In this document: positions 1 through 64,000 of the stretch, in pieces
How the letters are laid out: each line of letters opens with the position of its first letter
How positions within the stretch are numbered: position 1 is the stretch's first letter
Assembly (NCBI GenBank): GCA_039989855.1
Contig: JBDXGZ010000018.1
Location: 35,415 to 99,414 of the forward strand
Direction of reading: 5' to 3'
Origin: Maricaulaceae bacterium
GTDB lineage: Bacteria; Pseudomonadota; Alphaproteobacteria; Caulobacterales; Maricaulaceae
DNA: 64,000 bases
Program-made: the position numbers and the translations under genes
Notes under the pieces: generated by a model
The model's input: the letters and a program-made list of their open reading frames with translations, nothing else
What the model was told of the DNA's origin: nothing
Databases searched by the model: none

Positions 1-3000
1 GTTATTGCAGATAACCTTGAGCAATATTTGAAGCGGTCCGCGCCCGTTTCTGTGGCAAAGTCAAACTTATTTTCAAATGTTCATAGACGTGTCCGCATGG
101 ATTACGTCTCGGTCAATCAGTATAATGAAGCAGGTGACCTTATTGGTGAAACCCGTTTTGTCGGTCTTTTCACATCTGAAGCTTATAATATATCTCCTGA
201 AAAAATTCCTTTGGTTAGGCAGAAAATTAAAACTGTAAAAGCCCGGTCCAAAACATCCCCCGATAGTCATAACGGCAAACGCCTTGCGTATGTTCTGGCG
301 ACTTATCCGCGCGATGAATTGTTTCAGATTACCACAAAGGATTTATCAAGAATCGCCATTGGTGTGTCGCAAGCCTTTGATCGCCCGCGAACACGGCTAT
401 TTCTACGGCACGATCCATTTAACCGTTTTGTCTCGGCACTTGTTTATGTTCCGCGTGAAACCTATTCCACTAAAGTTCGCGGGGCCATCGGGGATTATTT
501 AGCCAAAGCTTTTAATGGGCGCGTGTCGGCTTTTTATCCGCAATATAGTGACGCGCCTATGGCTCGTGTACATTATATTATCGGACTAGACCCAGACGCG
601 GGTCGTTTTCCAAAACTCGATAAGTTGGAAGGTGACGTCGCGCGCCTAGCGACCCCGTGGGCCGATCAGCTAAAAGTCGTCGCCCAGACCTTTGACTTGC
701 CTTTAGTGCAATCTGCGGCAAACATTGATCGAAGCTTTGACGCGGCTTATAAATCGCGCTTTTCTGTGCAAGAGACCTTGCAAACCCTGAGTATTTTAGG
801 TCAACTCACAGAGGAATTACCCATAGCCGTTCGCCTTGGAGACATGTCAGAAGACGGCACGACCCATATGATAATATATCATCGCGGCAAGAAAATAGCA
901 CCGTCAGTGATTGTGCCGTTCCTTGCGAATTTCGATATCCAAGTCTCTCAAGAAACGGCCTACAATATATTCACAGAGGACACAGATACAGATTATTGGG
1001 TGCATGATTTTGAGGTCTTACTTCCCGGTGGCTTGACCCTTAACCGCACGATACGCGCCGCCTTTGAAACAACTTTTGTGCAGACTTGGCTTGGTAAAAA
1101 TGAAGATGACAGCTTTAACTCCTTAATCATACCGCAAGCGGCGGACTGGCGTGACATTGCATTTCTCAGACTCATTGCGGCTTATCGCCGTCAGTCTGGT
1201 CTTGACCCGTTAAAGGCGACACAAGTTGAAGCGTTGAAGCTTTACCCTGATATGACGCGGCAATTAATCGCCTTAAAAACAGCAAAATTTGCCCTCGACT
1301 TTGGCACTCTAGAGGAGCGAGAGACCGCTATCTCTAAGGCGCAAAAGGCGATTGAGTCAGGTTTAGGCAAGGTTAAACGTCTAGACCATGACCGTGTTTT
1401 ACGCCGTATGGCCGCCGCGATTACGGCGGCTCTACGCACGAATATGTATCAACTCAGCTCTGACGGAAAACCCAAATCCTATATGTCCGTTAAGTTCAAT
1501 AGTCGTGACATAGAAGACCTGCCAGCCCCGAAACCTTACCGGGAAATATTTGTCAGCTCGCCTGTTCTCAACGGGGTCCATCTTCGCTTTGGCCCTGTCG
1601 CGCGCGGCGGATTACGGTGGTCTGACCGACCAGAGGATTTCCGCGCCGAAGTCCTAGGGCTTGTAAAAGCTCAGCAGGTGAAAAATTCTGTGATTGTACC
1701 CGTTGGCTCTAAAGGCGGGTTTTTTCCGAAACAACTCCCTGTCGGCGGCACGCGGGACGACTATATTGCAGCCGGAGTGAAAGCCTATAAATTATTCATA
1801 TCTGGCCTACTTGATATTACGGATAATTATGTGGGACGCGGCGTGCAAGCCCCACCAAATTGTATCTGTTGGGACGACCCCGACCCCTATCTTGTTGTCG
1901 CCGCTGATAAAGGAACCGCAACATTCTCAGACATCGCCAATGGTGTCGCCTCAGATTACGGTTATTGGCTAGACGATGCCTTTGCGTCAGGTGGGTCTGT
2001 TGGTTATGATCATAAAGTGATGGGCATTACCGCGCGAGGCGGCTGGGAAGCGGTCAAACGTCACTTCCGTGAGCGCGGCAAAAATATTCAAAAAGAACCC
2101 TTTTCGGTGATTGGGGTCGGAGATATGTCGGGCGATGTGTTTGGCAATGGCATGTTACTATCAAAGAAAATTCGCCTGAAAGCCGCCTTTGACCACCGAA
2201 ATATTTTCATTGACCCCGACCCAGATATTAAAAAAACGTACCGTGAGCGCGCCCGCCTGTTCAAGAAAGGGCGATCATCTTGGGCTGATTATAATCAGGA
2301 CTTAATCTCTAAGGGCGGCGGAATTTTTTCCCGCGCGGACAAATCGATCACTCTAAGTCCGCAGATACAATCTCTAACGGGGTTAGGCGCACAATCCGTG
2401 ACTCCAGATGAGCTTATTCACGCGCTTTTAAAATCGGAGTGTGAGCTTTTATGGTTTGGCGGAATTGGGACTTATATCAAAGCCAGTCATGAAAGCCACG
2501 CAGACGCCATGGATAAAACGAATGATGGCATTCGTGTCAATGCGGCCGAAGTTGGAGCCGCAGTCATTGGTGAAGGTGCAAATTTAGGACTAACGCAAGC
2601 AGGGCGAATTGAATTCGCTCATGAGGGCGGAGCCGTTAATACGGACGCAATTGACAATTCTGCGGGCGTCGACTCGTCAGATAATGAAGTGAACATAAAA
2701 ATTCTCCTGAGTGAGGCGATCACCCAAGGTGAGTTAAAACCTAAAGCCCGCAATAAGCTTTTAGCCGATATGACAGACGATGTTGGCCGCCTTGTTCTAA
2801 AACATAATTATGATCAGACAGGCGCCCTATCCGTCGCGCAACACCATGCACAATTTGATCATGGTGGCTATGAGCGCTTGATGCGCTTGCTCGAAACAGA
2901 CGGCCTACTCGACCGCGCGGTTGAAGGTCTTCCCAGCACCAGCGATATGGATGTTCGGCGGAATGTCGGGCAATATTTAACCCGGCCAGAAATTGCCGTT

Positions 3001-3999
3001 TTAATGGCTTACGTTAAGAATGTTACGTTTGATGACTTTATAAAGACAAATATTGCTAATGACCCGGCTCTTGAAACTCTGTTGGTCGATTACTTCCCAC
3101 CTACCTTGCTCGGCTTTAAGAAGGCCCAAAAAAGTCATCGCTTACGGCGTGAAATTATTATATCTAGGCTTGTCAATGATATGGTTGATATGGGCGGCCC
3201 TCTTTTTGGATTACGTGTATCTGAGCAAGTTCAAACAACAGCTGACGTCTTAGCTAAAACATTTATGATTGCGCGCAAGGCTTTGGGGCTTGATAATCTT
3301 TTAGCCGAAATTGCGGCCCTTGATAATAAGGTGCCGGCCGCTGCACAAATTGCCATGCAACGGGAAATTTCCAATGTCGTATTACGGGTGTCGGTTTGGT
3401 TAGCACGAAATGGTGTTCGAGGCCCACTTGAGAGCCATTTGACGCGCTTCATGCCGATACAAGATTTGATTAACAATGACTGGACGAACCACCTGTCTGC
3501 GTATGACCAAAAACGAGCCAAAGAACGTCAATCGGCGTTTGAAGCACAAGGCGTTCCGTATGAAGTTGCCATGAAGGTTTCACTACTAAGGTCTCGTGCA
3601 TCTGGTTTCGACCTCACCCGTCTTGGCGAAGAAAGCGGGATTGACATACATCTTACACCTAACCTTTTCTACCAAATGGGCGCCGTATTTTGGGTTGATC
3701 GTATTCGCAACGCCCTATTTGAAACCATAGGTGACGGTCATTGGGACCGTTTGGCTTTACGTAAGCTTGCTGATGACTTTTATGTCCTACAACGCAAATT
3801 TGCCGCTATTTACGTTAAGGACCAAATGACGTCTGGGGATGAAATCGTTAGTTTAGGTGAGTTACGGCAGTGGTCAAAACAGAGATTTGATGGTTTAGGG
3901 GCTTATTTTACAAGAGTTCGAAATATATCTGCAACAGATAATTGGTCGGTTGCGAAATTCTCTATTCTATACGCACAGTTGCAAGAGGTCCTGAAATAA
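1..3999 (+). CDS. gdhB: NAD-specific glutamate dehydrogenase, large bacterial type (5' end truncated by window edge)
   Basis: Frame is open from nt 1, with no in-frame stop before the TTG at 28. More than 1320 aa. GSKGGFFPK, VAADKGTATFSD and GVGDMSGDVFGNGML motifs as in the ~180 kDa Bac_GDH family. Confidence 0.85.
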   Translation, partial: VIADNLEQYLKRSAPVSVAKSNLFSNVHRRVRMDYVSVNQYNEAGDLIGETRFVGLFTSEAYNISPEKIPLVRQKIKTVKARSKTSPDSHNGKRLAYVLATYPRDELFQITTKDLSRIAIGVSQAFDRPRTRLFLRHDPFNRFVSALVYVPRETYSTKVRGAIGDYLAKAFNGRVSAFYPQYSDAPMARVHYIIGLDPDAGRFPKLDKLEGDVARLATPWADQLKVVAQTFDLPLVQSAANIDRSFDAAYKSRFSVQETLQTLSILGQLTEELPIAVRLGDMSEDGTTHMIIYHRGKKIAPSVIVPFLANFDIQVSQETAYNIFTEDTDTDYWVHDFEVLLPGGLTLNRTIRAAFETTFVQTWLGKNEDDSFNSLIIPQAADWRDIAFLRLIAAYRRQSGLDPLKATQVEALKLYPDMTRQLIALKTAKFALDFGTLEERETAISKAQKAIESGLGKVKRLDHDRVLRRMAAAITAALRTNMYQLSSDGKPKSYMSVKFNSRDIEDLPAPKPYREIFVSSPVLNGVHLRFGPVARGGLRWSDRPEDFRAEVLGLVKAQQVKNSVIVPVGSKGGFFPKQLPVGGTRDDYIAAGVKAYKLFISGLLDITDNYVGRGVQAPPNCICWDDPDPYLVVAADKGTATFSDIANGVASDYGYWLDDAFASGGSVGYDHKVMGITARGGWEAVKRHFRERGKNIQKEPFSVIGVGDMSGDVFGNGMLLSKKIRLKAAFDHRNIFIDPDPDIKKTYRERARLFKKGRSSWADYNQDLISKGGGIFSRADKSITLSPQIQSLTGLGAQSVTPDELIHALLKSECELLWFGGIGTYIKASHESHADAMDKTNDGIRVNAAEVGAAVIGEGANLGLTQAGRIEFAHEGGAVNTDAIDNSAGVDSSDNEVNIKILLSEAITQGELKPKARNKLLADMTDDVGRLVLKHNYDQTGALSVAQHHAQFDHGGYERLMRLLETDGLLDRAVEGLPSTSDMDVRRNVGQYLTRPEIAVLMAYVKNVTFDDFIKTNIANDPALETLLVDYFPPTLLGFKKAQKSHRLRREIIISRLVNDMVDMGGPLFGLRVSEQVQTTADVLAKTFMIARKALGLDNLLAEIAALDNKVPAAAQIAMQREISNVVLRVSVWLARNGVRGPLESHLTRFMPIQDLINNDWTNHLSAYDQKRAKERQSAFEAQGVPYEVAMKVSLLRSRASGFDLTRLGEESGIDIHLTPNLFYQMGAVFWVDRIRNALFETIGDGHWDRLALRKLADDFYVLQRKFAAIYVKDQMTSGDEIVSLGELRQWSKQRFDGLGAYFTRVRNISATDNWSVAKFSILYAQLQEVLK

Positions 4000-4167
4000 C
4001 GTCTAAATCAAGGCCTCAACGGTAGAAAATCGAGCGATTTGTATCAATTGAGTCATAAACTGACATATTTTGTGTCTCGTTTACCTTCTTATTCTAGGCT
4101 ATTCTCTATGATATTAGCTTTACAAATACGGGCAAATTTTCAATAAGATGCCTAAAAAGGGAGGGCG

Positions 4168-5961
4168 TTGCTACGCCTATTGACATTAACGGGATTGATA
4201 ATGACAACGAACCCATGCCCCACAGCACGCGGTATCACACTACAACATAGTCCTTTTACTACCCTTACTGAGGGTCTTGACTATGCGGCCAAAGCAGACA
4301 CTGGTTTTAATTTCTTTGACGCGCGCGGGAATCTCAAAACAGTTCTCAGCTATAAAGAAATGCGTGAGCGAGCGATTGACGTCGCGAAAGGCCTTGTCGG
4401 CTTTGCTGACCTTAACGCACGCATTGGTATCGTCGCGACGACCTCGCCAGAATTCGTGATTTTATTTTTCGCCTGCCAATATGCAGGCCTTGTCCCCGCG
4501 CCCCTTCCATTACCTGTAACGCTTGGCGGCCGCAGCAGCTATGAGCGGCAATTACAACGTATGGCGGATACGGCTGATCTTCGTGCTTTATTCACACCGG
4601 CCTCTATGGAGCCGATAATGAGCGCGGCGTTAAATGATCATATCACGCCGATTTTGACTTTTGAAGATGCGTTTGAACTTCCAAAGTCTGGAGAGCTTCG
4701 TGCGCATGGACCAAACGATCTGTGCTACATTCAGTATTCTTCCGGCAGCTCAAGCTCGCCAAAAGGGATTATTGGCAGTCAAAAGAGTGTCACCTCTAAT
4801 TGTTTAGGGATCACCCGCGACGGCCTGCAAGTCAATGAAACCGACCGCGGCACAAGTTGGCTGCCAATGTATCATGATATGGGTTTAATTGGATTTATGG
4901 TTGCACCGATGATGTGTCAGCTCTCAGTTGATTATATGGACCCGCAAGATTTCACACGTCGTCCGATAACGTGGTTGCAACTTATTTCTGATCACAAAGG
5001 CACTTTGTCTTATAGCCCGACCTTTGGGTATGAGCTATGTGTCCGCCGTTGGCGCGAAGACCGTGAGCTTGATCTATCGTCTTGGCGAGCGGCGGGTATT
5101 GGCGGCGATATGGTTCGCCCAGAACCGCTCACAGAATTTTCTGATCTTTTTAGCCCTATGGGCTTTGATACGGGCTGTTTCACCCCAAGCTATGGTTTGG
5201 CTGAAACGACTTTGGCCGCGACCTTTACGCCACTTGGTCAAGGTCTCAAGCAACATACGATTGATATGAAAGTCGCCAATGCGGACAGCATTGCGCAAGC
5301 GGCGAATGATTTGACTCCGCTGGAAGACCAGCGAACCTTCGTGGCCTGCGGGACGGTTCTACCCGACCACACCATCGAAATTCGTGATTTTGGCAATAAT
5401 GTCCTTGAAGGCGAGGGTAAAATTGGCCGTATTTGTCTCCAAGGCCCGAGCGTATCTCCCGGCTATTTCCGCAATAAATCAGCGACTGAAGCCGCCTTTA
5501 GTGAAGCTGGGTGGCTTGATACAGGTGATCTAGGTTATTGGCTTGAGGGTCAGCTTGTCGTAACAGGCCGCTCTAAAGATCTTATTTTATGGCATGGTCG
5601 TAATATTTGGCCACAAGACCTTGAATGGGCCGCGCAAGCTGCAGCCCCCCATCGGTGTGGACGGGCCTGTGCCTTTTCCTCTGGCGGTGTGGGTGACCAA
5701 AAAGAAATTCGGTTGCTGCTCGAATGTAGAACACGCGACCCTAAATTGCTGGATGAAATTCATACCGCCGTATCAGCAGCGATACGCCTTGAAGTCGGGG
5801 TTCCTGTAAAACTTCAGCTTGTTCCGCGTAGCTCTATGATTATTACATCGTCTGGTAAGCTCGCGCGAGCGCGCGTTAAAGAGAAATTCTTAGGCGGTGG
5901 GATTATTGACCTTCAGAACGAAACGCCTCTGACTGTTGTTGAGACAGCTGCGAAGGGCTAA
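4168..5961 (+). CDS. Fatty acyl-AMP ligase / acyl-ACP synthetase (adenylate-forming enzyme)
   Basis: AMP-binding signature YIQYSSGSSSSPKG, later SYGLAETT and TGDLG. AAGGGAGGG Shine-Dalgarno just upstream of TTG 4168 (alternative ATG at 4201). First gene of a synthetase-reductase-ACP-Spt block. Confidence 0.8.
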   Translation: MLRLLTLTGLIMTTNPCPTARGITLQHSPFTTLTEGLDYAAKADTGFNFFDARGNLKTVLSYKEMRERAIDVAKGLVGFADLNARIGIVATTSPEFVILFFACQYAGLVPAPLPLPVTLGGRSSYERQLQRMADTADLRALFTPASMEPIMSAALNDHITPILTFEDAFELPKSGELRAHGPNDLCYIQYSSGSSSSPKGIIGSQKSVTSNCLGITRDGLQVNETDRGTSWLPMYHDMGLIGFMVAPMMCQLSVDYMDPQDFTRRPITWLQLISDHKGTLSYSPTFGYELCVRRWREDRELDLSSWRAAGIGGDMVRPEPLTEFSDLFSPMGFDTGCFTPSYGLAETTLAATFTPLGQGLKQHTIDMKVANADSIAQAANDLTPLEDQRTFVACGTVLPDHTIEIRDFGNNVLEGEGKIGRICLQGPSVSPGYFRNKSATEAAFSEAGWLDTGDLGYWLEGQLVVTGRSKDLILWHGRNIWPQDLEWAAQAAAPHRCGRACAFSSGGVGDQKEIRLLLECRTRDPKLLDEIHTAVSAAIRLEVGVPVKLQLVPRSSMIITSSGKLARARVKEKFLGGGIIDLQNETPLTVVETAAKG

Positions 5962-5979
5962 CGCCCTCGTCTCTGCTTT

Positions 5980-6879
5980 ATGATGCGCCCTTTAACGATT
6001 GCGATGACGGGCGGCACTGGATTTTTAGGCCCTTATCTTATTCAAGAAGCCGCCTCTCGCGGCCATAAGCTTCGCGTGCTTGCGCGCAATCCCGCTAAGC
6101 TATCACCTAATTTGGGTGAAAATATGACTATCCATCAGGGCAGCCTATCTGACATTCCTCCTGATTTCATTTCAGGCGCAGATGTCGTCTTACACATGGC
6201 AGGACTTATTAAAGCCCCGACACGTGAAGCCTTTTTTGAGGTTAACGGCACAGGAACAGGGCAAGTTGCGGCACTTACTCAGGCCCACGCTGTGCCGCGT
6301 TTTGTCTATCTTTCCTCTCAAGCTGCGACTCAACCGCAGCTTTCTGATTATTGCGCGTCCAAACGCGCAGGTGAGATAGAGCTTGCTGATAACTATACAG
6401 GCGAAGCGGTCATCATTCGAGCCCCTGCCGTCTTTGGCCCAGGGGATGAGGCGACGGCTCCCTTCTTTGCTTTTATGAAGCGTGGCCTCTTGCCTGTTCC
6501 AGGTGGGCGTGGGTGGCGCACACGGAAACTGTCTCTTGTTTATGCTCCTGATTTGGCACGGTTTATCATCGACCAAATTGAAAAGGGCTCCATAATCGAT
6601 CAGCCACTGATACCGGCATCCGTCCCAAGCCTTACATGGCAAGACTTTGCAGATACGGCAGGAGACATCATGGGCCGCACAATTAAGGTCGTGCCTTTAC
6701 CTATAACGATCTTAAAAGTGATTGCAGGGATAAATTCGGCCCTGTTACGCCGACTAATTAACCCGCACTTGACGCTAGGCAAACTTTCCGAGTTCCTATA
6801 TGACGACTGGAGTGTGGCTGAGGCGATTGAGTCTCCCACCGCATTAAAAACAGCTTTAAGAGAGACACTTGAAGCTTAA
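5980..6879 (+). CDS. cerR: NAD(P)-dependent epimerase/dehydratase-fold SDR, candidate ceramide reductase
   Basis: N-terminal Rossmann motif MTGGTGFLGPYL; 299 aa. Sits between the acyl-ACP synthetase and ACP/Spt genes, as the ceramide reductase gene does in Caulobacter (recalled synteny, not searched). Confidence 0.6.
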   Translation: MMRPLTIAMTGGTGFLGPYLIQEAASRGHKLRVLARNPAKLSPNLGENMTIHQGSLSDIPPDFISGADVVLHMAGLIKAPTREAFFEVNGTGTGQVAALTQAHAVPRFVYLSSQAATQPQLSDYCASKRAGEIELADNYTGEAVIIRAPAVFGPGDEATAPFFAFMKRGLLPVPGGRGWRTRKLSLVYAPDLARFIIDQIEKGSIIDQPLIPASVPSLTWQDFADTAGDIMGRTIKVVPLPITILKVIAGINSALLRRLINPHLTLGKLSEFLYDDWSVAEAIESPTALKTALRETLEA

Positions 6880-6925
6880 ACCACGAAACCGCCCTCACGC
6901 GGCAAGAATATGAGATATCGACCTT

Positions 6926-7171
6926 ATGGCGAGTAATGACGAAATTTACCAAAAAGTCTGCGAGCTTTTAAAGCCTTATAACCCCGAGAAACGTCCGATC
7001 TTAATGCAAAGCGGTATCGTCAGTGATCTTGAGGTGGACTCTGTAGCCGTATTTGATTTGGTGATGGGCCTCGAGGATCATTATGATATTTCAATCCCTA
7101 TGGAGATGGTCACAGATATCAAAACCGTCGGTGAGCTTGTGAATGCCATTCAGCAGCTCACGTCAAAATAA
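6926..7171 (+). CDS. Acyl carrier protein (dedicated, sphingolipid-type)
   Basis: 81 aa acidic four-helix-sized protein. Phosphopantetheine attachment context LEVDSVAVFDL. 14 nt upstream of the alpha-oxoamine synthase gene. Confidence 0.8.
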   Translation: MASNDEIYQKVCELLKPYNPEKRPILMQSGIVSDLEVDSVAVFDLVMGLEDHYDISIPMEMVTDIKTVGELVNAIQQLTSK

Positions 7172-7185
7172 CGGAAGCTATAATT

Positions 7186-8409
7186 ATGTCTTTGTTCGAT
7201 AAATATGCACCGCTGCAAAAGCGGATCGATGTAATGACGAAAATTGGCCGTGACGCGCTCGGAGTAAAATTTGATGATATCATCGACGCCACGCGTGGCC
7301 GTGTCGGGAACCGCGAAATTTTACTTGCAGGGACAAATAATTACCTTGGTCTGACCTTTGACGAAGATTGCGTTGCAGCCGCAAAAACCGCGATTGATAA
7401 ATACGGCACTGGAACCACGGGTTCACGTATTGCCAATGGAACTTATACTGATCATATTGCCTTAGAAGACGCCCTAGCCGCGCATTTAAACATGCCGAGC
7501 TGTATTGTTTTCTCCACGGGTTATCAGACTAACCTCGCCGCCATTTCGGGCTTGGCCGGGGATAAGGATGTCATCTTTATGGATGCTGATGCTCATGCTT
7601 GTATTATTGACGGCACACGCCTGACGGGGGCATCAACTATTCGCTTCCGCCATAATAATCCCGAAGACTTGGATAAGCGCTTGCGCCGCCAAGGAGAAAT
7701 TGAAGGCGGGAACGCGCTCGTGGTCATCGAAGGCATGTATTCCATGTTTGGTGACATTGCGCCGATTGATGAATTTCTTGATGTCACTCATAAGCACGGC
7801 GGCTATCTCTATATTGATGAAGCCCATAGTTACGGCGTGTTCGGCCCAACGGGTTGCGGTATTGCCGAGGAACAAGGTGTTCTTGACCGCGTTGATTTTA
7901 TCTCAAGCACATTTTCAAAATCTCTCGCATCGATTGGCGGCTTTTGCGCATCGAAACACCCTGAATTTGAAGTCACCCGCAAAGTCATGCGCCCCTATAT
8001 GTTCACCGCCTCACCGACTCCGTCGAATGTGGCTGCAGCGCTCGCAGCCGTGGATAAAATTAAAGCCGGCGGGCATTTGCGCGATAATCTAAAAGTGCGC
8101 GCGCAGCAGCTTCATAAAGGCCTCAGTGATTTGGGTTATGATCTTTGTGCAGACCCCAGCCCTGTGATTGCGGTGCGACGTCCAAATGAGGCGATTTGTG
8201 CGATGGAATGGAACTGGCTGCTTGATAATGGTATTTACGTCAATCTCGCTGTGCCGCCCGGAACACCCGAGAGCTCAAGCTTGCTCCGCATTAGTCTTTC
8301 TGCGGCCCATAGCGAAGCCGAGGTTAACGAAATCATCGCAAAATTCCGCGACCTCAAAGGCATGGAAGCCCAATTAATGAAAGAGCTGATGAGCAAGATT
8401 ACAGGGTAA
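7186..8409 (+). CDS. spt: Serine palmitoyltransferase-like PLP alpha-oxoamine synthase
   Basis: 407 aa AOS fold: GTGTTGSR, HAxIIDG, DEAHSxG, and the PLP-lysine context STFSKSLASIGG. Linked to its own ACP and acyl ligase rather than to bio genes. Confidence 0.7.
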   Translation: MSLFDKYAPLQKRIDVMTKIGRDALGVKFDDIIDATRGRVGNREILLAGTNNYLGLTFDEDCVAAAKTAIDKYGTGTTGSRIANGTYTDHIALEDALAAHLNMPSCIVFSTGYQTNLAAISGLAGDKDVIFMDADAHACIIDGTRLTGASTIRFRHNNPEDLDKRLRRQGEIEGGNALVVIEGMYSMFGDIAPIDEFLDVTHKHGGYLYIDEAHSYGVFGPTGCGIAEEQGVLDRVDFISSTFSKSLASIGGFCASKHPEFEVTRKVMRPYMFTASPTPSNVAAALAAVDKIKAGGHLRDNLKVRAQQLHKGLSDLGYDLCADPSPVIAVRRPNEAICAMEWNWLLDNGIYVNLAVPPGTPESSSLLRISLSAAHSEAEVNEIIAKFRDLKGMEAQLMKELMSKITG

Positions 8410-8747
8410 GGGGTAAGGCTGTTTCATATAACACCTCCCTGCCCCGCTAAGGCGTAATGAAGCCAAACAGTAACACCATCACAATACCTCACATCACTCC
8501 AGACTTTAACGGCCTTAAAGAATAAAGGCGTGTGACATAGAGTTGACGCCATAGCTGGGGCTGAAGCCGCTCGGTATTATTGCGGCGCCACAAATCAACG
8601 TCTTCAAAGTTATTCTTATCATCAATGATAATTTTAGCTTATCAGACAGCCTCATTCCTTGCCCCTATGCACCTTCACTCTACACATTCTCGTGTTCAGA
8701 GGGCTTAACCATATTTTTTGCTTGATATTTATAGAAATTACTTTTAC

Positions 8748-8765
8748 CTATCTACCATTAGATAG
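8748..8765. promoter_or_regulatory. Perfect inverted repeat CTATCTA-N4-TAGATAG upstream of the bicupin gene (candidate operator)
   Basis: Read directly: 7-bp arms at 8748-8754 and 8759-8765, 29 nt before ATG 8794. Confidence 0.3.
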
Positions 8766-8793
8766 ACAAAAGCATGAACAATAAGAAAATTCA

Positions 8794-9453
8794 ATGAACT
8801 TAAATGATGACTTTTCCATTCCTGTCACTCTCAACAGCAATGTTTTGCCGTGGGAAGATTCGCCAATGGCAGGCGTGCAGCGTCGAAAGCTTGACCGTAT
8901 TGGGGATGAAGTCGCGCGAGCGACCTCCCTCGTTAAATATGCGCCCAAATCCTATTTCAGCCCTCATACCCACGGCGGGGGCGAAGAAATTTTCGTGCTT
9001 GAAGGCGTCTTCTCCGATGAGCATGGTGATTATCCCGCGGGCACTTATATCCGTAATCCTATTGGCACGACCCATAAACCGCACAGCGAAGACGGTTGCG
9101 TAATATTTGTAAAGCTGCATCAATTTCATCCCGATGACACAAAACAATTCACGGTTGATACCAACACAGCTGAATTCTTACCAGGGAGCGCTCCAAACTT
9201 AACTGTTCTGCCCCTTCATAGCTTTGAAGGCGAATCCTGCGCTCTTGTGCGCTGGGCCCCCGATACAAAATTCAACCCGCATAAACATTTTGGCGGTGAA
9301 GAAATACTCGTCCTTGAGGGAACTTTTTCCGATGAAAAGGGCGATTATCCCAAAGGTACATGGCTGCGAAGCCCGTACCTTTCCGCTCATCATCCATTCT
9401 CAAAGGACGGATGTTTGATTTACGTTAAAACGGGCCATCTCCCCTTAGGGTAA
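8794..9453 (+). CDS. Bicupin protein with two ChrR-type cupin repeats and no anti-sigma zinc-binding domain
   Basis: Internal duplication is visible in the translation: HTHGGGEEIFVLEGVFSDEHGDYPAGTYIRNP...DGCVIFVKL versus HKHFGGEEILVLEGTFSDEKGDYPKGTWLRSP...DGCLIYVKT. Confidence 0.7.
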   Translation: MNLNDDFSIPVTLNSNVLPWEDSPMAGVQRRKLDRIGDEVARATSLVKYAPKSYFSPHTHGGGEEIFVLEGVFSDEHGDYPAGTYIRNPIGTTHKPHSEDGCVIFVKLHQFHPDDTKQFTVDTNTAEFLPGSAPNLTVLPLHSFEGESCALVRWAPDTKFNPHKHFGGEEILVLEGTFSDEKGDYPKGTWLRSPYLSAHHPFSKDGCLIYVKTGHLPLG

Positions 9454-9497
9454 GGCCTAAACTTTCCCTCATCCATAACTCCCTGAAAGGACATATT

Positions 9498-9860
9498 ATG
9501 ATTGGATATACTACGATTGGTGTCAAAGACATCGAAGCTGCTAAAAAGTTCTACACAGAGCTATTTGACGCTGAAGTCCTCGTGGACGTTGGCCGCCTTG
9601 CTATGATCGGCACTGACATTGCCGCACCTAAAGTCGCTGTGTGTGAGCCGTTTAACGGTGAAGCTCCAAGCTGCGGCAACGGTTCTATGATCGCATTCCC
9701 AGGCGGCTCACGCGAAGGTGCTGATGCGCTTTATCACAAAGCTATTTCACTCGGTGCCACATGTGACGGTGAGCCAGGTTCACGCATCGAAGGCCAGTTT
9801 TACGGTGGATATGTAAAAGATGCAGACGGCAATAAGCTTTGCTTCTTTGACTTTAGCTAA
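9498..9860 (+). CDS. VOC (glyoxalase/bleomycin-resistance) family protein
   Basis: 120 aa. IGVKDIEAAKKFY start and YVKDADGNKLCFF end are typical of the paired beta-alpha-beta-beta-beta fold. Confidence 0.65.
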   Translation: MIGYTTIGVKDIEAAKKFYTELFDAEVLVDVGRLAMIGTDIAAPKVAVCEPFNGEAPSCGNGSMIAFPGGSREGADALYHKAISLGATCDGEPGSRIEGQFYGGYVKDADGNKLCFFDFS

Positions 9861-9870
9861 ACCAAAATCT

Positions 9871-9899
9871 GAAGCGCAGAGTATTAAGCCCTGCGCTTC
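9871..9899 (+). terminator. Stem-loop GAAGCGCAG-N11-CTGCGCTTC after the VOC gene
   Basis: 9-bp perfect arms read directly. The T-run (9908-9912) is displaced 8 nt from the stem, so it is not a canonical intrinsic terminator. Confidence 0.35.
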
Positions 9900-9929
9900 A
9901 TCCCTCATTTTTAAATAGGTTTGAAACAG

Positions 9930-10766
9930 ATGCTCACGGATACTCTTAAGCCAAATATGCAAGTTTCTGGTGATGTTACAGCCAAACTTAATTACATCAA
10001 GCCAGACAGTACACTCACCCCCGAGGTTATCTATTCAGGCGGCGATGCCCCGCAAAGCTATAATGAAGCTTATGCTTTTATGGAGGCCCCGATTTATGAC
10101 GGCCGCGCCCATAGCGACACATTTGATATTCACAAACAAGGTTTCCAGTTGATCACCTCTCCGACACAGGTCCGCGACTTTTCAATCCAAGAAAATATCG
10201 AAGGCCCTTATTACGACGAAGTCAAAGCTATAGTTCGAAATGTAACGGGCGCAAAAGAGGTTTTTGTATTTGATCATATTGTCAGGCTTGGCGAGAATAA
10301 TAGCCGCCGTAAACCCGCCCATCATGTTCATAATGATTATTCGGAACGCACCGCCCATATCCGCGCCGAAGAACGCATTGGCGCCGCAAATTTCGCCGCG
10401 TTGAAACATCGCCGCATGATACAAATTAATGTCTGGCGACCATTGGTGGAGCGCGTTCAGCGCTCGCCCTTGGCCTTTTGTGATGCGGCGACAATTGAAG
10501 TGAAAGACCTCATTCCAACGAAAATACTTTTTCCAGATACAGGCCATGTCGGCGAAATTTATGCGCTGCGTAAAAACCCAAACCAGCGTTGGTCATATTT
10601 CTCTGAAATGACCCATGACGAAGTTGCACTAATAAAAGGCTATGATGACAGCCTCACGGAAGGTGTCGCTCGCTTTACCCCACATACAGCCTTTGAATAT
10701 TCCGACCAAGATCCGAGCGTTGGCCCACGTAAAAGTATAGAAACACGCACCTTTGCGTTTTACTAA
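9930..10766 (+). CDS. CmcJ/NvfI-family (AsaB-like) oxidoreductase/hydroxylase-like protein
   Basis: LNYIKP near the N-terminus, HVHNDYS, INVWRPL, FCDAATI, RFTPHTAFEY and C-terminal SIETRTFAFY fit my recollection of this family. The ORF opens at TTG 9921; the first ATG is at 9930. Confidence 0.55.
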   Translation: MLTDTLKPNMQVSGDVTAKLNYIKPDSTLTPEVIYSGGDAPQSYNEAYAFMEAPIYDGRAHSDTFDIHKQGFQLITSPTQVRDFSIQENIEGPYYDEVKAIVRNVTGAKEVFVFDHIVRLGENNSRRKPAHHVHNDYSERTAHIRAEERIGAANFAALKHRRMIQINVWRPLVERVQRSPLAFCDAATIEVKDLIPTKILFPDTGHVGEIYALRKNPNQRWSYFSEMTHDEVALIKGYDDSLTEGVARFTPHTAFEYSDQDPSVGPRKSIETRTFAFY

Positions 10767-11171
10767 ACATTAAACCAAGCCCACTGAAACCTATATTTTT
10801 AGAAACATTATTGGCCTTCTTCACGCCTCTTAGATGTCGCGGCTCTTTATCGTCTTAGTAACCAATGTATTGTCCAATGATATATGGATAAATGGGCATA
10901 TTATTGTGAACATACAGAATGTAACCTTTCAGCGTTACATTGGCACCAAAGCTTACAGAACGTGATGCCTACTGACTCTCTATGAGATGCAACATAAGCC
11001 AAAAGCCGCATTGATGCCCCGACCTAATTTTGGGACATAGGCGCTGGTGTCAGGCAATTTTCAGTAGATTACCGTTTAAGATAAAAGATTGATAACCCTA
11101 AAATAATTTAGAGCATCATCACAAACGTAAGCCTTGTAAATTCTGCAATTAAGTGTTTATGTCTTACGCTA

Positions 11172-11783
11172 ATGACCTCTAAAATACTAATTGTAGATGA
11201 CCACCCCCTAGCCCAGCAGGGAATAAAATCTGTTATCGAGTCTCTACCAGAATTCACGGTTTGTGGAATTCTTGATCGTGCTAGCGCGGTTTTACCATTT
11301 ATTAAAACTCAACTACCAGATATAATTCTCTTAGACTTAAATTTACCTGACCGTAACGGTCTAGATATTTTAGCCGAACTTGTTGGCGCCTTTGACTTAA
11401 CTATAATTATATTAACCGGGGAAGCGAACGCTAAAAAAATAAATAGATGCTTAAACCTTGGCGTGAGAGGAATCGTCAGCAAGGGAGACAAGAGCCAAAA
11501 CATTGTTGATGCAATGAGGCAAGCATTGGTCGGTGATATTTACCTATCCCCAGATATCATCAGTATCACAAGAGCAGCCAAACAATCAAAAATTGACTTA
11601 TCACCTCGTCAGATGGCTATCTTACATTTTCTATCAGATGACATAACAAACAAAGAAATAAGCTATAGATTAAAAATAGCCGCGCCTACAGTTTCATTTC
11701 ACATTGGTGAAATTAGAAAAAAACTAAACGTCTCTAATAATAAGAAAATTCTATCACGAGCTAAAGAGCTTGATTTGATTTAG
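11172..11783 (+). CDS. Response regulator, REC domain plus LuxR/FixJ-type HTH
   Basis: KILIVDDHPL, acceptor-Asp context IILLDLNLPD, C-terminal LSPRQMAILHFL...ISYRLKIAAPTVSFHIGEIRKKL. AT-rich codon usage. Confidence 0.85.
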   Translation: MTSKILIVDDHPLAQQGIKSVIESLPEFTVCGILDRASAVLPFIKTQLPDIILLDLNLPDRNGLDILAELVGAFDLTIIILTGEANAKKINRCLNLGVRGIVSKGDKSQNIVDAMRQALVGDIYLSPDIISITRAAKQSKIDLSPRQMAILHFLSDDITNKEISYRLKIAAPTVSFHIGEIRKKLNVSNNKKILSRAKELDLI

Positions 11784-14007
11784 CCTCTATCAACATTATC
11801 TGTGCAGCATACTCTTTACATAAAGGCATATACATTACCATTTGATAGTTAGAACTAATGCGATCCCTTGCAACGGCTGAATCATCATAAGTCACAGCAA
11901 TCCGCTTTGAATGATTAAATACATCAAAAGAATCATCATCCTCATAAGGGTCATATTCTTCAATATCAATTTCAGGCAACAATTGACGGAATTCGTCCAA
12001 TGAACAAGGGGTGTATGTCTTTTGCATTGGTAGGCTTACAGTCACCTTGGCATTACCCTTCTTGCCCGACGATATAGTTACAAGCCCACCGATACTATTA
12101 ATAAGGTTTTTTGAAAAGAGGTAGCCTGAGCCCGTACCGCTAGTTTCTATATCGCTATGGATTCTGTGTTTGTTTGCACCATTCAATTTTTTTAATATTT
12201 CTTCGGACACCCCAACACCCGTATCCTCAATCTCAATAATGTAATTCGCATCTCTTTTACACCCGCTAACTAAAACCTTACCGGCAGGTGTGAAATTCAG
12301 AGAATTACTAATAAAGTTAGAAAGACATCGAGTTAAAATGGCGAGATCGCTTATTAGAAAATCGCTTGAAGAATAATGAAAATCTAAGATCAAACCTTTT
12401 TGCAAAGCTTGTCGCTTGTACAACATATCTAATGATGTGAAAATATCATCAGAGGAAAATCGGGATAAACCAATAAACTCGGTTCCCACTAAGGCTATTC
12501 TAGCGCCTGATAAAGTCGATGATATTATTTTCTTTAGGTAATCTGATGATGATTCAATAATCTCTTTCAGTTGCGTTTCATTATTCTTATGACTCCCTTT
12601 ATTCAATAGAAAAACAGCTGAATTTAAAGCTGAAATCACTTGTCTGCTGTCATGTCCAGATGCGTGAATCAAGTTACTCTGCTGTCCAATCACGGCTATT
12701 GCGTCCGCCTTTTCTTCAGCAAGCAGCCTCGCCTTTTCGCTTAACCCTAATCGTTCTTTAAAAGACTTCGTAAGCAATGATTGGTTCTTCAAACTTTCCT
12801 TATAAATGCTACCCGTCTGCAAGCTAAGCGCGAGACTCGCAAGGATGATTTCGATTAACCCCACAGGCCCAATTAATTCAGGCACAAGCGGTAATATTTG
12901 GAATAGATCCAGTGTGTGAACTAAGCCATATAATATAAATAACGCAAAAATCATCCACGCAACGCTTAAAGGCCAATAATTCCTATTAATATTTATTGTC
13001 GCAGTAACCGCAACGTAAGGCAGTATCAGCGCAATTATTAAAGTTAATATCCAACTCATGCTCAGTGACATTACGTTGAAACCACCATTCGTGACTTGAT
13101 AGTAAACAGTGTGAAAAAATATCATGAATGCGAACAGTATTAAGACTGTTAAAGCTTTATCTATTTTTGGATAATTCTCTTTTGTGAGAATAAAATCTTT
13201 AGCAAATTTTGCCATAGAGGCTGAAAAAAAACATTTAGCCGTTATGCTAAAACTATTACTAAAAGCTGGATCACTAAACCCGTAAAAATAGTTAGCATAG
13301 CCTCCCGAACTAAATATTTCTAAAGTATAAAAAGCCTCTGCAATGGCCAACCATATGAATTCTTTTCTATTGGTAAAAACGAAAAAACTTACGTTCACGA
13401 CGACGAGAACTAATATTCCAAAAATTGACCCAAAAATTAAAGCATCTTTTATACGCCGTGTGTGATGATAATTATCAATAGTTTTCACTGAGATTGGTAA
13501 ATAAAAAGAATTCTTAGGCTCAAATACAACTGCATAGGTTTTTTCTTCATTCGGGTTCAACCTTATGGGTGACGCAAGTGTCATGTAGCTCCATGTAAGT
13601 TTTCTAACTTGCTCCAAATTTAAGTTATCTATAATTAAGTCTACACGATCATCTTTTAGTTCAAATAATTTGAGGTCATAAAAAGTTGTTCGACCCATGG
13701 AGAGTATCCAATCACCAGGTTCTTGACCGTTGTTCCTTAGCTTAAATACGACAGTTACTGGGTCCTTAGTCATACCAAATTCAATGGAGGACGAGTCTGT
13801 TCGTTGAAAAAGGTGAATGTTTTTCTCGATCGAAGGCAGAAAGAGCTCACCCTCATAGTTTTCACTGAAGTAAACATAATTATTAATTAAAGGTGAGTCC
13901 TGATCAGGCTGTAAAGGAACGGCTTCCAATTTAGCAAAACTATCTACACCCGAAAATAAGGCCAAGAATAAAACTAAGAAAAACTTACATAAATAATTCC
14001 CGACCAT
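11761..14007 (-). CDS. Sensor histidine kinase with 7TMR-DISM-type extracytoplasmic and seven-TM input modules
   Basis: Signal peptide, ~170-aa extracytoplasmic domain and seven hydrophobic helices. H-box-like ASGHDSRQ and ATPase boxes (SNSLNF, EDTGVGV, GTGSGY). 3' end overlaps the regulator gene by 23 nt. Confidence 0.7.
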   Translation of the reverse strand: MVGNYLCKFFLVLFLALFSGVDSFAKLEAVPLQPDQDSPLINNYVYFSENYEGELFLPSIEKNIHLFQRTDSSSIEFGMTKDPVTVVFKLRNNGQEPGDWILSMGRTTFYDLKLFELKDDRVDLIIDNLNLEQVRKLTWSYMTLASPIRLNPNEEKTYAVVFEPKNSFYLPISVKTIDNYHHTRRIKDALIFGSIFGILVLVVVNVSFFVFTNRKEFIWLAIAEAFYTLEIFSSGGYANYFYGFSDPAFSNSFSITAKCFFSASMAKFAKDFILTKENYPKIDKALTVLILFAFMIFFHTVYYQVTNGGFNVMSLSMSWILTLIIALILPYVAVTATININRNYWPLSVAWMIFALFILYGLVHTLDLFQILPLVPELIGPVGLIEIILASLALSLQTGSIYKESLKNQSLLTKSFKERLGLSEKARLLAEEKADAIAVIGQQSNLIHASGHDSRQVISALNSAVFLLNKGSHKNNETQLKEIIESSSDYLKKIISSTLSGARIALVGTEFIGLSRFSSDDIFTSLDMLYKRQALQKGLILDFHYSSSDFLISDLAILTRCLSNFISNSLNFTPAGKVLVSGCKRDANYIIEIEDTGVGVSEEILKKLNGANKHRIHSDIETSGTGSGYLFSKNLINSIGGLVTISSGKKGNAKVTVSLPMQKTYTPCSLDEFRQLLPEIDIEEYDPYEDDDSFDVFNHSKRIAVTYDDSAVARDRISSNYQMVMYMPLCKEYAAQIMLIEAKSNQAL

Positions 14008-14492
14008 GAAAAATACACCATAACTTTCTATCTATGCGCCTCTAGCTTTGCAGACACCTTGTTACTTCATTTTGTTGTCATTTCACATTCAACGGGTGAC
14101 AACACACTATTTTTAGCATGCATATGTTTTGGATTGTAGAACAATTCGGTATAATCGAACGTGCCCTGACTGGCAGATGAGCTTAAACGCAAGTCAATAC
14201 GCTGACGTTGGCTCATAGGACAACTGTGCCACGCCCGAAACTCTCGTGATGTTACGGCTCATATCTGACAAAACCGCTCAATAGCATAAGCTCTCTTCAA
14301 CGTTTTAATAAAGGATAAGCGCTTCAGTCTTAACTCACAAAGAACATCATGGCGTTATAATATCGATCTATCAAAAAGTTCCAGCCGCCGACAATTGGCA
14401 CCCAGTTTACAATGCACAACAGAAATAACTGTTTTCATATAAAAAAAGGCTAGTAATTTTGGTTCGAGCCTCTATATAGCTCTCACTTCTAA

Positions 14493-14569
<77 letters not shown>

Positions 14570-14593
14570 ACTTAATGACCGACTAGAGACGCC

Positions 14594-14616
14594 GCCCTGA
14601 TTTATCAGGGCTTTTC
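14594..14616. terminator. Bidirectional stem-loop GCCCTGA-TTTA-TCAGGGC plus T-run between the tRNA and the nadE 3' end
   Basis: 7-bp perfect stem read directly, followed by TTTT. Lies between convergent tRNA-fMet and nadE (stop at 14625). Confidence 0.7.
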
Positions 14617-14624
14617 CATATGTG

Positions 14625-16280
14625 TCACACCACATCCCGGTATTTATTCGTGATCGGGTAGCGGCGGTCTTTGCCGAAATTTTTTGTGCCAATTTTCACA
14701 CCGGGCGGAGCCTGACGGCGCTTATATTCAGCTATATATAAGAGATGCTGGATACGTTTTACGTCCGCCTTTGTGTGGCCGCGTGCTAGGATGTCTTCGA
14801 CGCTCGCTTCTTCCTCTATCAGGCCAAACAAAATATCGTCGAGCACATCATATTCAGGCAGACTGTCACTGTCTTTTTGATCATCGCGCAGTTCAGCTGT
14901 CGGGGGCTTGGTAATCACATCGATCGGTACGGGGGCCTCCCCGCCCAAAAGATCGTCAGGATTATGATCGTTCCGCCAATGAGCGAGGGCGAAGACTTCG
15001 GTTTTATACAAATCCTTCAGCGGATTATAACCGCCGCACATATCCCCGTAGAGCGTCGCGTACCCCACCGCCATTTCAGATTTATTACCCGTCGTCACAA
15101 GCATCGGCCCGAACTTATTAGACAAGGCCATAAGGGTTACAGCGCGAATACGCGACTGCATATTTTCTTCGGTCGTATTCGGCTCTGTGCCCTCAAAGAG
15201 CGGCGCGGTCATAGAGAGCAGCGCATCAAACCCCGCTTTGATCGGAATTATATCATAACGGCAACCGAGGGCGGCTATACAGTCTTTGGCGTCTTTCAAA
15301 CTATCATCCGATGTATAGCGCGAGGGCATCATCACGCACCAGACACGCTCTGGCCCGAGAGCGTCAACCGCAATCGCCGCAGCCATAGCGCTATCAATCC
15401 CGCCAGACAATCCTAGGATGACCTGCTTAAATCCGTTCTTATTGACGTAATCGCCAAGACCGAGACAAGCGGCGCGCCAATCCGCTTCATAGCCCGTCAG
15501 TTGTTTTTCTTGCTTGGCTTGTGTGCAAACCCATTCGCCGTCTTGTATCTCCCACGTAGCGACATCGTAATCTTCAACAAAGGATTTAAGGGCCTGCACA
15601 ATCGTGCCGTCCGCCGCCATAGAAAAGCTCGAGCCGTCAAAAACCAGTTCGTCTTGGCCGCCAATTTGGTTGACGTAGATCAGCGGCAAGCCTTCATTAT
15701 GGACTTTCTCGCCGAGGGCCTCGACACGCTCTGACAGAGCTGTGCGCCGCCACGGAGAGCCGTTAGGGGAGATCAAAAGCTCTGCTCCGTAGTCAGCAAG
15801 ATGGCTCGCGACACCCGGTTGCCACAAATCTTCGCAAATCGGAATCCCGAGCGTCACACCTTTGAACATTACGGGCTTAGGCAGTGGTCCGCGTGTGAAG
15901 ATGCGAAACTCATCAAACACGCCGTAATTAGGCAAATGATGTTTCATGCGCACATCACTAATCGCGCCGTCTTGCATAAATAAAGCCGCATTATAAAGCT
16001 GACCGTCCTCAAGCCACGGCAGATTGAAAACCACCGCAGGGCCGCCTTTGGTCTCTGCGGCAAAGCTTTCCGCCAAGGCACGGCAATCAGCCACGGCGGC
16101 AGGTTTAAGCACCAAATCCTCAGCAGGGTAGCCAATGATGCACTGCTCAGGCAGGACGAGAATATCGGCCCCGTCCGTTTTGGCGCGCGCGTAAGCCGCG
16201 CGAATTTTATCCATATTCCCAGACAGATCTCCGAGATGCGGATTAATCTGGGCCGAGGCGATTTTAAGCTGTGTGGTCAT
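14625..16280 (-). CDS. nadE: Glutamine-dependent NAD+ synthetase
   Basis: 551 aa. N-terminal nitrilase-type glutaminase domain (PICEDLW) fused to an NAD synthetase domain with the SGGIDS PP-loop. Confidence 0.9.
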   Translation of the reverse strand: MTTQLKIASAQINPHLGDLSGNMDKIRAAYARAKTDGADILVLPEQCIIGYPAEDLVLKPAAVADCRALAESFAAETKGGPAVVFNLPWLEDGQLYNAALFMQDGAISDVRMKHHLPNYGVFDEFRIFTRGPLPKPVMFKGVTLGIPICEDLWQPGVASHLADYGAELLISPNGSPWRRTALSERVEALGEKVHNEGLPLIYVNQIGGQDELVFDGSSFSMAADGTIVQALKSFVEDYDVATWEIQDGEWVCTQAKQEKQLTGYEADWRAACLGLGDYVNKNGFKQVILGLSGGIDSAMAAAIAVDALGPERVWCVMMPSRYTSDDSLKDAKDCIAALGCRYDIIPIKAGFDALLSMTAPLFEGTEPNTTEENMQSRIRAVTLMALSNKFGPMLVTTGNKSEMAVGYATLYGDMCGGYNPLKDLYKTEVFALAHWRNDHNPDDLLGGEAPVPIDVITKPPTAELRDDQKDSDSLPEYDVLDDILFGLIEEEASVEDILARGHTKADVKRIQHLLYIAEYKRRQAPPGVKIGTKNFGKDRRYPITNKYRDVV

Positions 16281-16336
16281 ATTAGCGGTCTAGCGCTCAG
16301 GCTTTCGCTGTGCAAGCAAGATTGCAGAGACAACCT

Positions 16337-16885
16337 CTATTCAACCGTCGCTTTTTTCGGGGCGTCCCCAGCGATGTGGATGGTGACCTTATCTTCACCC
16401 GCCAATCCCGAGAGTAACGTCCGACCATCTGGCATGAGGCGAAACTCGCCATACTTTGCATCCGCATAGCGCTCCGCCGTGCCTGATTGGAAATAATAGC
16501 GCGCCCCGCCGTAAGTATAACCACCCCAACGTGCGCTCGTTCTCCTGTAGCGAATGAGGCGCTCATTCTCTGCAAGGGTTTCCGCCTCACCCGCAAGACG
16601 GACAAATTTAACAATATCATCACCGTCCAGACGAATAACGGCAAGTCCTTTATCTTTAGGGGCCTTATTATTAGAGCTCTTCGGCAAAGCCTCTCGGTCA
16701 TATCTCAGCGCCATGTAATCCCCGAGAAAAAGGCCCCTGGGGTCAATGGGGCGAAGCTCAATTAAAATACGCTCACCGTTCTGTCTTATGTCTTCGGCCG
16801 CGAGCGTCCCCGATATAAATTTCAACGCGCAAAGCATAACCCCCACCGCAATCAGGCCGTACCGCCATGTTGTTTGCACACTCAT
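16337..16885 (-). CDS. GDYXXLXY-domain protein, membrane-anchored or secreted
   Basis: N-terminal hydrophobic anchor and the literal motif GDYMALRY. The start overlaps the upstream stop by 4 nt. Confidence 0.7.
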   Translation of the reverse strand: MSVQTTWRYGLIAVGVMLCALKFISGTLAAEDIRQNGERILIELRPIDPRGLFLGDYMALRYDREALPKSSNNKAPKDKGLAVIRLDGDDIVKFVRLAGEAETLAENERLIRYRRTSARWGGYTYGGARYYFQSGTAERYADAKYGEFRLMPDGRTLLSGLAGEDKVTIHIAGDAPKKATVE

Positions 16886-18867
16886 GTCGTCGCCTCCGTG
16901 GATGAGACTTGCAATAGCTTACGGCGGGAGACATGCCATATGCCGAGGAAGATTATACCCGAAATAGCCAGCACCGCCGATAGCTCCATCAAGGTGAGGC
17001 GCAGATCATAATAGGCGGCAAAGAGAAAATAGAGCGCGGCCAAACTACCGAGATGGAAATAACTACGAAGTCCTGCCGCGTAGCCGATGAGCAAGAGCAA
17101 CGCCGCCCCTGCCGCGCCGCCAGGGAGGAGCGCGACAACCCCTGTGATGGCGGCTAATATCGGCCACGGGGGTAGAGTTCGGCGCAAGCCAAGCACCCAA
17201 AACCCTGCCAATGCGGCTGCAAAGCTTGCTGTGCGGAGCGCCATAATAACCAAACTATTTTGTCCGTCCTCTAAAAGCCCGCGCGTCTCTCTTAGGAACT
17301 CGGGGTTAAACAATCCTGCAAAAAGGGCCGCGAGTAAGAAGACGACCGTCGCCGCTTTCAACCACGGTTTGCCATTTTGCGCCTCGCCCTCCTGCGGACG
17401 AATAAAGAAACAGATGCCTGCAAAGCCCGACAATATGAGGAATAAGAGCGGCTCAAGCCATAACGCCGGCAGTTGGCTATAGCCCCCGAAAGCCTCAGCG
17501 AAAATAAAGAAGACGGACGCCGCGATAATCACGCTTTGTATGACTTCCATAATGCGTTGCCGAATGAGCCATAAAACGGGCGCAGCGAGTGCGATAGATA
17601 CCAAGCCCATAAGCTCAGGCTCCCAGCCAATAAAATCCGCAAGGCCTATGGTCGCCGTGATCTGACCGATCAGTAAAAAAGTTCCAAAGAGATAACGAAG
17701 ATATGGGCTGCTCACTTTAAGGCGTCGCCAGAAAAACAGACCATAAAGCCCGAGGCCCACGACGGACATTATGAGCTCTTCAAGGCCCGAGAGCGCAGCA
17801 ATGACTCCAAGAAATGCCCCGATAAAAAGGGTAGCAAAAATAGCGGTCAAAATACCGCCAAGGGCGATTAACACATCCATATACCAAGGGGTTTTATCCG
17901 TGGATATGTCAGACTTAACATCCTCATCCGCGCCGCTCTGTGCCTCAGATGTTTGAGCTTTGATATATCCATACCGCTGACGATAATGGAGAAAAATGCG
18001 AACTAACGCAAAAGTCGCTGCACCAAAAGTCAAAGCAAGAAGAAGCATTATAGCGTAGACATGATCAAGACTGTTGATGATAACTTCAACTAACAAGGTA
18101 ACGGGCAAGCTCAAAGCGACAACGCTATATAGACTTAGCGCAGCCAAAGCTTCACGCCGCATATAAAGCCACACGGCCACGCCTAACGTGATCACACTCG
18201 CCACTATTAATATCCAAAGTTTCGCCCCGTCCCAGATGGAAAATTGCAGGCTTAGAAGAAGAAACCCTGCCGCCACTAAGGCCACCGCTGTCGACAACCA
18301 TATGGGAGCCTTAAGCCGTACAGCTGCAACAAAGATAAGCGAGAAAATCGCACCCCATGACAAAACCATAAGCTCTGTCCCCATATCGTTATAAAGCGCA
18401 CCTAAATACTGTCCCGCTGGATTTGCTGATATGCCAAAAATTAGCGCAATCCATACCGCCCAATGCGCCGCATGTTTAGAGGCGAGTACGAATGGCAGCC
18501 CCAACACTGCCCATATGATCAGCAGATCTTGTAGACCGCCCGGCGCTTGATAGAGCTGCCCCGCCGCGGCAAGCCAGACACCGATCAGGACTTGCGCGGC
18601 GATACCCGCCATAACCGCGCCCGTGGTTTTATCCAGACCGAGTTTTATCCAAAGCCCAACGGCGGCGAGCAAGAGCGCGCCAATGCCGAGTAATTTCCCA
18701 ACGGTTGAGAGATAGGTTAAATTATGAGCCGTAAACGTCACTATGGCGGCCAACAGGCTGACGAGGCCAAAAATGAAAATTAGGCGAAGACCGCGGATAT
18801 GCCAAATTTGTGTATCTCGATTATCCATGTCTAAAGACAACACGTTCTGCGCTACATTTATATCCAT
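16882..18867 (-). CDS. Large polytopic membrane protein (DUF2157/DUF4401-like partner of GDYXXLXY proteins)
   Basis: 661 aa, almost entirely hydrophobic helices with one short acidic cytoplasmic linker (SEAQSGADEDVKSD). The family assignment is recalled from typical neighbourhoods and was not searched. Confidence 0.5.
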   Translation of the reverse strand: MDINVAQNVLSLDMDNRDTQIWHIRGLRLIFIFGLVSLLAAIVTFTAHNLTYLSTVGKLLGIGALLLAAVGLWIKLGLDKTTGAVMAGIAAQVLIGVWLAAAGQLYQAPGGLQDLLIIWAVLGLPFVLASKHAAHWAVWIALIFGISANPAGQYLGALYNDMGTELMVLSWGAIFSLIFVAAVRLKAPIWLSTAVALVAAGFLLLSLQFSIWDGAKLWILIVASVITLGVAVWLYMRREALAALSLYSVVALSLPVTLLVEVIINSLDHVYAIMLLLALTFGAATFALVRIFLHYRQRYGYIKAQTSEAQSGADEDVKSDISTDKTPWYMDVLIALGGILTAIFATLFIGAFLGVIAALSGLEELIMSVVGLGLYGLFFWRRLKVSSPYLRYLFGTFLLIGQITATIGLADFIGWEPELMGLVSIALAAPVLWLIRQRIMEVIQSVIIAASVFFIFAEAFGGYSQLPALWLEPLLFLILSGFAGICFFIRPQEGEAQNGKPWLKAATVVFLLAALFAGLFNPEFLRETRGLLEDGQNSLVIMALRTASFAAALAGFWVLGLRRTLPPWPILAAITGVVALLPGGAAGAALLLLIGYAAGLRSYFHLGSLAALYFLFAAYYDLRLTLMELSAVLAISGIIFLGIWHVSRRKLLQVSSTEATT

Positions 18868-18952
18868 AAAATAACGCTATGTGTTCAAAGCTTCAATGTC
18901 CAGACGTCTCTTGGCGGCCTTTATATTTGAAGTTCCGATAAAAGCTCTGGCT

Positions 18953-19876
18953 TTATAGCCCTTTCCCTAAAATCAGGGAGTCAATTTCTAAAGCCCATTC
19001 AAGCGCCCTCATGCCGTCCTCAGGGGGAATGGTCGATGATGTGCCGCCAATGACAGCATCAAAAAAAGCATGATCTGAGGCCCCCAGCGCATCACGGGCT
19101 CGCGGGTCATCTCCAAAATTTTCATTGAGCATGAAGGGCGAATTATTGACCAAGGTTTTGGCGTTGAAATCTATTTCAATCGTACCCTCAGGGTAGACAA
19201 TCAACATTGTACGGCGGGCCTCATTCGCCACACGGCTCGTATGAATAACGGCTTTCGTTTTATCAAAAATAAGCTCTGCACGTGAGTGATCAATAAATGC
19301 TGTTTCCACCGAACGTCCTGTCGCCAAAACCCCGAGCGGTTCCCCGCCCATCAACCACATAACCATATCCATATCATGCACCGCCAAATCGAGTGTTGAC
19401 GACACATCTGTACAACGTGGACTATAAGGACTCTCACGATAAAGCTCTATCAGTTTTGGTTTTGAGACGATTGAGTTAAGCCCAATGGCTTCAAGGACGT
19501 AACGTTCCTGATGGCCCACATGCACGATTAAATTCTTTTCACGTGCCAGATCACAGATATCCTGTGCTAAAGACAGTTCATGCGCCAAAGGTTTCTCAAT
19601 CAGACAATGCCGACCTGCTTTTAATGATTGAAGGGCCAATTCAGCATGGAACGTTGCTGGGCTTGCTATGATCACGGCATCGCAAGACGCTAGGGCGTCC
19701 TCAAAGGTCTCAATGACATCAAGGCCTAATTCATCCCCAATAGAGCGAGCTCGTGATATATCAAGGTCATATATTGAAACGGAAGAAACCTTCTTATGGG
19801 CCAGAGCTTTTTGCGCGTGATATCGCCCAAAAACACCCGCACCTATAATCGCAACTTTGAGTGAGGTTAACCCCAT
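18953..19876 (-). CDS. Gfo/Idh/MocA-family NAD(P)-dependent oxidoreductase
   Basis: Rossmann start KVAIIGAGVFGRYH directly after ATG 19876. The longer ORF to 20038 only adds 54 low-complexity residues. Confidence 0.75.
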   Translation of the reverse strand: MGLTSLKVAIIGAGVFGRYHAQKALAHKKVSSVSIYDLDISRARSIGDELGLDVIETFEDALASCDAVIIASPATFHAELALQSLKAGRHCLIEKPLAHELSLAQDICDLAREKNLIVHVGHQERYVLEAIGLNSIVSKPKLIELYRESPYSPRCTDVSSTLDLAVHDMDMVMWLMGGEPLGVLATGRSVETAFIDHSRAELIFDKTKAVIHTSRVANEARRTMLIVYPEGTIEIDFNAKTLVNNSPFMLNENFGDDPRARDALGASDHAFFDAVIGGTSSTIPPEDGMRALEWALEIDSLILGKGL

Positions 19877-20161
19877 AATGAACTCCGCTAATTCGTGTGT
19901 GGGCCTACGCGGTTTTCCATAAAAATGGAAATAATATTCGCAGACGCTTATCTCATGTGATTCTTTCTTTATGGCTTTTCCGTGAGTGCGGCTAACTTTC
20001 TTAAAAAATAAGAGCGATTTAAAGTCGAAAACCCCCATAAAACCACGCTATATACAGTTTTTTGTGAGGCATGACCCTTTTCTTTACGACTTGTTAATTC
20101 TTTCCGTTAGGATTGTGTTAACGCCCTTAGGGGGATCGGATGAAACCAAAGGAGAGTATTC

Positions 20162-20428
20162 ATGAATAAGAAAGAATTAATTTCAGCGCTCGCAAGTCAA
20201 TGCGATGCAAGCAACGCTGAAGCGAGTCAATTTGTTGATGCTTTTTGCTCAACAATTGTCGGTGAGCTTAAAGATGGAAACCCAGTTGCTATTCCTGGAT
20301 TTGGCCAATTTATCGCCAAGCACCGCCCATCACGCGAAATGCGCAATCCTGCAACGGGCAAAACAATGATGAGCAAGGCCAAAACATCTTGCCAGTTTAA
20401 GCCGTCAGTCGGCCTCAAAGATCTATAA
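20162..20428 (+). CDS. hup: HU-family nucleoid DNA-binding protein
   Basis: 88 aa. MNKKELI start, GFGQF and RNPATG beta-arm motifs. AAGGAGAG RBS. Confidence 0.9.
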   Translation: MNKKELISALASQCDASNAEASQFVDAFCSTIVGELKDGNPVAIPGFGQFIAKHRPSREMRNPATGKTMMSKAKTSCQFKPSVGLKDL

Positions 20429-20457
20429 AAGACTTACTCACACTTTGTCTTAGAGTT

Positions 20458-20485
20458 AAGCCGCGAGTAAATCGCGGCTTTTTTT
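20458..20485 (+). terminator. Rho-independent terminator of the HU gene
   Basis: AAGCCGCGA-GTAAA-TCGCGGCTT followed by TTTTT, read directly. Confidence 0.8.
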
Positions 20486-20507
20486 GTGAGAACATTAAAA
20501 GAATTTC

Positions 20508-21911
20508 TTAAGCAACAATCCGCGCAGCGCCATCATCTTTGCGGTAAGCTTTAAGCTCCTCGGCCACAAGGAAAGCCAGTTCTAGCGCTTGATCGGCATT
20601 CAATCGCGGATCACAATGGGTATGGTACCGAGAGGATAAATCGGCTTCGCGCACAGCCCGTGCCGTACCCCCAATGCATTCCGTAACGTTCTGTCCCGTC
20701 ATCTCAAAATGTACCCCCCCTGGCCAACAGCCCTCAGAGTGGAGCACTTGCATAAAGCTTTTTACTTCAGTCAAGATGCGGTCAAAGGGGCGGGTTTTAA
20801 ATCCGCTATCTGTCTTCAACGTATTGCCGTGCATCGGATCACATGACCAAACGACATGACGACCCTCGGCCTTAATCGCGCGGGCTAATTGCGGCAAGCC
20901 ATTATGAACATTATCATGACCATATCGCGCAATCAGGGTCAGGCGTCCCGCTTCATTATTAGGGTTCAGCACGTCGATGATTTTCAACAATTCATCTGGC
21001 GACAGACCTTCACCAACTTTCATGGCGAGCGGATTATTAATACCTCGGAAATATTCCACATGAGCATGATCAAGTTGCCGCGTGCGGTTGCCAATCCACA
21101 GCATATGGCCAGAGGTCGAGAACCATTTGTTTGACACATGATCCATGCGCGTCATGGCTTCTTCATAGCCAAGCAGCAGACCTTCATGGCTCGTGTAAAA
21201 TTCTGTCGCCGACATTTGCGGCGTATTATGTGAGGTCACCCCGCAAGCTTCCATAAATTCCATGGCGTCGGAAATTTTATCGCAAAGCTCTTGATAGCGC
21301 TTAGAGGTCTCCGACCCGCCAACAAAACCAAGTGTCCATTTATGGATATTGCGTAAATCCGCCAAGCCACCATTACTATAGGCACGCACCAAATTCAGGG
21401 TTGCCGCAGACTGACCATAGGCTTTCAACAAACGCTGCGGGTCGGGAATACGGCTCTCTTCCGTGAAGTCCATGCCGTTGATATTATCGCCACGGTAACT
21501 CGGTAAGGTGACGCCGTTGATCTCTTCTACGGGCGAAGAGCGCGGTTTCCCAAATTGTCCCGCAATACGGCCAACTTTCACAACGGGTTGTCCTGCGCCG
21601 TAGGTCAATACGACGGCCATTTGCATCATGACGCGGAAGGTCGCTTGAATATTATCGGGATGGAACTCTTTAAAGCTCTCGGCGCAATCACCCCCCTGCA
21701 GGAGGAAGGCTTTGCCCATCGCCACATCGGCGAGCTTGTCTTTTAAGCGAATGGCCTCTCCCGGGTAGACCAACGGAGGGCAGCTTTTCAGATCGGTTTC
21801 AACATCGCGCAAGGCCTGCGGATCTGGATAGTCATCCGGTATATGTTTAGCCGGAAGGCCGCGCCAACTGGAGGGCGTCCACCGTGGACGAGGTGTATAT
21901 TTTGCAGACAT
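20508..21911 (-). CDS. 3-deoxy-7-phosphoheptulonate (DAHP) synthase, class II
   Basis: 467 aa. LLQGGDCAESF and GQFGKPRSS motifs; length typical of plant-like class II enzymes. Confidence 0.9.
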   Translation of the reverse strand: MSAKYTPRPRWTPSSWRGLPAKHIPDDYPDPQALRDVETDLKSCPPLVYPGEAIRLKDKLADVAMGKAFLLQGGDCAESFKEFHPDNIQATFRVMMQMAVVLTYGAGQPVVKVGRIAGQFGKPRSSPVEEINGVTLPSYRGDNINGMDFTEESRIPDPQRLLKAYGQSAATLNLVRAYSNGGLADLRNIHKWTLGFVGGSETSKRYQELCDKISDAMEFMEACGVTSHNTPQMSATEFYTSHEGLLLGYEEAMTRMDHVSNKWFSTSGHMLWIGNRTRQLDHAHVEYFRGINNPLAMKVGEGLSPDELLKIIDVLNPNNEAGRLTLIARYGHDNVHNGLPQLARAIKAEGRHVVWSCDPMHGNTLKTDSGFKTRPFDRILTEVKSFMQVLHSEGCWPGGVHFEMTGQNVTECIGGTARAVREADLSSRYHTHCDPRLNADQALELAFLVAEELKAYRKDDGAARIVA

Positions 21912-22051
21912 GGGGCCGCCTCACTTGATTTCGACCCACTCCTTAGCATAAATTTTGCGCGACCCGCTAGACCAAATCGCCGCAGAGGTAAATGTTTCCA
22001 CCTATAGCGTTAATGGGCGGAAACTATATTGCCTAAAGGTAAGAGCTTGAT

Positions 22052-23416
22052 CTAATCCCGTCGCGAGAGAGTCACAATTTCCTCGGCTAAGGTCGGGTGA
22101 ACCGCGCAAGTAGCGTCAAAGTCAGCTTTTGTCAGCCCCGCTTTTACAGCAATACCGAGCGCTTGGATAAGCTCACCAGAATAGTCGCCAACCAAATGAA
22201 TGCCGATGACTTGTTCTTTTTTGCCCTTGGTAATCACCTTCATGTAAAAACGGTGCTCAGAGCCATTCAGCGCGTTTTTCATCGGGCGGAAATCGGTCTG
22301 GTAAACATAGATATTTTTCGCACCGTGCGCCTCGGTCGCTTGCTCTTCCGATAGGCCAACACTGCCGATAGGTGGCTGCGTGAAGACCGCACTGGCAATA
22401 TCGCTATGGTCATAGGCACTTGGATTATCTTTATAGACCGTCTCAATGAAGGCCACCCCTTCGCGGATAGCGACGGGCGTAAGGTTCACGCGGTTGGTGA
22501 CATCGCCGACGGCGTAAATATTGGCCGTAGAGCTTTGCGAATATTTATCCACTTTAACCGCTCCGACCTTATCTAGCTCGACGCCCGCTTTCTCAAGTCC
22601 AAGACCAACTGTATGGGGACGACGACCTGTGGCCATCATAATAAGATCTGTACCAATTTGCGTACCATCATCAAAGGTGACTTTGTAACCGCCGCCGACT
22701 TTTTTAATTTCCGTAGGCGAGATATTAAATTTACATTCAATGCCGTTGACCGCTTGCAGCTTATCACAGCGCGTACGCACATCCGCATCAAAGCCGTTAA
22801 GCAAGCTATCACCACGGTAAGCCTGCACCGTCTTCACACCGAGCCCTGCGAAGATACCCGCGAATTCGCAAGCGATATAACCGCCGCCAATCACAAGTAC
22901 CCGCTCTGGTAATGTGTCTAAAAGAAATGCCTCATCAGAGGTAATGGCATATTCGCTGCCCTTAAGTCCTGGCATCCACGGACGCCCACCCACGGCGACC
23001 AAGATCGTCTCGGCTGTAATTTCCTTACCAGAGGTCGTGAGGCGTACTGTATGAGCGTCGACAAATTCGGCCCGTTCAGAAAACAAGTCCGCGCCGTTGC
23101 GCTCTAAGATACCTTCATAAATTCCAGACAGACGACTAACCTCATTCTGAATAGCATCGCGAAGCTTTGCCCACTCAAAACGCGGTCTACCGCCCACGTC
23201 CCAACCATAGCCTTCGGCCTGTTTAATGTATTTTCCGTATTCCGCTCCGAAAACGAGATATTTCTTCGGTACGCATCCGCGCACCACGCACGTCCCGCCC
23301 GGACGGCTTTCCTCGGCCACACCGACGCGTTTACCAAGCTGCGCCGCAAGACGCGCTGAGCGCACGCCGCCAGACCCTGCGCCAATAACAAATAAATCAT
23401 AATCATATTGAGCCAT
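22052..23416 (-). CDS. gor: Glutathione-disulfide reductase
   Basis: YDLFVIGAGSGG, redox-active GGTCVVRGCVPKK, C-terminal HPTLAEE. ATG 23416 follows the upstream stop by 1 nt. The ORF extension to 23518 was rejected. Confidence 0.85.
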   Translation of the reverse strand: MAQYDYDLFVIGAGSGGVRSARLAAQLGKRVGVAEESRPGGTCVVRGCVPKKYLVFGAEYGKYIKQAEGYGWDVGGRPRFEWAKLRDAIQNEVSRLSGIYEGILERNGADLFSERAEFVDAHTVRLTTSGKEITAETILVAVGGRPWMPGLKGSEYAITSDEAFLLDTLPERVLVIGGGYIACEFAGIFAGLGVKTVQAYRGDSLLNGFDADVRTRCDKLQAVNGIECKFNISPTEIKKVGGGYKVTFDDGTQIGTDLIMMATGRRPHTVGLGLEKAGVELDKVGAVKVDKYSQSSTANIYAVGDVTNRVNLTPVAIREGVAFIETVYKDNPSAYDHSDIASAVFTQPPIGSVGLSEEQATEAHGAKNIYVYQTDFRPMKNALNGSEHRFYMKVITKGKKEQVIGIHLVGDYSGELIQALGIAVKAGLTKADFDATCAVHPTLAEEIVTLSRRD

Positions 23417-23417
23417 G

Positions 23418-23984
23418 TTAATTGCCACTCTGTTCTTTGAGGAGTTCTGTATAGCGAGGAACAACGTGATCAGTACTCCAAGTCTCCGCAACAGGAAGAG
23501 CCTTTTGCTGAAGATCAACCGATGTTGCCGTAAACTTTTCCATCACGGGTTGGCTGAAGACCTCGATCAGCTGTAATAACTCGTCTGGCGTAAAAAACTC
23601 TTCATAAACCTTAGCCGCATCACGCACATAAATATAAATTTTTTCATCAACCGCTTGTGTAAGCGATGCAAGATTCCCACGCAACGCATCTGCCTGTTTC
23701 TTATTCCCTGTTGCCTCAAATGTCTTAATTTGTCCGTCTAGAATAATAAGCATGGCTGATTTGGTTGCTGTCGGAACATCCAAAAGATATAAAAGCTTTT
23801 CAGCATCTGTATCACCCGGTAAATTCGCAATATCTATAGCTTCGCTTGGCTTAATATTATCCAACTGCTCGTGCAGGCTTTTATTCACCTCTGCATCATT
23901 CGGCGCGCTTGTACTCGCCCCTCCGCAAGCCGCAACTACAGTCAAAGCTGAGAGGAAACATACTGTTTTTGATAACTTATTCAC
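23418..23984 (-). CDS. Lipoprotein with DUF2059-like C-terminal domain
   Basis: Lipobox LTVVAAC. C-terminal FFTPDELLQLIEVFSQPVMEKF resembles DUF2059. Overlaps the rpiA stop by 8 nt. Confidence 0.5.
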   Translation of the reverse strand: MNKLSKTVCFLSALTVVAACGGASTSAPNDAEVNKSLHEQLDNIKPSEAIDIANLPGDTDAEKLLYLLDVPTATKSAMLIILDGQIKTFEATGNKKQADALRGNLASLTQAVDEKIYIYVRDAAKVYEEFFTPDELLQLIEVFSQPVMEKFTATSVDLQQKALPVAETWSTDHVVPRYTELLKEQSGN

Positions 23985-24681
23985 GGGCTAACTCCATAAC
24001 TTTGGCATGGTCTGTTTCACCAACGACAATCACATCGGCGATATCAATGAACAACCCATGTTCCATAACACCCGGAATTTGACTTAATTTCAGCGCCGTA
24101 TCTACGGGCGAGGGTATCACCTCGCATTTACAGTCTAGGATATAATGCCCTCCGTCGGTGATCAACGGCCCTGTACCCTCTTTATTTTGCCGCAAAGTCG
24201 TTTGTGCATTTTTACAACCTGATGATTTTAACGCCTCATAAATTTGCTCTGCCGTGACGGCCATACCAAACGGGTCAACTTCCACAGGCAAAGCAAAGGC
24301 CCCGAGAGTATCAACCATTTTTGTTCCGTCAGCAATCACCACCATTTTATCAGACGCATTGGCTATTATCTTTTCGCGCAGCAAGCACGCCCCGCCGCCC
24401 TTAATGAGATTAAACACGGGATCAACTTCGTCCGCCCCGTCAATAGTCAGGTGGATACGCGTCACGCGGTCAGCCTCGATCAACGGCACACCGTTTTCAC
24501 GTGCGCAAGCCGCCGTTCCCTCTGACGTCGGGATGCCTTGAACCTTCAAGCCCCCCGCAACTTTTTCGCCGAGCATCTCGATAAAAATTTCAGCCGTCGA
24601 ACCAGAGCCGAGGCCAAGGGTCATTCCGTCTTTGACATATTCCAGTGCAGCAGATGCGGCATTTTCTTTGGCTTGGGACAT
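23977..24681 (-). CDS. rpiA: Ribose-5-phosphate isomerase A
   Basis: LGLGSGSTAE, TIDGADEVD and KGGGACLLREK motifs. Confidence 0.9.
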   Translation of the reverse strand: MSQAKENAASAALEYVKDGMTLGLGSGSTAEIFIEMLGEKVAGGLKVQGIPTSEGTAACARENGVPLIEADRVTRIHLTIDGADEVDPVFNLIKGGGACLLREKIIANASDKMVVIADGTKMVDTLGAFALPVEVDPFGMAVTAEQIYEALKSSGCKNAQTTLRQNKEGTGPLITDGGHYILDCKCEVIPSPVDTALKLSQIPGVMEHGLFIDIADVIVVGETDHAKVMELARE

Positions 24682-24717
24682 GTGTCTCTTTCTCTAAAAT
24701 TACATTTGTCTTTAGGT

Positions 24718-26088
24718 TTATTTTTTAGCTTTACGTTTTTTCTGAGTCGCGTGATAGCGCGCCGCCCAGCCGTCTTTATTGACTTGCTCGCTTCGCGCCA
24801 AAGCCAAAGAATCGGCAGGGACGTCCTTGGTGACAACCCCGCCAGAGCCGAGGAAGGCGCCTTTCCCGATAGTCACAGGGGCCACGAGGGAAGAATTTGT
24901 GCCAATAAAGGCCCCGTCTTCTATAGTCGTGATATGTTTGAAGTAACCATCGTAATTACAAGTAATCGTCCCCGCGCCAATATTGACCGCCTCGCCCACT
25001 TGCGCGTCGCCAATATAGGATAGATGATTGATTTTAGAGCCCTTACCGATTTTAGCCTTTTTAGTCTCGACAAAATTGCCAGCTTTGCTGCCTTCGCCCA
25101 TTTCTGTGCCGGGGCGAAGACGTGCGAATGGGCCTATCTGTGCACCCCGTCCGATAGTTGTGCCTGCAAGGTGGCAGAAGGGATGAATAACCGCGTCAGA
25201 GGCGATGCTCACGCCGGGGCCGAAAACACAATTCGCGCCAATATCTGCGTCCGCGTCAATCTGCGTATCATAAGAGAAATAAATGCTCGCAGGGTCACGG
25301 AGCGTCACACCTTTAACCATCATACGGCGACGCATACGGGTTTGAAACGCCAGCTCTGCCTCCGCTAAATCAAGACGGCTATTGACGCCTAGCACATCGT
25401 CGGCATCCGCTTTCACGGCCACAGCTTTCAGCCCGTCACCGCGCAAAATTTCGATAATATCCGTTAGGTAATACTCACCCTTCTTATTATTATTATCCAC
25501 ACGGTCGAGAGCCGAGAACATATGGGCCGCACTCGCCGCCATGACGCCGCTATTACAGAACCCAACCGCAAGTTGTTCAGGCGTGGCCTCTTTGGCTTCG
25601 ACAATCGCGGTGAGTTCATCCCCGTCCATAATCAAGCGACCGTAAGCGGCAGGCTCTTCAGTTTCAAAACCAAGCACACAGACATCACCGCCCTGATCCA
25701 AACCATCAAAGACAGCGTCAAGTGTTGGGTTTTCAATCAGCGGCGTATCCGCATAAAGCACAGCTACATCGCCGTCGAAATCGCCAAGAGCCTCTTTCGC
25801 CGCGAGAACCGCATGGGCCGTCCCAAGCTGAGGCTCTTGCACCGCTATTTGCAGTCCTAATCCTTCGGCGTGGGCGCGAACATCTGCGTTCATTTCGCCG
25901 ACGACGCAAATAATTGGATCGGCCTTAACCGAGCGCGCCAAATCCGTCACCCAATCCATCATCGCGCGTCCGCCAACCTTGTGCAGAACTTTGGAGGTAT
26001 GGGATTTCATCCGCGTACTTTTACCTGCTGCAAGAATAATCGCAGCGCGCGGCGCGTTTTTCCGTTTGGTCTTTTCATTCACGGACAT
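24718..26088 (-). CDS. glmU: Bifunctional UDP-N-acetylglucosamine pyrophosphorylase / glucosamine-1-phosphate N-acetyltransferase
   Basis: AAIILAAGKSTRMKS nucleotidyltransferase motif and C-terminal hexapeptide-repeat beta-helix. ATG 26088 has an AGGGG RBS; the upstream ATG at 26109 has none. Confidence 0.9.
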   Translation of the reverse strand: MSVNEKTKRKNAPRAAIILAAGKSTRMKSHTSKVLHKVGGRAMMDWVTDLARSVKADPIICVVGEMNADVRAHAEGLGLQIAVQEPQLGTAHAVLAAKEALGDFDGDVAVLYADTPLIENPTLDAVFDGLDQGGDVCVLGFETEEPAAYGRLIMDGDELTAIVEAKEATPEQLAVGFCNSGVMAASAAHMFSALDRVDNNNKKGEYYLTDIIEILRGDGLKAVAVKADADDVLGVNSRLDLAEAELAFQTRMRRRMMVKGVTLRDPASIYFSYDTQIDADADIGANCVFGPGVSIASDAVIHPFCHLAGTTIGRGAQIGPFARLRPGTEMGEGSKAGNFVETKKAKIGKGSKINHLSYIGDAQVGEAVNIGAGTITCNYDGYFKHITTIEDGAFIGTNSSLVAPVTIGKGAFLGSGGVVTKDVPADSLALARSEQVNKDGWAARYHATQKKRKAKK

Positions 26089-26203
26089 TTTGGCCCCTAT
26101 TTCATTCATTTTATGGATAAAGCCGCTTATAGACCCATTTTACTTCCCACAGGGCGGCTTTTATCTGATGATAGCGCATATTGCACGATTCGATTGTTGA
26201 TTT

Positions 26204-26920
26204 ATGAACCATTTTACCCCGCGACCCCAGAATAAATTCAGGTATAATTTCAAAGGTCACAGCTTTTGTTTTGATCTGGACGGAACCTTGGTGGATACAG
26301 CCCCCGATCTTGTGCGTGTACTCAATGAAGTGACCGCCCCTGTGGGCGTTCCGCCTGTGAATTATCAAAAGGCGAGAAACCTTGTTGGCTACGGGTCAAT
26401 GGCGCTCATAAAGATAGCCTTTGAGGAGGCGGGGCGAGAGCTGCCAGACCCGCTCGCGAAAGATATGCAGGCGCAGTTTCTTGAGATTTATGCGAACACG
26501 ATTAATCAGTTGAGCCAACCTTTTAGCGGCGTGGTCAAAACCCTTGTTGAGCTTCGCCGCGCAGGGGCGGACCTCTCAGTTTGTACCAATAAACCCGGAT
26601 GGCTCGCGCGGCCCCTGATTGAGAAACTCGGATTAACGCCTTTGTTCACCCGCATTGTCGGGTCAGATGACGTGCCCCATAAAAAGCCCAACGCGGGACA
26701 TGTTTTTGCCGCCGCAGGGCACTCTGACGCCCACCGCATTATCATGGTCGGAGATAGCCGCCCTGACCTTGAAGCCGCAAAGAATGCTCGCGTGCTCTCC
26801 GTCATGGTCGATTACGGCTATTGCCCCGAACCCATACGCGGTATGGGCGGCGAAATTGTCATCTCAAACTTCCGCGACCTGCCCGAAGTTGTGCATCGCC
26901 GCAAGGCGCGTTTACAATGA
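26204..26920 (+). CDS. HAD-superfamily phosphatase, phosphoglycolate phosphatase-like
   Basis: FDLDGTLVDT (motif I), CTNKP (motif II), VGDSRPD (motif IV). Confidence 0.7.
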   Translation: MNHFTPRPQNKFRYNFKGHSFCFDLDGTLVDTAPDLVRVLNEVTAPVGVPPVNYQKARNLVGYGSMALIKIAFEEAGRELPDPLAKDMQAQFLEIYANTINQLSQPFSGVVKTLVELRRAGADLSVCTNKPGWLARPLIEKLGLTPLFTRIVGSDDVPHKKPNAGHVFAAAGHSDAHRIIMVGDSRPDLEAAKNARVLSVMVDYGYCPEPIRGMGGEIVISNFRDLPEVVHRRKARLQ

Positions 26921-27021
26921 TGGGTGGCTTAAAACGCCCAAAGAAGGCCGCTCTCTTAGGTCGGCTAATCACAGAAAATGTCAGGTTAACTCGATCAAAT
27001 ATTTCTTTCTGATATGTCAAG

Positions 27022-27409
27022 CTAACCCAATATTGCTATACGGGCCTGATAAGTTCCTTCAGATATTGATAAGCCAGACTCTTCTCGAAAAGGCGCGCCG
27101 TCGAAACAGTGACTATCAGCAATACCAACATATTCAAGCGGGTAAGCGCGGATACGATTACAGGTCATTCTAGACGAATCCTCGATTGTAATGACGTCAG
27201 GTGCATAGGCTTCCAAACGATCCAATAGTGGGTTGATATTTTCCAATGTGAGATCATTACGATAATTGGATAGGTGGACTGTACCCAACACCATAATTTG
27301 TGTGGGAGGGACGGCAAGAGCAGGATTGACGCCGCTAAAATCTAATGAATCGGTATTGCTGCAAGAGGCTAGTCATCGAAATGGCGATACTTCCAACAAT
27401 AGGTTTCAT
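27022..27409 (-). pseudogene. Remnant of a secreted-protein gene: frameshifted signal peptide plus truncated body
   Basis: ATG 27409 opens MKPIVGSIAISMTSLLQQ and then hits a stop. A shift of frame continues as SNTDSLDFSGVNPALAVPPTQIMVLGTVHL into the 90-aa ORF, which ends only ~100 nt from the neighbouring gene. Confidence 0.4.
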
Positions 27410-27531
27410 ACAGATACCCTTTATGCGACGGTCTTATCGTGTCATGTTATGGCGTTGGGTTTATTGATATCAATAAAAATTATCTAAAAGACATTCATTC
27501 AAAACCCTCGTAACGGAGATTCAAAGTGCGT

Positions 27532-28464
27532 TTAACGTGCATCCTCACAATAAATATTTGCAACATTTGAATCCTTAGAGAATTCTATTCTAACGCATTC
27601 TCCAAGAAAGTCTTTGGTGAGAAGTAATGCGGGTTTGAATTTACTGCTTTTTTTCTGTGTCCCCTTTACAATAATTTCATCGTAATCTTTTGAACCCACC
27701 TCAAGAGCTGATGTGTTGATCTGAATGTCAATAGTTGGAACCTTAATTCCGAAAATGTTTGCAGGGTTTTTGAATGTCGTTTTGGCAACCTGAGCTTGGA
27801 CGCCAAACTCTCTTCTAAAATCATGCACTCTGGTATCATCTAAGGTTATAAGTTTATGATGCCTAAGGGTTTGCGAGAGAACAAGATTCGCGCGCGACGA
27901 CTCGAGATGTGGTTTAAAGCTGACGGTAACTTCTCTTGGTAGTTCATCATGAAAAGTTATCGGAATTCTCCAATCATTTTCAGAAATTGTTTCTAATGGC
28001 TTCTTGATATATTTTTTTCCATTTGTTTCTGGAATGAAAAACGACACCTTATCGTACCCCAGACGAGACGCACTGATGACACCATCAAATGAATCCCAAT
28101 AGTCTCTTTCTATCCAATAGATTTTACGTTTTTTCTCTTTGCCTTGATTTACTTTTATTTTGACTTTGTCGCTCTTTACATCAAATATTTCGCCATCAAC
28201 GTCTGCTTGGATTGAAAAAATACCGGAATTCTCTAATCCCAATTCTTTGGCGATACTCGGGTTAACAAGAAATCTACTTTTCTTTAAACTCGGGTCGACA
28301 AGAAAGTTATAAGACGTTCCGGAAATTTCCACATCTACGCTTGGAGCGCCTTTTGTTAAGTCAAACTCTATGATTGATCTATTTTGGGTGTCATCAGCGG
28401 CGCTCTCTATTGCCATTAATGTTGCCGACAAAGCTAACCCAACTGAGACCGTTTTACGAAGCAT
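27532..28464 (-). CDS. Hypothetical secreted protein (AT-rich gene)
   Basis: 310 aa with a clear signal peptide (GLALSATLMAIESAADD). Lys/Asp-rich and visibly lower G+C than the flanks. No family recognised. Confidence 0.6.
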   Translation of the reverse strand: MLRKTVSVGLALSATLMAIESAADDTQNRSIIEFDLTKGAPSVDVEISGTSYNFLVDPSLKKSRFLVNPSIAKELGLENSGIFSIQADVDGEIFDVKSDKVKIKVNQGKEKKRKIYWIERDYWDSFDGVISASRLGYDKVSFFIPETNGKKYIKKPLETISENDWRIPITFHDELPREVTVSFKPHLESSRANLVLSQTLRHHKLITLDDTRVHDFRREFGVQAQVAKTTFKNPANIFGIKVPTIDIQINTSALEVGSKDYDEIIVKGTQKKSSKFKPALLLTKDFLGECVRIEFSKDSNVANIYCEDAR

Positions 28465-28695
28465 AGAAGCCCCCTGCTTTTTATTAAATGCTTGGAAAAT
28501 AGATTGTTAAAACCTGTACCAGAAGCGTTGCGCCTATAAGCTTAAGCCATCGTTTGCAAATGTATTTCTGGTAACGAATGGCTAAGACTGCCTAATAAGA
28601 GATAATTGAGCGCTTAAAATCACCGAAAGTTTGACCCACACCATCACGAAATTCACAGACGACCAAGCTCCGCACCACACCCTCAAAACATCCAC

Positions 28696-28721
28696 AAAAA
28701 AACGGCCCCATAAGAGCCGTT
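28696..28721 (-). terminator. Rho-independent terminator downstream of the small ORF at 28756-28956
   Basis: On the minus strand, AACGGC-N9-GCCGTT is followed by a run of seven T. Read directly. Confidence 0.5.
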
Positions 28722-28755
28722 AAGTCGAGAGAGAGACTGTAATTAAATGTCGCGT

Positions 28756-28956
28756 TTAGGCGAAATTTTCTGTTGATGCGGTAGGCACACCGTTGATCAT
28801 ATTCGAGCGAACATCCGTTCGTGCCGAGCGCATCGACGCTAGAAATCCGCCTTGGATCAGATTAACCGTCACCGCGTGGCCGCGGTCCGCCCAATAGGCT
28901 TCGATTTGTTGTTTAAGGCGTAACGCGCCTTCACGTGTGCAATAATCACCGCTCAT
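28756..28956 (-). CDS. Small hypothetical protein (66 aa)
   Basis: ATG 28956 is preceded by an AAGGAAA RBS and the gene has its own terminator. The longer 84-aa ORF start lacks an RBS. Confidence 0.45.
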   Translation of the reverse strand: MSGDYCTREGALRLKQQIEAYWADRGHAVTVNLIQGGFLASMRSARTDVRSNMINGVPTASTENFA

Positions 28957-29239
28957 TTTCTTTTCCTTTCTTCGTGCCAACCATGTTGCGTAACATCGTA
29001 TGTTGGCCATCTAAAAACTACAATCCTACATAGGTCGCAAAAGCTGAACGCTAACTGAACGCATTAGTTTCCTTAATAAAACCGCACTAAGAGCATCTAT
29101 TGCCTAAAACCATTATTTTGGTGGAATCATTTTTCTTAGACCTTAAGCGATGGTAATCTAGTTTAAATAACTGTAATTAAACGATTTTTTTACAGACTTC
29201 GCGTTTGGGGCGAAATGTTAAACATGTCCATTATAAGCC

Positions 29240-29280
29240 TTGACCTGCAATCTTGCTATAAATTATAAGTTTTACTTATA
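29240..29280 (+). promoter_or_regulatory. Candidate sigma70 promoter (TTGACC-N18-TATAAG) overlapped by the palindrome TATAAGT-TTT-ACTTATA
   Basis: Hexamers and the 7-bp-arm inverted repeat (29264-29280) were read directly, 30 nt upstream of the XRE regulator ATG. Confidence 0.4.
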
Positions 29281-29309
29281 TTTACGAAGTAAAAGCAGAT
29301 AGGGACAAG

Positions 29310-29888
29310 ATGGCCATTCACGAACGCCTCAAACAAATACGCCTTGAACATAATTTATCTCAGAGTGATTTCGCGCAACTGGCGAGTGTCTCGCAACCGA
29401 CTATCGCTAATTGGGAAAATGGCAGCCATGTGCCGCACCGTGAAAAGCTCGAAACTTTATCTCAAGCGCTTGGTTTTGACCTCTTATGGCTCTTGAGCGG
29501 TGACGGTGACGCGGAGCGCCGCATGGCAAACCCATACCTCATGCAGCCTATTCACCATATCCCAATTTATGATTGGCCCGAAGAAGCCCAAACAATCGAT
29601 GGCCTTAAACCTATTGGATATCTTCCCTTTGCCGCCCGCAAACAACCGCTCTTTGCGTTTAGGCGACCTCAAGTCAAAAGCGGGCGGGATCGGTTTTGGC
29701 TTATTGATACGCCCAAGAATGCGGATAGTGAGCAGCCCCACCTCATCCGTCGTGAGCGCGCCTACCGCATCGTGCCTAATTACGCCGCCGCAAAAGGCGA
29801 TCCTATCATTGGCCCCGTCTTAGCCAGCATCTATCTTTATGCGCCGATTGACCAAGGCTATGAAATGCCAACAGGCATGCCCGCTTAA
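29310..29888 (+). CDS. XRE (Cro/CI)-family HTH regulator with a CI/LexA-sized C-terminal domain
   Basis: N-terminal LKQIRLEHNLSQSDFAQLASVSQPTIANWENG HTH. The C-terminal ~120 aa has no recognisable Ser-Met nucleophile motif. Confidence 0.75.
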   Translation: MAIHERLKQIRLEHNLSQSDFAQLASVSQPTIANWENGSHVPHREKLETLSQALGFDLLWLLSGDGDAERRMANPYLMQPIHHIPIYDWPEEAQTIDGLKPIGYLPFAARKQPLFAFRRPQVKSGRDRFWLIDTPKNADSEQPHLIRRERAYRIVPNYAAAKGDPIIGPVLASIYLYAPIDQGYEMPTGMPA

Positions 29889-29891
29889 ATA

Positions 29892-30707
29892 TTATGACTT
29901 ATCTGCAGGGTCGCTCATTTTTTCGAAATTGGCATCATTTTGCCGAATGGCTGCCTCAAGACGAGCCTCAGCGTCTTGCAGGTTTTTCTTCGGGTCTTGG
30001 TAAAAGGCCGTCAATTTCATGATCTGCAAAAAGGCTTTATTGAGGAACCGTCCCCAGAATTTCATCGGGCGGTCAAAATCAAACAGCAAGATCACCCGCT
30101 CTTCGTCGGTGTCATTCCACACTTCATGCTCATAAGTATCGTCAAAGACAAAGATCTCACCCTCTTTCCATGGGGTGATAGTATCATCAACGCGGATACG
30201 GCACTTCTCGCGGTCTTTCGGGATAATCAAGCCAAGATGCGAACGAAGTATGCCTTTCGTCACGCCCTTATGCGCAGGGATATGATAGCCTGGGGCGAGG
30301 ATAGAAAACATCGCCGTTTGTAAATTCGGGACACTTTCCAAAATATCCGCCGTCTTCGGTGTCAATACCGTGTTTTTCTCAAGCCTCTGTCCAAAGCCGT
30401 AGAGCACAAAGGTCTTCCAATTCTGTTCTGTTGAGAGACGGTATTGATCGGGCGAGATTTCATGGAAGCTCGGGATCGTGTTACGAAATTTTAGCACGTC
30501 CTGCGCCTCATCGCGAATGGTTTCCCAATTATCCGTAAAGATATTTAAGAAATCAAAATGTTCATTGCTGAGCTTAGGCGTATCAGGCACTTGCGATTGA
30601 CGTGTTTGAAAGCTCGCAATTTTACGCACGAGCTTCTTGCCAGTTTTTTTCACAAAAGCCCGGCGAGGATTGTTCAGTTTTTTCGGTTTTTCAACTGCGG
30701 TGGCCAT
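29892..30707 (-). CDS. Aspartyl/asparaginyl beta-hydroxylase-family dioxygenase (LpxO/OlsC-like lipid hydroxylase candidate)
   Basis: HIPAHKGVTKGILRSHLGLIIP and FDDTYEHEVWN motifs of the Fe(II)/2-oxoglutarate Asp/Asn hydroxylase fold. Basic N-terminus. Last gene of the operon. Confidence 0.7.
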   Translation of the reverse strand: MATAVEKPKKLNNPRRAFVKKTGKKLVRKIASFQTRQSQVPDTPKLSNEHFDFLNIFTDNWETIRDEAQDVLKFRNTIPSFHEISPDQYRLSTEQNWKTFVLYGFGQRLEKNTVLTPKTADILESVPNLQTAMFSILAPGYHIPAHKGVTKGILRSHLGLIIPKDREKCRIRVDDTITPWKEGEIFVFDDTYEHEVWNDTDEERVILLFDFDRPMKFWGRFLNKAFLQIMKLTAFYQDPKKNLQDAEARLEAAIRQNDANFEKMSDPADKS

Positions 30708-30722
30708 ATCGTCTACTTTTAA

Positions 30723-32006
30723 TTAGGCTTTGGTCTTAGGGGCTTTACGCGCGCGTTTTTTGGGCGTCTTCTTTTTTAGAATCTTCGGAGCGGCAATTCG
30801 CGCTTCTACCTCGTGCATATAATCTCGCGATATCGGCAAAGCGTTAACATCTTTCGCGAGTTGGATTTGGAAATTCATATGCTTGCCGTGACGGAACGAA
30901 AATTCTGACACAATCAGGTAAAACTCCCACATGCGTGCAAATTTTTCGTCAAACATTTCAATCACAGAATCGCGGTTCGCTTGGAAGCGCTTATCCCACT
31001 CAAGCAAAGTCTCGGCATAATGAAGTCGAAGGATTTCCGTATCCGTCACCCAAAGCCCTGCCTTTTCAATTTCAGCAAAGGTCTCAGATAGAGCCGGCGA
31101 ATAACCGCCGGGGAAAATATATTTTCTAATCCAAGCGCCCGTTGTGCCCGGCCCGCCCTTGCGGCCAATAGAATGAATAAGCGCGCAACCGTCATCGGTT
31201 AAAAGCTCGCGAATCTTGGAGAAATATTCTTGGTAATGAGCAATACCCACATGTTCGAACATGCCGACGGAGACAACACGGTCAAAGGATTCTGTGAGGG
31301 TCCGGTAATCTTGCAGACGCAAATCAACTTTGTCTTCAAGGCCTAGCTCTTTAACCCGCGCTTTACCGAGGGCTAGTTGCTCGTCGGACAAAGTCACACC
31401 TATAACTTTACAGCCAAAGGTCTGCGCCAGATAAATCGCCATGCCGCCCCAACCGCACCCAATATCGAGGACGAGCATACCCTCGCCCGTTTCAGGTGTA
31501 ATATTAAGCTTGGCCGCAATATGAGCCTTCTTAAGGCGTTGCGCCTCTTCTAGGGAAATATCCAACCTCGGCCAATAGGCGCAGCTATATTGCAAATCTT
31601 CATCTAAAAAGAGGCGGTAAAAATCGTTCGACAGATCATAATGATGCTGCACATTTTTACGAGATGCGCTCTTTTTATTACGCTGATGCCAACGGCGAAT
31701 TTTCTTGAGATAGCCTTTAAGCGCCTTTTGTAACGGATGCCCGCGAAGGCCGCCTCGGTTATGGGCGAAGACCTCTAAGAGATTGCGAATACCGTCTTCG
31801 CAAATCAAGGTCCCATCCATATAGGCCTCACCCGCGCGAAGTTCGGGATTTAGAAACAGGCTTTTATAGAGCGCCTTATCGGTAATTCGAATCGTCGCTT
31901 GCGGCTGTCCGCCGGGGCCGTGAACATGCTTATTGCCGTCGACATCAATGATTGTGAGCTGCCCGACTTTTACAAATTGGGCCATCATGGAATTCAGTAA
32001 TTTCAT
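30723..32006 (-). CDS. Cyclopropane-fatty-acyl-phospholipid synthase-family SAM methyltransferase
   Basis: VLDIGCGWGGMAIYLA SAM motif, HYDLSNDFY and SVGMFEHVG, all typical of the CFA/mycolic-acid methyltransferase family. Unusual Lys-rich tail KKKTPKKRARKAPKTKA. Confidence 0.8.
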   Translation of the reverse strand: MKLLNSMMAQFVKVGQLTIIDVDGNKHVHGPGGQPQATIRITDKALYKSLFLNPELRAGEAYMDGTLICEDGIRNLLEVFAHNRGGLRGHPLQKALKGYLKKIRRWHQRNKKSASRKNVQHHYDLSNDFYRLFLDEDLQYSCAYWPRLDISLEEAQRLKKAHIAAKLNITPETGEGMLVLDIGCGWGGMAIYLAQTFGCKVIGVTLSDEQLALGKARVKELGLEDKVDLRLQDYRTLTESFDRVVSVGMFEHVGIAHYQEYFSKIRELLTDDGCALIHSIGRKGGPGTTGAWIRKYIFPGGYSPALSETFAEIEKAGLWVTDTEILRLHYAETLLEWDKRFQANRDSVIEMFDEKFARMWEFYLIVSEFSFRHGKHMNFQIQLAKDVNALPISRDYMHEVEARIAAPKILKKKTPKKRARKAPKTKA

Positions 32007-32025
32007 TCGTACAGGCTTTCTCTAT

Positions 32026-33627
32026 CTATGCGGAGAGCTTTTGCCCTAAATGATCCCCTAAACGCAAGGCCAAAGCCATAATTGTGACCGTGGGATTGGC
32101 CCACCCCCCCGTTGGGAAAACACCACTACTGGCAACATAGAGGTTTGGGCTCTCAAAAAGCTTACAATTGGCGTCAACAACGCCCGTTTGGTCGCTGTCG
32201 CCCATACGAACGCCGCCCATATGGTGATAACCACCGATAGGGTGAGCAGAGATTAGCTTATCCGTTCGCCATGTCACATTTTCGTCAGATAGCCATTTGG
32301 ACGGAATAACCTCTCCCCAACCCAGACGCTTATATTCATCCGCTAAAGTCTCCATCAGAACTCTGACGCTATGACGATCAATATCAAGAAGCTGCCAATC
32401 AAGTTGCGCGCGACGCACACCGAACGCGTCGGTCGCCTCGCCAAGCACAATACGACTATCAGGGTTCGGAGCTTGCTCCGCGCGAACAACCGCAAAGACG
32501 CCGAGTTTCTCGCCCTGCAATTTCATAGCGAGCATGGTCGATTTCGGGTCTGTCTTCTCAAGCCCTTTGATCGCAAGGCCTTTGGCGCGTTTGTAAAGCG
32601 TTCGCCAGAACTTGCTCGACGGTAGGCTATGTTTCAACCCATGAGTCAGGCGGTTGTGCATTTCCATACTCTCTCCGGCACGGCGACGCGCGGCAAAGCT
32701 AATAGACGTGTTGAGAATACCTTCTTTACGTTGAAGGTCTGGAGCGGGACGCATATAGGCGGCGTAGCGCTTACCCTCGACCCGCAGCGCGCGCGGTAGA
32801 ACCGTCAAAGCATGAGCGAGATCGTTTGGAATAATTTCACCGCCGCGCGCATGAGGGTGCTCCATAAAGAAGCGGCCTAAAATATCGTTATCATTACCTA
32901 TACCGTTTGGGCGGCTTGGCACGGCGGCCATTAAAATACGCGCCGATTCAATCGCGCCTGCGGCGACAACAAAGCAGCGGGCGACAACTCGCACTGTTTT
33001 ATCATTTAGAGCTTTAGCCGTTAAACCCGTGACCTCACCTTGTTCAGACACATCAATATCTGTGACCGTGGCGCCAAGTAATATATCGGCCACGTCTAAT
33101 CCATCGCGTGAAAGGTTGGTAAACCGTTCCCCGTTTTCATCAAACACCCATAGGTCTGTGTCGAGTTTCTTAGGATCAAATTCAGGGGCTTCGCGGTCCA
33201 CCACAGGCCAGAGACGGCCTTCTCCAGGACGCTTCAACCCAAGAGACGCAAAAGCTGCGTCGTAATAGGGATCAAGCTCTGACTTTGGAAAGGGCCAGCC
33301 ACTATGAGGGAGATAATCACGCTTTTCAAAATCAATCGGATCAAGCTCCGCACAGCGCCCGCCCCAAATCGCCGCCGTCCCGCCAAACAAGCGCAAGCGA
33401 GAGCTTTCAAGCGGGTAATAGTCTTCGCCGATATTTTCGCCCTGTGCGAGGGTTTGGATATCTTTACGAAAGTCACGCTCTCCGCTCTCAAGAATTAAAG
33501 TCTTGAGATTATAACGAGAAAGTTGTTGCGCCAACGTCTGCCCTGCTACACCGCCGCCGATAATACATATATCAACGTCGAGCTGAGATGGTAGGTCAGA
33601 ATTTAAAAGTGAAGTACGTAGAGCCAC
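32026..33627 (-). CDS. GMC-family FAD-dependent oxidoreductase
   Basis: DICIIGGGVAGQTLA dinucleotide fold. C-terminal HPIGGYHMGG...VVDANCKLFESPNLYVASSGVFPTGG GMC_oxred_C-type motif. GTG start. Confidence 0.8.
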   Translation of the reverse strand: MALRTSLLNSDLPSQLDVDICIIGGGVAGQTLAQQLSRYNLKTLILESGERDFRKDIQTLAQGENIGEDYYPLESSRLRLFGGTAAIWGGRCAELDPIDFEKRDYLPHSGWPFPKSELDPYYDAAFASLGLKRPGEGRLWPVVDREAPEFDPKKLDTDLWVFDENGERFTNLSRDGLDVADILLGATVTDIDVSEQGEVTGLTAKALNDKTVRVVARCFVVAAGAIESARILMAAVPSRPNGIGNDNDILGRFFMEHPHARGGEIIPNDLAHALTVLPRALRVEGKRYAAYMRPAPDLQRKEGILNTSISFAARRRAGESMEMHNRLTHGLKHSLPSSKFWRTLYKRAKGLAIKGLEKTDPKSTMLAMKLQGEKLGVFAVVRAEQAPNPDSRIVLGEATDAFGVRRAQLDWQLLDIDRHSVRVLMETLADEYKRLGWGEVIPSKWLSDENVTWRTDKLISAHPIGGYHHMGGVRMGDSDQTGVVDANCKLFESPNLYVASSGVFPTGGWANPTVTIMALALRLGDHLGQKLSA

Positions 33628-33650
33628 GTTATAGCCTAAACAGATAGGGT

Positions 33651-34406
33651 TTAAACTACAGAAAAGCGCTTACGCGTTTGTTCTTCTCCACCGAAAATCT
33701 CGCGGCAAACTTCATAATCTTCCGGTGTATCAAGCTCAGCCCACTGGAAGCCCTTAATCAAGGTTGTGTTAATCTCAACACCGCTTTTTGCCAACCCGTG
33801 AATAGCCGATAAATACCAACTTTTGGTTCCATCTTTCGTCCGCATTAACCGTTCTAATTCATCTGTGAAAATCTTAGGTCCATCGCCCATAAAGCGGAGC
33901 ATACCTATCGATTCACCGTTTGTCGCGTCCGCGGACAATGTCTTACCAATCGCCGTTAGCTGACGACCCTCAAGGGTAACCTTCATGTCATCGCCGTCAT
34001 AATAATCTTTTTTATCAATCGTCACAGCAATATCTGATTGCGGTGCATCCAGCACTTTGCGGATAATATTTGGGCTAAAAAGTGTGTCGCCATTTATAAT
34101 GAGGAAGTCTTGTACCATAGATTTACGTACCATCCAGCAAGAGGCTAGATTATCCGCGACTTGGTAGAAGGGATTAAACAATGTCGTAACCTCTGGGCCT
34201 TTTTGACGGCTGGCAAGTTCAGCCTCAACTAAATGCGAATTAAACCCTGTAACAATCGTCGCCGTCTTCACGCCTGCCGCATATAAAGTATCCAGCTGCA
34301 TCCCTAACACCGTCGTGAGACCGATGGGTAGAAGACATTTAGGGAGATCCGTTGTAAGGGGTAATAACCGGGACCCTCGTCCGGCACTTAGAATAATTGC
34401 GTGCAT
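33651..34406 (-). CDS. Sugar/alcohol-phosphate nucleotidyltransferase (LicC / IPCT-like)
   Basis: MHAIILSAGRGSRLLPLTTDLPKCLLPI is the G-x-G-(S/T)-R signature of the NTP_transferase fold. 251 aa. Confidence 0.75.
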   Translation of the reverse strand: MHAIILSAGRGSRLLPLTTDLPKCLLPIGLTTVLGMQLDTLYAAGVKTATIVTGFNSHLVEAELASRQKGPEVTTLFNPFYQVADNLASCWMVRKSMVQDFLIINGDTLFSPNIIRKVLDAPQSDIAVTIDKKDYYDGDDMKVTLEGRQLTAIGKTLSADATNGESIGMLRFMGDGPKIFTDELERLMRTKDGTKSWYLSAIHGLAKSGVEINTTLIKGFQWAELDTPEDYEVCREIFGGEEQTRKRFSVV

Positions 34407-34430
34407 TGTTTAACTCTCTTTTTTACAATA

Positions 34431-35129
34431 TTACCAATGACTTATGCGCCACCCTTCTTCTGACGCATGTTGTGATAGTTTCCTATCAGGATGTATGGCA
34501 ACACATACATTAGCAAGACGAAACATCGCAAGGTCAGAATAGCTATCAGAGTAAAACGTTATATTTGTGATATATTGTTTCAAAACAGGGTTTTCATCTA
34601 TTAAACTATTGAAACAATCTACTTTTTGACCGCCGTAACAATTCGGCGTATTGAAGTTTGATTTCAATATATTACAATCATCGAACCCCATTTCAGTTGA
34701 AATCACATAATCAAACTTAAGTAGCTCTCCAATAGGTTCCGCAATAACATCAACGGCGGCGCTAATCATAACAAGAATATCGCCTTGGTCGCGGTGCATT
34801 TTAACAGCCTCTAAAGCCCCTGGACGCAGTCCATTCGCAAATTCTCTTTGCGCAAATAACTGACCTTTTGAGAAAAGCTTATCCCGAGACGCGCCGGCCA
34901 TAGCCCAACACATCATCTTTCGTTTTACATCCACTCTAGGGCAGAGCCCGCGCTTATATTTCCACTGCGTCCATCCGGCCGACAACAAAAGCGGCAACCA
35001 AATATGAGGGCGAAACTTTACCCAACTCCAAACAAACCGCCCCCATGTCCCGCGCTTGGTCAGTGTGTAGTCGAGGTCAAATACGGCCAACCCTGGTGTT
35101 ACCTCATCGGTGAGACTCGCACTCATCAC
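34431..35129 (-). CDS. HAD-IB family phosphatase
   Basis: FDLDYTLT (DxDxT) motif I and SDSYSDL motif IV, with a cap-sized insertion. 4-nt overlap with the upstream gene. Confidence 0.7.
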   Translation of the reverse strand: MMSASLTDEVTPGLAVFDLDYTLTKRGTWGRFVWSWVKFRPHIWLPLLLSAGWTQWKYKRGLCPRVDVKRKMMCWAMAGASRDKLFSKGQLFAQREFANGLRPGALEAVKMHRDQGDILVMISAAVDVIAEPIGELLKFDYVISTEMGFDDCNILKSNFNTPNCYGGQKVDCFNSLIDENPVLKQYITNITFYSDSYSDLAMFRLANVCVAIHPDRKLSQHASEEGWRISHW

Positions 35130-36235
35130 TTAGAGTCCATCCATGATTGGATTTTTCCACGTCTCAAGAATCCAACACAGACCACAGCAACATTAAAGGC
35201 GATACACACCCATGTCCAAATAGCGACCGTGTAAAAGCCCCAACGGCCTGCTTCGGGCCAGATGCCCATCAACATAATAGCGATCATGAAAATAAACGTA
35301 TTCGGGTTACGGCGCGCAATGATAAACCGCAAAGCCGAATTTATTGGTCGCCACACATGGATATGAAACCCGTGTTGAGCAATAAAGATACCTTCAACAA
35401 TACGGTCAACCACATAGCCGACTAAAATCGCCACAAGCGCAAATGCCATCAGATCCGTCGTGATATTCGGCCAGACAAATACTCCACCGAGCCCGACAAA
35501 CCAGGCCCAATACCAAAAGGGTGGGTGAATGAGATCAATGCCGTGGTCATAGACATTCCCCCATTTAGAGAAAGTCATGGTCGTGCGCGCAAGTTTCCCG
35601 TCCACAGTATCTAAAAAGGTCATGAACCAACCCGTAACAAAGCCTAACGCCCACTGTCCTTGCAAAAAGAAATAAAAGGCCGCCACCGTCATAACTAGGC
35701 TCAGCGTCGTGACCATATTGGGCGTAATGCGTAAATTGGCGCAAAAGCGCGTGGCGTAAAAGGCTGGAACGGGCCAAAAGAATTTAGTTACGAAATCAGT
35801 GATACCCTTATAGGAGCCTGCAAATTGCTGCTTCATAATCACGTCAGGCGACGTGGTACGAACATCAAGCGCATACGGCGCTTCTGTTTTACGCAAGGCT
35901 TTATCATAGGAAGACACTAATTGATCGGGTCGAGCCGTGCGTAAATCCTCAGCCGCAGACGCGGGCCGTCCCAACATGTCTTTATGCCCGCCCGAAACAC
36001 CGATAATGTGACCGTCAACGATCAGCGCAACATTATCACTTTGTGCAAAGGCTTTTAGGAGATTATTGGACAAGACGAAATGTGCATCTAGAAAATGAGA
36101 CACGTCTTGACCATTTTGAGACAACGACAGACCGAATTTTTTATAGGCTCGGGCTTGCCATTCTAGCACCTCAAGCCCCCAGAGCTTCGCCGTGGGCGTC
36201 CCAACAAGATGGATATGACGTACTATGTTTGACAC
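35126..36235 (-). CDS. CDP-alcohol phosphatidyltransferase-family enzyme with ~150-aa soluble N-terminal extension
   Basis: Complete signature DTVDGKLARTTMTFSKWGNVYDHGIDLIHP (D-x2-D-G-x2-A-R-x8-G-x3-D-x3-D) inside a multi-TM C-terminal half. 369 aa, far longer than a PgsA-type enzyme. Confidence 0.8.
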   Translation of the reverse strand: MSNIVRHIHLVGTPTAKLWGLEVLEWQARAYKKFGLSLSQNGQDVSHFLDAHFVLSNNLLKAFAQSDNVALIVDGHIIGVSGGHKDMLGRPASAAEDLRTARPDQLVSSYDKALRKTEAPYALDVRTTSPDVIMKQQFAGSYKGITDFVTKFFWPVPAFYATRFCANLRITPNMVTTLSLVMTVAAFYFFLQGQWALGFVTGWFMTFLDTVDGKLARTTMTFSKWGNVYDHGIDLIHPPFWYWAWFVGLGGVFVWPNITTDLMAFALVAILVGYVVDRIVEGIFIAQHGFHIHVWRPINSALRFIIARRNPNTFIFMIAIMLMGIWPEAGRWGFYTVAIWTWVCIAFNVAVVCVGFLRRGKIQSWMDSK

Positions 36236-36236
36236 T

Positions 36237-37607
36237 TTATTCCTTAAATTTCACACGTTGCTTTAAAGTATGCTTAGCCATAATCGTGACAATAATAACT
36301 GTAAAAAGATTTCCAACGAAAACCGCCCATGCCGCAGACATAGGGCCGACGGCCTTGGCCATTGCAAACAGTGCTACCAAATAGACAATCACTCCTGCGC
36401 CCCTCGCAATAATCGCTCGTTCTGGATGATCGGCTGCAAAAAATATAGGATATAGCGGGGCGGCAGCACCCATAAGCGCTGCGGCGGGAACTAAAATCAT
36501 GGCTATAGGCACAGCAGGTTCAAACCCTTCCCTAGCAATTAAGAGCAAGATATTTTCACCAAACACAAAAAACACGCCTGACATAAAGCAGCCAAACAAA
36601 AATAAGATAGCCGCCGCACGCGTCGTTAATTTCCAAATTTTTTCCACTTTTCCTTCGGTCACCATACGCGCTAATTCTGGATATATTACCTGATCGAGGA
36701 GTTTAAACCCTTCCGAGAGAAGCTTAGCAATTTCTTCAGCGATTTTGTAAATTCCGTTCCAAACAGGGCCAAAGATAGCAAATACAAGTAAATTAGGCAG
36801 ATGCACCGTCGCGGCGCCTAAGGTCGAATCAATGTTGGATTTAATAACAAAACTCCAAAGCCCTTTGCGCTTAGGTTTAAAAAAATTGATCTTGGCTTTA
36901 AAGACTGACTTTAATAAATGTCGCCGTTTTAATTCCCGTAAGGCCATAAATGGTAAGAATATATAGGCCGCTAGAGAGCCACAGAACCACGCGAGTAAAA
37001 AGCCCTCAAAGCCCGCATTTGTTACCACGGCTGTCACCGCCCCGATAAAGCGCACAACTGGCATGACGACCGCTTTAACGGCAAGAACATTAAATTGATC
37101 AAATAAACGGAAAACGCCAATAGACGCACCGCGTTGCCTCAGCAGCACCAATATACAATAAAGCGCCGCGTAATTTCGAACATCTTCTAAAGTAAACTTT
37201 TCACCTAAATTTATTCCATCGCCATAATTTTGCCCCATCCAGACTGAAAAGCTGAACAATGCGATCGCTAAAACATACGCAAAAACCGCAGAAATAGCAT
37301 CCAGCTTAATCCCAAAATTAATCAACTTACTCAGCTTAGAGCTATCTTTATTGTGCAGATCATCAGTTCCGTAACGAATAATCGCTTGCCAAGATTGAAA
37401 GGCCGTCACTTCTGAAAAAAATGACATATAACCATGAAGGAAAACCAGAACGCCAAACTCAGTTGGGGTCAGAAACTTTGTCCCCAAACTGAAGCTACCT
37501 AAGCCGACGATCACCCCTAAAAACTTCGACCCCACCATAAGGCCGCCGTTCTTTGCGATACGTTTTTGCCGAGAGTGTTTAGAATTCACCGATAGATCAG
37601 GGCTCAT
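36237..37607 (-). CDS. MOP/Wzx-type polytopic flippase-like membrane protein
   Basis: 456 aa with ~12-14 hydrophobic helices and the polysaccharide-biosynthesis (Polysacc_synt) type of layout. 1-nt gap and 4-nt overlap with its neighbours. Confidence 0.65.
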   Translation of the reverse strand: MSPDLSVNSKHSRQKRIAKNGGLMVGSKFLGVIVGLGSFSLGTKFLTPTEFGVLVFLHGYMSFFSEVTAFQSWQAIIRYGTDDLHNKDSSKLSKLINFGIKLDAISAVFAYVLAIALFSFSVWMGQNYGDGINLGEKFTLEDVRNYAALYCILVLLRQRGASIGVFRLFDQFNVLAVKAVVMPVVRFIGAVTAVVTNAGFEGFLLAWFCGSLAAYIFLPFMALRELKRRHLLKSVFKAKINFFKPKRKGLWSFVIKSNIDSTLGAATVHLPNLLVFAIFGPVWNGIYKIAEEIAKLLSEGFKLLDQVIYPELARMVTEGKVEKIWKLTTRAAAILFLFGCFMSGVFFVFGENILLLIAREGFEPAVPIAMILVPAAALMGAAAPLYPIFFAADHPERAIIARGAGVIVYLVALFAMAKAVGPMSAAWAVFVGNLFTVIIVTIMAKHTLKQRVKFKE

Positions 37608-38383
37608 GACGTCTCTCGCTTTATTGACCGCTCTGCCTCTTTGATCAGTATCTGCTCAACCAATATACGGTCCGAGGGCTTATCGACATCAATCGCGGCT
37701 TCAGGGACCGACATCAGTACAGGGGCCGCTGTAATGCCGAGAGTTTTGGACGCATAAGCCAAGGCTCCGTCCAAGGTTAACTTACCACGCCAATAGCGCC
37801 AAAATAGCGGCAAGCTAATTTTACGCGCTAATTTTAAAGGCTGCTTTCTAAAATGCTGTGCGTCTTTCCAAAATTCAATCGCGGCAAGGCCTCGCTCATT
37901 AGCAATGTAAAAAAGATTGCATCCCGAAACGGCATGGTCAGCAAAGCGTAAATAGGTCCGCTTTACATGCGGGTATGCCGGGTGGATAATCGTCTCTTCG
38001 GCCAGACCGAGACAAAAATCAGCATCCGTAGCTTGGGATTTTTCGATAAATTCTCTAATCATATCCGCCGTTAAAAGCGGATGGTCGGCGGTGGTCATTA
38101 GCACGGGAAATGACATGCCGTGGCTCAAGGCGGCGAGCGCACTACCAGCAGGGCCGGCCTCAGACGGAGCTTGCGTCAACCGCTTATCAACACTGGCGGG
38201 GCAACCGCTAATATGAAACGGCTCCTTTAGAGCCGCCGCATCCAACGCATCCACAACATAACTCAACATAGGACGCCCCAAAATTGGGACTAACGCTTTT
38301 CGCGGCTCACCTGTATCAGCGCAAAGCGGGTCGACAACACCCTCACGTTGTCCTGCCAATATAAGAACATTAACGGATGTCAC
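37604..38383 (-). CDS. MobA-like (NTP_transf_3) nucleotidyltransferase-family protein
   Basis: VLILAGQREG...ALVPILGRPML N-terminal nucleotide-binding loop and MTTADHPLL. 259 aa. Confidence 0.6.
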   Translation of the reverse strand: MTSVNVLILAGQREGVVDPLCADTGEPRKALVPILGRPMLSYVVDALDAAALKEPFHISGCPASVDKRLTQAPSEAGPAGSALAALSHGMSFPVLMTTADHPLLTADMIREFIEKSQATDADFCLGLAEETIIHPAYPHVKRTYLRFADHAVSGCNLFYIANERGLAAIEFWKDAQHFRKQPLKLARKISLPLFWRYWRGKLTLDGALAYASKTLGITAAPVLMSVPEAAIDVDKPSDRILVEQILIKEAERSIKRETS

Positions 38384-39531
38384 GCGCTCAACACCTTTTC
38401 ATACATGCGGTAGGTCTTATAAAGTTTTGCGTCCGCTTGCTCACATATGCCCCGCATGCCTTTATTATCTTCTAATATCCAAGACAGTTCGCACATATCG
38501 TAGCCTTGGGCCGCCCCCGCTTTGAACACATCTTCGCAAATACGGCACAGAGCGGCAAGACCGCGCTTTGTATTTTGATGCTCTTTCCTCAGCCCCATCA
38601 AAGGGATGCGGGCCGACTTGATTTTCTTACCCTTCAAGCGCGCGATGAGTTTCGCCCAACCAAAGGGCCATAATCGACCATCGAGGTCACGGGTCGCCTC
38701 ATTAATATTGGGGATCATCCAAATGAAGGCCGCTGGCTCCCCGTCAATCATGGCGAGGCGGTAACCTTCTTTAAAGATAATCGGCTTTAGCTCTTTGGCT
38801 GTATGGGCAATTTGTTCATCCGTTAGCGGCACAAAACCCCAATTATCAGACCACGCATCATTAAAAATCGACATCGCTAAATTAACTTCATCTATGAATT
38901 TTGTGGGATCCAACGTGCGAAAGCTAATCCCTGCATCACGCTCAACGATTTTGTTTAGGCGGCGCATAAACGGCCCCGGTGTAAAGCCTTCTGCTAAATC
39001 CGCACGGTAAGCCAAGAGGTCAATCGCTTTTTCAAGGCCTGCGCCTTCAATCATGTCTATATAGTCAGGACGACCGTAAGGCATCATCAACACATTGGGA
39101 TGCTCAAATCCGTCAATCAACAGACCACTTTCCTCATTCACGCTATGATTAGACGGGCCAATCATTTTACGTGCGCCCTTGGCCCGTAGCCAGTCCTCCG
39201 CTCGCTTTAATAAAGCCGCGCCCGTTTCCGCCTGCGCTTCGCAATCAAAATAGCCGAAATGCCCAGCTTCGTCATTATAGCGCTCGCGGTGATGAGGATT
39301 AAGGAAGGCCGCAATACGGCCCACAACCACATCGCCGCGTTTGGCAATAAACAACTGACGCTCAAGATGGGCCGCGTTCGGGTTTTTAATCTGAGAAATT
39401 TGATCAGCGCGCTCAAAGCGGAGCGGCGGATGCCACGTCGCCTGTCCACGGTATAGACCGTAAGGCACATCCAGAAAGGATTTAAGCTGCGCTTTATCCT
39501 GATCATTGATAGGTAAAATATTGACCGACAC
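38380..39531 (-). CDS. Two-lobed GNAT-like N-acyltransferase (candidate bacterial ceramide synthase-type enzyme)
   Basis: 383 aa. C-terminal lobe RIPLMGLRKEHQNTKRGLAALCRICEDV resembles the GNAT acyl-CoA binding segment. GTG start with an AGGAAAAGG RBS. First gene of the operon. Confidence 0.5.
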   Translation of the reverse strand: MSVNILPINDQDKAQLKSFLDVPYGLYRGQATWHPPLRFERADQISQIKNPNAAHLERQLFIAKRGDVVVGRIAAFLNPHHRERYNDEAGHFGYFDCEAQAETGAALLKRAEDWLRAKGARKMIGPSNHSVNEESGLLIDGFEHPNVLMMPYGRPDYIDMIEGAGLEKAIDLLAYRADLAEGFTPGPFMRRLNKIVERDAGISFRTLDPTKFIDEVNLAMSIFNDAWSDNWGFVPLTDEQIAHTAKELKPIIFKEGYRLAMIDGEPAAFIWMIPNINEATRDLDGRLWPFGWAKLIARLKGKKIKSARIPLMGLRKEHQNTKRGLAALCRICEDVFKAGAAQGYDMCELSWILEDNKGMRGICEQADAKLYKTYRMYEKVLSA

Positions 39532-39613
39532 GACCTTTTCCTAACCCTTTACAGGCGAATGAACCAATCGTGGCCTGACGTCAATTCGTTAAATGGCCGC
39601 TTACGGGAAAAGT

Positions 39614-40159
39614 TTAAGATTTCTTCTTTTTACTTTTGCCAACTTTTTGGAAGAAGATCTCAATATCCGTGCCCTTTTCTCCCACATTAAAAGCGGCGTC
39701 GTTAAATTTCGGCAACTTCTTCTTATATTCTGGGTTGTTTGACAGGCCGTACGGCTCTTTCGGGGTGAAGTCCCACTTTTGCTTCAACTTCCGGTTTCCG
39801 TCTAAATCGTGATAGCCTGCTACCGCATACATTCCCGCCTTCGGCACATTAATACAGACCACCATCGGGCTATCTTTGGCTTCAACGCGCACACGGTGCA
39901 ACCGGCCTTTTTTATATAAAAACCCATCTTTACTATTATAAAGCTCAAGCTTTAAAATACCTTCCGCGTGGATATTATGCGCTGTGACACGAATTTGAGT
40001 CGTATCCGCTACACATTCATCGGCCGCGTCACGTTCATAAAGCTCTAAAGTTGGATGCACCACAGGCCCATAATCTTCATCAGCTCCCGCTAGAACGGAA
40101 CCGTTCACATACAGTAGAAGTGCGACAAACATTAAGCCTTTGATAGATATGAACTTCAT
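39614..40159 (-). CDS. DUF2141-like secreted protein
   Basis: Signal peptide. GYHDLDGNRKL...PKEPYGLSNNP resembles the DUF2141 signature. Lys-rich tail GKSKKKKS. 82 nt upstream of the operon on the same strand. Confidence 0.6.
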   Translation of the reverse strand: MKFISIKGLMFVALLLYVNGSVLAGADEDYGPVVHPTLELYERDAADECVADTTQIRVTAHNIHAEGILKLELYNSKDGFLYKKGRLHRVRVEAKDSPMVVCINVPKAGMYAVAGYHDLDGNRKLKQKWDFTPKEPYGLSNNPEYKKKLPKFNDAAFNVGEKGTDIEIFFQKVGKSKKKKS

Positions 40160-40178
40160 AATTGCCTTTATGGTGTTA

Positions 40179-40192
40179 ATTCCCTAGGGAAT
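40179..40192. promoter_or_regulatory. Perfect 14-bp palindrome ATTCCCTAGGGAAT in the divergent DUF2141 / lptF intergenic region
   Basis: Read directly. It lies 20 nt from the DUF2141 start codon and 67 nt from the lptF start codon. Confidence 0.3.
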
Positions 40193-40258
40193 GCCTTAAA
40201 TTATTATACAATATGGTCATCGACCGCGAAAAGTAAACTTACGATTGTTACACTTACA

Positions 40259-41464
40259 ATGAACCGCCTGAACAGATACTTAATGAAAAACGCTTTAACC
40301 AGCATTGGTGGCCTCATTGTCTTCGCGATTGTGGTTCTTTTGCTTGAACGGCTATTACGAATTTTTCAAGTTATTACTAACTCGACTCAACCCGCATTAG
40401 ATGCTGGATCAATGATCGTCTTTCTCCTCCCGCACTATCTCGGCATTGCCGTTCCAATGGCTTTGCTTTTAGGGATCATCATTACAATTGACCGTTTTAG
40501 TCGATCCAGTGAGCTAACCGCCGCCTACGGCGCAGGCATATCACTGTTCCATATTACTAAACCCTTCATTTTAATTGCCGTAATATTAGCAAGCACCACG
40601 GTATTTATTGAAGGATATATGCAACCCATCGGGCGCTACAATTACCGACAGGTCGAACATAATGTGAAACAACAATCCTTTGCGGCGATTCTCCGTGAAG
40701 GGACATTTACCGAAGTCGGCAACCGCATGTTTTATGCAGGCACCGAAAAACCAGGCAAAGCCATTGGACCTATTTTTATCTATGAACAAGTAAAGGATAA
40801 AACAGACGCAATATCACTTCGCATCACAACCGCCGAAGAAGGTCAGCTCATCATCAGAGAGGAAACAGGGGAGCCCGTCCTACAATTGGCTGAAGGGCAA
40901 GGTTATCGTATTTTAGACAAAACCCGCTTAAGAGGCGACCTATCCTTTGAAAGCAGTTCTGTCGCAGGAACCGCAGAGGTAACACAATTTCGACCACGCG
41001 GTGACGATGAGCGTGAACTGACCTCTCTTGAACTTATAAAAAACCGTGATGGGAGCGTCTATACGACCGTCAGTCCTGATGTAAATAATGCGGCCCTCCA
41101 CCTACGAATTGCACGAGCGACTCTTTTATTAATCATACCCTTTATTGCGGTCCCTTTTGGATTGAACTATGGTCGCAACCCATCATCGACTGGGCTTTTT
41201 GTCGGTGTGGTTATGCTCGTGTCTTGCCAAAAGGCGTTAGAGTTTGGGCAAAGCCTTGGGGCAAAAAACATCTTACCCGCATGGGCCGGCGTTTGGTTTG
41301 TCATTTTAATTGTCGCCATTTTTGCCTTTTACATCTTCACCAAGAGTGCTTTCAAAATGGGGCAGCCTCCCTTGACGTCGATAAATATGGGCATCAAAAA
41401 TATGAAAATGGCAATGTCAGGTCGCATCAAACGACTTCGTCGCGCATGGGTAGAGTTGAAATAA
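40259..41464 (+). CDS. lptF: LPS export ABC transporter permease, YjgP/YjgQ family
   Basis: LNRYLMKNAL start, three plus three TM segments flanking a large periplasmic domain. TAATG junction with its paralogue. Confidence 0.75.
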   Translation: MNRLNRYLMKNALTSIGGLIVFAIVVLLLERLLRIFQVITNSTQPALDAGSMIVFLLPHYLGIAVPMALLLGIIITIDRFSRSSELTAAYGAGISLFHITKPFILIAVILASTTVFIEGYMQPIGRYNYRQVEHNVKQQSFAAILREGTFTEVGNRMFYAGTEKPGKAIGPIFIYEQVKDKTDAISLRITTAEEGQLIIREETGEPVLQLAEGQGYRILDKTRLRGDLSFESSSVAGTAEVTQFRPRGDDERELTSLELIKNRDGSVYTTVSPDVNNAALHLRIARATLLLIIPFIAVPFGLNYGRNPSSTGLFVGVVMLVSCQKALEFGQSLGAKNILPAWAGVWFVILIVAIFAFYIFTKSAFKMGQPPLTSINMGIKNMKMAMSGRIKRLRRAWVELK

Positions 41465-42549
41465 TGTATAAAATTTTCACCTATTTATCTGGAAGCTATA
41501 TCCGTATTTGGCTGACCACCGTTTTTGGTTTCCTTGTACTTATTGGGCTACTGGATTCACTCGCCAACGGCGGAGATATTATCGGCAATGGCGGCCAATT
41601 CACAGATACGTTTAAATATATGGCCTACCGTGCACCTGTCATTTTTGATAGAATTTTTGTCTTCACTCTCGTGGTCGCAATCTTGCTTTTATTTGTCAAA
41701 CTTATCAGGCAGCATGAATTAGTCGCGCTTTTAGGATTTGGCATATCCGCCCCCAAACAGCTTATGCTTCTCACACCTGTTGTTGTCGGCGCAGCACTTG
41801 TCTCTATTACAATCATCAATACAGCCATGCCGCAGTCAGTTCGGGCCCTACAAGCGTGGGGTATCGGCGAATATAAAATTAAAAACATCTCACCCGAAAA
41901 CCCTTTATGGTTCGAAGATAACCGCGAAATCGTCCGCGCCTCTTTACGTTTTGGAATGGATGATCTGGGAAATATCGAAATTTTTTCACGTGAAATTGAC
42001 GGCCGCATAAATAGCTACATAATTGCCAACCGTGCGACATATGATTTTGACGCCCAGCATTGGAAACTAACAGGTGTTAAGCAATTAGATATTGCCAGTG
42101 CCGACGGGCGACCTGTGAATGCCAAATCTGTGAATGAACCACTCGTTTGGAATTCTGCACAAAACCCTGAGTCCATTGCTCGACTTGCAGCCGAACCAAG
42201 AGACCTCGATTTAACGGACATGAAAACATTTAGCGAAAAAGGTAATTCGGGCAGTAAGCCACGCTTTGCTTATGAGTTTTGGTATCTACACCGTTTAACG
42301 CGTCCAATTGCGGCCTTTATACTGCTACTTTGTGCCGTGCCAATCATGCAACGCGTAAGACGACAGGATACGGGCGATAAGGCCCTCATTATCGGTATTA
42401 GTATGGGTTTTATCTTCCTCATTATTGACGGCGCATTAGCCACATTTGCGACAACTGGCGGCATGACCGTGTTGACAGCTATTATATCGCCTCTGATACT
42501 CTTTGGTTTGATAGGAACTTATCTCTGTCTTCAAACGGAAACTCTATAG
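41464..42549 (+). CDS. lptG: LPS export ABC transporter permease, YjgP/YjgQ family
   Basis: ATG 41464 (MYKIFTYLSGSYIRIWL) shares one nucleotide with the lptF stop codon. Same three-plus-three TM layout. The ORF extension back to 41224 was rejected. Confidence 0.75.
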   Translation: MYKIFTYLSGSYIRIWLTTVFGFLVLIGLLDSLANGGDIIGNGGQFTDTFKYMAYRAPVIFDRIFVFTLVVAILLLFVKLIRQHELVALLGFGISAPKQLMLLTPVVVGAALVSITIINTAMPQSVRALQAWGIGEYKIKNISPENPLWFEDNREIVRASLRFGMDDLGNIEIFSREIDGRINSYIIANRATYDFDAQHWKLTGVKQLDIASADGRPVNAKSVNEPLVWNSAQNPESIARLAAEPRDLDLTDMKTFSEKGNSGSKPRFAYEFWYLHRLTRPIAAFILLLCAVPIMQRVRRQDTGDKALIIGISMGFIFLIIDGALATFATTGGMTVLTAIISPLILFGLIGTYLCLQTETL

Positions 42550-42561
42550 CGAGCGGCCCTT

Positions 42562-43512
42562 ATGACCGATCGTATAATATTTTTCTCCAATTCAAAAAGC
42601 CAAGGCGTTCGCCGCAAAGGCAGTCGATTACTCGCCTTTTACACAGCCCATAAAACTAAAAAGTACATCTATACTGATGATCCAGCTGCACTGTTACAAA
42701 TCGAGTTTACGGCGCAAGACCATCTCTTTATCGAAGGTGGTGACGGGACCTTACAAAAGACTATCACAGGCTTGCTCAATTCGCTCACCGATATTGCTCA
42801 CTGTCCGAAACTCTCAATCGTAGCAGGCGGATTGACCAATCAAATCGCGGCCAATATTGGCCTTAAAGCGAAACAAGACGCAGACATAAATGACGCCATA
42901 ATCGCACCGCAAAGAGGGTTGCGCCCAACACCCATCCTCAAGCTCGACTATATGGGGACCCAATCCCAATATGGCTGCCTGTTTTCAACAGGGGCCTTGC
43001 CATTCGTTACAGATTATTATGAACAGAAAATCCGCGCCAACCCGACAGGCGGAACATCTGGAATCGTAACGACATTGATTAAGGCTGTGTCGGGCAACCA
43101 AGCGGCAAGGGATAAATTGATGCCGGCTACAGAACTTGAACTTGTCTTGAGAAACGGCAAGCAAGAGATATTGAAAACAGGGGCGCATCTCGGCACTATC
43201 GTAACAACCCTACCGTCACTTATGATGGGGCTTGATCCGTTTTGGGGTCAAGGCGAAGGAGATTTGCGCGTCCTTTATGCGGATGGGCGCGCACGGCGTT
43301 TAGTCCGTAATCTGACAGGGGTTTGGTTGGGGCGTAAGTCCATTGACCGCTCAGCCGACGGGCTTGAAAGCTTTCAAAGTGATAGGCTCACCTATCATTA
43401 TAACGGTCCCAAAATTCTCGACGGGGAGAAACTCGAGACGGGAGAAAATAATGGCCCTCTCACCATCAGCGCAACACCGCCCTTGCCCTTTGTTGCAACA
43501 CCCAAGTCATGA
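42562..43512 (+). CDS. DAGK-catalytic-fold lipid kinase (diacylglycerol/sphingosine/ceramide kinase superfamily)
   Basis: FIEGGDGTLQKTITGL (GGDGT signature) and IVAGGLTNQIAANIGL (the GT-x-N segment). 12 nt after lptG. Confidence 0.6.
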   Translation: MTDRIIFFSNSKSQGVRRKGSRLLAFYTAHKTKKYIYTDDPAALLQIEFTAQDHLFIEGGDGTLQKTITGLLNSLTDIAHCPKLSIVAGGLTNQIAANIGLKAKQDADINDAIIAPQRGLRPTPILKLDYMGTQSQYGCLFSTGALPFVTDYYEQKIRANPTGGTSGIVTTLIKAVSGNQAARDKLMPATELELVLRNGKQEILKTGAHLGTIVTTLPSLMMGLDPFWGQGEGDLRVLYADGRARRLVRNLTGVWLGRKSIDRSADGLESFQSDRLTYHYNGPKILDGEKLETGENNGPLTISATPPLPFVATPKS

Positions 43513-44462
43513 CGGACCCCTCTCAAGTTATCACTGACATTAAAACCGTGCTCTCTACGGAGACCGCTATTGCCAGTGCGCGGATTGAAAAAACCTGCAC
43601 CGATATTGCAGAGGCCCACGCGAGCTCCCAAGGTAGCCATGTGCTAGGGTTTCTATATTACGGCTCTTCTTTACGGGACGTCGATGACGCCTCAAAAATG
43701 CTAGATTTCTACGTCATCGTTGATAGCTATAAGACAGTTCACAAAGGTCGCCCTGTTCGGCAAATCATCAATCGTTACCTTCCGCCTGTGGTCTATTATT
43801 ATGAGCGCGAAGACGCGGACGGCACCCTGACGACCTGTAAATATTCACTGATTTCCCTACCTGAATTTGAGCGGCGCTGTGGAAGCTCAGCCTTCTTATC
43901 CATCATCTGGGGCCGCTTTTCTCAGCCGAGCTTATTATATTTTCCCAAAGATGAAACGATTGAAAATAAAATCCTCACCGCACGCGCTAACGCTGTCTTA
44001 CATGTCGCCCGTTGCACCGAAGGTTTATTTAACCACGCACCGACGTTTATAGAATTTTGGGCGCGCGGCTTTCGTGAAAGCTACCGCACAGAATTGCGCC
44101 CTGAAAGCTCCGAGGCACGGTCTCGGGAAATCGTCGCCAAATATTCCGATCGTTATGAAAAATTGATGCAGACCATTTACGGCGCGCCCAATGAAGAGGC
44201 GGCATATGCTCTTCCGACATCGTCAAGCCGATCAAAAGCGGCGCGGCAATGGTTCCTTCGCCGCCTCATGGGGCGACCGATAACGGCCATACGCGTGCTG
44301 TGTAGTGCGGCCACTTTTGACGGCGGCCTTGACTATGTCTTGCGCAAAATCGAGCGGCACTCGGGCGTGACCCTTGAGCCGAGCCCGTTTCAACGCAAGC
44401 ACCCCGTTCTTTGCGCTCCCGTACTTGGGTGGAAGCTTTGGCGCAAAGGCGCGTTCGGCTAG
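43509..44462 (+). CDS. Tam41/Mmp37-like nucleotidyltransferase (candidate CDP-lipid synthase)
   Basis: FLYYGSSL...MLDFYVIVD...VVYYYE...TCKYSLISL...IWGRFSQPSLL follows the pattern I recall for the Mmp37/Tam41 phosphatidate cytidylyltransferase family. ATGA overlap with the kinase gene. Confidence 0.5.
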   Translation: MTDPSQVITDIKTVLSTETAIASARIEKTCTDIAEAHASSQGSHVLGFLYYGSSLRDVDDASKMLDFYVIVDSYKTVHKGRPVRQIINRYLPPVVYYYEREDADGTLTTCKYSLISLPEFERRCGSSAFLSIIWGRFSQPSLLYFPKDETIENKILTARANAVLHVARCTEGLFNHAPTFIEFWARGFRESYRTELRPESSEARSREIVAKYSDRYEKLMQTIYGAPNEEAAYALPTSSSRSKAARQWFLRRLMGRPITAIRVLCSAATFDGGLDYVLRKIERHSGVTLEPSPFQRKHPVLCAPVLGWKLWRKGAFG

Positions 44463-44496
44463 GCTAAGCAGTCCCTCACATTCACAATCAATAAAA

Positions 44497-44523
44497 AACG
44501 CGCCTGACATAATCAGACGCGTT
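44497..44523. terminator. Bidirectional stem-loop between the Tam41-like gene and acnA
   Basis: AACGCGCCTGA-CATAA-TCAGACGCGTT (one mismatch), flanked by an A-run and a T-rich run. Read directly. Confidence 0.6.
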
Positions 44524-44564
44524 TGAATTTTGATCGCCCCGTGACGGGACGGATGAGTTTAAAC

Positions 44565-47243
44565 TTACGCCGCAGTCGCGAGGTTCCGTAGCACATAATG
44601 AAGAATACCACCATTTTTGTAATATTCATGCTCATTATCTGTATCAATACGAACCTTCACTGTGGCTGTTTTAGTCGAGCCATCGGCAAATGTAATGTTC
44701 ACGTCTAACTCACCGCGTGGCTTAAGCCCTGCAATCCCAGAGATGCTGACAGTTTCAGATCCGTCCATGCCCATAGATGACCAGCTATCGCCATTTTGGA
44801 ATTCTAGCGGAAGCACACCCATACCGATCAAGTTAGAACGGTGAATACGCTCAAAACTTTCAGCGACAACCGCTTTAACACCGAGGAGGATCGTTCCTTT
44901 CGCCGCCCAATCGCGCGACGAGCCGTTTCCGTAAAGACCGCCAGCAAAGACAACCAAGTCTTTCTTATCAGCCGCATACTTTTCAGCCGCGTCAAAGATC
45001 GACATGACCTCACCCGTTGGAACATATTTGGTCACGCCGCCTTCTGTGCCTGGAGCCATTTGGTTTTTGATCCGAATATTGGCAAAAGTACCCCGCATCA
45101 TGACTTCATGATTACCACGACGAGAGCCAAATGAGTTAAACTCAGGCTTTGGAACGTCACGGGCTGAGAGATATTCACCCGCTGGGCCATCATGCTTAAT
45201 CGCGCCCGCAGGAGAGATATGGTCAGTTGTGATTGAGTCGCCGAGTAGTGCCAAAATATTCGCGTCTTTGACATCTTTAACAGGATCTGGCGTGGTCGTC
45301 ATGCCGTCAAAATATGGCGGGTTACGCACATATGTTGATTTTGGGTTCCAACCATATGTTTTGCCGCCTTCAACCTTAATGTTCTGCCATTGCTTGTCGC
45401 CTTTAAAGACATCAGCATAGCGTTCTGTAAACATTTTACGGTTGATGATCTTGCGGACAACGTCAGCAATTTCTTTTGAGGTTGGCCAGATATCTTTCAA
45501 GAATATCTCTTTACCATCAGCGTCAACACCGAGCGCGTCATTATCAAAATCATGATGCATAGAGCCCGCGAGCGCATAGGCCACAACAAGCGGCGGAGAC
45601 GCGAGGAAGTTCGCTTTAATATCAGGGCCAATACGACCTTCGAAATTACGGTTACCCGAGAGAACCGAACAAGAGACCAAATCACCATCTGCAATGGCTT
45701 TGGCATATTCTGGCGCGAGCGGGCCAGAGTTACCTATACAGGTCGTACAACCATAACCGACAACGTCAAATCCGAGACCATCAAGCTCATCTTGGAGGCC
45801 TGATTTTTCAAGATATTCACCGACAACTTGTGAGCCCGGTGCGAGTGATGTCTTCACCCACGGCTTCACTTGCAAGCCTTTGGCGCGTGCTTTTTGCGCC
45901 ACAAGACCGGCCGCCATCATGACCGATGGGTTCGATGTATTGGTACAAGAGGTAATCGCTGCGATGAAAACATCACCGTGATCAAGCGCGTAATCCTTAC
46001 CTTCGACCTGAACGGCCGTGCCTTCGCTTGGCGACTTCTTATATTCATCGCGAAGGATTTTTGCGAAATGTACATTTGCACCTGAGAGATCAAAACGATC
46101 TTGCGGACGTTTCGGTCCAGAAATCGCAGGCTTAATCGCCGCCATGTCGAGTCCGAGTGTGTCGGTATATTCGGCCGTGCTATCATCACGCCAGAAGCCT
46201 TGAACCTTGGCGTAAGCTTCGACCAATTCGATACGTTGCTTATCGCGGCCTGTCACTTCGAGGTAACGCAGCGTGTCCGCGTCCACAGGGAAGAACCCGC
46301 AGGTCGCGCCATATTCAGGCGCCATGTTAGAAAGTGTCGCTTGATCTTCGAGGGATAGATTGTCGAGTCCTGACCCGTAAAATTCAACGAACTTACCAAC
46401 CACGCCTTTAGCGCGGAGCATTTCAACAACACGAAGCACAAGGTCCGTCGCGGTTGCGCCTTCTGGGAGCGCGCCTTTCAGTTCAAAACCAACAACTTCA
46501 GGGATTAGCATAGAGATCGGCTGACCGAGCATCGCCGCTTCGGCTTCGATACCGCCAACACCCCAACCGAGAACAGACAAGCCGTTAATCATAGTTGTAT
46601 GGGAATCCGTTCCGACAAGCGTATCAGGGAACGCATATGTTTTGCCGTCTTGCGTTTTCGTCCAAACGGTTTGCGCCAAATGCTCGAGGTTCACTTGGTG
46701 ACAAATCCCTGTTCCCGGAGGGACAACAGAGAAATTATCAAAAGCTTCTTGGCCCCACTTAAGGAAGTCGTAACGCTCGCCGTTACGCTCATATTCGCGT
46801 TTCACATTTTTCTTGAAGGCATCTTGCGTCCCGAAATAATCAACCATCACAGAATGGTCGATAACCAAGTGAACAGGATTGAGCGGATTAATCGCAGAGG
46901 CCTCTTTACCCAAATTCTTCATGGCGTCACGCATAGCCGCCAAATCAACCACCGCAGGAACACCTGTAAAGTCTTGCATCAAAACGCGTGCCGGGCGGTA
47001 AGCAATTTCATGCGTCGATGTTTTGGTCTTAAGCCAATCCGCAATCGCTTGAATATCTTCCTTCTTAACGGTGTTGCCGTCTTCGTGGCGCAAGAGGTTT
47101 TCAAGAAGCACTTTAAGTGAACGGGGAAGTTTGGAAATGCCGGACAATCCGTTCTCTTCCGCGACTTTCAAATCATAATATGTATATGTACCGCCGCGAA
47201 CCGTAAGTTCTCGCTCGCACTTAAAACTGTCTAAAGACGCCAT
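44565..47243 (-). CDS. acnA: Aconitate hydratase A
   Basis: 892 aa. Fe-S ligand motifs ITSCTNTSNP and GCTTCIGNSG. Confidence 0.95.
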   Translation of the reverse strand: MASLDSFKCERELTVRGGTYTYYDLKVAEENGLSGISKLPRSLKVLLENLLRHEDGNTVKKEDIQAIADWLKTKTSTHEIAYRPARVLMQDFTGVPAVVDLAAMRDAMKNLGKEASAINPLNPVHLVIDHSVMVDYFGTQDAFKKNVKREYERNGERYDFLKWGQEAFDNFSVVPPGTGICHQVNLEHLAQTVWTKTQDGKTYAFPDTLVGTDSHTTMINGLSVLGWGVGGIEAEAAMLGQPISMLIPEVVGFELKGALPEGATATDLVLRVVEMLRAKGVVGKFVEFYGSGLDNLSLEDQATLSNMAPEYGATCGFFPVDADTLRYLEVTGRDKQRIELVEAYAKVQGFWRDDSTAEYTDTLGLDMAAIKPAISGPKRPQDRFDLSGANVHFAKILRDEYKKSPSEGTAVQVEGKDYALDHGDVFIAAITSCTNTSNPSVMMAAGLVAQKARAKGLQVKPWVKTSLAPGSQVVGEYLEKSGLQDELDGLGFDVVGYGCTTCIGNSGPLAPEYAKAIADGDLVSCSVLSGNRNFEGRIGPDIKANFLASPPLVVAYALAGSMHHDFDNDALGVDADGKEIFLKDIWPTSKEIADVVRKIINRKMFTERYADVFKGDKQWQNIKVEGGKTYGWNPKSTYVRNPPYFDGMTTTPDPVKDVKDANILALLGDSITTDHISPAGAIKHDGPAGEYLSARDVPKPEFNSFGSRRGNHEVMMRGTFANIRIKNQMAPGTEGGVTKYVPTGEVMSIFDAAEKYAADKKDLVVFAGGLYGNGSSRDWAAKGTILLGVKAVVAESFERIHRSNLIGMGVLPLEFQNGDSWSSMGMDGSETVSISGIAGLKPRGELDVNITFADGSTKTATVKVRIDTDNEHEYYKNGGILHYVLRNLATAA

Positions 47244-47399
47244 CGTGAAACCTCTAATGGAAATTGAATATATTGGCAGCGCTTATATCACGCATAACGC
47301 GAGGCGCAATTCTAAATCCCGTGACAATGGCGTGATTATTAGCCTCAAGGCCTGATAAATTTGCGAATGCCTCGCAGTCTTATAGCGTGACAAGACTAT

Positions 47400-48020
47400 C
47401 TATTTTGCTGTGTCTTCGGTCTTCACGCTTCCGTTCTTCATAATAAACGGTAATTGCGACATGGTGAACAAAATCGTCAGCGGCAGGAATCCGAAGACCT
47501 TAAACTTGACCCAAAAATCCTCACCATATGTTCGCCAGACAAATTCATTTATTCCCGCCAGAATAAAAAAGAATATCCCCCACCGTATGGCGAGCACATT
47601 CCACGCCTTGAGCGGCATCTCAATCGCAGAGCCCATAATCATTTGAATGACGTTTTTCTTAACCAAAACGCCGCCAATCACAGCCACGCCGAAGAGGGAA
47701 TTAATCACCGTCGGCTTCATATAGATAAACCGCTCGTCTTTAAAAAAATAAGCCAGCGCCGCCGAGCCCGAAACAAGCACCGTCGTAAACACAAGCATCA
47801 TCGGCAAGCTGCCATATTTAATTCGCGAATAAATCAAGGTCAAAACCGACAGTCCCGCTAACACCGCCGCCGCAATATAAAGCGCATTATCTGGCTGTGA
47901 TTTTTTCAAAACTTGATAAAGAATAAAAAAGACTAATAGCGGCCCAAATTCCAACATTTGAGACGGCTTTTGTTTCTTCGCGGCAGGCGTTTGAGGCGGC
48001 GTTTGAGATGTATCAGTCAT
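47400..48020 (-). CDS. yciB: Intracellular septation protein A (YciB/IspZ family)
   Basis: Five TM helices with an EFGPLLVFFILYQ start of the conserved core. Pro/Lys-rich N-terminal extension. Confidence 0.7.
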   Translation of the reverse strand: MTDTSQTPPQTPAAKKQKPSQMLEFGPLLVFFILYQVLKKSQPDNALYIAAAVLAGLSVLTLIYSRIKYGSLPMMLVFTTVLVSGSAALAYFFKDERFIYMKPTVINSLFGVAVIGGVLVKKNVIQMIMGSAIEMPLKAWNVLAIRWGIFFFILAGINEFVWRTYGEDFWVKFKVFGFLPLTILFTMSQLPFIMKNGSVKTEDTAK

Positions 48021-48102
48021 GAGCGGGATGTGCCCGATTTGAAGGGTGGGGGCAACAGTTTAGCAAATTATAACCTATTATATTTATGATTAAAGTCATG
48101 GG

Positions 48103-49767
48103 TCATTCAAACATGTCGAGTTGACCGTCGCGAAATTTTTCAAGAAACTTTTCATTAACTTTTCTACTTCGAAAAATATTATATTGAGATTTATCGCTTA
48201 CTGTTTCGACAACATCGGAAACATATGTGACTGCTTTATCTATATATTCTGATACCCTATCATTAGGAGGGAAGGTGTTTTTCTCTTTTCTACATATTAA
48301 CGCGACAGCAGAAAGAATAAACCAGTATCCGTAATTCAAAACATAATATTTGCTGGGAAGCCTATTCCCGATAAAATTGTGACCTTGTTTTTGAAATTCA
48401 GCACGCGTTTTCATTATTTCTTGATAACAAAAATTCAAATTTGAGATATAGCTCCCATCTAAATCTGCATTGAAAATTTCACTGTAAAAATCGCCAAATA
48501 TATGATCAGATTCGGTTTTACATTTATGTGGCTTATTTAATTTATATGCCATAATCATTTGACCCAACTTCATAGCATCAATGGAGGTTTCGAGCTTAGG
48601 GGTTTCTAAATTTAAATCATCACCCCTCCTTCTCAAGTAAGTTATACCCTCTTCTTTAAGAACCTTCTCAATTAAATGTTGAATTTTATCATTAGCTCTT
48701 AAATCTCTAGCGTATATCGAAGCTTGACTATTAGTCGCAATTGTTACTTGCTGAGCGATTTCTTTATTGTCAGTCTCATAAATCTTCACAAGCAGAACTA
48801 TTTGAGATGCAATTTCAGGCTCATCCTCATATGCTCGCCATATTGAAAAAGAAGTTTGCGCCCCATTCACTATACGAAAATTTTCAAGCTTTAGAGACGC
48901 CCCACTTATTTGCTTTTGATATGTGGCTTTATCACATACAATTGTGATACCATTATTAAGATACCAAAATAAGTGATTATCCACCCTTAAGGCGCTCGAT
49001 AGAATATCCTTGTTGTATCCTGAATTTTTACCAAGATATGATCTAATATTCTCATCAAAAAGGTAGCGTTTAATGGCGCCAGACTTATTAGATATTGCAT
49101 CAACAAAGGAAGTAACATCAATATTTGCGACTATCCCCTTAATATCGCCATCCGTTCTTTCATATATTTGTTTATCTATAATTTTAAGCTCACATGACTC
49201 TCTTTTTTCAGCTTCATAAAATATATGGTTATAAATATCTTCGAAAGTTAGTTCATGAAAGTATGATTGGTCATCAGATAAAACCGTTGTCGCTTTCTGC
49301 AAAGCTTGTGGCGACAACCCTTTTTGATTCGAGCATACATAAAAGTTAAACTCGCAGATATTACCTGCTTCAAATAACTCAAAAACTGCTTGTACCTGTT
49401 GATCGAAAACTCGGTTGCCTGTTGATGTTAAACCAACATCCTTATCTCTCAATCTTTTCAAAAAGGTATGGAGTTTATGAATTGCATTCTCTTTAATATG
49501 AGACGAACAATTTTTTTGTAAATTCGTATACTTAGTTTGAATAATGTGAATTTTGTAGCGTGTGTCACCAGGCTCTATAATTAACGCGTCAACACCCTGA
49601 TCAGATGAGCCTTCGGTGATAATTTCATCAAATCTATCTGTAATACTCGGAACAACCAAATTTATCACATAACGTAAGAAAGCTTGGTTGGTATCGATAC
49701 TATGTGTTGTAGCGATTTTTTCTATTTTCGATTTAACTACTGAAAAATTTAACTTATTTACCGCCAC
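48103..49767 (-). CDS. AIPR-family abortive-infection (phage resistance) protein
   Basis: N-terminal nuclease-like GSSDQGVDALIIE...IIQTKY and central IVNGAQTSFSI, as in AIPR proteins. GTG start with an AAGGGAGAT RBS. Strongly AT-rich. Confidence 0.7.
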   Translation of the reverse strand: MAVNKLNFSVVKSKIEKIATTHSIDTNQAFLRYVINLVVPSITDRFDEIITEGSSDQGVDALIIEPGDTRYKIHIIQTKYTNLQKNCSSHIKENAIHKLHTFLKRLRDKDVGLTSTGNRVFDQQVQAVFELFEAGNICEFNFYVCSNQKGLSPQALQKATTVLSDDQSYFHELTFEDIYNHIFYEAEKRESCELKIIDKQIYERTDGDIKGIVANIDVTSFVDAISNKSGAIKRYLFDENIRSYLGKNSGYNKDILSSALRVDNHLFWYLNNGITIVCDKATYQKQISGASLKLENFRIVNGAQTSFSIWRAYEDEPEIASQIVLLVKIYETDNKEIAQQVTIATNSQASIYARDLRANDKIQHLIEKVLKEEGITYLRRRGDDLNLETPKLETSIDAMKLGQMIMAYKLNKPHKCKTESDHIFGDFYSEIFNADLDGSYISNLNFCYQEIMKTRAEFQKQGHNFIGNRLPSKYYVLNYGYWFILSAVALICRKEKNTFPPNDRVSEYIDKAVTYVSDVVETVSDKSQYNIFRSRKVNEKFLEKFRDGQLDMFE

Positions 49768-49823
49768 TATATCTCCCTTAAAATAGATAAGTCGATTGTT
49801 AGCTAATAAATTAAAATATACAA

Positions 49824-50621
49824 CTAGTTCATCTTGTTATGCGCCGCGTCTGCGAGTGATTTAATCAAGCCGAGCGTTTTATCAAGCCCGTCTTCGTGCA
49901 AGCTCTTCACAATCGCAGTGCCGACGACGACGCCGTCGGCGTCTTGGGCGACGGCCCGTGCGCGCTCTGGAGTTTTGACACCGAAGCCAACGACCACAGG
50001 GAGGTTCGCCGCCGCGCGGATAGTTTTAACTTGTTCTTTCACAGAGGCCGCTTGGGTGAAACTCGCGCCTGTGATGCCTGTCATGGAGACATAATAGACG
50101 AAGCCCTTTGTGCCGTTCACCACTTTCGGGAGGCGCTGCGCGTCCGTGGTCGGCGTTGCCAAGCGTATCAGTGCGAGGTCATGTTCGTCAAAAGCCGCAC
50201 GTAGCTCGCTATCTTCTTCAGGGGGTAGATCGACAATAATCGCCCCGTCGACGCCTGCCGCTTTCGCCGCAGCGGCAAACGCAGCGTAGCCCATATGGTG
50301 GATTGGGTTGCAATAGCCCATCACAATGATCGGTGTTGTGCTGTTAGTTTTGCGAAAGCTCCGCGCCATGTCGAGTATGCCGCCGAGGGTCATGCCGGCT
50401 TCGCGGGCGCGGATGCCTGCCTCTTCAATCACGGGGCCGTCGGCCATTGGATCGGTGAAGGGGACCCCCAACTCGATAATATCCACCCCTGCTTTCGGCA
50501 TGGCCTCAAGCAATTTTTGCGAGGTCGCAAGGTCAGGGTCGCCGCCCATCATATAGGCAACAAAGACCGCCTGCCCTTTGGCTTTACGATCTGCGAAAGT
50601 TTGGTCGATACGCTGTGTCAT
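49824..50621 (-). CDS. trpA: Tryptophan synthase alpha chain
   Basis: ELGVPFTDPMADGPVIE and GFGV motifs. Start taken at ATG 50621 (MTQRIDQTF). Confidence 0.9.
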   Translation of the reverse strand: MTQRIDQTFADRKAKGQAVFVAYMMGGDPDLATSQKLLEAMPKAGVDIIELGVPFTDPMADGPVIEEAGIRAREAGMTLGGILDMARSFRKTNSTTPIIVMGYCNPIHHMGYAAFAAAAKAAGVDGAIIVDLPPEEDSELRAAFDEHDLALIRLATPTTDAQRLPKVVNGTKGFVYYVSMTGITGASFTQAASVKEQVKTIRAAANLPVVVGFGVKTPERARAVAQDADGVVVGTAIVKSLHEDGLDKTLGLIKSLADAAHNKMN

Positions 50622-50678
50622 AGGCGCGCTGTTTAAGGGGTTTAGGCCAAAAAGCAAAGCCCAATATTTACTGCAAGA

Positions 50679-51209
50679 TCAACCGCTATCTGCAAGCGCT
50701 CTCACCGTATCATAATGGTGGTCGCAACGTCCTTCGCCTTCAAACTCCGTGACGAAAACAATTTGACGGTAATCATTACGGGTCATGTCAGAACGGCGCG
50801 GTTCGTTCATGCTACGGTCTTTCCACACCATCATCGATAATTTCGAACCGCATCCAAGCGCATCCTGACGGACAAATTTTTTCTTATTCGCTTCTTGTTC
50901 AGATACATCAACCGTCCAACCTGCTTTAAGCAAATCATCAACATACAGGTCTGCGACACTGTCATGCTTAGAGATCGGGTGATAAGGCAGAAGCTTTTCG
51001 CAGGCGATGAGCAAAAACCCGCCGTCCATTTTAAGGCCCTTTTGCGGCTTGGCACAGCCGTCAATTGGCGCGGTTTCAATTTGCCGCGGTAGGTCAAGCA
51101 CGCCCGATAAAACAATATTATCCGCTGATTGCGCCGTCGCTATGATAGGCCCACTTAAAATACAAAGACTCAAAATTCTTATTATGCTGCGCAAATCTCT
51201 CTCCCTCAT
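50679..51209 (-). CDS. Hypothetical secreted protein with four Cys
   Basis: Signal peptide ILSLCILSGPIIATAQS. No family recognised. 57 nt upstream of trpA on the same strand. Confidence 0.55.
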   Translation of the reverse strand: MRERDLRSIIRILSLCILSGPIIATAQSADNIVLSGVLDLPRQIETAPIDGCAKPQKGLKMDGGFLLIACEKLLPYHPISKHDSVADLYVDDLLKAGWTVDVSEQEANKKKFVRQDALGCGSKLSMMVWKDRSMNEPRRSDMTRNDYRQIVFVTEFEGEGRCDHHYDTVRALADSG

Positions 51210-51316
51210 TCCTTGAGCAACGCTAACCCAAATATTGATAGAGCGTTAATGAAACCGCTCAAATAAGTTAATGCGGGGTTAAGCGCAGAGGTCTCTAAAA
51301 CCTATTTTTTCGCTAC

Positions 51317-51353
51317 AAACATGTATTGCACTTTAACCTTGCATAACATGTTT
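51317..51353. promoter_or_regulatory. Imperfect 14-bp-arm palindrome AAACATGTATTGCA-N9-TGCATAACATGTTT (candidate PadR operator)
   Basis: 12 of 14 arm positions are complementary, with ATGT/ACAT cores like known PadR operators. Ends 19 nt before padR ATG 51372. Confidence 0.5.
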
Positions 51354-51371
51354 ACTGTGCTATAAGGGCCT

Positions 51372-51710
51372 ATGAATATTGATAATTGGAAAACACAAAT
51401 GCGAAAGGGTGCGGCTGAATTGACGGTCTTATCCGTTCTAAACCGGCAAAGCCTGTCAGGCATAGGCTTGCTGAGTTACCTTAAGCCTTTTCCAGATATT
51501 GGCCTCTCAGAGGGCACGCTTTACCCCCTGCTTAAACGGCTAGAGCGCGACGGTCGCCTTATCGGGGAATGGCAATTGCCCGAAAATGGAGGGCGGCCGA
51601 CAAAAACTTATACGCTCTCCCCCGATGGGGACGCAGCCCTAAAATCTATGTTGACGGTTTGGGCGAGCTTTCGCGACACGCTATCAGACATCACAGGAGA
51701 GACTATATGA
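51372..51710 (+). CDS. PadR-family transcriptional regulator
   Basis: 112 aa winged helix. LTVLSVLNRQSLSGIGLL and EGTLYPLLKRLERDGRL signature. Confidence 0.85.
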   Translation: MNIDNWKTQMRKGAAELTVLSVLNRQSLSGIGLLSYLKPFPDIGLSEGTLYPLLKRLERDGRLIGEWQLPENGGRPTKTYTLSPDGDAALKSMLTVWASFRDTLSDITGETI

Positions 51711-52285
51711 CCGACGCTAAAAAAGTTGAGACCTATACACATGCGCTGTCAAAAGCGCTGCGTGGCCTATCAAATGATGAGCTCTCAGATATTGTCGCTG
51801 AAATCCGCTCACACCTCGAACACCGCGCAGCAGAGGGCCAGCTTGACGCGGCGATCAAAGGGCTTGGAACCCCTGCCATCTGCGCCCGCGCCTTTCGAGA
51901 TGAATTGACGCTACAAGACGCCTTTAATGCGGGCAGCCCTGGGCGCACATTTAGCGCCCTTATAACCTTAGCCACACGGCGCTTTATTGCCGCGATGGGC
52001 TTATTCTTTGCCAGCCTGTTTCTCATGACATCCATAGGCCTCGCCTTTAGCGCGGTCGCTAAAATTTTTGCCCCCAACGCCGTCGGGTTTTGGGTCGATA
52101 AAGGGACGAAGGACTTTATGTTTGGGGTTTTACCAACAGCACCAAAAGCAGGCTACGCCGAAGTCCTCGGCCTATGGTATGTGCCTATGGCAGGCATCGT
52201 CGCTATTGGACTTTTCCTTTTTGGCCACCAGATAGGTCAGCTGTTTTTGAAATTAATGATGAGCCGCCATCGTCCGCTGGGTTAG
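51707..52285 (+). CDS. Membrane protein partner of PadR (DUF1700/HAAS-like helical N-domain plus TM segments)
   Basis: ATGA overlap with the padR stop. N-terminal YTHALSKALRGLSNDELSDIVAEIRSHLEHR followed by 3-4 hydrophobic helices. The ORF extension to 51569 was rejected. Confidence 0.5.
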   Translation: MTDAKKVETYTHALSKALRGLSNDELSDIVAEIRSHLEHRAAEGQLDAAIKGLGTPAICARAFRDELTLQDAFNAGSPGRTFSALITLATRRFIAAMGLFFASLFLMTSIGLAFSAVAKIFAPNAVGFWVDKGTKDFMFGVLPTAPKAGYAEVLGLWYVPMAGIVAIGLFLFGHQIGQLFLKLMMSRHRPLG

Positions 52286-52303
52286 TGTGGGAAACACTTA
52301 AAT

Positions 52304-53563
52304 TTAATAAGCCTTCGTGTTCACCCCGTCTGTGCCTTCGGAAATTTCTTCGCCGAGGGCCTCGGCAATGGTGAAGACGTCTTTATCACCGCGGCCGCAC
52401 ATATTCATGATGATGAGCCCGTCTTTGCCCAGTTCTTTGGCGAGGTCTAGCGTGCGCGGGAGGGCGTGGCTTGGCTCTAGCGCAGGGAGGATGCCTTCGA
52501 GTTTGGCGCAAAGTTGGAAATGCTCGAGCGCTTCGGTGTCTGTCGCGGAGACATATTCCGCGCGGCCCATATCATGCAGATACGCATGTTCAGGGCCAAT
52601 GCCGGGATAGTCTAGCCCTGCGCTAATCGAATGGGCGTCGGCGATTTGGCCGTGCTCATCTTGCAGCAAATAAGTTCGGTTCCCATGCAGCACGCCCGGT
52701 GTGCCGCCTGTCAGTGACGCCGCATGCAATCCTGTTTCAACGCCGCGTCCTGCAGCTTCGACGCCGATCAAGCGCACAGATGTATCGGGGACAAATTCAT
52801 GGAACAGACCCATGGCGTTAGAGCCGCCGCCAATACAGGCGACCACCGCGTCGGGCAAGCGGCCTTCGCGGTCTAGGATTTGCGCCTTGGCTTCACGGCC
52901 AATGATCGCTTGAAAGTCGCGCACCATCGCAGGGTAAGGATGCGGCCCAGCGACCGTACCGATACAGTAAAAGGTCTCAGATACATTTGTTACCCAATCA
53001 CGCAGCGCTTCGTTCATAGCATCTTTCAGGGTCGCCGTGCCGCTATGGACGGCGCGGACTTCGGCCCCAAGTAAGCGCATGCGAAACACATTGGGTTTTT
53101 GGCGGACAATATCCGTCGCGCCCATATAGACGATGCACTCCATACCAAGACGCGCGGCGACTGTCGCCGTCGCGACCCCGTGCTGCCCTGCGCCCGTTTC
53201 GGCAATGATACGTTTCTTGCCCATACGCTTGGCGAGCAAAAGCTGGCCCATGCAATTATTGATCTTGTGCGCGCCCGTATGGTTCAGCTCGTCGCGCTTG
53301 AAATAAATCTTGGCGCTCTCGCCGTGGGTCTTTGCCACATGTTCCGTCAGGCGCTCGGCAAAATAAAGTGGACTTGGGCGGCCGACATAATGGTTGAAAA
53401 ACTCGTCGAGCTCTTCGAAAAATTTAGGGTCGGCCTTCGCCTCTTCATAGGCTTTCTCAAGCTCGAGGATCGGCGGCATCAAGGTCTCGGCTACGTAACG
53501 CCCGCCAAAATCACCGAAACGGCCATTTCCATCAGGAACCGTTTGATTATCCATTTTACCCAT
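52304..53563 (-). CDS. trpB: Tryptophan synthase beta chain
   Basis: [12 protein letters not shown]-lysine motif, GGGSNAMG, 419 aa. Confidence 0.95.
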
Positions 53564-53689
53564 AATGCACTCTTATTCTTCGGTAGAAAAACTAAGCTCG
53601 CCCTTTACGTTATTGAGCGAAAAGGTGCAATGAAAGATAGAGATGTTGTTGAGTGGAAATTCTAAAACCTTAAAGGGCTGACACATAGC

Positions 53690-54322
53690 TTATAGAGCGT
53701 CGAAGAAAGCTTTGATCTTCGCAGGATCTTTAACACCTGCGGACAGTTCCACGCCCGAGCTGATGTCAAGAATGGACGCGCCTGTTCGCTTTGCGGACAG
53801 AGCGGCGTTATCTGGATTAAGCCCGCCTGCGAGCATAAAGCCTTTCGGTGTTGGTGCGCGCTTTATAATGTCCCAATCAATCGTCACCCCGTGCCCGCCG
53901 CGCACTTTAGACCCCTTTGGCGGTTTTGCGTCATACAAAATGAGATCCGCAACCCCGCTATAGCTTTCGGCGCGAACCATATCACCGTCAGCAGATACCG
54001 CGATGGCCTTAATGGTTTTGACATTATGGACACGGCCAATCTCGGCCACACGTTCAGGGTTTTCATCCCCGTGGCACTGAATATAGTCAGGGGCCATCTC
54101 TGCCATAATAGAGCGCAACAGATCGTCACTCGCATTTACCGTAACGGCGACACGCGGGGTAATGCCTGCTGCAGGGCGGGTAAGCCGCGCCGCTTCGCTA
54201 ACGCTCAACCGACGCGGGCTAGCCGCTTCGACGATGAAGCCAAGATAGCTTGCACCTGCGGCAATAGACGCTTCAATGTCCTCTGGTCGCATCAAACCGC
54301 ATATTTTTACAGAAATCGTCAT
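53690..54322 (-). CDS. trpF: Phosphoribosylanthranilate isomerase
   Basis: MTISVKICGL start at ATG 54322 and ~210 aa TIM-barrel length. Upstream of trpB. The ORF extension to 54454 was rejected. Confidence 0.85.
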   Translation of the reverse strand: MTISVKICGLMRPEDIEASIAAGASYLGFIVEAASPRRLSVSEAARLTRPAAGITPRVAVTVNASDDLLRSIMAEMAPDYIQCHGDENPERVAEIGRVHNVKTIKAIAVSADGDMVRAESYSGVADLILYDAKPPKGSKVRGGHGVTIDWDIIKRAPTPKGFMLAGGLNPDNAALSAKRTGASILDISSGVELSAGVKDPAKIKAFFDAL

Positions 54323-54598
54323 GGCCTCGCCCGTAGCTGAGCTTCGGTTAAATATCAACTGTGATAGGGTGAATAAGACTTCTAGTAGACAAAACGCACA
54401 GATTTGTGCTATAATGGGACGAAATACGGGGCAAATACTCAATAAATTACGCAATTTCGCTCAAGGCGAGGTGAAATGCTATGAAATAAGCTCGCCTGAG
54501 GCGTGATCACCTATGAATCCATATGGCACGAAATTTGCTCTCCTCTAACACGAGAACATATGGGCAAACGGCCCCCAAAAGAAAGATTAGGACAAGAT

Positions 54599-55003
54599 AT
54601 GACAAATGAAGTTGATCATCATGTAGGCCACCGCTTACGCCGTAGACGTCGTCTTATGGGATTCACCCAACAATCACTCGCTGAATCGGTTGGTGTTCGT
54701 TTTCAACAAATCCAAAAATATGAATGTGGGGCGAACCGCATCAGTGCAGCCAGATTATTTGAGTTAGCCGAAGCTCTCAATGTTCCCGTGCAATATTTCT
54801 ATGACGGACTGTCAGAGCGCGATCATGTGGACGCCGAAGAACTGCCTGAGTTTATGGCTCCTGACATTATGTCAAAGAAGGAAACAATGGATTTGGTGCG
54901 GGCTTATTATTCGATAGGCGAGGGCCCTCGGAAACATTTGCTCGATCTTGCGAAATCATTAGAGTTGCGGGAAAAGCCAAGACTCGGTCTGGTTACGTCA
55001 TAA
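54599..55003 (+). CDS. XRE-family HTH transcriptional regulator
   Basis: HVGHRLRRRRRLMGFTQQSLAESVGVRFQQIQKYECGANRISAARLFELAEAL HTH_3-type domain. Start could also be ATG 54560. Confidence 0.75.
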   Translation: MTNEVDHHVGHRLRRRRRLMGFTQQSLAESVGVRFQQIQKYECGANRISAARLFELAEALNVPVQYFYDGLSERDHVDAEELPEFMAPDIMSKKETMDLVRAYYSIGEGPRKHLLDLAKSLELREKPRLGLVTS

Positions 55004-55059
55004 AAAATAGTTCATGCCGAGAGTAGCCGTCTAGTTATCGCTCGTGTAAGGCATACGCT

Positions 55060-55908
55060 ATGACCGAGTATAATTCTGCAACTTCAGAGCTAACCAAACG
55101 ACTTCAGCTTTTTCCCCGCCTGCGCACCGCCGCACGGGGGATAAGCCTACCTTTGTTTACAAGCCCGCAAGGCATAAGAAACAATACAGAAAACAAATCA
55201 ACTCAAGATTATGATCCTGTCACCTCCGCCGATATTGAAGCCGAGTTAAAACTTCGCGAGATCATCCAAGACGTTTTTCCTGATGACCATATTACGGGGG
55301 AAGAGCATCAAGACATTATTGGATCAAATAACTTCACATGGACTCTTGACCCTATTGACGGCACACGCGCCTTTGTTGCAGGTGTTCCTGTCTGGAGCAC
55401 CCTCATCGCCCTCTCTGAAAATGACCACCCCTCCCTTGGTATGATCGACTTACCTGCCTTGGACCGAACCTATATGGGCGCGCCAAATGAGCGGGGAGAA
55501 AAAATAGCATGGGTTGAAGAAGCAGAACATAAGCGCCCGTTAAAGTCCGCCCCCTGCTCGGCGCTAAAACACGCCATAATTGGCTGCACCGAACCTCTCG
55601 CCATGTTTAACGCTGGAGAATTAGCTGCCTATAATATTATTCGACACGGGACAAAGTTTTCAAGGCTTGGGCTTGATGCCTTAGGGTATGGGTTACTATC
55701 TGAGGGCCGGATGAACATCATCATAGAGTCGAGCTTAAAACCCTGCGACGTAAGAGCCCTCATACCTGTTATCGAAGGGGCTGGCGGATATATCACGAAT
55801 TGGCACGGTGGTTCCTGCGTGAACGGAGGCCAAGTTGTTGCCGTATCCGACAAAGCCTTATTAGAAGAGCTATATATTTATCTCGGGCGAGCCATGAGTC
55901 CATCATAA
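55060..55908 (+). CDS. Inositol-monophosphatase-family phosphatase, HisN-like (possible histidinol-phosphatase)
   Basis: DPVTSADIEAE, GEEH and WTLDPIDGTRAFVAGVPVWSTLIAL motifs of the IMPase fold. The last resembles HisN-type enzymes. Confidence 0.55.
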   Translation: MTEYNSATSELTKRLQLFPRLRTAARGISLPLFTSPQGIRNNTENKSTQDYDPVTSADIEAELKLREIIQDVFPDDHITGEEHQDIIGSNNFTWTLDPIDGTRAFVAGVPVWSTLIALSENDHPSLGMIDLPALDRTYMGAPNERGEKIAWVEEAEHKRPLKSAPCSALKHAIIGCTEPLAMFNAGELAAYNIIRHGTKFSRLGLDALGYGLLSEGRMNIIIESSLKPCDVRALIPVIEGAGGYITNWHGGSCVNGGQVVAVSDKALLEELYIYLGRAMSPS

Positions 55909-55937
55909 CATAAGGATGAGAACTCACACGCCTTTTA

Positions 55938-56906
55938 CTAAAATGCGTTCTTATCCAAAAATATGTCAACAGATTCAAAAAACTGATCGCGAAACTCATC
56001 GGCTTCAAGAAAAAGTTCATGACGCGCACCAGGAATAATTTTTAAGGTTGCCCCAGATTTTTTTGCAAACTGAACATGTGCCGCAGGGTCTACAATCGGG
56101 TCCGCGCCAGCAGATAAAAGCAATGTCGGGGTCTTAACTTGCGCCGCATTTCGGTTAACAAACCGCATGGCTGTTAAGGCTCCTCTGAGCCAGCCTATGG
56201 TCGGCACAGAAACTCGAAGCGCGGGAATATGGGTGAAATAAGACGCCCACCTTGTAAACCGTACAATATCCGAGGTTAGTTTATTTCGCTTAAACTTAAC
56301 AGGAAGCCCATTTGTCTTCTTCATCAATGGCACATTTTTTGTTGACTGACCCATCGCGGCCAAACCTTTAATAAACCATTGCAAGGGGGCGGTGTGAAGA
56401 TCATATAAGCAGAGCATGGGGGCTGAACAAATAAGGGCGGCAGGATTTAATGTTCCACTAATGACGGATTGAAAAGCAACGCATCCCCCCATTGAATGAG
56501 CCACAATGATTTGAGGCTTAGGAAGATGAGAGCCAAGCTCGTCGACAATAAACCCTAAATCATCCGCATAATCTTGAAATTGCTTAACGTAAGATTTCAA
56601 TGGATCATCAAGTAGACGGCTCGATAAGCCTTGACCTCTATGATCAATTACAAGCACTGCAAATCGACGGTTTAAAAAATCGTCGACCATTTCGAAATAT
56701 TTTTCAATAAATTCTGTACGTCCCGGCACGATAATAATCGTACCGCGCGCGGCAAAATCAGGGTTTTTCGCCAGAACCACTCTTAAATTAATATCTTCAT
56801 GGGGGATATAAAAAGCATGAAGATAGGGCGCAAGGTCAACCGGAACAGGCGCGCCGGGAGGGGCCATTATATCGGCCGAAGCATATGCAGATAAGGGCTT
56901 AACCAT
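55938..56906 (-). CDS. Alpha/beta hydrolase, lysophospholipase (PldB)-like
   Basis: GRTEFIEKYFE, IDHRGQGLS and the nucleophile elbow AHSMGG. Confidence 0.7.
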   Translation of the reverse strand: MVKPLSAYASADIMAPPGAPVPVDLAPYLHAFYIPHEDINLRVVLAKNPDFAARGTIIIVPGRTEFIEKYFEMVDDFLNRRFAVLVIDHRGQGLSSRLLDDPLKSYVKQFQDYADDLGFIVDELGSHLPKPQIIVAHSMGGCVAFQSVISGTLNPAALICSAPMLCLYDLHTAPLQWFIKGLAAMGQSTKNVPLMKKTNGLPVKFKRNKLTSDIVRFTRWASYFTHIPALRVSVPTIGWLRGALTAMRFVNRNAAQVKTPTLLLSAGADPIVDPAAHVQFAKKSGATLKIIPGARHELFLEADEFRDQFFESVDIFLDKNAF

Positions 56907-56966
56907 CAGGCTTTAAAGCAGACAATAAAAAAGGGGGCCATGCCCCCTGTTTCACAATCGTTTAAA

Positions 56967-57260
56967 TTACATGGAGCTAAAAAGGCTCTGTAAGCCCATC
57001 GCAACGGACATGTCACCGTCTACTTTAAGCTTGCCAGACATAAAGGCCATCATCGGATCAAGATCACCGCCTGCCATGGCGATGAAGTCATCTTTTGCAA
57101 CGCTAATCGTACAATCAGCGTCTTCATCAGAGGCCGTCGCTTCTGTACCAGAGGCAAAAACTTGACCATCATCACCAAAGTTAAATTTGACAGATTTGTC
57201 AAGACCACCACTAGATCCGAGGGCTTCGTTCATTTTTGCAATAATATCATCAAGGCTCAT
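56967..57260 (-). CDS. SCP2 (sterol carrier protein 2) domain protein
   Basis: 97 aa. KFNFGDDG..., DCTISVAKDDFIAMAGGDLDPMMAFMSGKLKVDGDMSVAM is the classic SCP2 C-terminal pattern. Confidence 0.75.
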   Translation of the reverse strand: MSLDDIIAKMNEALGSSGGLDKSVKFNFGDDGQVFASGTEATASDEDADCTISVAKDDFIAMAGGDLDPMMAFMSGKLKVDGDMSVAMGLQSLFSSM

Positions 57261-57368
57261 AATTATTCCTTTCACTAAAGATTAAGGTCTTATGCCGCGA
57301 GAAAGGCGTTAAGGCCAGAAAAAATTCAGCCTTAACTATCATGCATGACGGCTATATAAAATTCACGT

Positions 57369-58244
57369 CTAGAGCGGCTTGCGGAACTTAAGGGTTGCGC
57401 GGTCGCTTTCGCCGATATTTTTGAAATACTCTGGATTAAACCCTTCAGGGGCTGGACGTCTCTCATTGCCCGTAAAAGAAGCAGGGGGTAGCGTCCAGAC
57501 ACCAAAAGGATGGTCTGCTGTGTCTTTCGGGTTCGCATTCACTTCGCTAGAGGCAACAAATTCAAATCCCGCCTCAATCGCCTGAGCCTTCATAAAGCTC
57601 TCTTGCACATAACCTGTTGACCCTTTTGGGTTTTGCTCAGCAGATTCTGGGAGGCGATGTTCAACAACACCTAAAATTCCGCCCGGCTTAAGCGCTTTAT
57701 AAAACGCGCCGTACGCTTCAACGCCGTACTCACCACCCATCCAATTATGAACATTTCGGAAAGTCACAACAACGTCAAGCGAGTTGGGCTCAACAATATC
57801 ATAATAGTCTTTAGCAAATGCTCCAAATTCCATATCTCCATAAACTGACGCATCAGAGTATGTCTCTTTAAAAGCTGCATTTCGATCATCATTTCGATCG
57901 CTCAAGCCATCTGGCCTTAAAACAGCCACATAGGTCCCGCCATTTTCCGCAAGGTAAGGTGCAATCGCATTCGTATACCAACCGGGCCATATTTCAGCGA
58001 CCTTTTTACCCGGACCAACTTCGAAAAACTCAAGCGTTCCTTTCGGGTTGCGGAATTGATCACGTTTGGCTTGTTTAGCACGACGTGGGTGTGCAAGCAC
58101 ATCATCAAGAGACACGGTCGCAACCTTAGGAGCTTCAGCCTCTGTGACTGGAGCAGATGTCTCCGATGATGGGGAACAAGCTGTGAGCCCCGCTACAAGT
58201 ACTAACGATAAAGCCGTCATCGATATTTTTTTAGTCATAGTCAT
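57369..58244 (-). CDS. Exported (lipobox) class I SAM-dependent methyltransferase-like protein
   Basis: Lipobox VAGLTAC. Core VAEIWPGWYTNAIAPYL...GILGVVEH resembles COG4798-type predicted methyltransferases. GGGAG RBS before ATG 58244. Confidence 0.55.
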   Translation of the reverse strand: MTMTKKISMTALSLVLVAGLTACSPSSETSAPVTEAEAPKVATVSLDDVLAHPRRAKQAKRDQFRNPKGTLEFFEVGPGKKVAEIWPGWYTNAIAPYLAENGGTYVAVLRPDGLSDRNDDRNAAFKETYSDASVYGDMEFGAFAKDYYDIVEPNSLDVVVTFRNVHNWMGGEYGVEAYGAFYKALKPGGILGVVEHRLPESAEQNPKGSTGYVQESFMKAQAIEAGFEFVASSEVNANPKDTADHPFGVWTLPPASFTGNERRPAPEGFNPEYFKNIGESDRATLKFRKPL

Positions 58245-58355
58245 ATACCACTCCCATTGGTTCATTACAATTTAAGAACTGGATAGGCACGATTTGTCTC
58301 AGGTGCAAGGCTAAAGCCTTTCTGTAATCTGACATTTTCGTCATATATCCACCCC

Positions 58356-58383
58356 CTTGATCCTAAAATAATCATTCCTACTT
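58356..58383 (+). promoter_or_regulatory. Candidate sigma32-type heat-shock promoter (CTTG-N17-CCTAC-T-T)
   Basis: Matches 4 of 5 positions of the alphaproteobacterial CTTG-N17-CYTAT-N-T pattern. It would give a ~110-nt leader for the hsp20 gene. Confidence 0.3.
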
Positions 58384-58480
58384 GAATAGTAGAGACGCCG
58401 TAATGGGTCTCATATTTGAAACGGGATCGCCCATTTGGGGATCCTCAACATTGACCAACCACACTCTGGTGTGACGCACA

Positions 58481-58504
58481 TTGCTTTTAAAAGGATGACT
58501 TATG
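58481..58504 (+). promoter_or_regulatory. Possible ROSE-like RNA thermometer segment (UUGCU opposite the AAGGA Shine-Dalgarno)
   Basis: TTGCT at 58481-58485, AAGGA at 58491-58495, ATG at 58502. A CACAC-TCTG-GTGTG hairpin lies at 58460-58473. Confidence 0.25.
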
Positions 58505-58984
58505 CGAAACTATGATTTTTCCCCCCTATACCGCTCTTTTGTTGGGCTTGACCGAATGGCCGGCCTCATTGACGCCGCGAGCCAACAGGTTGACGCCAAC
58601 AAATCTTACCCTCCTTATAATGTCGTACAAATTGGCGAAGACGCCTACCGTATTGACCTCGCTGTCGCAGGATTTTCCGAGGACGACATCGACATAGAAA
58701 GCCACGAGAGCGTTCTGACAGTAACGGGCCACAAAGCCCCGATTGAAAGTGATGATGATATGCAATATCTCCACCGCGGGATTGCTGAACGTGGGTTTGA
58801 GCGTCGATTCCAGCTTGCCGATCATGTTATAATTGAAGGCGCAGACTTGAAAAACGGACTGCTGAGCCTCTCGCTTCGTCGCGAACTGCCGGATGCCTTA
58901 AAGCCGCGTAAGATAAAGATAGGCGAGAAATCTAAACAAAGTTTAATCAATTCGTCACCAAGCCGTAAAGGTAAGGCTGCGTAA
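58502..58984 (+). CDS. Hsp20/alpha-crystallin small heat-shock protein (IbpA-like)
   Basis: MRNYDFSPLYRS start, YPPYNV, alpha-crystallin core AVAGFSEDDIDIE...GLLSLSL. Confidence 0.9.
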   Translation: MRNYDFSPLYRSFVGLDRMAGLIDAASQQVDANKSYPPYNVVQIGEDAYRIDLAVAGFSEDDIDIESHESVLTVTGHKAPIESDDDMQYLHRGIAERGFERRFQLADHVIIEGADLKNGLLSLSLRRELPDALKPRKIKIGEKSKQSLINSSPSRKGKAA

Positions 58985-59114
58985 TGTATATAAGTGCTTC
59001 TAGTCCTTCCCCTTAGACTGGTCGCTTATAAAGCGGCGTCGTGCTCCTCCCCCTCCCAGTACCACGACGTCGCAATTTTACTGAGGGCAACGCCCTTAAC
59101 TCCATCTCCATGGA

Positions 59115-59149
59115 AAATAAAAAACCGCCTTCAATTAGGCGGTTTTTTT
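59115..59149. terminator. Bidirectional terminator between hsp20 and the DUF1134 gene
   Basis: AAAACCGCCT-TCAATT-AGGCGGTTTT flanked by an A-run and a T-run. Read directly. Confidence 0.8.
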
Positions 59150-59170
59150 AATCAAGATATGTTGCCGCGC

Positions 59171-59815
59171 CTAAAACGGTATCAAAGAGCGGTTTCTCGT
59201 ATAGCTCGTATAACCGATATTTGCGCCCAAACGCACGCCAACACCGGCACGAACCGGCGCCAGGGTTACGCCGTTCGCTCTCTGGTAATTTACAGCCATG
59301 CCCGCAACAAGGTAAGCGCTTCCCTCAGCCCCTGGAAAGCGTTGAAAGATATATTCAGCGTCCTTAAGATTATAGACTAAAGTGAAAACCTTCGAGGCTT
59401 CCGCCCCAACATCAAAGCCAATTGTTGGCCCTTGCCAGTAAATGTTTTTTGTATCGCCATTTTTCATCCAAAGCGTGCCCTTACCGTAACGTGCACCAAT
59501 GGTGAGGGCCCCGCCCCCTTCTTCACCCGTAATATAACCAACAGGGCGGCCTTGTTCTCTAAATAATCTTTCAATCGCGCTCGCCGCCGATTCTGATGTC
59601 ACGCCGAGGTGCGTTGAAATAGCTGATGCTAATTCATTCTCATTAAACGTTTCCGCTTGACCAATATTATTTGCATCTGCCGTTGAGGCATTATTATTCA
59701 CATTTTGATTGCTCGGAGAGCTGGCGCAACCACTCAAAAGCGCAACGCCAGAAACTATCAGAGATAAACATTTAAGTTTGCGTCCAATCATTGTCATCAT
59801 TTTGTCCTGTTTCAT
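59171..59815 (-). CDS. DUF1134-like lipoprotein
   Basis: Lipobox LLSGCAS. GYITGEEGGGALTIGARYGKGTL...YWQGPTIGFDVG...GAEGSAYLVAGM matches my recollection of DUF1134. Confidence 0.6.
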   Translation of the reverse strand: MKQDKMMTMIGRKLKCLSLIVSGVALLSGCASSPSNQNVNNNASTADANNIGQAETFNENELASAISTHLGVTSESAASAIERLFREQGRPVGYITGEEGGGALTIGARYGKGTLWMKNGDTKNIYWQGPTIGFDVGAEASKVFTLVYNLKDAEYIFQRFPGAEGSAYLVAGMAVNYQRANGVTLAPVRAGVGVRLGANIGYTSYTRNRSLIPF

Positions 59816-59910
59816 CTCTATTTACCTCGGCCGATCTCACATTGAACTGACGGATTATGGTTAATAAAATTAAAAGATTTCAAAAATTACACATTACAAA
59901 TTCATTAGAA

Positions 59911-59946
59911 ATAAAAATAAGGGCACGCCACTTAAGGCATGCCCTT
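59911..59946 (-). terminator. Rho-independent terminator of the TonB-dependent receptor gene
   Basis: On the minus strand, AAGGGCATGCC-N6-GGCGTGCCCTT (one mismatch) is followed by a T-rich run ATTTTTATTT. Confidence 0.65.
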
Positions 59947-60001
59947 TAAATTTCATTCGCTCGGAAAAGATAAACCGAAGCGAAAAATAGAGACGGTTCG
60001 C

Positions 60002-62062
60002 TTAAAAAGCAGCCCGAATGTTAAAGCGGAAGTTCCGTCCTGGCAACGGCACAGTATCTTTCAAGAAAGATGCGTGTTGACGCCCATCAGTATCAAAGAG
60101 GTTTTGCACAGATACTGACGCTTTCACATCTTGTGCCTCAATAGGTAAGTTCCATGTGGCAAACAGATTAACGAAAGTGAAGTCATCTGTTGGCAGTTCA
60201 AACTCGGTAATATCGTTTTGTTCCGCCGTATATTCAACTTCGCCTCTGAAACTTAATCTGTCCACATCTACGTCAAAACCTGTCAAAACTGACAAGGGCG
60301 GAATACGTGGAAGGTCTCCACTATCAGTTTCCGCGCTAACATATTCCACAAGGCCATCCCATGAGACCGCCGCATTGCCGAAGGTCGCCACAGGCGAACT
60401 TGCTGCAACTTCAAAGCCGCTAAACTCAGCATCATCACCGACAAATTGGAAGACATCTAAGCCGTCTTCGATTTCGCCTGTTTGAACTTCAAAGATATAA
60501 TCTTCATAGTCCGTGTAGAACGCATTAAGTGTCAAGCGCGCTTCGCCGTAATTAACCCGCAAAGCCGCTTCAACACCCGTTGCCACTTCTTTATCGAGAT
60601 CAACATCACCGATTTCAAATTGGCTTGTGGCTAAATGCGGACCATTGGAGAAAAGCTCTTCTGTTGTTGGTGCGCGTTCCGTACGGAAAACAGTACCGCC
60701 GAGACGAACATTTTCTGTGAAGTGATAATCACCACCAACTGAGGCTGAAATCAAATCAAAGTCACGTTCTACACCAGTGACATCGTTTTCATGATCAGTC
60801 ACTTCATAACGAACAGCGCCTTCAATATGCGCTTGCCCGAAATCAATTTGCTGGAAGGTGTAGATACCATATTGGTCTGTCGTTGAGGGTTCAACAAAAG
60901 CTTCTTCGCCAATCGCTGAGAAATCACGCGTACGGTATTGTACACCGTAGGCGGCTTGCCAGCCATTGTTTTCACGTTGAATGGCTTCAATGCGAACTTC
61001 ACCGCCTTCATTGGTAAATACGGTTCCAACTTCGCCTGGGCCTTCAAACTCAATATGCTCATAATCAGCATACCCACCGAAAACTTGCACTTTTTCGAAG
61101 AAACCGTCGAGTTCAAGGGCTCCGTTTACATCGACACGGAACTGATCTTGATCAATGAAGACCTCTTCTTCGCCTTCTTCCTCTTCGCCCTCTTCTCCGC
61201 CTTCTTCTTCACCTTCTTCTTCCTCATGACCGCCTGGGAGGCCATAAGTGGAATTGAATTGATGAACAGCAACGCCAAAGAACCCACGTTCACCAACATA
61301 GGAAATGCCGCCTGTATAAGAATCGCTCTCAGCAAAAGAATTATCTAATCTTTGACGATCATCATCCTCGTCTGGGTCTTCGCCTTCAGATAAGAGTTGA
61401 ATTTCACTCTCTGGATTACCTGGGATACGGAAATCGCTGCTATCACGGCGAGTCGCATCAAGATGCACAACAATGTTATCGGTTACGCCCCAATCCAGTG
61501 ACGCCGCAGCTTCTTGGCCTGTATCAACGGATGACGCGCCAAAACGAACGGCCCCATCAAGGCCGTCTTCAGGCACACTATCAGGAATACGACCATCAAG
61601 GACATTGATGATCCCACCAGACCCAGAAGAGCCGTAACGTAGCAGCGATGCGCCGCGCAGAACTTCGATGCGCTCAGCCTGTGCTGGCACGGCAGCCACC
61701 GCATGATCGGGTGACGCGGCAGAAGCATCAATAGAGCCAACGCCATTGTTTAAGACGCGAACCCGGTCTCCGCCTTGACCGCGAACGATGGGACGTGACG
61801 CGCCTGCCCCAAAGAAGGTAGATGATAGGCCTGGCTCAGATTTAAGCGTTTCGCCAATGGTCGCGGCCAAACGGTCTTGGAGCTCATCGCCCGTAAGGAC
61901 GGAGACCCCAGTAATCGCCTCGTCTAGCGAACGCGAGAGAGGTGAGCCTGTGACGATGATTTCGTCCTCAGAGCTCGTATTAGTTTGTGCGCTCAAATGT
62001 GGCGCATAAAGGAAAAAGGCGTGAGCCGTACCCAAAAGGGCAATAGATTTAATCGGTGACAT
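60002..62062 (-). CDS. TonB-dependent outer-membrane receptor with an acidic Glu/Gly-rich loop
   Basis: Signal peptide, TonB-box/plug (DEIIVTGSPL), C-terminal NLFDT...RNFRFNIRAAF terminal-Phe barrel motif. Start taken at ATG 62062. Confidence 0.85.
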   Translation of the reverse strand: MSPIKSIALLGTAHAFFLYAPHLSAQTNTSSEDEIIVTGSPLSRSLDEAITGVSVLTGDELQDRLAATIGETLKSEPGLSSTFFGAGASRPIVRGQGGDRVRVLNNGVGSIDASAASPDHAVAAVPAQAERIEVLRGASLLRYGSSGSGGIINVLDGRIPDSVPEDGLDGAVRFGASSVDTGQEAAASLDWGVTDNIVVHLDATRRDSSDFRIPGNPESEIQLLSEGEDPDEDDDRQRLDNSFAESDSYTGGISYVGERGFFGVAVHQFNSTYGLPGGHEEEEGEEEGGEEGEEEEGEEEVFIDQDQFRVDVNGALELDGFFEKVQVFGGYADYEHIEFEGPGEVGTVFTNEGGEVRIEAIQRENNGWQAAYGVQYRTRDFSAIGEEAFVEPSTTDQYGIYTFQQIDFGQAHIEGAVRYEVTDHENDVTGVERDFDLISASVGGDYHFTENVRLGGTVFRTERAPTTEELFSNGPHLATSQFEIGDVDLDKEVATGVEAALRVNYGEARLTLNAFYTDYEDYIFEVQTGEIEDGLDVFQFVGDDAEFSGFEVAASSPVATFGNAAVSWDGLVEYVSAETDSGDLPRIPPLSVLTGFDVDVDRLSFRGEVEYTAEQNDITEFELPTDDFTFVNLFATWNLPIEAQDVKASVSVQNLFDTDGRQHASFLKDTVPLPGRNFRFNIRAAF
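61163..61225 (-). repeat. Low-complexity GAA/GAG/GGN coding tract (EEEEGEEEGGEEGEEEEGEEE)
   Basis: Seen on the plus strand as reiterated CTTCTTC/CTCTTC units inside the receptor gene. Confidence 0.8.
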
Positions 62063-62153
62063 TTTAAAGTCTTTCAATAACAAATAGATAGAAATAGCCC
62101 AAAGCGCCAAACCTTATGTTTGACGTCGTTAGGACGTTAAAAATAGAACTTTG

Positions 62154-62474
62154 TTAGTGAATTGGCGGAGAGCGGCCCGGCGGCGCGCGGCCATCTGGTC
62201 GAAGATATTTTGGGCTCTGCGGGACGCTATATACGAGCTGTGTAATATAGCTCTCAGGCTCGGATATAATCACAACAGGCGGCATAACCACATCCACATC
62301 TGCCGCAATAAACATCACGTCACAGACGACACCGTCATGTTCATGATGCTCACCATTATGCTCAACAGCGTGAGATAGTGTCAGGCTTTGGATTATGAAA
62401 AACGCAGCAAGACATAAGGCTCTAAAGGCAGATCCTTTATGTTTACCGATGGTGTCAAATACCGTTTTAATCAT
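62154..62474 (-). CDS. Small His-rich exported protein (DUF2946-like), upstream of the receptor
   Basis: 106 aa, hydrophobic N-terminal segment, then HAVEHNGEHHEHDGVVCDV. Same strand as the receptor and 91 nt upstream of it. Confidence 0.4.
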   Translation of the reverse strand: MIKTVFDTIGKHKGSAFRALCLAAFFIIQSLTLSHAVEHNGEHHEHDGVVCDVMFIAADVDVVMPPVVIISEPESYITQLVYSVPQSPKYLRPDGRAPPGRSPPIH

Positions 62475-62532
62475 AGCGCGACAGCCTATAGCGGCAGTGA
62501 CGATATAAAGTAAATCGAAAAATACTTGAAGC

Positions 62533-62566
62533 GACGGTTGATCAAATTAGGGGCAGATCAACCGTC
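62533..62566. promoter_or_regulatory. Perfect 11-bp-arm hairpin GACGGTTGATC-N12-GATCAACCGTC in the leader/promoter of the His-rich protein-receptor operon
   Basis: Read directly. Lies 59-92 nt upstream of start codon 62474. On the minus strand a T-run follows after 8 nt. Confidence 0.35.
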
Positions 62567-62753
62567 TTTAAAACTACTTGAAATTATATGGGCAACCACA
62601 AGCAGTTTATCTTCAAATGTAAATTTTGAATACGATATACTGACTTTCAAATAAAACCTATTGATTCTATAGAGTTGATTTGCGAAACCTATCGAACTTA
62701 TATATATCAATATTATACGCACCGCGCATAAAGACATAAACTATGGATATAAA

Positions 62754-63665
62754 ATGAATTTACGTGATCTCGATTATATTTGCGCCGTCGCAAACACGGG
62801 CCACTTTGGTCGTGCGGCAGAGATATGTCACGTCAGCCAACCGACCTTGTCGGGGCAAATAAAAAAGCTTGAGGACTATCTCGGCGTCCCTTTATTTGAG
62901 CGCGCGCGGACTGGGGCCAAACTAACGGATGTAGGGCGAGATATTGTCGCTGTTGCCCGCGCTATTCAAACGGATGTAAAACGTATCAAACTCTTAGCGG
63001 ATACGCATAAAGACCCCTTTTCAGGCACTATGAGCCTTGGCATTATTCCAACATTAGCGCCCAACATCATTCCTTTATTTGTACCAAATATGGCAACAGC
63101 CTTTCCACGCCTGTCGTCACAATTTGAGGAAGACCAAACCCCGCGCTTAACGGAACGACTCGTCGGCGGGAGCCTCGACATTGCTCTCCTCGCGACTCCG
63201 CCAGAGCATGATGCGCTGATACAAGTCCCCATCTTCTCAGAGCCCTTTTGGCTCGCCTACCCAAACGGTCATGCTATCGGCACATTAGACACCCTCACCT
63301 TAGCAGATTTGAATGTTGACGATTTAATGATGCTCAGCGAAGGGCATTGCCTACGCGACCAAGTGCTTGAACTTTGCTCCGTAACAGGGCGACCTGATCA
63401 CGGCTTAAAAGCGGCCAGCCTCGATACGCTAATCAAGCTGACGGCGGCCACGCAAGCCATGACCCTCGTCCCGGCCCTTGCCGTCAAGCCTGAAAGTTTT
63501 AGCGCCCTTGGCCTCTCCGTCAGGCCGATTGACGACGCTGCCGCAAGCCGTATCGTCAGCCTCACCTTCCGCAGCTCTCTGCCGCGCAAAGACCTCGTCG
63601 ACGGCGTTGCTAAACTTATCGTCAGCAACCTCCCCGAAAGCGTCACGCCGCTTTACCGTATTTAA
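62754..63665 (+). CDS. oxyR: LysR-family peroxide sensor OxyR
   Basis: N-terminal LysR HTH (FGRAAEICHVSQPTLSGQIKKLE) and the redox pair context EGHCLRDQVLELC, with the C199/C208 spacing of E. coli OxyR. Confidence 0.85.
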   Translation: MNLRDLDYICAVANTGHFGRAAEICHVSQPTLSGQIKKLEDYLGVPLFERARTGAKLTDVGRDIVAVARAIQTDVKRIKLLADTHKDPFSGTMSLGIIPTLAPNIIPLFVPNMATAFPRLSSQFEEDQTPRLTERLVGGSLDIALLATPPEHDALIQVPIFSEPFWLAYPNGHAIGTLDTLTLADLNVDDLMMLSEGHCLRDQVLELCSVTGRPDHGLKAASLDTLIKLTAATQAMTLVPALAVKPESFSALGLSVRPIDDAAASRIVSLTFRSSLPRKDLVDGVAKLIVSNLPESVTPLYRI

Positions 63666-63670
63666 TTCGT

Positions 63671-64000
63671 TTAAATGTAAAGCTCACCCTTGAGGATGAC
63701 TTGCGCTTGCGCCGAAATTATCAAGCCCTCATTCGGCGTGAAGTTTAAATTCATAAAACCACCCCGCGCGGAGCATTGAAGGGCCCGCATCGAGGTCTTG
63801 CCCAAGCGCGCATACCAATAAGGCGCCAACATAGAATGGGCCGACCCCGTCACAGGGTCTTCATCCGTACCGCTCCACGGCCAGAAATAACGGCTCTCAA
63901 AATCATAGCCCGTTTGATCTGAGCGCGCCGTGACGCAGACCCCGTCAATGCCCGTATGAGACGCGACAAGTGCGCTATAGTCTGGGGTGAGCTTTCGCAA
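63671..64000 (-). CDS. PhzF-family isomerase (3' portion; gene continues beyond the window)
   Basis: DEDPVTGSAHSMLAPYW and a C-terminal ...ISAQAQVILKGELYI pattern typical of PhzF-like proteins. The ORF runs to the window edge. Confidence 0.7.
   Translation of the reverse strand: MRKLTPDYSALVASHTGIDGVCVTARSDQTGYDFESRYFWPWSGTDEDPVTGSAHSMLAPYWYARLGKTSMRALQCSARGGFMNLNFTPNEGLIISAQAQVILKGELYI

Follow-up and report, generated by a model that had tools for sequence, protein, structure and literature searches.

Introduction

In Caulobacter crescentus, ceramide synthesis depends on the genes aasR-cerR-acpR-spt (CC_1165-CC_1162, or CCNA_01223-01220) and on the ceramide synthase gene cerS, also called bcerS (CC_1154, or CCNA_01212). 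The biochemistry of Caulobacter AasR, AcpR, and Spt (PMC9386255) and of CpgA-C (PMC9393093) has been described, as have localisation and step order (PMC11087976). The gene acpR lies immediately 5' of spt in other Rhodobacteria as well (PMC9386255), and cerS and the head-group genes can sit away from the spt operon (PMC11324152). In sphingolipid-producing Bacteroidota, spt, cerR, and bcerS are not close together (PMC11334938), and in Bacteroides thetaiotaomicron the 3-KDS reductase is a distinct protein, BT_0972 (PMC11087976). The ceramide system has already been published, as have its scattered variants, and the block analysed here adds the copy of a marine Caulobacter relative, a Maricaulaceae bacterium. 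By "window" we mean the whole 64-kb stretch of its DNA that was analysed.

Results and discussion

Four genes at positions 4168-8409 of the window had been described in an initial annotation as co-directional and separated by 18, 46, and 14 nt, and the ORF list together with a reading of the junctions bore this out (Table 1). Profile domain calls matched the proposed types (acyl ligase, SDR, carrier with an LEVDSV motif, and PLP-dependent alpha-oxoamine synthase), and the claimed likeness to the Caulobacter ceramide block holds gene for gene in Caulobacter sp. ErkDOM-YI, whose layout agrees with the published 17-gene map CC_1168-CC_1152 (PMC11324152). Order is identical, with protein identities of 43% (aasR), 32% (cerR), 44% (acpR), and 47% (spt). 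As in C. crescentus, the same four gene families have the same order and orientation, with the ACP gene directly 5' of spt; in contrast to the Sphingomonadaceae, where aasR is far from acpR-spt (PMC9386255), aasR is within the operon. The upstream neighbour encodes an NAD-glutamate dehydrogenase, and the downstream neighbours encode a ChrR-type cupin, a glyoxalase, and a CmcJ-family oxidoreductase. Domain calls found no N-acyltransferase within or adjoining the block, in agreement with the annotated absence of bCerS from it. From these comparisons we consider it very probable that the Caulobacter-type (Rhodobacteria) ceramide pathway has its aasR-cerR-acpR-spt operon at 4168-8409, with the rest of the pathway at 29892-44462.

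Table 1. Predicted ceramide genes and their neighbours in the window
Gene	Position	Strand	Predicted product and evidence
aasR	4168-5961	+	Specialised acyl-ACP synthetase, fatty acyl-AMP ligase type; 597 aa, TTG start
cerR	5980-6879	+	Extended-SDR ceramide reductase; 299 aa
acpR	6926-7171	+	Specialised acyl carrier protein; 81 aa, LEVDSV
spt	7186-8409	+	Serine palmitoyltransferase, PLP-dependent alpha-oxoamine synthase; 407 aa
cpgD-like	33651-34406	-	Cytidylyltransferase; 48% identity, Caulobacter sp. CC_1152 position
HAD-IB	34431-35129	-	Phosphatase; Pfam/NCBIfam matches
cpgA-like	35126-36235	-	CDP-alcohol phosphotransferase; 42% identity, Caulobacter sp. CC_1159 position
CC_1166-like	36237-37607	-	Putative flippase; 29% identity, Caulobacter sp. 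CC_1166 position
CC_1153-like	37604-38383	-	Nucleotidyltransferase; 39% identity, Caulobacter sp. CC_1153 position
bcerS (cerS)	38380-39531	-	Bacterial ceramide synthase; 30 kb from spt
DUF2141	39614-40159	-	PF09912 at 4e-26; first gene of putative cerS operon
lptF2	40259-41464	+	PF03739 at 7e-58; homologue at CC_1156 position in Caulobacter sp.
lptG2	41224-42549 (longest ORF)	+	PF03739 at 2e-43; homologue at CC_1155 position
cpgB-like	42562-43512	+	Ceramide kinase; DAGK_cat domain; 27% identity, Caulobacter sp. CC_1160 position
cpgC-like	43509-44462	+	31.5% identity, Caulobacter sp. CC_1161 position

The AasR product matches PF00501 (1.5e-48) and scores 653.8 bits on the fatty acyl-AMP ligase model NF006624 (cut-off 600); its Caulobacter sp. 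counterpart is at the CC_1165 position, and it is 88% identical to that of a same-genus genome, G152. The profile match starts at residue 18 and related proteins measure 569-596 aa, so translation may start at the ATG at 4201 rather than at the TTG. AcpR matches PF00550 (4e-8), with Ser38 of LEVDSV as the phosphopantetheine serine. On the housekeeping ACP model TIGR00517 it reaches only 48-49 bits (cut-off 70.45), whereas a separate AcpP on contig C6 scores 109 bits; AcpR is a second, divergent ACP distinct from the housekeeping protein. CerR matches PF01370 (Epimerase, 8e-17) and carries GGTGFLG (GxxGxxG) at residue 11 and YCASK (YxxxK) at residue 124. Its likeness to the Caulobacter sp. protein at the CC_1164 position is modest (E about 5e-28 to 6e-31), a point against the assignment to CerR. 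In its favour, 48 of 53 Spt-positive genomes carry a strong homologue (94 bits or more), which with three exceptions adjoins spt and is clearly set off from other SDR paralogues (77 bits or less).

The 407-aa enzyme, which has the class I/II aminotransferase fold, scores 540.1 bits on the serine palmitoyltransferase equivalog NF047599 (cut-off 500), also the best-fitting model for Caulobacter Spt (677.6 bits), compared with 290 on BioF, 281 on Kbl, 227 on HemA, and 189 on CqsA. Its closest solved relatives are the Sphingomonas SPTs (2x8u, S. wittichii, 8e-110; 2jg2, S. paucimobilis, 1e-101), with the Kbl structure at only 1e-55, and in a tree of nine alpha-oxoamine synthases, with BioF, Kbl, and HemA but no CqsA representative, it forms a clade with Caulobacter Spt (support 100/100) apart from the others. 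The reading as Spt rather than BioF or Kbl is upheld by all three comparisons; the two remaining alpha-oxoamine synthases of the genome are Kbl and HemA. The Bacteroidota (CFB-type) pathway shares the first reaction and the enzyme family, and on the CFB-type Spt model the window enzyme reaches 316 bits (cut-off 640).

Residues H137, D211, H214, K245, and R368 are conserved, and the TFSKS motif with the PLP lysine, DEAHS, and the C-terminal Arg are common to the window and Sphingomonas enzymes. Fold and catalytic residues are, however, common to all alpha-oxoamine synthases, and substrate choice is not certain from sequence, so that a cysteate, glycine/alanine, or CqsA-like enzyme in a block making a different amino-lipid has to be weighed. 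The position equivalent to Arg378 of S. paucimobilis SPT, which is Val in the window enzyme, might be taken to favour such a reading, but the enzyme groups with Caulobacter Spt, and the Caulobacter sp. orthologue has Leu there, so this type of Spt does not need the Arg. Against the same reading stand the margin on the profiles, the PDB scores (371 bits for SPT versus 164 for cysteate-C-fatty acyltransferase), the perfect co-occurrence with a bCerS orthologue described below, and the placement of spt, in relatives, next to genes for ceramide kinase and the Cpg proteins. We regard a different alpha-oxoamine synthase as very improbable and retain the assignment as Spt.

The ORF at 38380-39531, which the initial annotation had put forward as a candidate N-acyltransferase to complete the pathway, aligns over 368 of 383 residues with a 383-aa Caulobacter sp. 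protein (42% identity, 2e-95) encoded by the eighth gene after spt, the CC_1154 position on the published map (PMC11324152). It is present in one copy in the genome, and its AlphaFold model (pLDDT 85.9) has a tandem-GNAT fold. Among 151 sampled genomes of the order, strong homologues were found in 53/53 Spt-positive and 0/98 Spt-negative genomes. Neither Pfam nor NCBIfam holds a bCerS model, so the assignment rests on positional orthology, co-occurrence, and fold, which together support a ceramide synthase orthologue. This lack of a curated family threshold, and the location in another transcription unit 30 kb from spt, would fit the alternative that another acyltransferase, or none, N-acylates and that the operon is a remnant making free long-chain bases. 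Full-length identity to the CC_1154-position protein, single copy, co-occurrence, and the predicted N-acyltransferase fold argue otherwise, as do the ORFs of both blocks (4168-8409 and 29892-44462), which are all intact. Co-localisation is moreover not required (PMC11334938), and if this ORF were not CerS, the downstream ceramide kinase and Cpg genes would be left without a substrate. That alternative is highly unlikely in our view, and with 38380-39531 as bCerS the ceramide pathway is predicted to be complete inside the window.

By analogy with the Caulobacter experiments, from which substrates, step order, and final lipid are taken, AasR would adenylate free fatty acid and load it onto its dedicated carrier AcpR, Spt would condense acyl-AcpR with L-serine to 3-ketodihydrosphingosine, bCerS would N-acylate this to an oxidised ceramide, and CerR would then form dihydroceramide by reducing the 3-keto group. 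Homologues of CpgB, CpgC, CpgA, and CpgD would make ceramide (di)phosphoglycerate from ceramide, with LptF2/LptG2 and the flippase-like protein serving export. A eukaryote-like order, in which CerR makes sphinganine from 3-ketodihydrosphingosine before bCerS N-acylates, would leave genes and product unchanged; two groups defined the Caulobacter genes, and one of them proposed this order (cited in PMC11087976 and PMC9386255). The sequence itself decides neither way. The position of cerR inside the spt operon, with cerS elsewhere, would suit reduction during long-chain base synthesis, but a Caulobacter cerR deletion builds up oxidised ceramide, and five of the sampled relatives with both Spt and cerS lack a strong CerR homologue, which makes reduction look the more dispensable and later step. 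We therefore favour N-acylation before reduction and consider the eukaryote-like order unlikely.

The window and its relatives directly show orthology, synteny, co-occurrence, and the conservation of catalytic residues. The claim that sphingolipid synthesis is uncommon in bacteria needs tempering here, as Spt occurs in 53 of the 151 genomes and sphingolipid genes are not rare within the order. In 46 of these 53, cerS lies less than 8 kb from spt, and G152 keeps the contiguous order GDH-aasR-cerR-acpR-spt and then cpgC...cerS; in relatives, cpgC is convergent with spt and directly adjoins it. In the window, cerS is in the opposite relative orientation, at 30 kb compared with ~7 kb in Caulobacter genomes. 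The comparison indicates that an ancestrally contiguous locus has been rearranged in this bacterium, and only for that reason does the backbone operon stand apart from cerS; because the congener retains the contiguous form, we call the split species-specific. The annotated separation of operon and cerS is thus real, but such separation was already known in other Proteobacteria (PMC11324152, PMC9386255, PMC11334938). The published orthologue set is likewise spread, over one to ten genomic regions (PMC11324152), while the window genome belongs to a different family, that of Litorimonas and Fretibacter.

The block at 29892-44462 holds, besides cerS, homologues of cpgA, cpgB, cpgC, cpgD, and lptF2/lptG2 and a putative flippase gene, accessory genes shared with C. 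crescentus (PMC11324152, PMC9393093). In both organisms cerS is outside the four-gene operon and is followed by the CC_1153-like nucleotidyltransferase gene. Protein identities to Caulobacter are just 27-48%. The genes within 33651-38383 have Pfam and NCBIfam matches, their boundaries are 4-nt overlaps or spacers of 1-24 nt, and these head-group and flipping genes are putatively co-transcribed with cerS. The products of lptF2 and lptG2 are predicted to be LptF/LptG paralogues dedicated to sphingolipid, and lptG2 probably starts near 41450. Homologues of the Metallophos phosphoesterase (CC_1158) and the HIT protein (CC_1157) were not found in the window, which has the HAD-IB phosphatase instead. 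Three lipid-tailoring genes are appended, another difference from Caulobacter, and the DUF2141 gene that leads the putative cerS operon was not found in the Caulobacter sp. ErkDOM-YI locus, whereas it is kept directly upstream of cerS in relatives L005, L006, and L009 and in G152.

The four-gene block and its gene families

The block had been described in the initial annotation as four co-directional genes separated by only 18, 46, and 14 nt. All four forward-strand ORFs (597, 299, 81, and 407 aa) were recovered, reading of the junctions returned the same gaps, and Pfam and NCBIfam searches assigned the same gene families. The ligase, which is the first gene of the operon, may start at an ATG at 4201 instead of the TTG at 4168. 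Upstream, the block adjoins a gene for NAD-glutamate dehydrogenase (GDH); downstream lie genes for a ChrR-type cupin, a glyoxalase, and a CmcJ-family oxidoreductase. As had also been noted, no N-acyltransferase was detected in or beside the block by Pfam or NCBIfam. An Rfam search found no RNA elements in or around the operon, terminator-like matches there occurred at the level of shuffled background, and promoter-like matches barely exceeded shuffled background.

Features of the backbone block and of the second block (positions in the window)
Feature	Position	Strand	Assignment
Ligase (AasR)	4168-5961	+	AMP-binding fatty acyl-AMP ligase; NF006624, 653.8 bits (cut-off 600)
SDR (CerR)	5980-6879	+	extended SDR, epimerase type
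Carrier protein (AcpR)	6926-7171	+	PP-binding, PF00550; serine at residue 38 in LEVDSV
Alpha-oxoamine synthase (Spt)	7186-8409	+	class I/II aminotransferase fold
AT-rich stretch	10767-14569		probable island
tRNA-Met gene	14493-14569		
cerS operon	40159 down to 29892	minus	tightly packed; ten genes below
Hydroxylase	29892-30707	minus	LpxO/OlsC-type Fe(II)/2-oxoglutarate hydroxylase
Methyltransferase	30723-32006	minus	cyclopropane-fatty-acid-synthase (CFA-synthase) family
GMC oxidoreductase	32026-33627	minus	GMC flavoprotein oxidoreductase
Flippase-like and cpgA-like genes	35126-37607	minus	separate genes, 456 aa and 369 aa
cerS (bCerS)	38380-39531	minus	ceramide synthase, assigned by orthology
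DUF2141 gene	39614-40159	minus	directly upstream of cerS
Divergent operon	40259-44462	+	lptF2, lptG2, cpgB-like kinase, cpgC-like gene

The 407-residue enzyme groups with Spt

The alpha-oxoamine synthase (AOS) had been proposed to be an Spt rather than a BioF, Kbl, HemA, or CqsA enzyme, and both the profile comparison and a tree place it on the Spt side. It scored 540.1 bits on the Spt equivalog NF047599 (cut-off 500), which is also the best model for a Caulobacter Spt (677.6 bits), and it fell below the cut-offs of the BioF (290.5 bits), Kbl (281 bits), HemA (227 bits), and CqsA-type (189 bits) models. Its best solved relatives are the SPTs of Sphingomonas wittichii (2x8u, 8e-110) and Sphingomonas paucimobilis (1e-101), followed by weaker matches to Kbl (1e-55) and a cysteate acyltransferase (4e-47). 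In a maximum-likelihood tree, a small sample of nine sequences without CqsA, the enzyme formed a clade (100/100) with the Spts of Caulobacter sp., Litorimonas, and two other genomes, while Escherichia coli Kbl and BioF and the Kbl and HemA of the window's own genome fell on the other side.

Residues H137, D211, H214, K245 (in TFSKS), and R368 are the same in all five Spt orthologues compared, and they correspond to H159, D231, H234, K265, and R390 of the S. paucimobilis enzyme. In the AOS fold, the lysine binds PLP, the His/Asp/His set is catalytic, and the arginine binds the carboxylate. We considered whether the valine at residue 356 (AVPPGTP), which aligns with Arg378 of S. paucimobilis SPT (ARPPATP), might mark a non-Spt enzyme, and rejected this reading because the Caulobacter sp. 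Spt orthologue has a leucine there. Another relative has an isoleucine, and on these alignments Arg378 is not conserved within the AcpR-dependent Spt group.

Searching the window's genome with the Spt profile returned three AOS genes: the Spt, a Kbl (TIGR01822, 664 bits), and a HemA (TIGR01821, 626 bits). This search found no BioF-type enzyme, and the organism may be without the classical biotin pathway.

AasR, CerR, and AcpR are collinear with the Caulobacter operon

We compared the block with a 19-kb reference locus from Caulobacter sp. ErkDOM-YI, in which the ligase, SDR, ACP, and Spt are collinear with the window genes, bearing out the proposed match to the Caulobacter gene set and order. 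Upstream of spt, this locus carries the ACP, SDR, and ligase genes and a flippase-like gene; after spt come a 309-aa gene without a domain match, a DAGK-type kinase, a CDP-alcohol phosphotransferase, a Metallophos phosphoesterase, a HIT protein, LptF-like and LptG-like proteins, a 383-aa protein, and two nucleotidyltransferases. This layout is that of the published 17-gene Caulobacter map, CC_1168 to CC_1152 (PMC11324152). Solved structures of Caulobacter CpgB and CpgD were sought as a named anchor, and no matching entry was found.

The window ligase and the Caulobacter sp. protein at the CC_1165 position share 43% identity over 575 residues, and the window AcpR and Spt are 44% and 47% identical to their Caulobacter sp. 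counterparts. The enzymes of Caulobacter and E. coli BL21 are the only ones demonstrated to acylate AcpR and not CoA or AcpP (PMC9386255). The window AcpR scored 48 bits on the housekeeping ACP model TIGR00517, below its cut-off of 70.45, and a separate housekeeping AcpP on contig C6 of the same genome scored 109 bits. The acpR gene lies immediately upstream of spt, at the 14-nt gap. The 81-residue protein is a second, divergent ACP, which fits a specialized AcpR of the kind encoded just ahead of spt in the alpha-, beta-, and gamma-Proteobacteria (PMC9386255).

CerR is an NDUFA9-like extended SDR, and the window SDR carries an NAD(P)-binding GxxGxxG motif (GGTGFLG at residue 11) and a catalytic YxxxK motif (YCASK at residue 124). 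Its orthology with Caulobacter CerR, the second comparison that the initial annotation had called for, is supported by 32% identity to the Caulobacter sp. protein at the CC_1164 position, by adjacency to spt, and by a clean bit-score gap in an order-wide search. In that search of 151 genomes, CerR homologues scoring at least 94 bits were found in 48 of the 53 Spt-positive genomes, beside spt in all but three, while other SDR paralogues reached at most 77 bits. Because the Rossmann motif begins at residue 11, no signal peptide is evident in the window CerR; for the Caulobacter protein, a periplasmic location has nevertheless been reported, the export route being unknown (PMC11087976).

Five genomes with both spt and cerS (G110, G080, G090, G135, and G043) are missing a strong CerR homologue. 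The G110 operon (locus L005, 4591-7895) reads aasR-acpR-spt, with just 66 nt at the place of cerR. Either another reductase is in use in these five genomes or a 3-keto lipid is their end product.

A ceramide synthase orthologue lies in a second block

The candidate ceramide synthase proposed on the minus strand was supported by orthology, by its single copy in the genome, by co-occurrence with Spt, and by a predicted GNAT fold. The assignment rests on positional orthology, co-occurrence, and fold, since Pfam, NCBIfam, and PDB sequence searches of the 383-aa protein returned nothing significant; several of its homologues carry PF00583. It is 42% identical over its full length (2e-95) to the Caulobacter sp. 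protein at the CC_1154 position, which is also 383 aa long. In Caulobacter sp. ErkDOM-YI, this gene is the eighth after spt and sits between lptG2 and a CC_1153-like gene, in agreement with the published map, making the window protein the orthologue of Caulobacter CC_1154/CCNA_01212. Prediction with AlphaFold from 45 homologues gave a model (pLDDT 85.9) that matched tandem-GNAT N-acyltransferases (2wpw at 3e-14 and 5kf1 at 1e-12, with TM 0.61-0.72; also MshD). Strong homologues (E ≤4e-74) occurred in exactly the 53 Spt-positive genomes of the 151, a count in which related genomes are not independent, and six Spt-negative genomes had weak paralogues only (E at least ∼1.6e-30). We conclude that this gene encodes bCerS, with N-acylation of 3-ketodihydrosphingosine or sphinganine as its predicted activity.

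The cerS operon runs in the order DUF2141, cerS, a CC_1153-like nucleotidyltransferase, a CC_1166-like flippase candidate, a cpgA-like CDP-alcohol phosphotransferase, a HAD-IB phosphatase, a cpgD-like cytidylyltransferase, the GMC oxidoreductase, the methyltransferase, and the hydroxylase, and it is transcribed away from the divergent operon. Work in Caulobacter (PMC9393093, PMC11324152, PMC13228409) is the source of the roles given to CpgA-D, the kinase, and the Lpt paralogues. Together, the backbone genes and the second block give the window the full set of genes known for ceramide, for its anionic head group, and for export.

The DUF2141 gene keeps its place upstream of cerS in relatives of at least two families (loci L005, L006, and L009 and a same-genus genome, G152) and is absent from the Caulobacter locus; it could belong to the sphingolipid system as a lineage-specific component. 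The flippase-like and cpgA-like genes, separate in the window, are fused in G110 into one 834-aa ORF (L005, 14776-17280).

By orthology with the Caulobacter proteins (PMC9386255, PMC11087976, PMC9393093, PMC11324152), AasR would load a fatty acid on AcpR, and Spt would condense acyl-AcpR with serine to 3-ketodihydrosphingosine. bCerS would then N-acylate this product and CerR would reduce the keto group; sequence alone does not fix the order of these two steps, and of the two models in print, the one that places acylation before reduction has the better support. CpgB would phosphorylate the ceramide, CpgC, CpgA, and CpgD would build the (di)phosphoglycerate, and LptF2/LptG2 with the flippase-like protein would export the lipid.

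The split between spt and cerS is a derived rearrangement

cerS lies within 8 kb of spt in 46 of the 53 Spt-positive genomes. The two genes are further apart on the same contig in three (30 kb in the window's genome, about 580 and 670 kb in the others) and on different contigs in four. In Litorimonas taeanensis and in G110, cpgC is convergent with spt and directly adjoins it. In G152, the order runs from a homologue of the window ORF starting at 14625 through cerS to cpgC, then, after 1.35 kb, through spt, acpR, cerR, and aasR to GDH. The window keeps the GDH-aasR junction. Collinearity with G152 extends over the 30-kb block between 14625 and cpgC, but this block points the other way with respect to the spt operon and is joined by its other end. 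Between operon and block lie ∼6 kb of other genes, the AT-rich island, and the tRNA-Met gene. We infer from the G152 comparison that the split is a derived, species-level rearrangement and not a different pathway architecture.

An inversion spanning about 8.4-44.5 kb, with one of its breakpoints falling between spt and cpgC, would agree with the orientation and the retained junction. A single simple inversion was nevertheless rejected, as the outer flanks differ between the window and G152: the gene to the left of the block in G152 has its counterpart on contig C17 of the window's genome, and the gene to the right of cpgC in the window has its counterpart on contig C5 of G152. The rearrangement must therefore have taken more than one event, along a path that cannot be retraced, and a search of its junctions for inverted repeats gave none.

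Within the AT-rich stretch (GC 0.37-0.41 versus about 0.48), which runs up to and includes the tRNA-Met gene, lie genes for a LuxR-type regulator and for a sensor kinase of 748 aa; collinearity with G152 begins only at 14625, and no tRNA was found at the corresponding G152 position. This stretch is probably an island near one rearrangement junction.

Earlier publications (PMC9386255, PMC11324152, PMC11334938) already describe the operon, show that it is conserved across the alpha-, beta-, and gamma-Proteobacteria, and record that cerS and head-group genes are scattered in some genomes. With the window, a marine Caulobacterales lineage is added to those bacteria in which synthesis of ceramide and of anionic ceramide phosphoglycerates is predicted. 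In Caulobacter, these lipids stabilize the outer membrane and can substitute for lipid A. The window is also a natural example of a backbone operon relocated to a distance of 30 kb from cerS, with their relative orientation reversed and all genes intact, which cautions against judging a pathway incomplete from local gene context alone.

Public annotation of both key enzymes is misleading. JGI names Spt orthologues of this family "8-amino-7-oxononanoate synthase," and members of the bCerS cluster are named "dATP pyrophosphohydrolase," "GNAT superfamily N-acetyltransferase," or hypothetical.

Candidate tailoring genes at the end of the cerS operon

The most interesting residue of this analysis is a set of three tailoring genes outside the four-gene block. 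The genes for the GMC enzyme, the methyltransferase, and the hydroxylase continue the cerS/cpg operon without a break (gaps of 15-23 nt). Hydroxylase orthologues (at least 64% identity) were found in 17 of the 53 Spt-positive versus none of the 98 Spt-negative genomes, related genomes not being independent, and mostly lie 3-6 kb from cerS across the 151-genome sample. Methyltransferase orthologues (at least 65% identity) adjoin the hydroxylase in eight genomes, and close orthologues lie beside cerS in several genera; in a second family, three genomes have close GMC orthologues at a distance of ∼5 kb from cerS. We treat the three proteins as candidate sphingolipid-modifying enzymes, a lead and not a result. 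It is possible, if somewhat doubtful, that the sphingolipid of this lineage carries acyl-chain or head-group modifications undescribed for Caulobacter. The Caulobacter ceramide hydroxylase is DesA-type (CC_0202), and if the tailoring enzymes do act on the sphingolipid, the window hydroxylase would be a non-homologous replacement of it.

Follow-up and report, generated by a model that had tools for sequence, protein, structure and literature searches.

A probable CPG/CPG2-type phosphosphingolipid gene set, orthologous to that of Caulobacter crescentus, in a Maricaulaceae metagenome-assembled genome

Layout of the sphingolipid genes

The window, i.e. the whole 64-kb stretch of DNA that was analyzed, derives from the metagenome-assembled genome of a marine Maricaulaceae bacterium. 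Genes were called from open reading frames (ORFs) with Pfam and NCBIfam profiles, and orthology was assessed by tblastn against the locus of Caulobacter vibrioides DSM 9893 (L076) and the cluster of Hyphomonas neptunium (L001). All genes named in the original prediction were found in place by these means. They lie in two loci, an spt operon at 4168-8409 and a contiguous 14.6-kb cluster at 29892-44462 that consists of two divergently transcribed operons with about 100 bp between them (40159/40259). The genes had been described as one pathway distributed over three loci; the grouping stands, whereas the number has to be corrected, as the second and third loci are this one cluster. On one side about 21 kb separate the spt operon from the cluster, and its distance from cpgC is 36 kb. 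The intervening 21 kb contain housekeeping genes, including NadE, DAHP synthase, GlmU and a two-component system.

Ceramide backbone genes

The spt operon on the plus strand, where ceramide backbone genes had been predicted, encodes an acyl-AMP ligase, an SDR-type reductase, an acyl carrier protein and Spt. It begins with an AasR-type fatty acyl-AMP ligase/acyl-ACP synthetase (4168..5961; PF00501; NF006624, 654 bits), the CC_1165 orthologue, which is 42% identical over 586 aa to L076 at the CC_1165 position (E 1e-143). A CerR-type NAD(P)-dependent ceramide reductase of the SDR type follows (5980..6879; Epimerase/3Beta_HSD Pfam; CC_1164 orthologue), with 30% identity to L076 (E 1e-24) and 35% to L001 (E 2e-40), syntenic in both. 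The dedicated AcpR-type acyl carrier protein (6926..7171; PP-binding domain; CC_1163 orthologue) shares 41-45% identity with the syntenic genes of L076 and L001. The last gene encodes the serine palmitoyltransferase Spt (7186..8409; NF047599, 540 bits at a cutoff of 500; CC_1162 orthologue), with 47% identity to L076 and 57% to L001.

On the minus strand of the cluster, the operon is headed by a DUF2141 exported protein (39614..40159; PF09912) with an N-terminal signal-like hydrophobic segment. Next to it lies the 383-aa orthologue of the bacterial ceramide synthase bCerS (CC_1154; 38380..39531), which has a weak GNAT match and is 42% identical over 381 aa to L076 (E 2e-81) and 44% to L001. 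The MobA/CofC-like nucleotidyltransferase orthologous to CC_1153 (37604..38383; PF12804, NTP_transf_3; 37% identity to L076, 40% to L001) directly adjoins bCerS here and in nearly all related loci.

Head-group, transport and tailoring genes

The minus-strand operon continues with a 456-aa polytopic membrane protein of the CC_1166 type, a putative sphingolipid flippase (36237..37607). It has about 9-10 hydrophobic segments, no Pfam match, and 29% identity over 459 aa to the ORF at the C. vibrioides CC_1166 position (E 2e-49). The CpgA orthologue (CC_1159; 35126..36235; PF01066, CDP-OH_P_transf) is a CDP-alcohol phosphotransferase with an N-terminal cytosolic domain and an intact CAPT motif, D209xxDGxxAR...GxxxDxxxD; it is 40% identical to L076 across its full length. 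In Foldseek its AF2 model (pLDDT 89.7) matches, along the whole length, AF2299 (TM 0.66/0.72) and IPCT-DIPPS. Between cpgA and cpgD, and overlapping the cpgA stop codon, lies the gene for a HAD-IB phosphatase (34431..35129; PF12710, TIGR01490) with an intact DxDxT motif (D18-L-D-Y-T); family and motif both support the predicted phosphatase. This enzyme is not a homologue of the CC_1158 phosphoesterase but its presumed analogue. The orthologue of the CTP:phosphoglycerate cytidylyltransferase CpgD (CC_1152; 33651..34406; NTP_transferase), assigned by orthology, is 50% identical to L076 (E 4e-65) and 60% to L001, and its best match among solved structures is LicC. It retains all eight residues named in the crystal-structure preprint (PMC13228409), i.e. 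G12, R16, N90, N110, M147, K161, S170 and W201 in C. crescentus CpgD numbering.

The plus-strand operon starts with orthologues of LptF2 (CC_1156; 40259..41464; PF03739), a putative sphingolipid exporter permease with 29% identity to L076 and 36% to L001 in syntenic position, and of LptG2 (CC_1155; 41464..42549; PF03739), which has 21% identity to Caulobacter and is assigned partly by synteny. Both score below the NCBIfam equivalog cutoffs (TIGR04407, 208.5 bits against 230 for LptF; TIGR04408, 166.9 bits against 240 for LptG), as expected of diverged paralogues. The start of the LptG-like gene was reassigned to the ATG at 41464, which overlaps the LptF stop codon as TAATG, in preference to a TTG at 41224. 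The pair had been predicted as an lptFG to which a kinase and a Tam41-like gene were attached; the adjacency is correct, but the two genes are more than neighbors, being orthologues of the sphingolipid exporter LptF2/LptG2 (bioRxiv 10.64898/2026.04.12.717747).

Downstream lies the orthologue of CpgB (CC_1160; 42562..43512; DAGK_cat, GGDG at residues 59-62), a characterized ceramide kinase (10.1101/2023.05.01.538943). Given its low 28% identity to L076 (E 7e-11; 32% to L001, E 6e-29), the assignment rests partly on synteny, the gene being syntenic and upstream of cpgC. The 317-aa CpgC orthologue (CC_1161; 43509..44462) is 31% identical to L076 (E 4e-37) and 41% to L001 (E 2e-62). It has no Pfam match at all and no sequence-level match to Tam41 in the PDB; the four top Foldseek hits of its AF2 model (pLDDT 87) in the PDB are Tam41 structures (7ecd, E 1e-7, TM 0.51/0.58; then 6ig2 and 6ig4). 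The label "Tam41-like" holds at the level of this predicted fold.

Three candidate tailoring genes close the minus-strand operon. A GMC-family FAD oxidoreductase (32026..33627; GMC_oxred_C and DAO Pfam) is encoded directly 3′ of cpgD, as also in L003 and the Henriciella loci L023 and L026, with a homologue in L004. The adjacent cyclopropane fatty acid synthase family methyltransferase (30723..32006; PF02353, 2e-92; NF053839, 536 bits at a cutoff of 600), a candidate chain-tailoring enzyme, has only 15-19 bp between its gene and the flanking ones. The last gene encodes an OlsC/LpxO-like hydroxylase of the Fe/2-oxoglutarate type (29892..30707; Asp/Arg-hydroxylase family, PF05118, 1e-53), which scores below the cutoffs of both families (OlsC 223 bits against 450, LpxO 143 against 500) and is a candidate sphingolipid acyl hydroxylase.

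Gene neighborhoods in related loci

Co-occurrence was counted at a distance of at most 10 kb in 52 full-length 20-kb loci around CpgA homologues. These were drawn from related loci that represent the best 80 out of at least 597 matches and, owing to shared phylogeny, do not count as independent. In this best-80 sample, CpgD, CC_1153, LptF2 and CpgC were each found near CpgA in 50 of 52 loci, bCerS in 49, CpgB in 44 and DUF2141, usually directly upstream of bCerS, in 31. Co-occurrence with spt, which had been proposed as a check, was observed in 43/52. Most relatives among these best 80 hold the head-group, export and spt genes together in one cluster, in agreement with the predicted single CDP-dependent complex-sphingolipid pathway. 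The window is collinear with Hellea-group relatives from 20.5 to 44.5 kb, and their gene order is the same, except that Acp-Spt adjoins cpgC there. The separation of spt here is most simply explained by a local rearrangement, a single inversion, and not by separate functions.

Again within the best-80 sample, cpgA is accompanied by the HAD phosphatase in 25 loci, by a CC_1158-type enzyme in 38, by both in none and by neither in two, i.e. some phosphatase is present in 63 of 65 loci. In the same sample the cyclopropane synthase gene is kept downstream of cpgD in eight Hellea-group loci, and 15 of 52 full loci, with three different cluster layouts among them, have an OlsC/LpxO-like homologue at most 10 kb from cpgA. 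The lysophospholipase/SCP2 pair and yciB, which had been counted toward a lipid theme, drop out of it: no homologue was found in 82 related loci, and they are flanked by housekeeping genes (aconitase, trpA/trpB-type).

Identity of the gene set and proposed pathway

Thirteen of the 17 genes of the C. crescentus sphingolipid locus CC_1152-CC_1168 have orthologues in the window: AasR, CerR, AcpR, Spt, bCerS, CC_1153, CpgA, CpgB, CpgC, CpgD, LptF2, LptG2 and the CC_1166 flippase. This orthology supports the predicted kinase, Tam41-like protein, CDP-alcohol transferase, nucleotidyltransferases, flippase and ceramide synthase. The 13 proteins match the C. vibrioides locus at the expected gene positions (E 1e-8 to 1e-143), a grouping far beyond chance; in every case the match to the H. 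neptunium cluster is stronger still. No homologue of the HIT protein CC_1157, the metallophosphoesterase CC_1158, CC_1167 or LptC2 was found in the 64-kb window. Of the 11 genes that experiments have shown to be needed for CPG2, the window has ten. Judged from sequence, the window very probably carries an alphaproteobacterial gene set for synthesis and export of a CPG/CPG2-type anionic phosphosphingolipid, in which the head group would be of the ceramide phosphoglycerate type.

Orthologue functions were taken from work on Caulobacter (PMC9393093; PMC11324152; PMC12275187; PMC13228409; 10.1101/2023.05.01.538943; 10.64898/2026.04.12.717747). By orthology to steps established there experimentally, AasR would load a fatty acid onto AcpR, Spt would condense the acyl chain with serine, and N-acylation by bCerS and reduction by CerR would give dihydroceramide. 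Conversion of ceramide-1-phosphate to CPG would require CpgC; CpgD would form CDP-glycerate from CTP and phosphoglycerate, and a second phosphoglycerate (CPG2) would require CpgA and the CC_1153-type nucleotidyltransferase. The lipid would leave the inner membrane via LptF2/LptG2 and the LPS ATPase LptB. Beyond these steps, Tam41-fold CpgC may activate ceramide-1-phosphate with a nucleotide, and CpgA, with its AF2299- and DIPPS-like architecture, may transfer phosphoglycerate from CDP-glycerate. The HAD-IB phosphatase may fill the role of CC_1158, the CC_1166-type protein may flip the lipid across the inner membrane, and the cyclopropane synthase, OlsC/LpxO-like hydroxylase and GMC oxidoreductase of the operon may tailor this same lipid.

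The CPG2-type pathway is not novel among bacteria; it has been in the literature since 2022. The original prediction regarded both of its routes as new for bacteria, which does not agree with the known Caulobacter CPG/CPG2 system (Zik 2022, PMC9393093; Olea-Ozuna 2024, PMC11324152). For the transfer of a CDP-activated group onto ceramide, CDP-glycerate made by CpgD has been demonstrated biochemically (PMC12275187; structures in PMC13228409). For the CDP-ceramide route, Olea-Ozuna 2024 (PMC11324152) had already made the explicit proposal of an NDP-activated ceramide formed by Tam41-like CC_1161. Interest remains in the mutual replacement of a HAD phosphatase and the metallophosphoesterase CC_1158 beside cpgA and in the cyclopropane synthase, hydroxylase and GMC oxidoreductase added in this clade's operon.

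Alternative explanations

The transferase module of NTP_transferase, HAD and CDP-alcohol transferase could make another head group, e.g. ceramide-phospho-inositol, in the manner of DIPPS/PIP synthase or the inositol sphingolipids of Bacteroidetes. In NCBIfam the transferase scores best against inositol-phosphate-type enzymes (archaetidylinositol-phosphate synthase, PIP synthase, IPCT-DIPPS), Foldseek also returns IPCT-DIPPS and PIP synthases, the NTP_transferase weakly resembles IPCT, and an adjoining phosphatase is typical where the acceptor is phosphorylated. These scores are, however, far below their cutoffs (45 bits against 180; 50 against 580), and no myo-inositol-phosphate synthase domain was found among the scanned window ORFs. 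With the full-length identity to CpgA and the 50% identity to CpgD, whose glycerate-contacting N90, N110, M147, K161 and S170 are all retained, an inositol head group appears very unlikely. Still less credible is a coincidental proximity, in which 29892-44462 would serve LPS export and glycerophospholipid/ornithine-lipid remodelling (canonical lptFG, PgsA-like transferase, diacylglycerol kinase, OlsC, cyclopropane synthase) unrelated to spt. Pfam names alone would suit such ordinary envelope lipid metabolism, and 21 kb of housekeeping genes lie between. Against it stand the ceramide-specific bCerS inside the cluster, the sub-cutoff LptF-like and LptG-like scores, the nearness of spt to CpgA in 43 of 52 loci of the best-80 sample and to cpgC in the Hellea group, and the genetic link of the Caulobacter orthologues to spt (PMC11324152; 10.64898/2026.04.12.717747).

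The same cluster might also follow PgsA/Pgp logic: CpgC would make CDP-ceramide, a CDP-alcohol transferase would attach it to phosphoglycerate at the free hydroxyl to yield a phosphorylated intermediate, and HAD (CC_1158 in Caulobacter) would remove the terminal phosphate. CDP-glycerate would then not be the sole activated donor. The Tam41 fold of CpgC fits, as does the phosphatase of either kind in 63 of 65 loci of the best-80 sample. Phosphoserine phosphatases, which act on a substrate similar to 3-phosphoglycerate, belong to the HAD-IB enzymes. Caulobacter deleted for cpgC accumulates ceramide-1-phosphate (PMC9393093), and Olea-Ozuna 2024 sketched a similar scheme (PMC11324152). Conversely, the cpgA deletion still forms CPG (PMC9393093), so CpgA is dispensable for the first head-group addition, and CpgD demonstrably forms CDP-glycerate, its loss blocking CPG2 only (PMC12275187). 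Loss of CC_1158 has been described as only mild in its effects, and in the literature searched neither the term CDP-ceramide nor an observation of the compound was found. We consider this scheme possible but rather doubtful, and prefer the reading in which CDP-glycerate is the donor for CpgA.

Comparison with known systems

The C. crescentus locus CC_1152-CC_1168 (CCNA_01210-01226) comprises ceramide synthesis, cpgABCD and lptF2/lptG2/lptC2, and the 13 orthologues of the window agree with it in domain content. Both share the gene groups bCerS/CC_1153, LptF2/LptG2, CpgB/CpgC and AasR-CerR-AcpR-Spt. The window differs in lacking the HIT gene CC_1157, the metallophosphoesterase CC_1158, CC_1167 and LptC2, in having HAD-IB between cpgA and cpgD and the flippase gene within the cluster, in its displaced spt operon, and in the extra DUF2141, GMC oxidoreductase, cyclopropane synthase and OlsC/LpxO-like hydroxylase.

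HNE_1578-HNE_1594 of H. neptunium (Olea-Ozuna 2024, Fig 7, Table S2A) corresponds to the two divergent operons of the window. Common to both are DUF2141-bCerS-CC_1153-...-CpgA-HAD-CpgD, with HAD between cpgA and cpgD, and LptF2-LptG2-CpgB-CpgC. Unlike the window, H. neptunium retains the HIT gene and a CC_1167 homologue, its spt adjoins cpgC, its flippase gene lies beside aasR, and its operon has no gene for a cyclopropane synthase, a hydroxylase or a GMC oxidoreductase.

In the CDP-DAG pathway (Tam41 or CdsA, PgsA, PGP phosphatase) the lipid is diacylglycerol, whereas that of the cluster would, by orthology, be ceramide. Here no cluster member matches Pfam Mmp37/Tam41 by sequence; the only demonstrated CDP-alcohol is the soluble CDP-glycerate, and nucleotide-activated ceramide is as yet a proposal. 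The likeness lies in the Tam41-fold CpgC and in a phosphatase that adjoins the transferase. To the DIPPS/AF2299 class of CDP-alcohol phosphotransferases the window's CpgA is joined by both its CAPT motif and its AF2299/IPCT-DIPPS architecture.

Gene content and layout

The window belongs to a metagenome-assembled genome labelled Maricaulaceae bacterium; a database protein of this source has 100% identity to the CDP-alcohol transferase of the window. An inventory of ORFs combined with profile searches confirmed every gene named in the original prediction. The plus-strand segment 4168-8409 encodes a fatty acyl-AMP ligase, an SDR reductase, an acyl carrier protein and a serine palmitoyltransferase (Spt; 540 bits against NF047599, cutoff 500). 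Ten tightly packed genes, separated by gaps of at most 83 bp, run on the minus strand from 40159 down to 29892 and encode, in this order, a DUF2141 protein, a 383-aa protein, an NTP_transf_3 protein, a 456-aa polytopic membrane protein, a CDP-alcohol phosphotransferase, a HAD-IB phosphatase, an NTP_transferase protein, a GMC oxidoreductase, a cyclopropane fatty acid synthase and an Asp/Arg-hydroxylase family protein. Divergent from this operon, the segment 40259-44462 carries LptF-like and LptG-like permeases, a DAGK_cat kinase and a 317-aa protein without a Pfam match. These genes had been described as three loci. The ceramide locus at 4168-8409 does stand apart, but the other two are contiguous and divergent and therefore form one cluster of two divergent operons.

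Pfam and NCBIfam scans at E values up to 10 gave nothing usable for the 317-aa and 456-aa proteins, and the sole signal for the 383-aa protein was a weak GNAT match. Promoter and terminator scans of the 29-45 kb region stayed at shuffle level (23 found vs 22 expected; 26 vs 20), and the operon limits were drawn without them. A hairpin with a 13-bp stem, flanked by A and T runs, was seen at 44496-44524 between the convergent cpgC and aconitase genes and is likely a bidirectional terminator. The start of LptG2 was placed at ATG 41464, which shares the sequence TAATG (41462-41466) with the stop codon of LptF2; the mechanical ORF call from TTG at 41224 makes LptG2 80 codons too long.

Correspondence to the Caulobacter sphingolipid locus

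[quoted passage not shown] Caulobacter cpgB encodes a ceramide kinase (10.1101/2023.05.01.538943), conversion of ceramide-1-phosphate to ceramide phosphoglycerate (CPG) requires cpgC, and the second phosphoglycerate of ceramide diphosphoglycerate (CPG2) requires cpgA, CC_1153 and cpgD. CpgD is a CTP:phosphoglycerate cytidylyltransferase that forms CDP-glycerate, as established by biochemistry (PMC12275187) and structures (PMC13228409), and LptF2/LptG2 are paralogues of the LPS exporter that are specific for sphingolipids (10.64898/2026.04.12.717747). The evidence for the kinase and CpgD steps is biochemical, and that for the requirement of CpgA, CpgC and CC_1153 is genetic. CPG2 is the polymyxin target in Caulobacter and permits survival without lipid A.

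We compared the window proteins by tblastn with the locus of C. vibrioides DSM 9893, and 13 of them matched, all at exactly the expected gene positions. Among the ceramide enzymes, identities were 42% for AasR (E 1e-143), 30% for CerR (E 1e-24), 41% for AcpR (E 1e-8), 47% for Spt (E 5e-117) and 42% over 381 aa for bCerS (E 2e-81). The head-group proteins matched with 40% identity for CpgA (E 4e-77), 28% for CpgB (E 7e-11), 31% for CpgC (E 4e-37), 50% for CpgD (E 4e-65) and 37% for CC_1153 (E 2e-38), and the transport proteins with 29% for LptF2 (E 6e-33), 21% for LptG2 (E 1e-14) and 29% for the CC_1166 flippase (E 2e-49). The 64-kb window holds no homologue of CC_1157 (HIT), CC_1158 (metallophosphoesterase), CC_1167 or LptC2. 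At 4168-8409 the gene order is AasR-CerR-AcpR-Spt, as in C. vibrioides and Hyphomonas neptunium. All five CPG/CPG2 head-group genes (CpgA, CpgB, CpgC, CpgD and CC_1153) have orthologues in the window in conserved local order, and this order is common to more than 40 related loci from the best 80 of at least 597 matches.

Both exporter proteins carry PF03739. The LptF-like protein scored 208.5 bits against TIGR04407 (cutoff 230) and the LptG-like protein 166.9 bits against TIGR04408 (cutoff 240), and the pair shares its syntenic position with CC_1156/CC_1155. Within the 64-kb window there is no further LptF/LptG ORF. The two proteins are thus probably diverged paralogues of canonical LptF and LptG, for which scores below the cutoffs are expected.

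Linkage of the genes across relatives

To assess linkage, we used 80 loci around homologues of the window transferase CpgA, including that of C. vibrioides DSM 9893; the Hyphomonas neptunium locus was fetched separately. Genes were scored when they lay within 10 kb of the CpgA homologue in the 52 loci with full 10-kb flanks. CpgD, CC_1153, LptF2 and CpgC were each found in 50/52 loci, bCerS in 49, CpgB in 44 and Spt in 43, and LptG2 was present in 43/52. The expected co-occurrence is thus borne out as linkage, with spt near the CpgA gene in 43 of 52 loci; it is linkage only and not a formal co-evolution statistic, since the loci represent the top 80 among at least 597 matches and the counts lack phylogenetic independence. 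One sphingolipid cluster in this set, from Variovorax sp. ZT4R33, has two CpgA homologues.

The nearest relatives are Hellea, Litorimonas, Algimonas and uncultured Caulobacterales; Hellea balneolensis DSM 19091 and Litorimonas sp. WD9-15 share the operon of the window. Their gene order is Acp-Spt, followed on the opposite strand by CpgC-CpgB-LptG2-LptF2, and then DUF2141-bCerS-CC_1153-flippase-CpgA-HAD-CpgD-(GMC)-CFA-hydroxylase. Beyond the hydroxylase, synteny continues through HTH, HAD2, GlmU, the ORF at 23977-24681, a pyridine-nucleotide oxidoreductase and DAHP synthase. As the 20.5-44.5 kb part of the window is collinear with the Hellea-group relatives, its order is ancestral. The genes spt and cpgC abut in these relatives; in the window the spt operon lies apart from cpgC (8409-20500 and 44462). 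This spt/cpgC junction is the only one broken, and the layout is most simply explained by one inversion with a breakpoint there.

The lipid theme had also been taken to include a lysophospholipase/SCP2 pair and yciB. We rejected these genes as cluster members, as no homologue occurs in any related locus among the best 80 of at least 597 matches; they are surrounded by genes of housekeeping type, namely aconitase and trpA/trpB-type genes, and by an AIPR gene located within a low-GC patch. Two such patches were seen, at 10000-14000 and 48000-50000, with a GC content of 0.36-0.41 vs about 0.48 elsewhere. The former holds a LuxR-type response regulator and a 7TMR-DISM histidine kinase and the latter the AIPR (abortive-infection-type) gene, and both are possibly acquired islands.

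Head-group enzymes

The CpgD orthologue, aligned with the C. vibrioides ORF, keeps all eight residues (G12, R16, N90, N110, M147, K161, S170 and W201) that bind CTP and the glycerate moiety in crystal structures (PMC13228409). LicC was the best PDB sequence match of the CpgD-like protein of the window. Conservation of the eight residues favours phosphoglycerate over inositol phosphate or another head group. Weighing these residues together with the sequence-family scores, we rejected an inositol-phosphate head group; the sequence argues for phosphoglycerate in this organism.

In CpgA (PF01066 match at 1.6e-10), the CAPT motif is complete, D209-T-V-D-G-K-L-A-R...G226...D230...D234, and invariant in 57 homologues. 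Its model (pLDDT 89.7) superposes over the full length on AF2299 (TM 0.66/0.72) and IPCT-DIPPS, and the fold match extends to PIPS. The full-length match therefore points to a cytosolic N-terminal domain and a six-helix transferase domain, and the predicted architecture is that of enzymes using a soluble CDP-alcohol donor. The CpgB kinase orthologue retains GGDG.

The description of the 317-aa CpgC as Tam41-like proved right at the level of fold and found no match at the level of sequence. For the CpgC model (pLDDT 87.1), the four top PDB fold matches are all Tam41 (E 1e-7 to 2e-5, TM 0.43-0.58). Pfam PF09139 (Tam41/Mmp37) was detected neither in the window protein nor in 13 diverse orthologues, even at E values up to 10, and PDB sequence searches with the CpgC-like protein and two family profiles did not reach Tam41; the fold search alone did. 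In a profile of diverse CpgC orthologues, a YGS...D motif aligns to a minimal nucleotidyltransferase, and an InterPro IPR015222 match has been reported for CC_1161 (Olea-Ozuna 2024, PMC11324152). The modelled fold is that of Tam41, a nucleotidyltransferase plus a helical domain, and CTP-dependent cytidylylation of a lipid phosphomonoester is a candidate activity. The exact term "CDP-ceramide" was absent from the literature searched; thus the intermediate remains unobserved.

Phosphatase, HIT and DUF2141 genes

Of 65 loci (drawn from the best 80 of at least 597 matches), 63 have a phosphatase gene alongside cpgA: HAD-IB in 25, a CC_1158-type metallophosphoesterase in 38, both in none and neither in two. 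In these 25 loci, among them Hyphomonas and the window (34431-35129, where the protein retains DxDxT), the HAD-IB gene lies immediately 3' of cpgA. Among 40 loci with both cpgA and a CC_1158-type gene, the two are about 100-200 bp apart in 24. In Caulobacter, deletion of CC_1158 leads to a partial CPG2 defect. The window gave no match to the CC_1158-type enzyme at E <0.01 and has the HAD-IB phosphatase in that neighbourhood instead. This mutual exclusivity suggests that a phosphatase step has been conserved while its enzyme was displaced by a non-orthologous one. Published comparisons do not note the displacement; Hyphomonas, Sphingomonas and others were scored simply as lacking CC_1158, and the HAD gene was not mentioned.

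The HIT gene CC_1157, judged "probably unrelated" in the literature, was found in 56 of 82 loci (Hyphomonas and L023-L082 of our numbering, again from the best 80 of at least 597 matches), usually beside cpgA. It is missing from the window and from L003-L022, and in the clade of the window a CC_1166-type flippase gene takes its position. The first gene of the bCerS operon encodes the DUF2141 protein (39614-40159), which has a signal-like N-terminus and could be a periplasmic component. Of the 52 related loci among those best 80 of at least 597 matches, 31 have it; Hyphomonas and several Caulobacter species are among them. The cited Caulobacter literature does not discuss it.

Candidate tailoring genes at the operon end

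At its 3' end (29892-33627) the operon carries, with spacings of 15-23 bp, the genes for the GMC oxidoreductase, the cyclopropane fatty acid synthase and the OlsC/LpxO-like hydroxylase. The cyclopropane synthase is kept in the operon throughout the Hellea group, and the GMC oxidoreductase follows cpgD in the clade of the window and in Henriciella. The hydroxylase, which scores below both the OlsC and LpxO cutoffs, is linked to the cluster in three layouts and also lies near sphingolipid clusters in L029, L066, L075 and L077. Nothing relevant was found in a literature search for a link between LpxO/OlsC-type hydroxylases and sphingolipids. The hydroxylase may instead act on ornithine lipids, if olsB/olsF occur in the genome. 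We regard the three genes as leads for lipid tailoring and not as demonstrations.

Other transport genes were seen in some distant clusters. In two of these loci, both from Hyphomicrobiales MAGs, the gene for an MsbA-like ABC half-transporter separates the hydroxylase from bCerS (L066 1639-3357, L077 1625-3343). In L029, a Roseovarius-labelled MAG, ORFs inside the cluster (12647-14025) were read by eye from sequence as LptA-like and LptB-like.

Proposed pathway and comparison with known systems

We infer all pathway roles for this organism by orthology. AasR, AcpR, Spt, bCerS and CerR would produce ceramide, which CpgB would phosphorylate, and CpgC would then act on ceramide-1-phosphate. CpgD would provide CDP-glycerate, and the head group would be extended by CpgA together with the CC_1153-type nucleotidyltransferase and a phosphatase. 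Outward movement of the lipid would depend on the CC_1166-type protein and LptF2/LptG2.

It is conceivable, though we consider it rather improbable, that the CPG-type operon of this clade does more than that of Caulobacter, combining an obligatory phosphatase step served by the unrelated HAD-IB or CC_1158 enzymes, action of the cyclopropane synthase, hydroxylase and GMC oxidoreductase on the sphingolipid, and a Tam41-fold CpgC that makes nucleotide-activated ceramide. An obligatory phosphatase step would mean that the head group passes through a phosphorylated intermediate, as it does when PGP or PIP is made. Tailoring would provide the first gene assignments, via these enzyme families, for cyclopropanated or 2-hydroxylated bacterial phosphosphingolipids, and the product of CpgC, if the whole reading is true, would be a nucleotide-activated ceramide never before observed.

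The main value of the analysis is that a real, recently discovered pathway could be recovered by reading the sequence alone. With the window, the known range of the CPG2 system comes to include the Hellea group and uncultured marine Maricaulaceae, and the comparative observations (two unrelated phosphatase forms, HIT, DUF2141 and acyl-chain-tailoring genes added to the operon) may help groups working out CpgA and CpgC chemistry. The finding itself is not new, and these leftovers (phosphatase forms, HIT, tailoring genes) are only mildly so. The original prediction held that its two routes, (a) through CDP-ceramide and (b) through a CDP-activated head group, would both be new for bacteria; both are already published. 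Route (b) corresponds to what has been proposed for CpgD and CpgA, where CDP-glycerate has been demonstrated (PMC12275187). For route (a), Olea-Ozuna 2024 (PMC11324152) point out that CC_1161 has a Tam41-type domain and put forward an NDP-activated ceramide. The same study already lists the cluster of Hyphomonas, a relative within the same order (Caulobacterales), and the system in the window is therefore of a known kind.

Follow-up and report, generated by a model that had tools for sequence, protein, structure and literature searches.

A probable operon for sphingolipid anchor synthesis, head-group assembly and flipping in an uncultured member of the Maricaulaceae

Gene content and layout of the locus

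Six tightly coupled ORFs lie on the minus strand at positions 33651-39531 of the window, the 64-kb stretch of Maricaulaceae DNA that was analysed. The ORF listing and a nucleotide-level reading confirm the genes, the strand and all junctions exactly as given in an earlier note on this DNA. The boundaries set there are, however, too narrow. The co-directional array runs on beyond cpgD to position 29892, with gaps of 23, 19 and 15 nt, and functionally linked genes are also found at 39614-44462 and 4168-8409. The features are listed below; counts refer to a synteny sample of 80 transferase loci, each from a different species, with neighbours counted within 10 kb.

4168-5961, plus strand: aasR, ceramide core operon (reciprocal best hit, 43.5% identity; Pfam match)
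5980-6879, plus strand: cerR, ceramide core operon (reciprocal best hit, 33% identity; Pfam match)
6926-7171, plus strand: acpR, ceramide core operon (reciprocal best hit, 39% identity; Pfam match)
7186-8409, plus strand: spt, ceramide core operon (reciprocal best hit, 48% identity; Pfam match)
29892-30707, minus strand: OlsC/LpxO-like acyl 2-hydroxylase (Pfam/NCBIfam match; follows cpgD in 16/80 loci)
30723-32006, minus strand: cyclopropane-fatty-acid-synthase-like (CMAS) methyltransferase (Pfam/NCBIfam match; 8/80 loci)
32026-33627, minus strand: GMC oxidoreductase (Pfam/NCBIfam match; 4/80 loci)
33651-34406, minus strand, 251 aa: LicC-like nucleotidyltransferase, ortholog of CpgD (CC_1152/CCNA_01210), a CTP:phosphoglycerate cytidylyltransferase with the product CDP-glycerate
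34431-35129, minus strand, 232 aa: HAD-IB phosphatase, translationally coupled to cpgA, without a Caulobacter counterpart
35126-36235, minus strand, 369 aa: CDP-alcohol-family transferase, ortholog of CpgA (CC_1159/CCNA_01217), with an AF2299/DIPPS-like cytosolic N-terminal domain
36237-37607, minus strand, 456 aa: MOP-superfamily (Wzx/MurJ-like) putative sphingolipid flippase, ortholog of CC_1166/CCNA_01224
37604-38383, minus strand, 259 aa: MobA/CofC-like nucleotidyltransferase, ortholog of CC_1153/CCNA_01211 (reciprocal best hit, 39% identity)
38380-39531, minus strand, 383 aa: bCerS-type GNAT-like N-acyltransferase for the ceramide anchor, ortholog of CC_1154/CCNA_01212
39614-40159, minus strand: DUF2141 protein (PF09912, E=4e-26) with an N-terminal signal or TM segment (hydrophobic residues 3-24)
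40259-42549, plus strand: LptF2/LptG2-like permeases, orthologs of CC_1156/CC_1155 (PF03739; reciprocal best hits)
42562-43512, plus strand: DAGK-fold ceramide kinase, ortholog of CpgB (CC_1160) (DAGK_cat, E=2e-7; reciprocal best hit, 27% identity)
43509-44462, plus strand: ortholog of CpgC (CC_1161) (reciprocal best hit, 32% identity, E=5e-36)

Three junctions are 4-nt overlaps: GNAT-like/MobA-like (GTGA), MobA-like/flippase (ATGA) and cpgA/HAD (GTGA). The flippase gene and cpgA are separated by 1 nt (TAA-A-GTG). With the ATG start chosen by NCBI, the HAD protein has 231 aa and its overlap with cpgA shrinks to 1 nt (TGATG). The 24-nt spacer between the HAD gene and cpgD contains an RBS-like stretch (AAGAGAG).

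The arrangement is not due to chance, as judged by its recurrence. Relatives are encoded by no fewer than 596 species. A protein with 100% identity has been annotated in a Maricaulaceae MAG; homologs that match over the full length come from Hyphomonas, Henriciella, Hellea, Fretibacter and Parvularcula. Of the 80 loci, 40-67 have the respective partner gene no more than 10 kb from the transferase, even where gene order is rearranged: LptF-like (67), MobA-like (64), CpgC-like (64), CpgD-like (62), bCerS-like (61), LptG-like (55), CpgB-like (51) and flippase (40). Between 37 and 41 of the 80 genomes carry DUF2141 here as a recurrent member; C. crescentus lacks it.

Domain searches between 27.5 and 47 kb of the window detected no glycosyltransferase, polymerase or chain-length determinant. 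The proposal that the genes activate, transfer and flip a lipid head group, and form neither an O-antigen nor a capsule locus, is upheld. It is highly improbable that the cluster decorates LPS, lipid A or a surface polysaccharide by means of a phospho-alcohol, in which case LptFG would be the usual exporter of LPS and the MOP protein a Wzx for an oligosaccharide. Such a role would fit the adjacent lptF/lptG and LpxO-like hydroxylase genes and the source annotations of the MOP protein as "lipopolysaccharide biosynthesis protein" or as "O-antigen/teichoic acid export membrane protein". An initiating transferase is lacking at the locus as well, however, and the LptF- and LptG-like proteins score below the NCBIfam equivalog cutoffs of the housekeeping copies (208 vs 230 and 167 vs 240) and are orthologs of the sphingolipid-dedicated LptF2/G2. 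The hydroxylase scores higher against OlsC than against LpxO, below both cutoffs. In relatives, moreover, MOP protein and CpgA form a single fused protein (see below).

Orthology with the Caulobacter sphingolipid locus

From sequence comparison, the region is very probably an operon for head-group assembly, flipping and anchor synthesis within a sphingolipid regulon of this uncultured bacterium, orthologous to CC_1152-CC_1168. A Caulobacter locus (L043), which agrees item by item with the published CC_1152-CC_1168 in gene order and domains, was used for comparison. Reciprocal best BLASTP hits were obtained for every gene except the HAD gene (five of the core six). In total, the window holds at least 11 one-to-one orthologs of CC_1152-CC_1168 (CCNA_01210-01226), at 27-50% identity: CpgD, CC_1153, bCerS, LptG2, LptF2, CpgA, CpgB, CpgC, CC_1166 and Spt/AcpR/CerR/AasR. 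It is on this level of orthology that the assignment to the pathway described next rests.

Ceramide phosphoglycerate (CPG) and ceramide diphosphoglycerate (CPG2) are the published products of the locus in Caulobacter (PMC9393093, PMC11324152, PMC12275187). Both are anionic sphingolipids, and the Caulobacter genes for making and exporting them were described recently. The earlier note had suggested a candidate pathway for an undescribed polar lipid and had left the alcohol open; the product of the orthologous locus is already published, and the alcohol phosphate would be phosphoglycerate. Among the acceptors considered there, ceramide is retained, in the form of a ceramide-based lipid, while diacylglycerol and a glycan are not. 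The suggested co-occurrence with spt is borne out: spt is encoded within 10 kb of the transferase in 53 of the 80 loci and elsewhere in the same window, and the orthologous clusters are not polysaccharide loci of genomes devoid of spt. With 540 bits, the window's spt clears the 500-bit cutoff of the NCBIfam equivalog model for serine palmitoyltransferase.

The Pfam GNAT match of the GNAT-like protein is below threshold (E=5e-3, 17.5 bits vs a cutoff of 20.7), which makes this call weaker than had been implied. The protein pairs as reciprocal best hit with the ORF that takes the place of CC_1154 (42% identity across 382 aa, E=1e-92), and CC_1154 is the bacterial ceramide synthase bCerS (PMC11324152 S1 Text). 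A function as head-group acylator was rejected, as the ortholog of bCerS would build the anchor. A self-contained pathway to a wholly undescribed polar lipid, with the GNAT-like protein acylating the head group and perhaps diacylglycerol or a glycan as acceptor, has next to no probability. In its favour, the GNAT-like, flippase and CpgC-like proteins are not named by any curated family model, and the transferase finds its best NCBIfam matches in PIP/AIP synthases, with scores well short of the cutoffs. The reciprocal best hits, the synteny conserved across 80 species, the ceramide genes and the published products speak against it.

Several differences from Caulobacter are evident. In the window, the flippase gene sits between the CC_1153 ortholog and cpgA, and the ceramide core operon is 25 kb apart. 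A HAD-IB phosphatase takes the place of the Metallophos protein CC_1158. No HIT protein (CC_1157), Metallophos protein, CC_1167-like transferase or lptC2 was found within the 64-kb window. DUF2141, the GMC oxidoreductase, the CFA-synthase-like enzyme and the hydroxylase are extra.

Another close match is Hyphomonas neptunium HNE_1578-HNE_1594 (Olea-Ozuna et al. 2024, Fig 7, S2A Table), which shows the same order of cpgD, a gap and cpgA, and likewise lacks CC_1158. In a Hyphomonas sp. locus (L029), this gap is filled by a HAD gene, and DUF2141 lies between bCerS and lptF2 as in the window. Unlike the window, H. neptunium has a HIT gene between cpgA and CC_1153, and spt directly follows cpgC. 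Its HAD and DUF2141 genes went undiscussed because the published table omits HNE_1580 and HNE_1585.

A predicted route to CPG2

(a) Ceramide would be built by Spt, AcpR, AasR, bCerS and CerR, as established in Caulobacter and suggested here by orthology. CpgB is a ceramide kinase in Caulobacter, as biochemical work has shown (PMC9393093). The first glycerate addition, from ceramide-1-phosphate to CPG, would require CpgC, for which the evidence is genetic; Pfam and PDB sequence searches returned no match for this protein.

(b) CpgD is predicted to join CTP and 2- or 3-phosphoglycerate into CDP-glycerate, a reaction with biochemical and crystallographic proof in Caulobacter (PMC12275187). The ortholog (50% identity, E=5e-74, reciprocal best hit; NTP_transferase, E=1.4e-12) keeps 9 of 11 published contact residues (PMC13228409): G12, R16, K26, N90, N110, G111, D112, S170 and W201. 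These include the glycerate contacts N90, N110 and S170. The cytosine contacts of Caulobacter CpgD are altered (T88A, T93S), as in most non-Caulobacter orthologs.

(c) The second nucleotidyltransferase (NTP_transf_3, E=8e-14) has the uncharacterised TTHA0179 (2dpw) as its closest solved structure. The need for two such enzymes had been considered open. Caulobacter genetics already shows that both CC_1152 and CC_1153 are required for CPG2 (PMC11324152), and the CC_1153-like enzyme would likewise be needed here.

(d) CpgA converts CPG to CPG2 according to Caulobacter genetics (PMC9393093); it probably moves phosphoglycerate from CDP-glycerate to CPG at the cytoplasmic face. The window's protein (42% identity, E=6e-88, reciprocal best hit; CDP-OH_P_transf, PF01066, E=1.6e-10) does carry the complete signature D-x2-D-G-x2-A-R-x8-G-x3-D-x3-D (D209-D234), which is invariant among 19 homologs. 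It does not group with the housekeeping enzymes PgsA, PssA or Pcs. The N-terminal extension, earlier called unusual, corresponds to a known architecture. In a Foldseek search, the model (pLDDT 85) matched AF2299, IPCT-DIPPS and PIPS over approximately 370-385 columns, including the N-terminal domain.

(e) CTP activation followed by CDP-alcohol-family transfer, as had been proposed, is supported and is chemically related to the archaeal CDP-inositol pathway (IPCT/DIPPS, AF2299; PDB 4mnd, 4o6m). There, a COG1213-type cytidylyltransferase likewise supplies the CDP-alcohol to a transferase with a cytosolic N-terminal domain, on which CpgA superimposes over its full length, and a phosphatase finishes the product in the DIP pathway. 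However, the sequences share no more than 12-16% identity, the GxGxR signature for nucleotide binding is missing from the N-terminal domain of CpgA, and the cytidylyltransferase, fused in IPCT-DIPPS, is a separate gene in the window. The IPCT-DIPPS product (DIP) is a soluble solute, that of the cpg genes a membrane lipid.

(f) LptF2/G2 are attributed to sphingolipid extraction from the inner membrane (preprint, bioRxiv 10.64898/2026.04.12.717747). Together with LptB, they would pull the lipid out for transport to the outer membrane. The acyl chains are probably tailored by the downstream hydroxylase and CFA-synthase-like enzyme; with the GMC oxidoreductase, these probably represent lipid-tail or head-group tailoring.

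Phosphatase exchange and flippase fusions

The HAD-IB phosphatase (PF12710, E=5e-24; TIGR01490, 92.5 bits) has intact catalytic motifs (DLDYT and SDSYSD). The gene is directly 3' of cpgA in 29 of 29 loci, with a spacing of -18 to +130 nt. HAD alone is found in 20 loci, Metallophos alone in 39, both in none and neither in two. On a CpgA tree, the two types replace each other at least three times. We propose that HAD is a non-orthologous substitute for the CC_1158 phosphoesterase, most likely stripping a phosphate or nucleotide remnant off a CPG2 precursor. Counting against such a step, the simplest CpgA reaction (CDP-glycerate plus CPG) would make a phosphatase superfluous. The exclusivity also follows phylogeny to a large extent. 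A lack of CC_1158 is reported for S. wittichii and N. eutropha, and HAD is absent between their consecutively numbered cluster genes. The literature searched makes no mention of a HAD-IB phosphatase in a cpg locus.

PIPS and DIPPS, the closest structural relatives of CpgA, act on phosphorylated acceptors and depend on a phosphatase at a later step. This favours a reading in which marine HAD-type loci use the same machinery for a related, chemically distinct phosphosphingolipid, which we regard as possible, though rather unlikely. The product might be a ceramide-phospho-X, formed via a phosphorylated intermediate that HAD dephosphorylates (PGP/PIP/DIPP logic). It might also be a longer poly(phosphoglycerate), or carry a GMC-oxidised head group or 2-hydroxylated or cyclopropanated tails. 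The replacement of Metallophos by HAD, the coupling of HAD to cpgA, the missing HIT and CC_1167-like genes and the extension of the operon point this way; moreover, Zik et al. (PMC9393093) could not exclude higher-order phosphoglycerate polymers. Against this, the glycerate-contacting residues of CpgD are conserved, every core cpg gene is orthologous, and GMC is rare among the loci. Also, CPG and CPG2 are the lipids that Olea-Ozuna et al. predict for H. neptunium, whose arrangement is of the same HAD type. While CPG2 remains the preferred product, the final head group or tail could differ from that of Caulobacter because of the genes lost (HIT, Metallophos, CC_1167-like, lptC2) and gained (HAD, GMC, CMAS-like, hydroxylase).

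The putative flippase (27% identity to CC_1166, E=2e-52, reciprocal best hit) has no Pfam match of its own. The MOP/Wzx-like call is therefore weaker than had been implied, but it is upheld by homologs (9 of 26 match Polysacc_synt and 6 of 26 Polysacc_synt_3; PF01943/PF13440) and by a confident AlphaFold model (pLDDT 86). Foldseek relates the model to WzxE (9g9n), MurJ (6nc6) and MATE at TM 0.65-0.76. While Wzx and MurJ carry undecaprenyl-PP-linked glycans, the cargo of CC_1166-like proteins is presumed to be a phosphosphingolipid, and the MOP-family protein may flip the finished lipid to the periplasmic leaflet. Unlike Wzx and MurJ, some members are fused to the enzyme making their cargo.

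Three points appear to be unreported: the constant place of HAD 3' of cpgA together with its exclusivity with Metallophos, the flippase-CpgA fusions, and the operon extension by hydroxylase, CFA-synthase-like and GMC genes. The phosphatase swap and a flippase that is otherwise fused to the transferase bear on still-open steps of the CPG2 pathway. Natural flippase-CpgA fusion proteins make up no fewer than 15 protein clusters, and one complete genome (Litorimonas) encodes such a fusion.

The locus and its Caulobacter counterpart

By function and family, the locus is a member of the known type for ceramide phosphoglycerate (CPG) and ceramide diphosphoglycerate (CPG2), here from an uncultured marine lineage and with a lineage-specific accessory set. 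The Caulobacter locus produces both lipids (PMC9393093). The earlier note, made from the sequence alone, had proposed a pathway for an undescribed polar lipid, and this part of it is superseded by work on CPG and CPG2 published in 2022-2026. The genes considered first are the following.

33651-39531, minus strand: six genes in the order GNAT-like protein (GNAT383), MobA-like nucleotidyltransferase (MobA259), MOP-type flippase (MOP456), CDP-alcohol transferase (CDPOH369), HAD-IB phosphatase, LicC-like nucleotidyltransferase (NT251)
4168-5961, plus strand: aasR, 43.5% identity to the Caulobacter locus
5980-6879, plus strand: cerR, 33% identity to the Caulobacter locus
6926-7171, plus strand: acpR, 39% identity to the Caulobacter locus
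7186-8409, plus strand: spt, 48% identity to the Caulobacter locus

The coordinates claimed for the six minus-strand genes are reproduced exactly by ORF calling, and their junctions agree with a base-by-base reading. The GNAT/MobA junction (GTGA), the MobA/MOP junction (ATGA) and the transferase/HAD junction (GTGA) are 4-nt overlaps, the last being reduced to 1 nt if the start is the ATG used by NCBI, one codon downstream. MOP and transferase are separated by a 1-nt gap (TAA-A-GTG), and HAD and NT251 by 24 nt that contain AAGAGAG. The labels MobA-like, CDP-alcohol transferase, HAD-IB and NTP-transferase are backed by Pfam and NCBIfam. The GNAT label has a Pfam match, which is sub-threshold (E=5e-3).

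The arrangement at the Caulobacter locus used for comparison (L043) equals, gene for gene, the published C. crescentus region CC_1152-CC_1168 (CCNA_01210-01226; S1 Text, Fig 4 legend, PMC11324152). Its order is NT, MobA-like, GNAT, LptG, LptF, HIT, Metallophos and transferase, followed by kinase, hypothetical, spt, acp, reductase, acyl-ACP synthetase, MOP protein and CC_1167-like (PMC11324152).

Table. Orthologs of window proteins at the Caulobacter locus L043, by reciprocal best BLASTP
Window protein; Caulobacter ortholog; identity
NT251; CC_1152 (CpgD); 50%
MobA259; CC_1153; 39%
GNAT383; CC_1154 (bCerS); 42%
LptG; CC_1155; 22%
LptF; CC_1156; 30%
CDPOH369; CC_1159 (CpgA); 42%
DAGK316, a DAGK-fold kinase; CC_1160 (CpgB); 27%
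hyp317, a 317-aa hypothetical protein; CC_1161 (CpgC); 32%
MOP456; CC_1166; 27%

All five genes for ceramide synthesis (spt, acpR, cerR, aasR and bCerS) lie within the window, and the spt product passes the NCBIfam equivalog cutoff for serine palmitoyltransferase (540 bits, cutoff 500). For hyp317, a PDB sequence search gave no meaningful match. Neither the Metallophos gene CC_1158 nor the HIT gene CC_1157 has a counterpart within the window, and the HAD-IB gene takes the position adjacent to cpgA instead. CC_1158 is dispensable in Caulobacter and is reported missing from each of the six other genomes in the published comparison, those of H. neptunium, S. wittichii, Z. mobilis, N. eutropha, A. 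vinelandii and P. luteola (PMC11324152), so that CC_1158 and CC_1157 are not a core defining feature of this locus type. For H. neptunium, a cluster orthologous to the Caulobacter locus has been described (PMC11324152).

In Caulobacter, CpgB is the kinase of ceramide, formation of CPG depends on CpgC, and the step from CPG to CPG2 depends on CpgA (PMC9393093). CPG2 requires both CC_1152 and CC_1153, CC_1158 contributes, CC_1166 is a proposed flippase, and CC_1155, CC_1156 and CC_1168 are proposed as LptG2, LptF2 and LptC2 (PMC11324152). Ceramide synthesis, the CpgB kinase, the CpgD cytidylyltransferase and the LptF2G2-LptB complex have been shown experimentally there; for CpgA, CpgC and CC_1153 the evidence is a genetic requirement. 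With the component assignments listed here, the region is very probably a sphingolipid head-group, flipping and anchor operon.

The transferase is 100% identical to one annotated from a Maricaulaceae MAG, and homologs of full length, which also have the N-terminal extension, are found in Hyphomonas, Henriciella, Hellea, Fretibacter and Parvularcula. In a scan with one genome per GTDB species, relatives were found in at least 596 species, among them Caulobacter, Phenylobacterium, Azospirillum, Variovorax, Hydrocarboniphaga, Nitrotoga and a Verrucomicrobiia MAG. Partners within 10 kb of the transferase were counted at the 80 best loci by tblastn with the window proteins.

Table. Partners within 10 kb of the transferase (tblastn, 80 best loci)
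LptF-like permease; 67/80
MobA-like nucleotidyltransferase; 64/80
317-aa hypothetical protein (CpgC-like); 64/80
LicC-like nucleotidyltransferase; 62/80
GNAT-like protein; 61/80
LptG-like protein; 55/80
DAGK-fold kinase; 51/80
MOP protein; 40/80
DUF2141 protein; 37/80
HAD; 29/80

The partners stay together even where the gene order is fully rearranged, which indicates functional linkage rather than chance. Orthologs of cpgA, cpgB, cpgC and cpgD are all present and clustered (51-64 of 80 loci), and spt is found within 10 kb of the transferase in 53 of the 80. Two sequence patterns had been named in advance as speaking against the lipid reading: orthologous clusters inside classical polysaccharide loci with glycosyltransferases in genomes lacking spt, and grouping of the transferase with housekeeping PgsA, PssA or Pcs. 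Both were checked, and neither was found.

Pairs of a LicC-like enzyme and a CDP-alcohol transferase also occur in PEP-mutase/phosphonate and inositol routes. Such a route was considered and rejected: the window codes for no PEP mutase and no myo-inositol-phosphate synthase, and the one gene in it with a link to inositol codes for an ordinary SuhB-type monophosphatase and lies 20 kb away.

In the outer membrane, LPS can be replaced in part by anionic sphingolipids of the CPG2 kind, which also determine polymyxin sensitivity in Caulobacter. The CPG2 pathway was discovered only in 2022, and the window shows the whole sphingolipid regulon to be present in uncultured marine Maricaulaceae. No new lipid class is revealed, and the locus itself will not surprise a specialist. 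Two features, the mutual exclusivity of HAD and Metallophos genes and the fusion of CpgA to the flippase, bear on two open questions of the pathway and are directly testable.

Proposed head-group activation, transfer and flipping

CpgD (CCNA_01210) is an Mg-dependent CTP:phosphoglycerate cytidylyltransferase that produces CDP-glycerate, the presumed donor for CpgA (PMC12275187). Its contact residues were defined by crystal structures (PMC13228409). NT251 was aligned with Caulobacter orthologs numbered as in the crystal structure and compared through the published residue list. It keeps nine of the 11 CTP, Mg and glycerate contacts (G12, R16, K26, N90, N110, G111, D112, S170 and W201); the two changes, T93 to S and T88 to A, are shared with most non-Caulobacter orthologs. 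Because the glycerate contacts are retained (N90, N110 and S170 among the kept residues), the alignment supports phosphoglycerate as the substrate of NT251. For the MobA-like nucleotidyltransferase, the nearest solved structure is the uncharacterised TTHA0179.

In CDPOH369, the CpgA ortholog, the motif D-x2-D-G-x2-A-R-x8-G-x3-D-x3-D is complete, as had been claimed (D209-D234), and is invariant in 19 homologs. Family membership is given on the polytopic membrane domain (PF01066, 42 bits, cutoff 22). The AlphaFold model (pLDDT 85, pTM 0.80) aligns over about 370-385 columns with AF2299, with IPCT-DIPPS of A. fulgidus and with crystal constructs of PIP synthase (E=6e-8 to 1e-6, TM about 0.55-0.65); the PIP synthase constructs carry the AF2299 N-terminal domain. 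Since the match to AF2299-type structures runs along the full length, the N-terminal extension, which had seemed unusual, is the known cytosolic domain of the AF2299/IPCT-DIPPS architecture. This domain of CpgA lacks the GxGxR nucleotide-binding signature.

Against NCBIfam equivalogs, the transferase scores 45 bits for AIP synthase (cutoff 180), 42 for PIP synthase (cutoff 170) and 33 for IPCT-DIPPS (cutoff 580). Being far under the curated cutoffs for PgsA-like enzymes, PIP synthase and DIPPS, it is not a housekeeping enzyme. The likeness to IPCT/DIPPS drawn in the earlier note stands for the way in which the system works, and falls for membership in those equivalog families. CpgA would take CDP-glycerate as donor and CPG as acceptor.

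The 456-aa membrane protein MOP456 has no Pfam match of its own. Its label as a MOP/Wzx-like flippase is borne out by the profiles of its homologs (PF01943 Polysacc_synt in 9 of 26, PF13440 Polysacc_synt_3 in 6 of 26, MurJ in 1 of 26) and by its fold. A flippase profile found no match among PDB sequences, so that fold comparison was needed: the model (pLDDT 86, pTM 0.84) matches WzxE, MurJ and MATE transporters with TM 0.65-0.76 and probability 1.0.

MOP and cpgA, 1 nt apart in the window, are a single uninterrupted frame in the complete genome of Litorimonas sp. WD9-15 (locus L016, 8612-11119). Further fused proteins come from marine relatives (P0146, P0150, P0182, P0184, P0193, P0202 and others). 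Oversized CpgA homologs had been considered as HAD fusions, a reading that was rejected when they proved to be flippase fusions. Every one of them, in both protein searches, has MOP as its N-terminal and CpgA as its C-terminal part, and they form at least 15 clusters at 90% identity. The C-terminus of MOP proteins is cytoplasmic; as the AF2299-type N-terminal domain is cytoplasmic as well, the fusion is topologically sensible. By Rosetta-stone logic, these fusions are evidence of CpgA and the CC_1166-type protein working together, and they nominate the CC_1166 family as a dedicated sphingolipid flippase in complex with CpgA. The MOP protein would flip the product across the inner membrane. A 2026 preprint on transport does not treat the CC_1166-type protein (bioRxiv 10.64898/2026.04.12.717747).

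The phosphoesterase at cpgA

The HAD protein scores 66 bits for TIGR01488 (cutoff 45) and 92.5 bits for TIGR01490, slightly under the cutoff of 98.3. It has an intact motif I (DLDYT) and an intact motif IV (SDSYSD), and the nearest solved structure is that of an uncharacterised protein. Each of its homologs stands alone as a protein of about 225 aa, belongs to the same marine clade and has only a generic name; the homolog search found none fused to CpgA or CpgD. The published ortholog table for H. neptunium omits HNE_1580, which lies between CpgD (HNE_1579) and CpgA (HNE_1581) (PMC11324152). At the Hyphomonas sp. locus (L029, from a strain that differs from the published ATCC 15444), a HAD gene lies between cpgD and cpgA, in the position equivalent to HNE_1580.

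In loci of the Caulobacter type, the Metallophos gene CC_1158 is present (PF00149, E=8e-15). Metallophos genes were detected by clustering all ORFs without prior labels and by a Pfam rescan. HAD presence was taken from tblastn rather than from the clustering, because over-extended ORFs caused the HAD and DAGK families to be merged. Among the loci with enough flank, 39 have Metallophos only, 20 have HAD only, two have neither, and none has both. HAD is always directly 3' of cpgA (-18 to +130 nt). In 25 loci, Metallophos is directly 5' of cpgA and divergently oriented; in about 13 further loci it lies 2.3-3.9 kb downstream. The pattern is largely clade-structured, and in an NJ tree of CpgA, which is a crude tree, the states switch at least three times. 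In some of the genomes reported without CC_1158, the cluster genes are consecutively numbered with no HAD between them (published numbering, PMC11324152).

From these sequence patterns, HAD can be read as a non-orthologous displacement of the pathway phosphoesterase, and it would act on a pathway intermediate. The systematic replacement of Metallophos by HAD-IB at cpgA argues that a hydrolytic step in head-group assembly is real and conserved. The literature searched does not mention HNE_1580, nor a HAD enzyme with bacterial sphingolipids. The exclusivity of HAD and Metallophos and the flippase-CpgA fusions seem to be new to the literature, as does the extension of the operon by the downstream genes described below.

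The simplest CpgA reaction needs no phosphatase, and yet a phosphoesterase is conserved, which hints at a different chemistry. An NDP-capped scheme has been sketched by Olea-Ozuna et al. (PMC11324152). It is possible, though rather unlikely, that the actual chemistry is nearer to this scheme or to PGP, PIP or DIPP logic.

For the marine Maricaulales/Hyphomonadaceae, there is a wider joint reading that we consider rather unlikely. The cpgA-coupled HAD-IB would be the true finishing phosphatase. CpgA would work like PgsA, PIP synthase or DIPPS and make a phosphorylated or nucleotide-capped head-group intermediate that needs trimming. Flippase and CpgA would form a physical complex and channel the completed anionic sphingolipid through the inner membrane; the tails of this lipid may be clade-specific 2-hydroxy or cyclopropane forms. 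If so, the phosphoesterase, Metallophos or HAD, would be a near-universal, non-orthologous step of the pathway.

Probable transport genes, downstream genes and other features of the window

The genes flanking the six-gene array are the following.

40259-42549, plus strand: LptF-/LptG-like pair
39614-40159, minus strand: DUF2141 protein with an N-terminal signal or TM segment (also L043:8482-8973 and L029:6963-7448)
29892-33627, minus strand: GMC oxidoreductase, CFA-synthase-like methyltransferase and OlsC/LpxO-like acyl 2-hydroxylase, with 15-23-nt gaps, co-directional with the operon

The LptF-/LptG-like pair is orthologous to CC_1156/CC_1155 and locus-linked, and it may be a second, divergent LptFG pair dedicated to the sphingolipid. 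Both proteins score under the NCBIfam equivalog cutoffs for the housekeeping proteins (LptF-like 208 bits, cutoff 230; LptG-like 167 bits, cutoff 240). Taken at its longest, the lptG ORF shares about 240 nt with lptF, and translation of lptG therefore probably begins at a start codon further into this ORF. LptF2 and LptG2 associate in a complex and bind LptB, and their deletion is tolerated only if no CPG2 is produced; lptC2 is reported to be confined to Caulobacter (bioRxiv 10.64898/2026.04.12.717747). Given this restriction, the DUF2141 protein, found in 37-41 of 80 genomes at the sphingolipid locus, could act in the periplasm as a partner of the transport system. C. crescentus does not have it, and it is hence missing from the literature.

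The HIT-motif protein CC_1157, termed "probably unrelated" in the literature, is not at the locus of the window and is at the locus in 51 of 80 genomes (L029:9459-9932 and L043:7981-8838, both on the minus strand, and 49 others). In published ortholog tables, HIT orthologs are numbered beside cpgD in S. wittichii (Swit_1308/1309) and N. eutropha (Neut_0267/0268), and in S. wittichii also beside cpgA (Swit_1307). Frequency and neighbour numbering suggest that the HIT protein does belong to the pathway.

The boundaries first drawn for the array were too tight, as it runs on along the same strand to 29892 via gaps of 23, 19 and 15 nt. A promoter/terminator scan gave sites no more numerous than in shuffled sequence, and the operon limits were not set by it. 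The hydroxylase scores 223 bits for OlsC and 143 for LpxO, under both cutoffs, and the CFA-synthase-like methyltransferase scores 536 bits, slightly short of the 600 set as cutoff for the Brucella CFA synthase. After cpgD, the hydroxylase is found in 16 of 80 loci, the CFA-synthase-like gene in eight and the GMC oxidoreductase in four. The three downstream genes would tailor the lipid, plausibly at the sphingolipid tail or head-group, and the hydroxylase and CFA-synthase-like genes predict clade-specific tail modifications.

Elsewhere, an AbiU-type abortive-infection gene (48103-49767, minus strand; PADLOC PDLC02357, E=2e-63; Pfam AIPR) lies in an island with a GC content of 0.36, within a low-GC stretch at about 48-50 kb; its neighbours are a yciB/ispA-like gene and trpA. 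It was probably acquired horizontally, as the insertion of a single defence gene. A second low-GC block (0.37-0.41, about 10000-14600) codes for a 7TMR-DISM sensor histidine kinase (11761-14007) and has further ORFs without annotation. This block adjoins the only tRNA of the window (tRNA-Met, 14493-14569) and is possibly a genomic island associated with that tRNA. A GDYXXLXY protein beside a fused DUF2157-DUF4401 membrane protein (16337-18867, minus strand) represents a conserved pair of unknown function.
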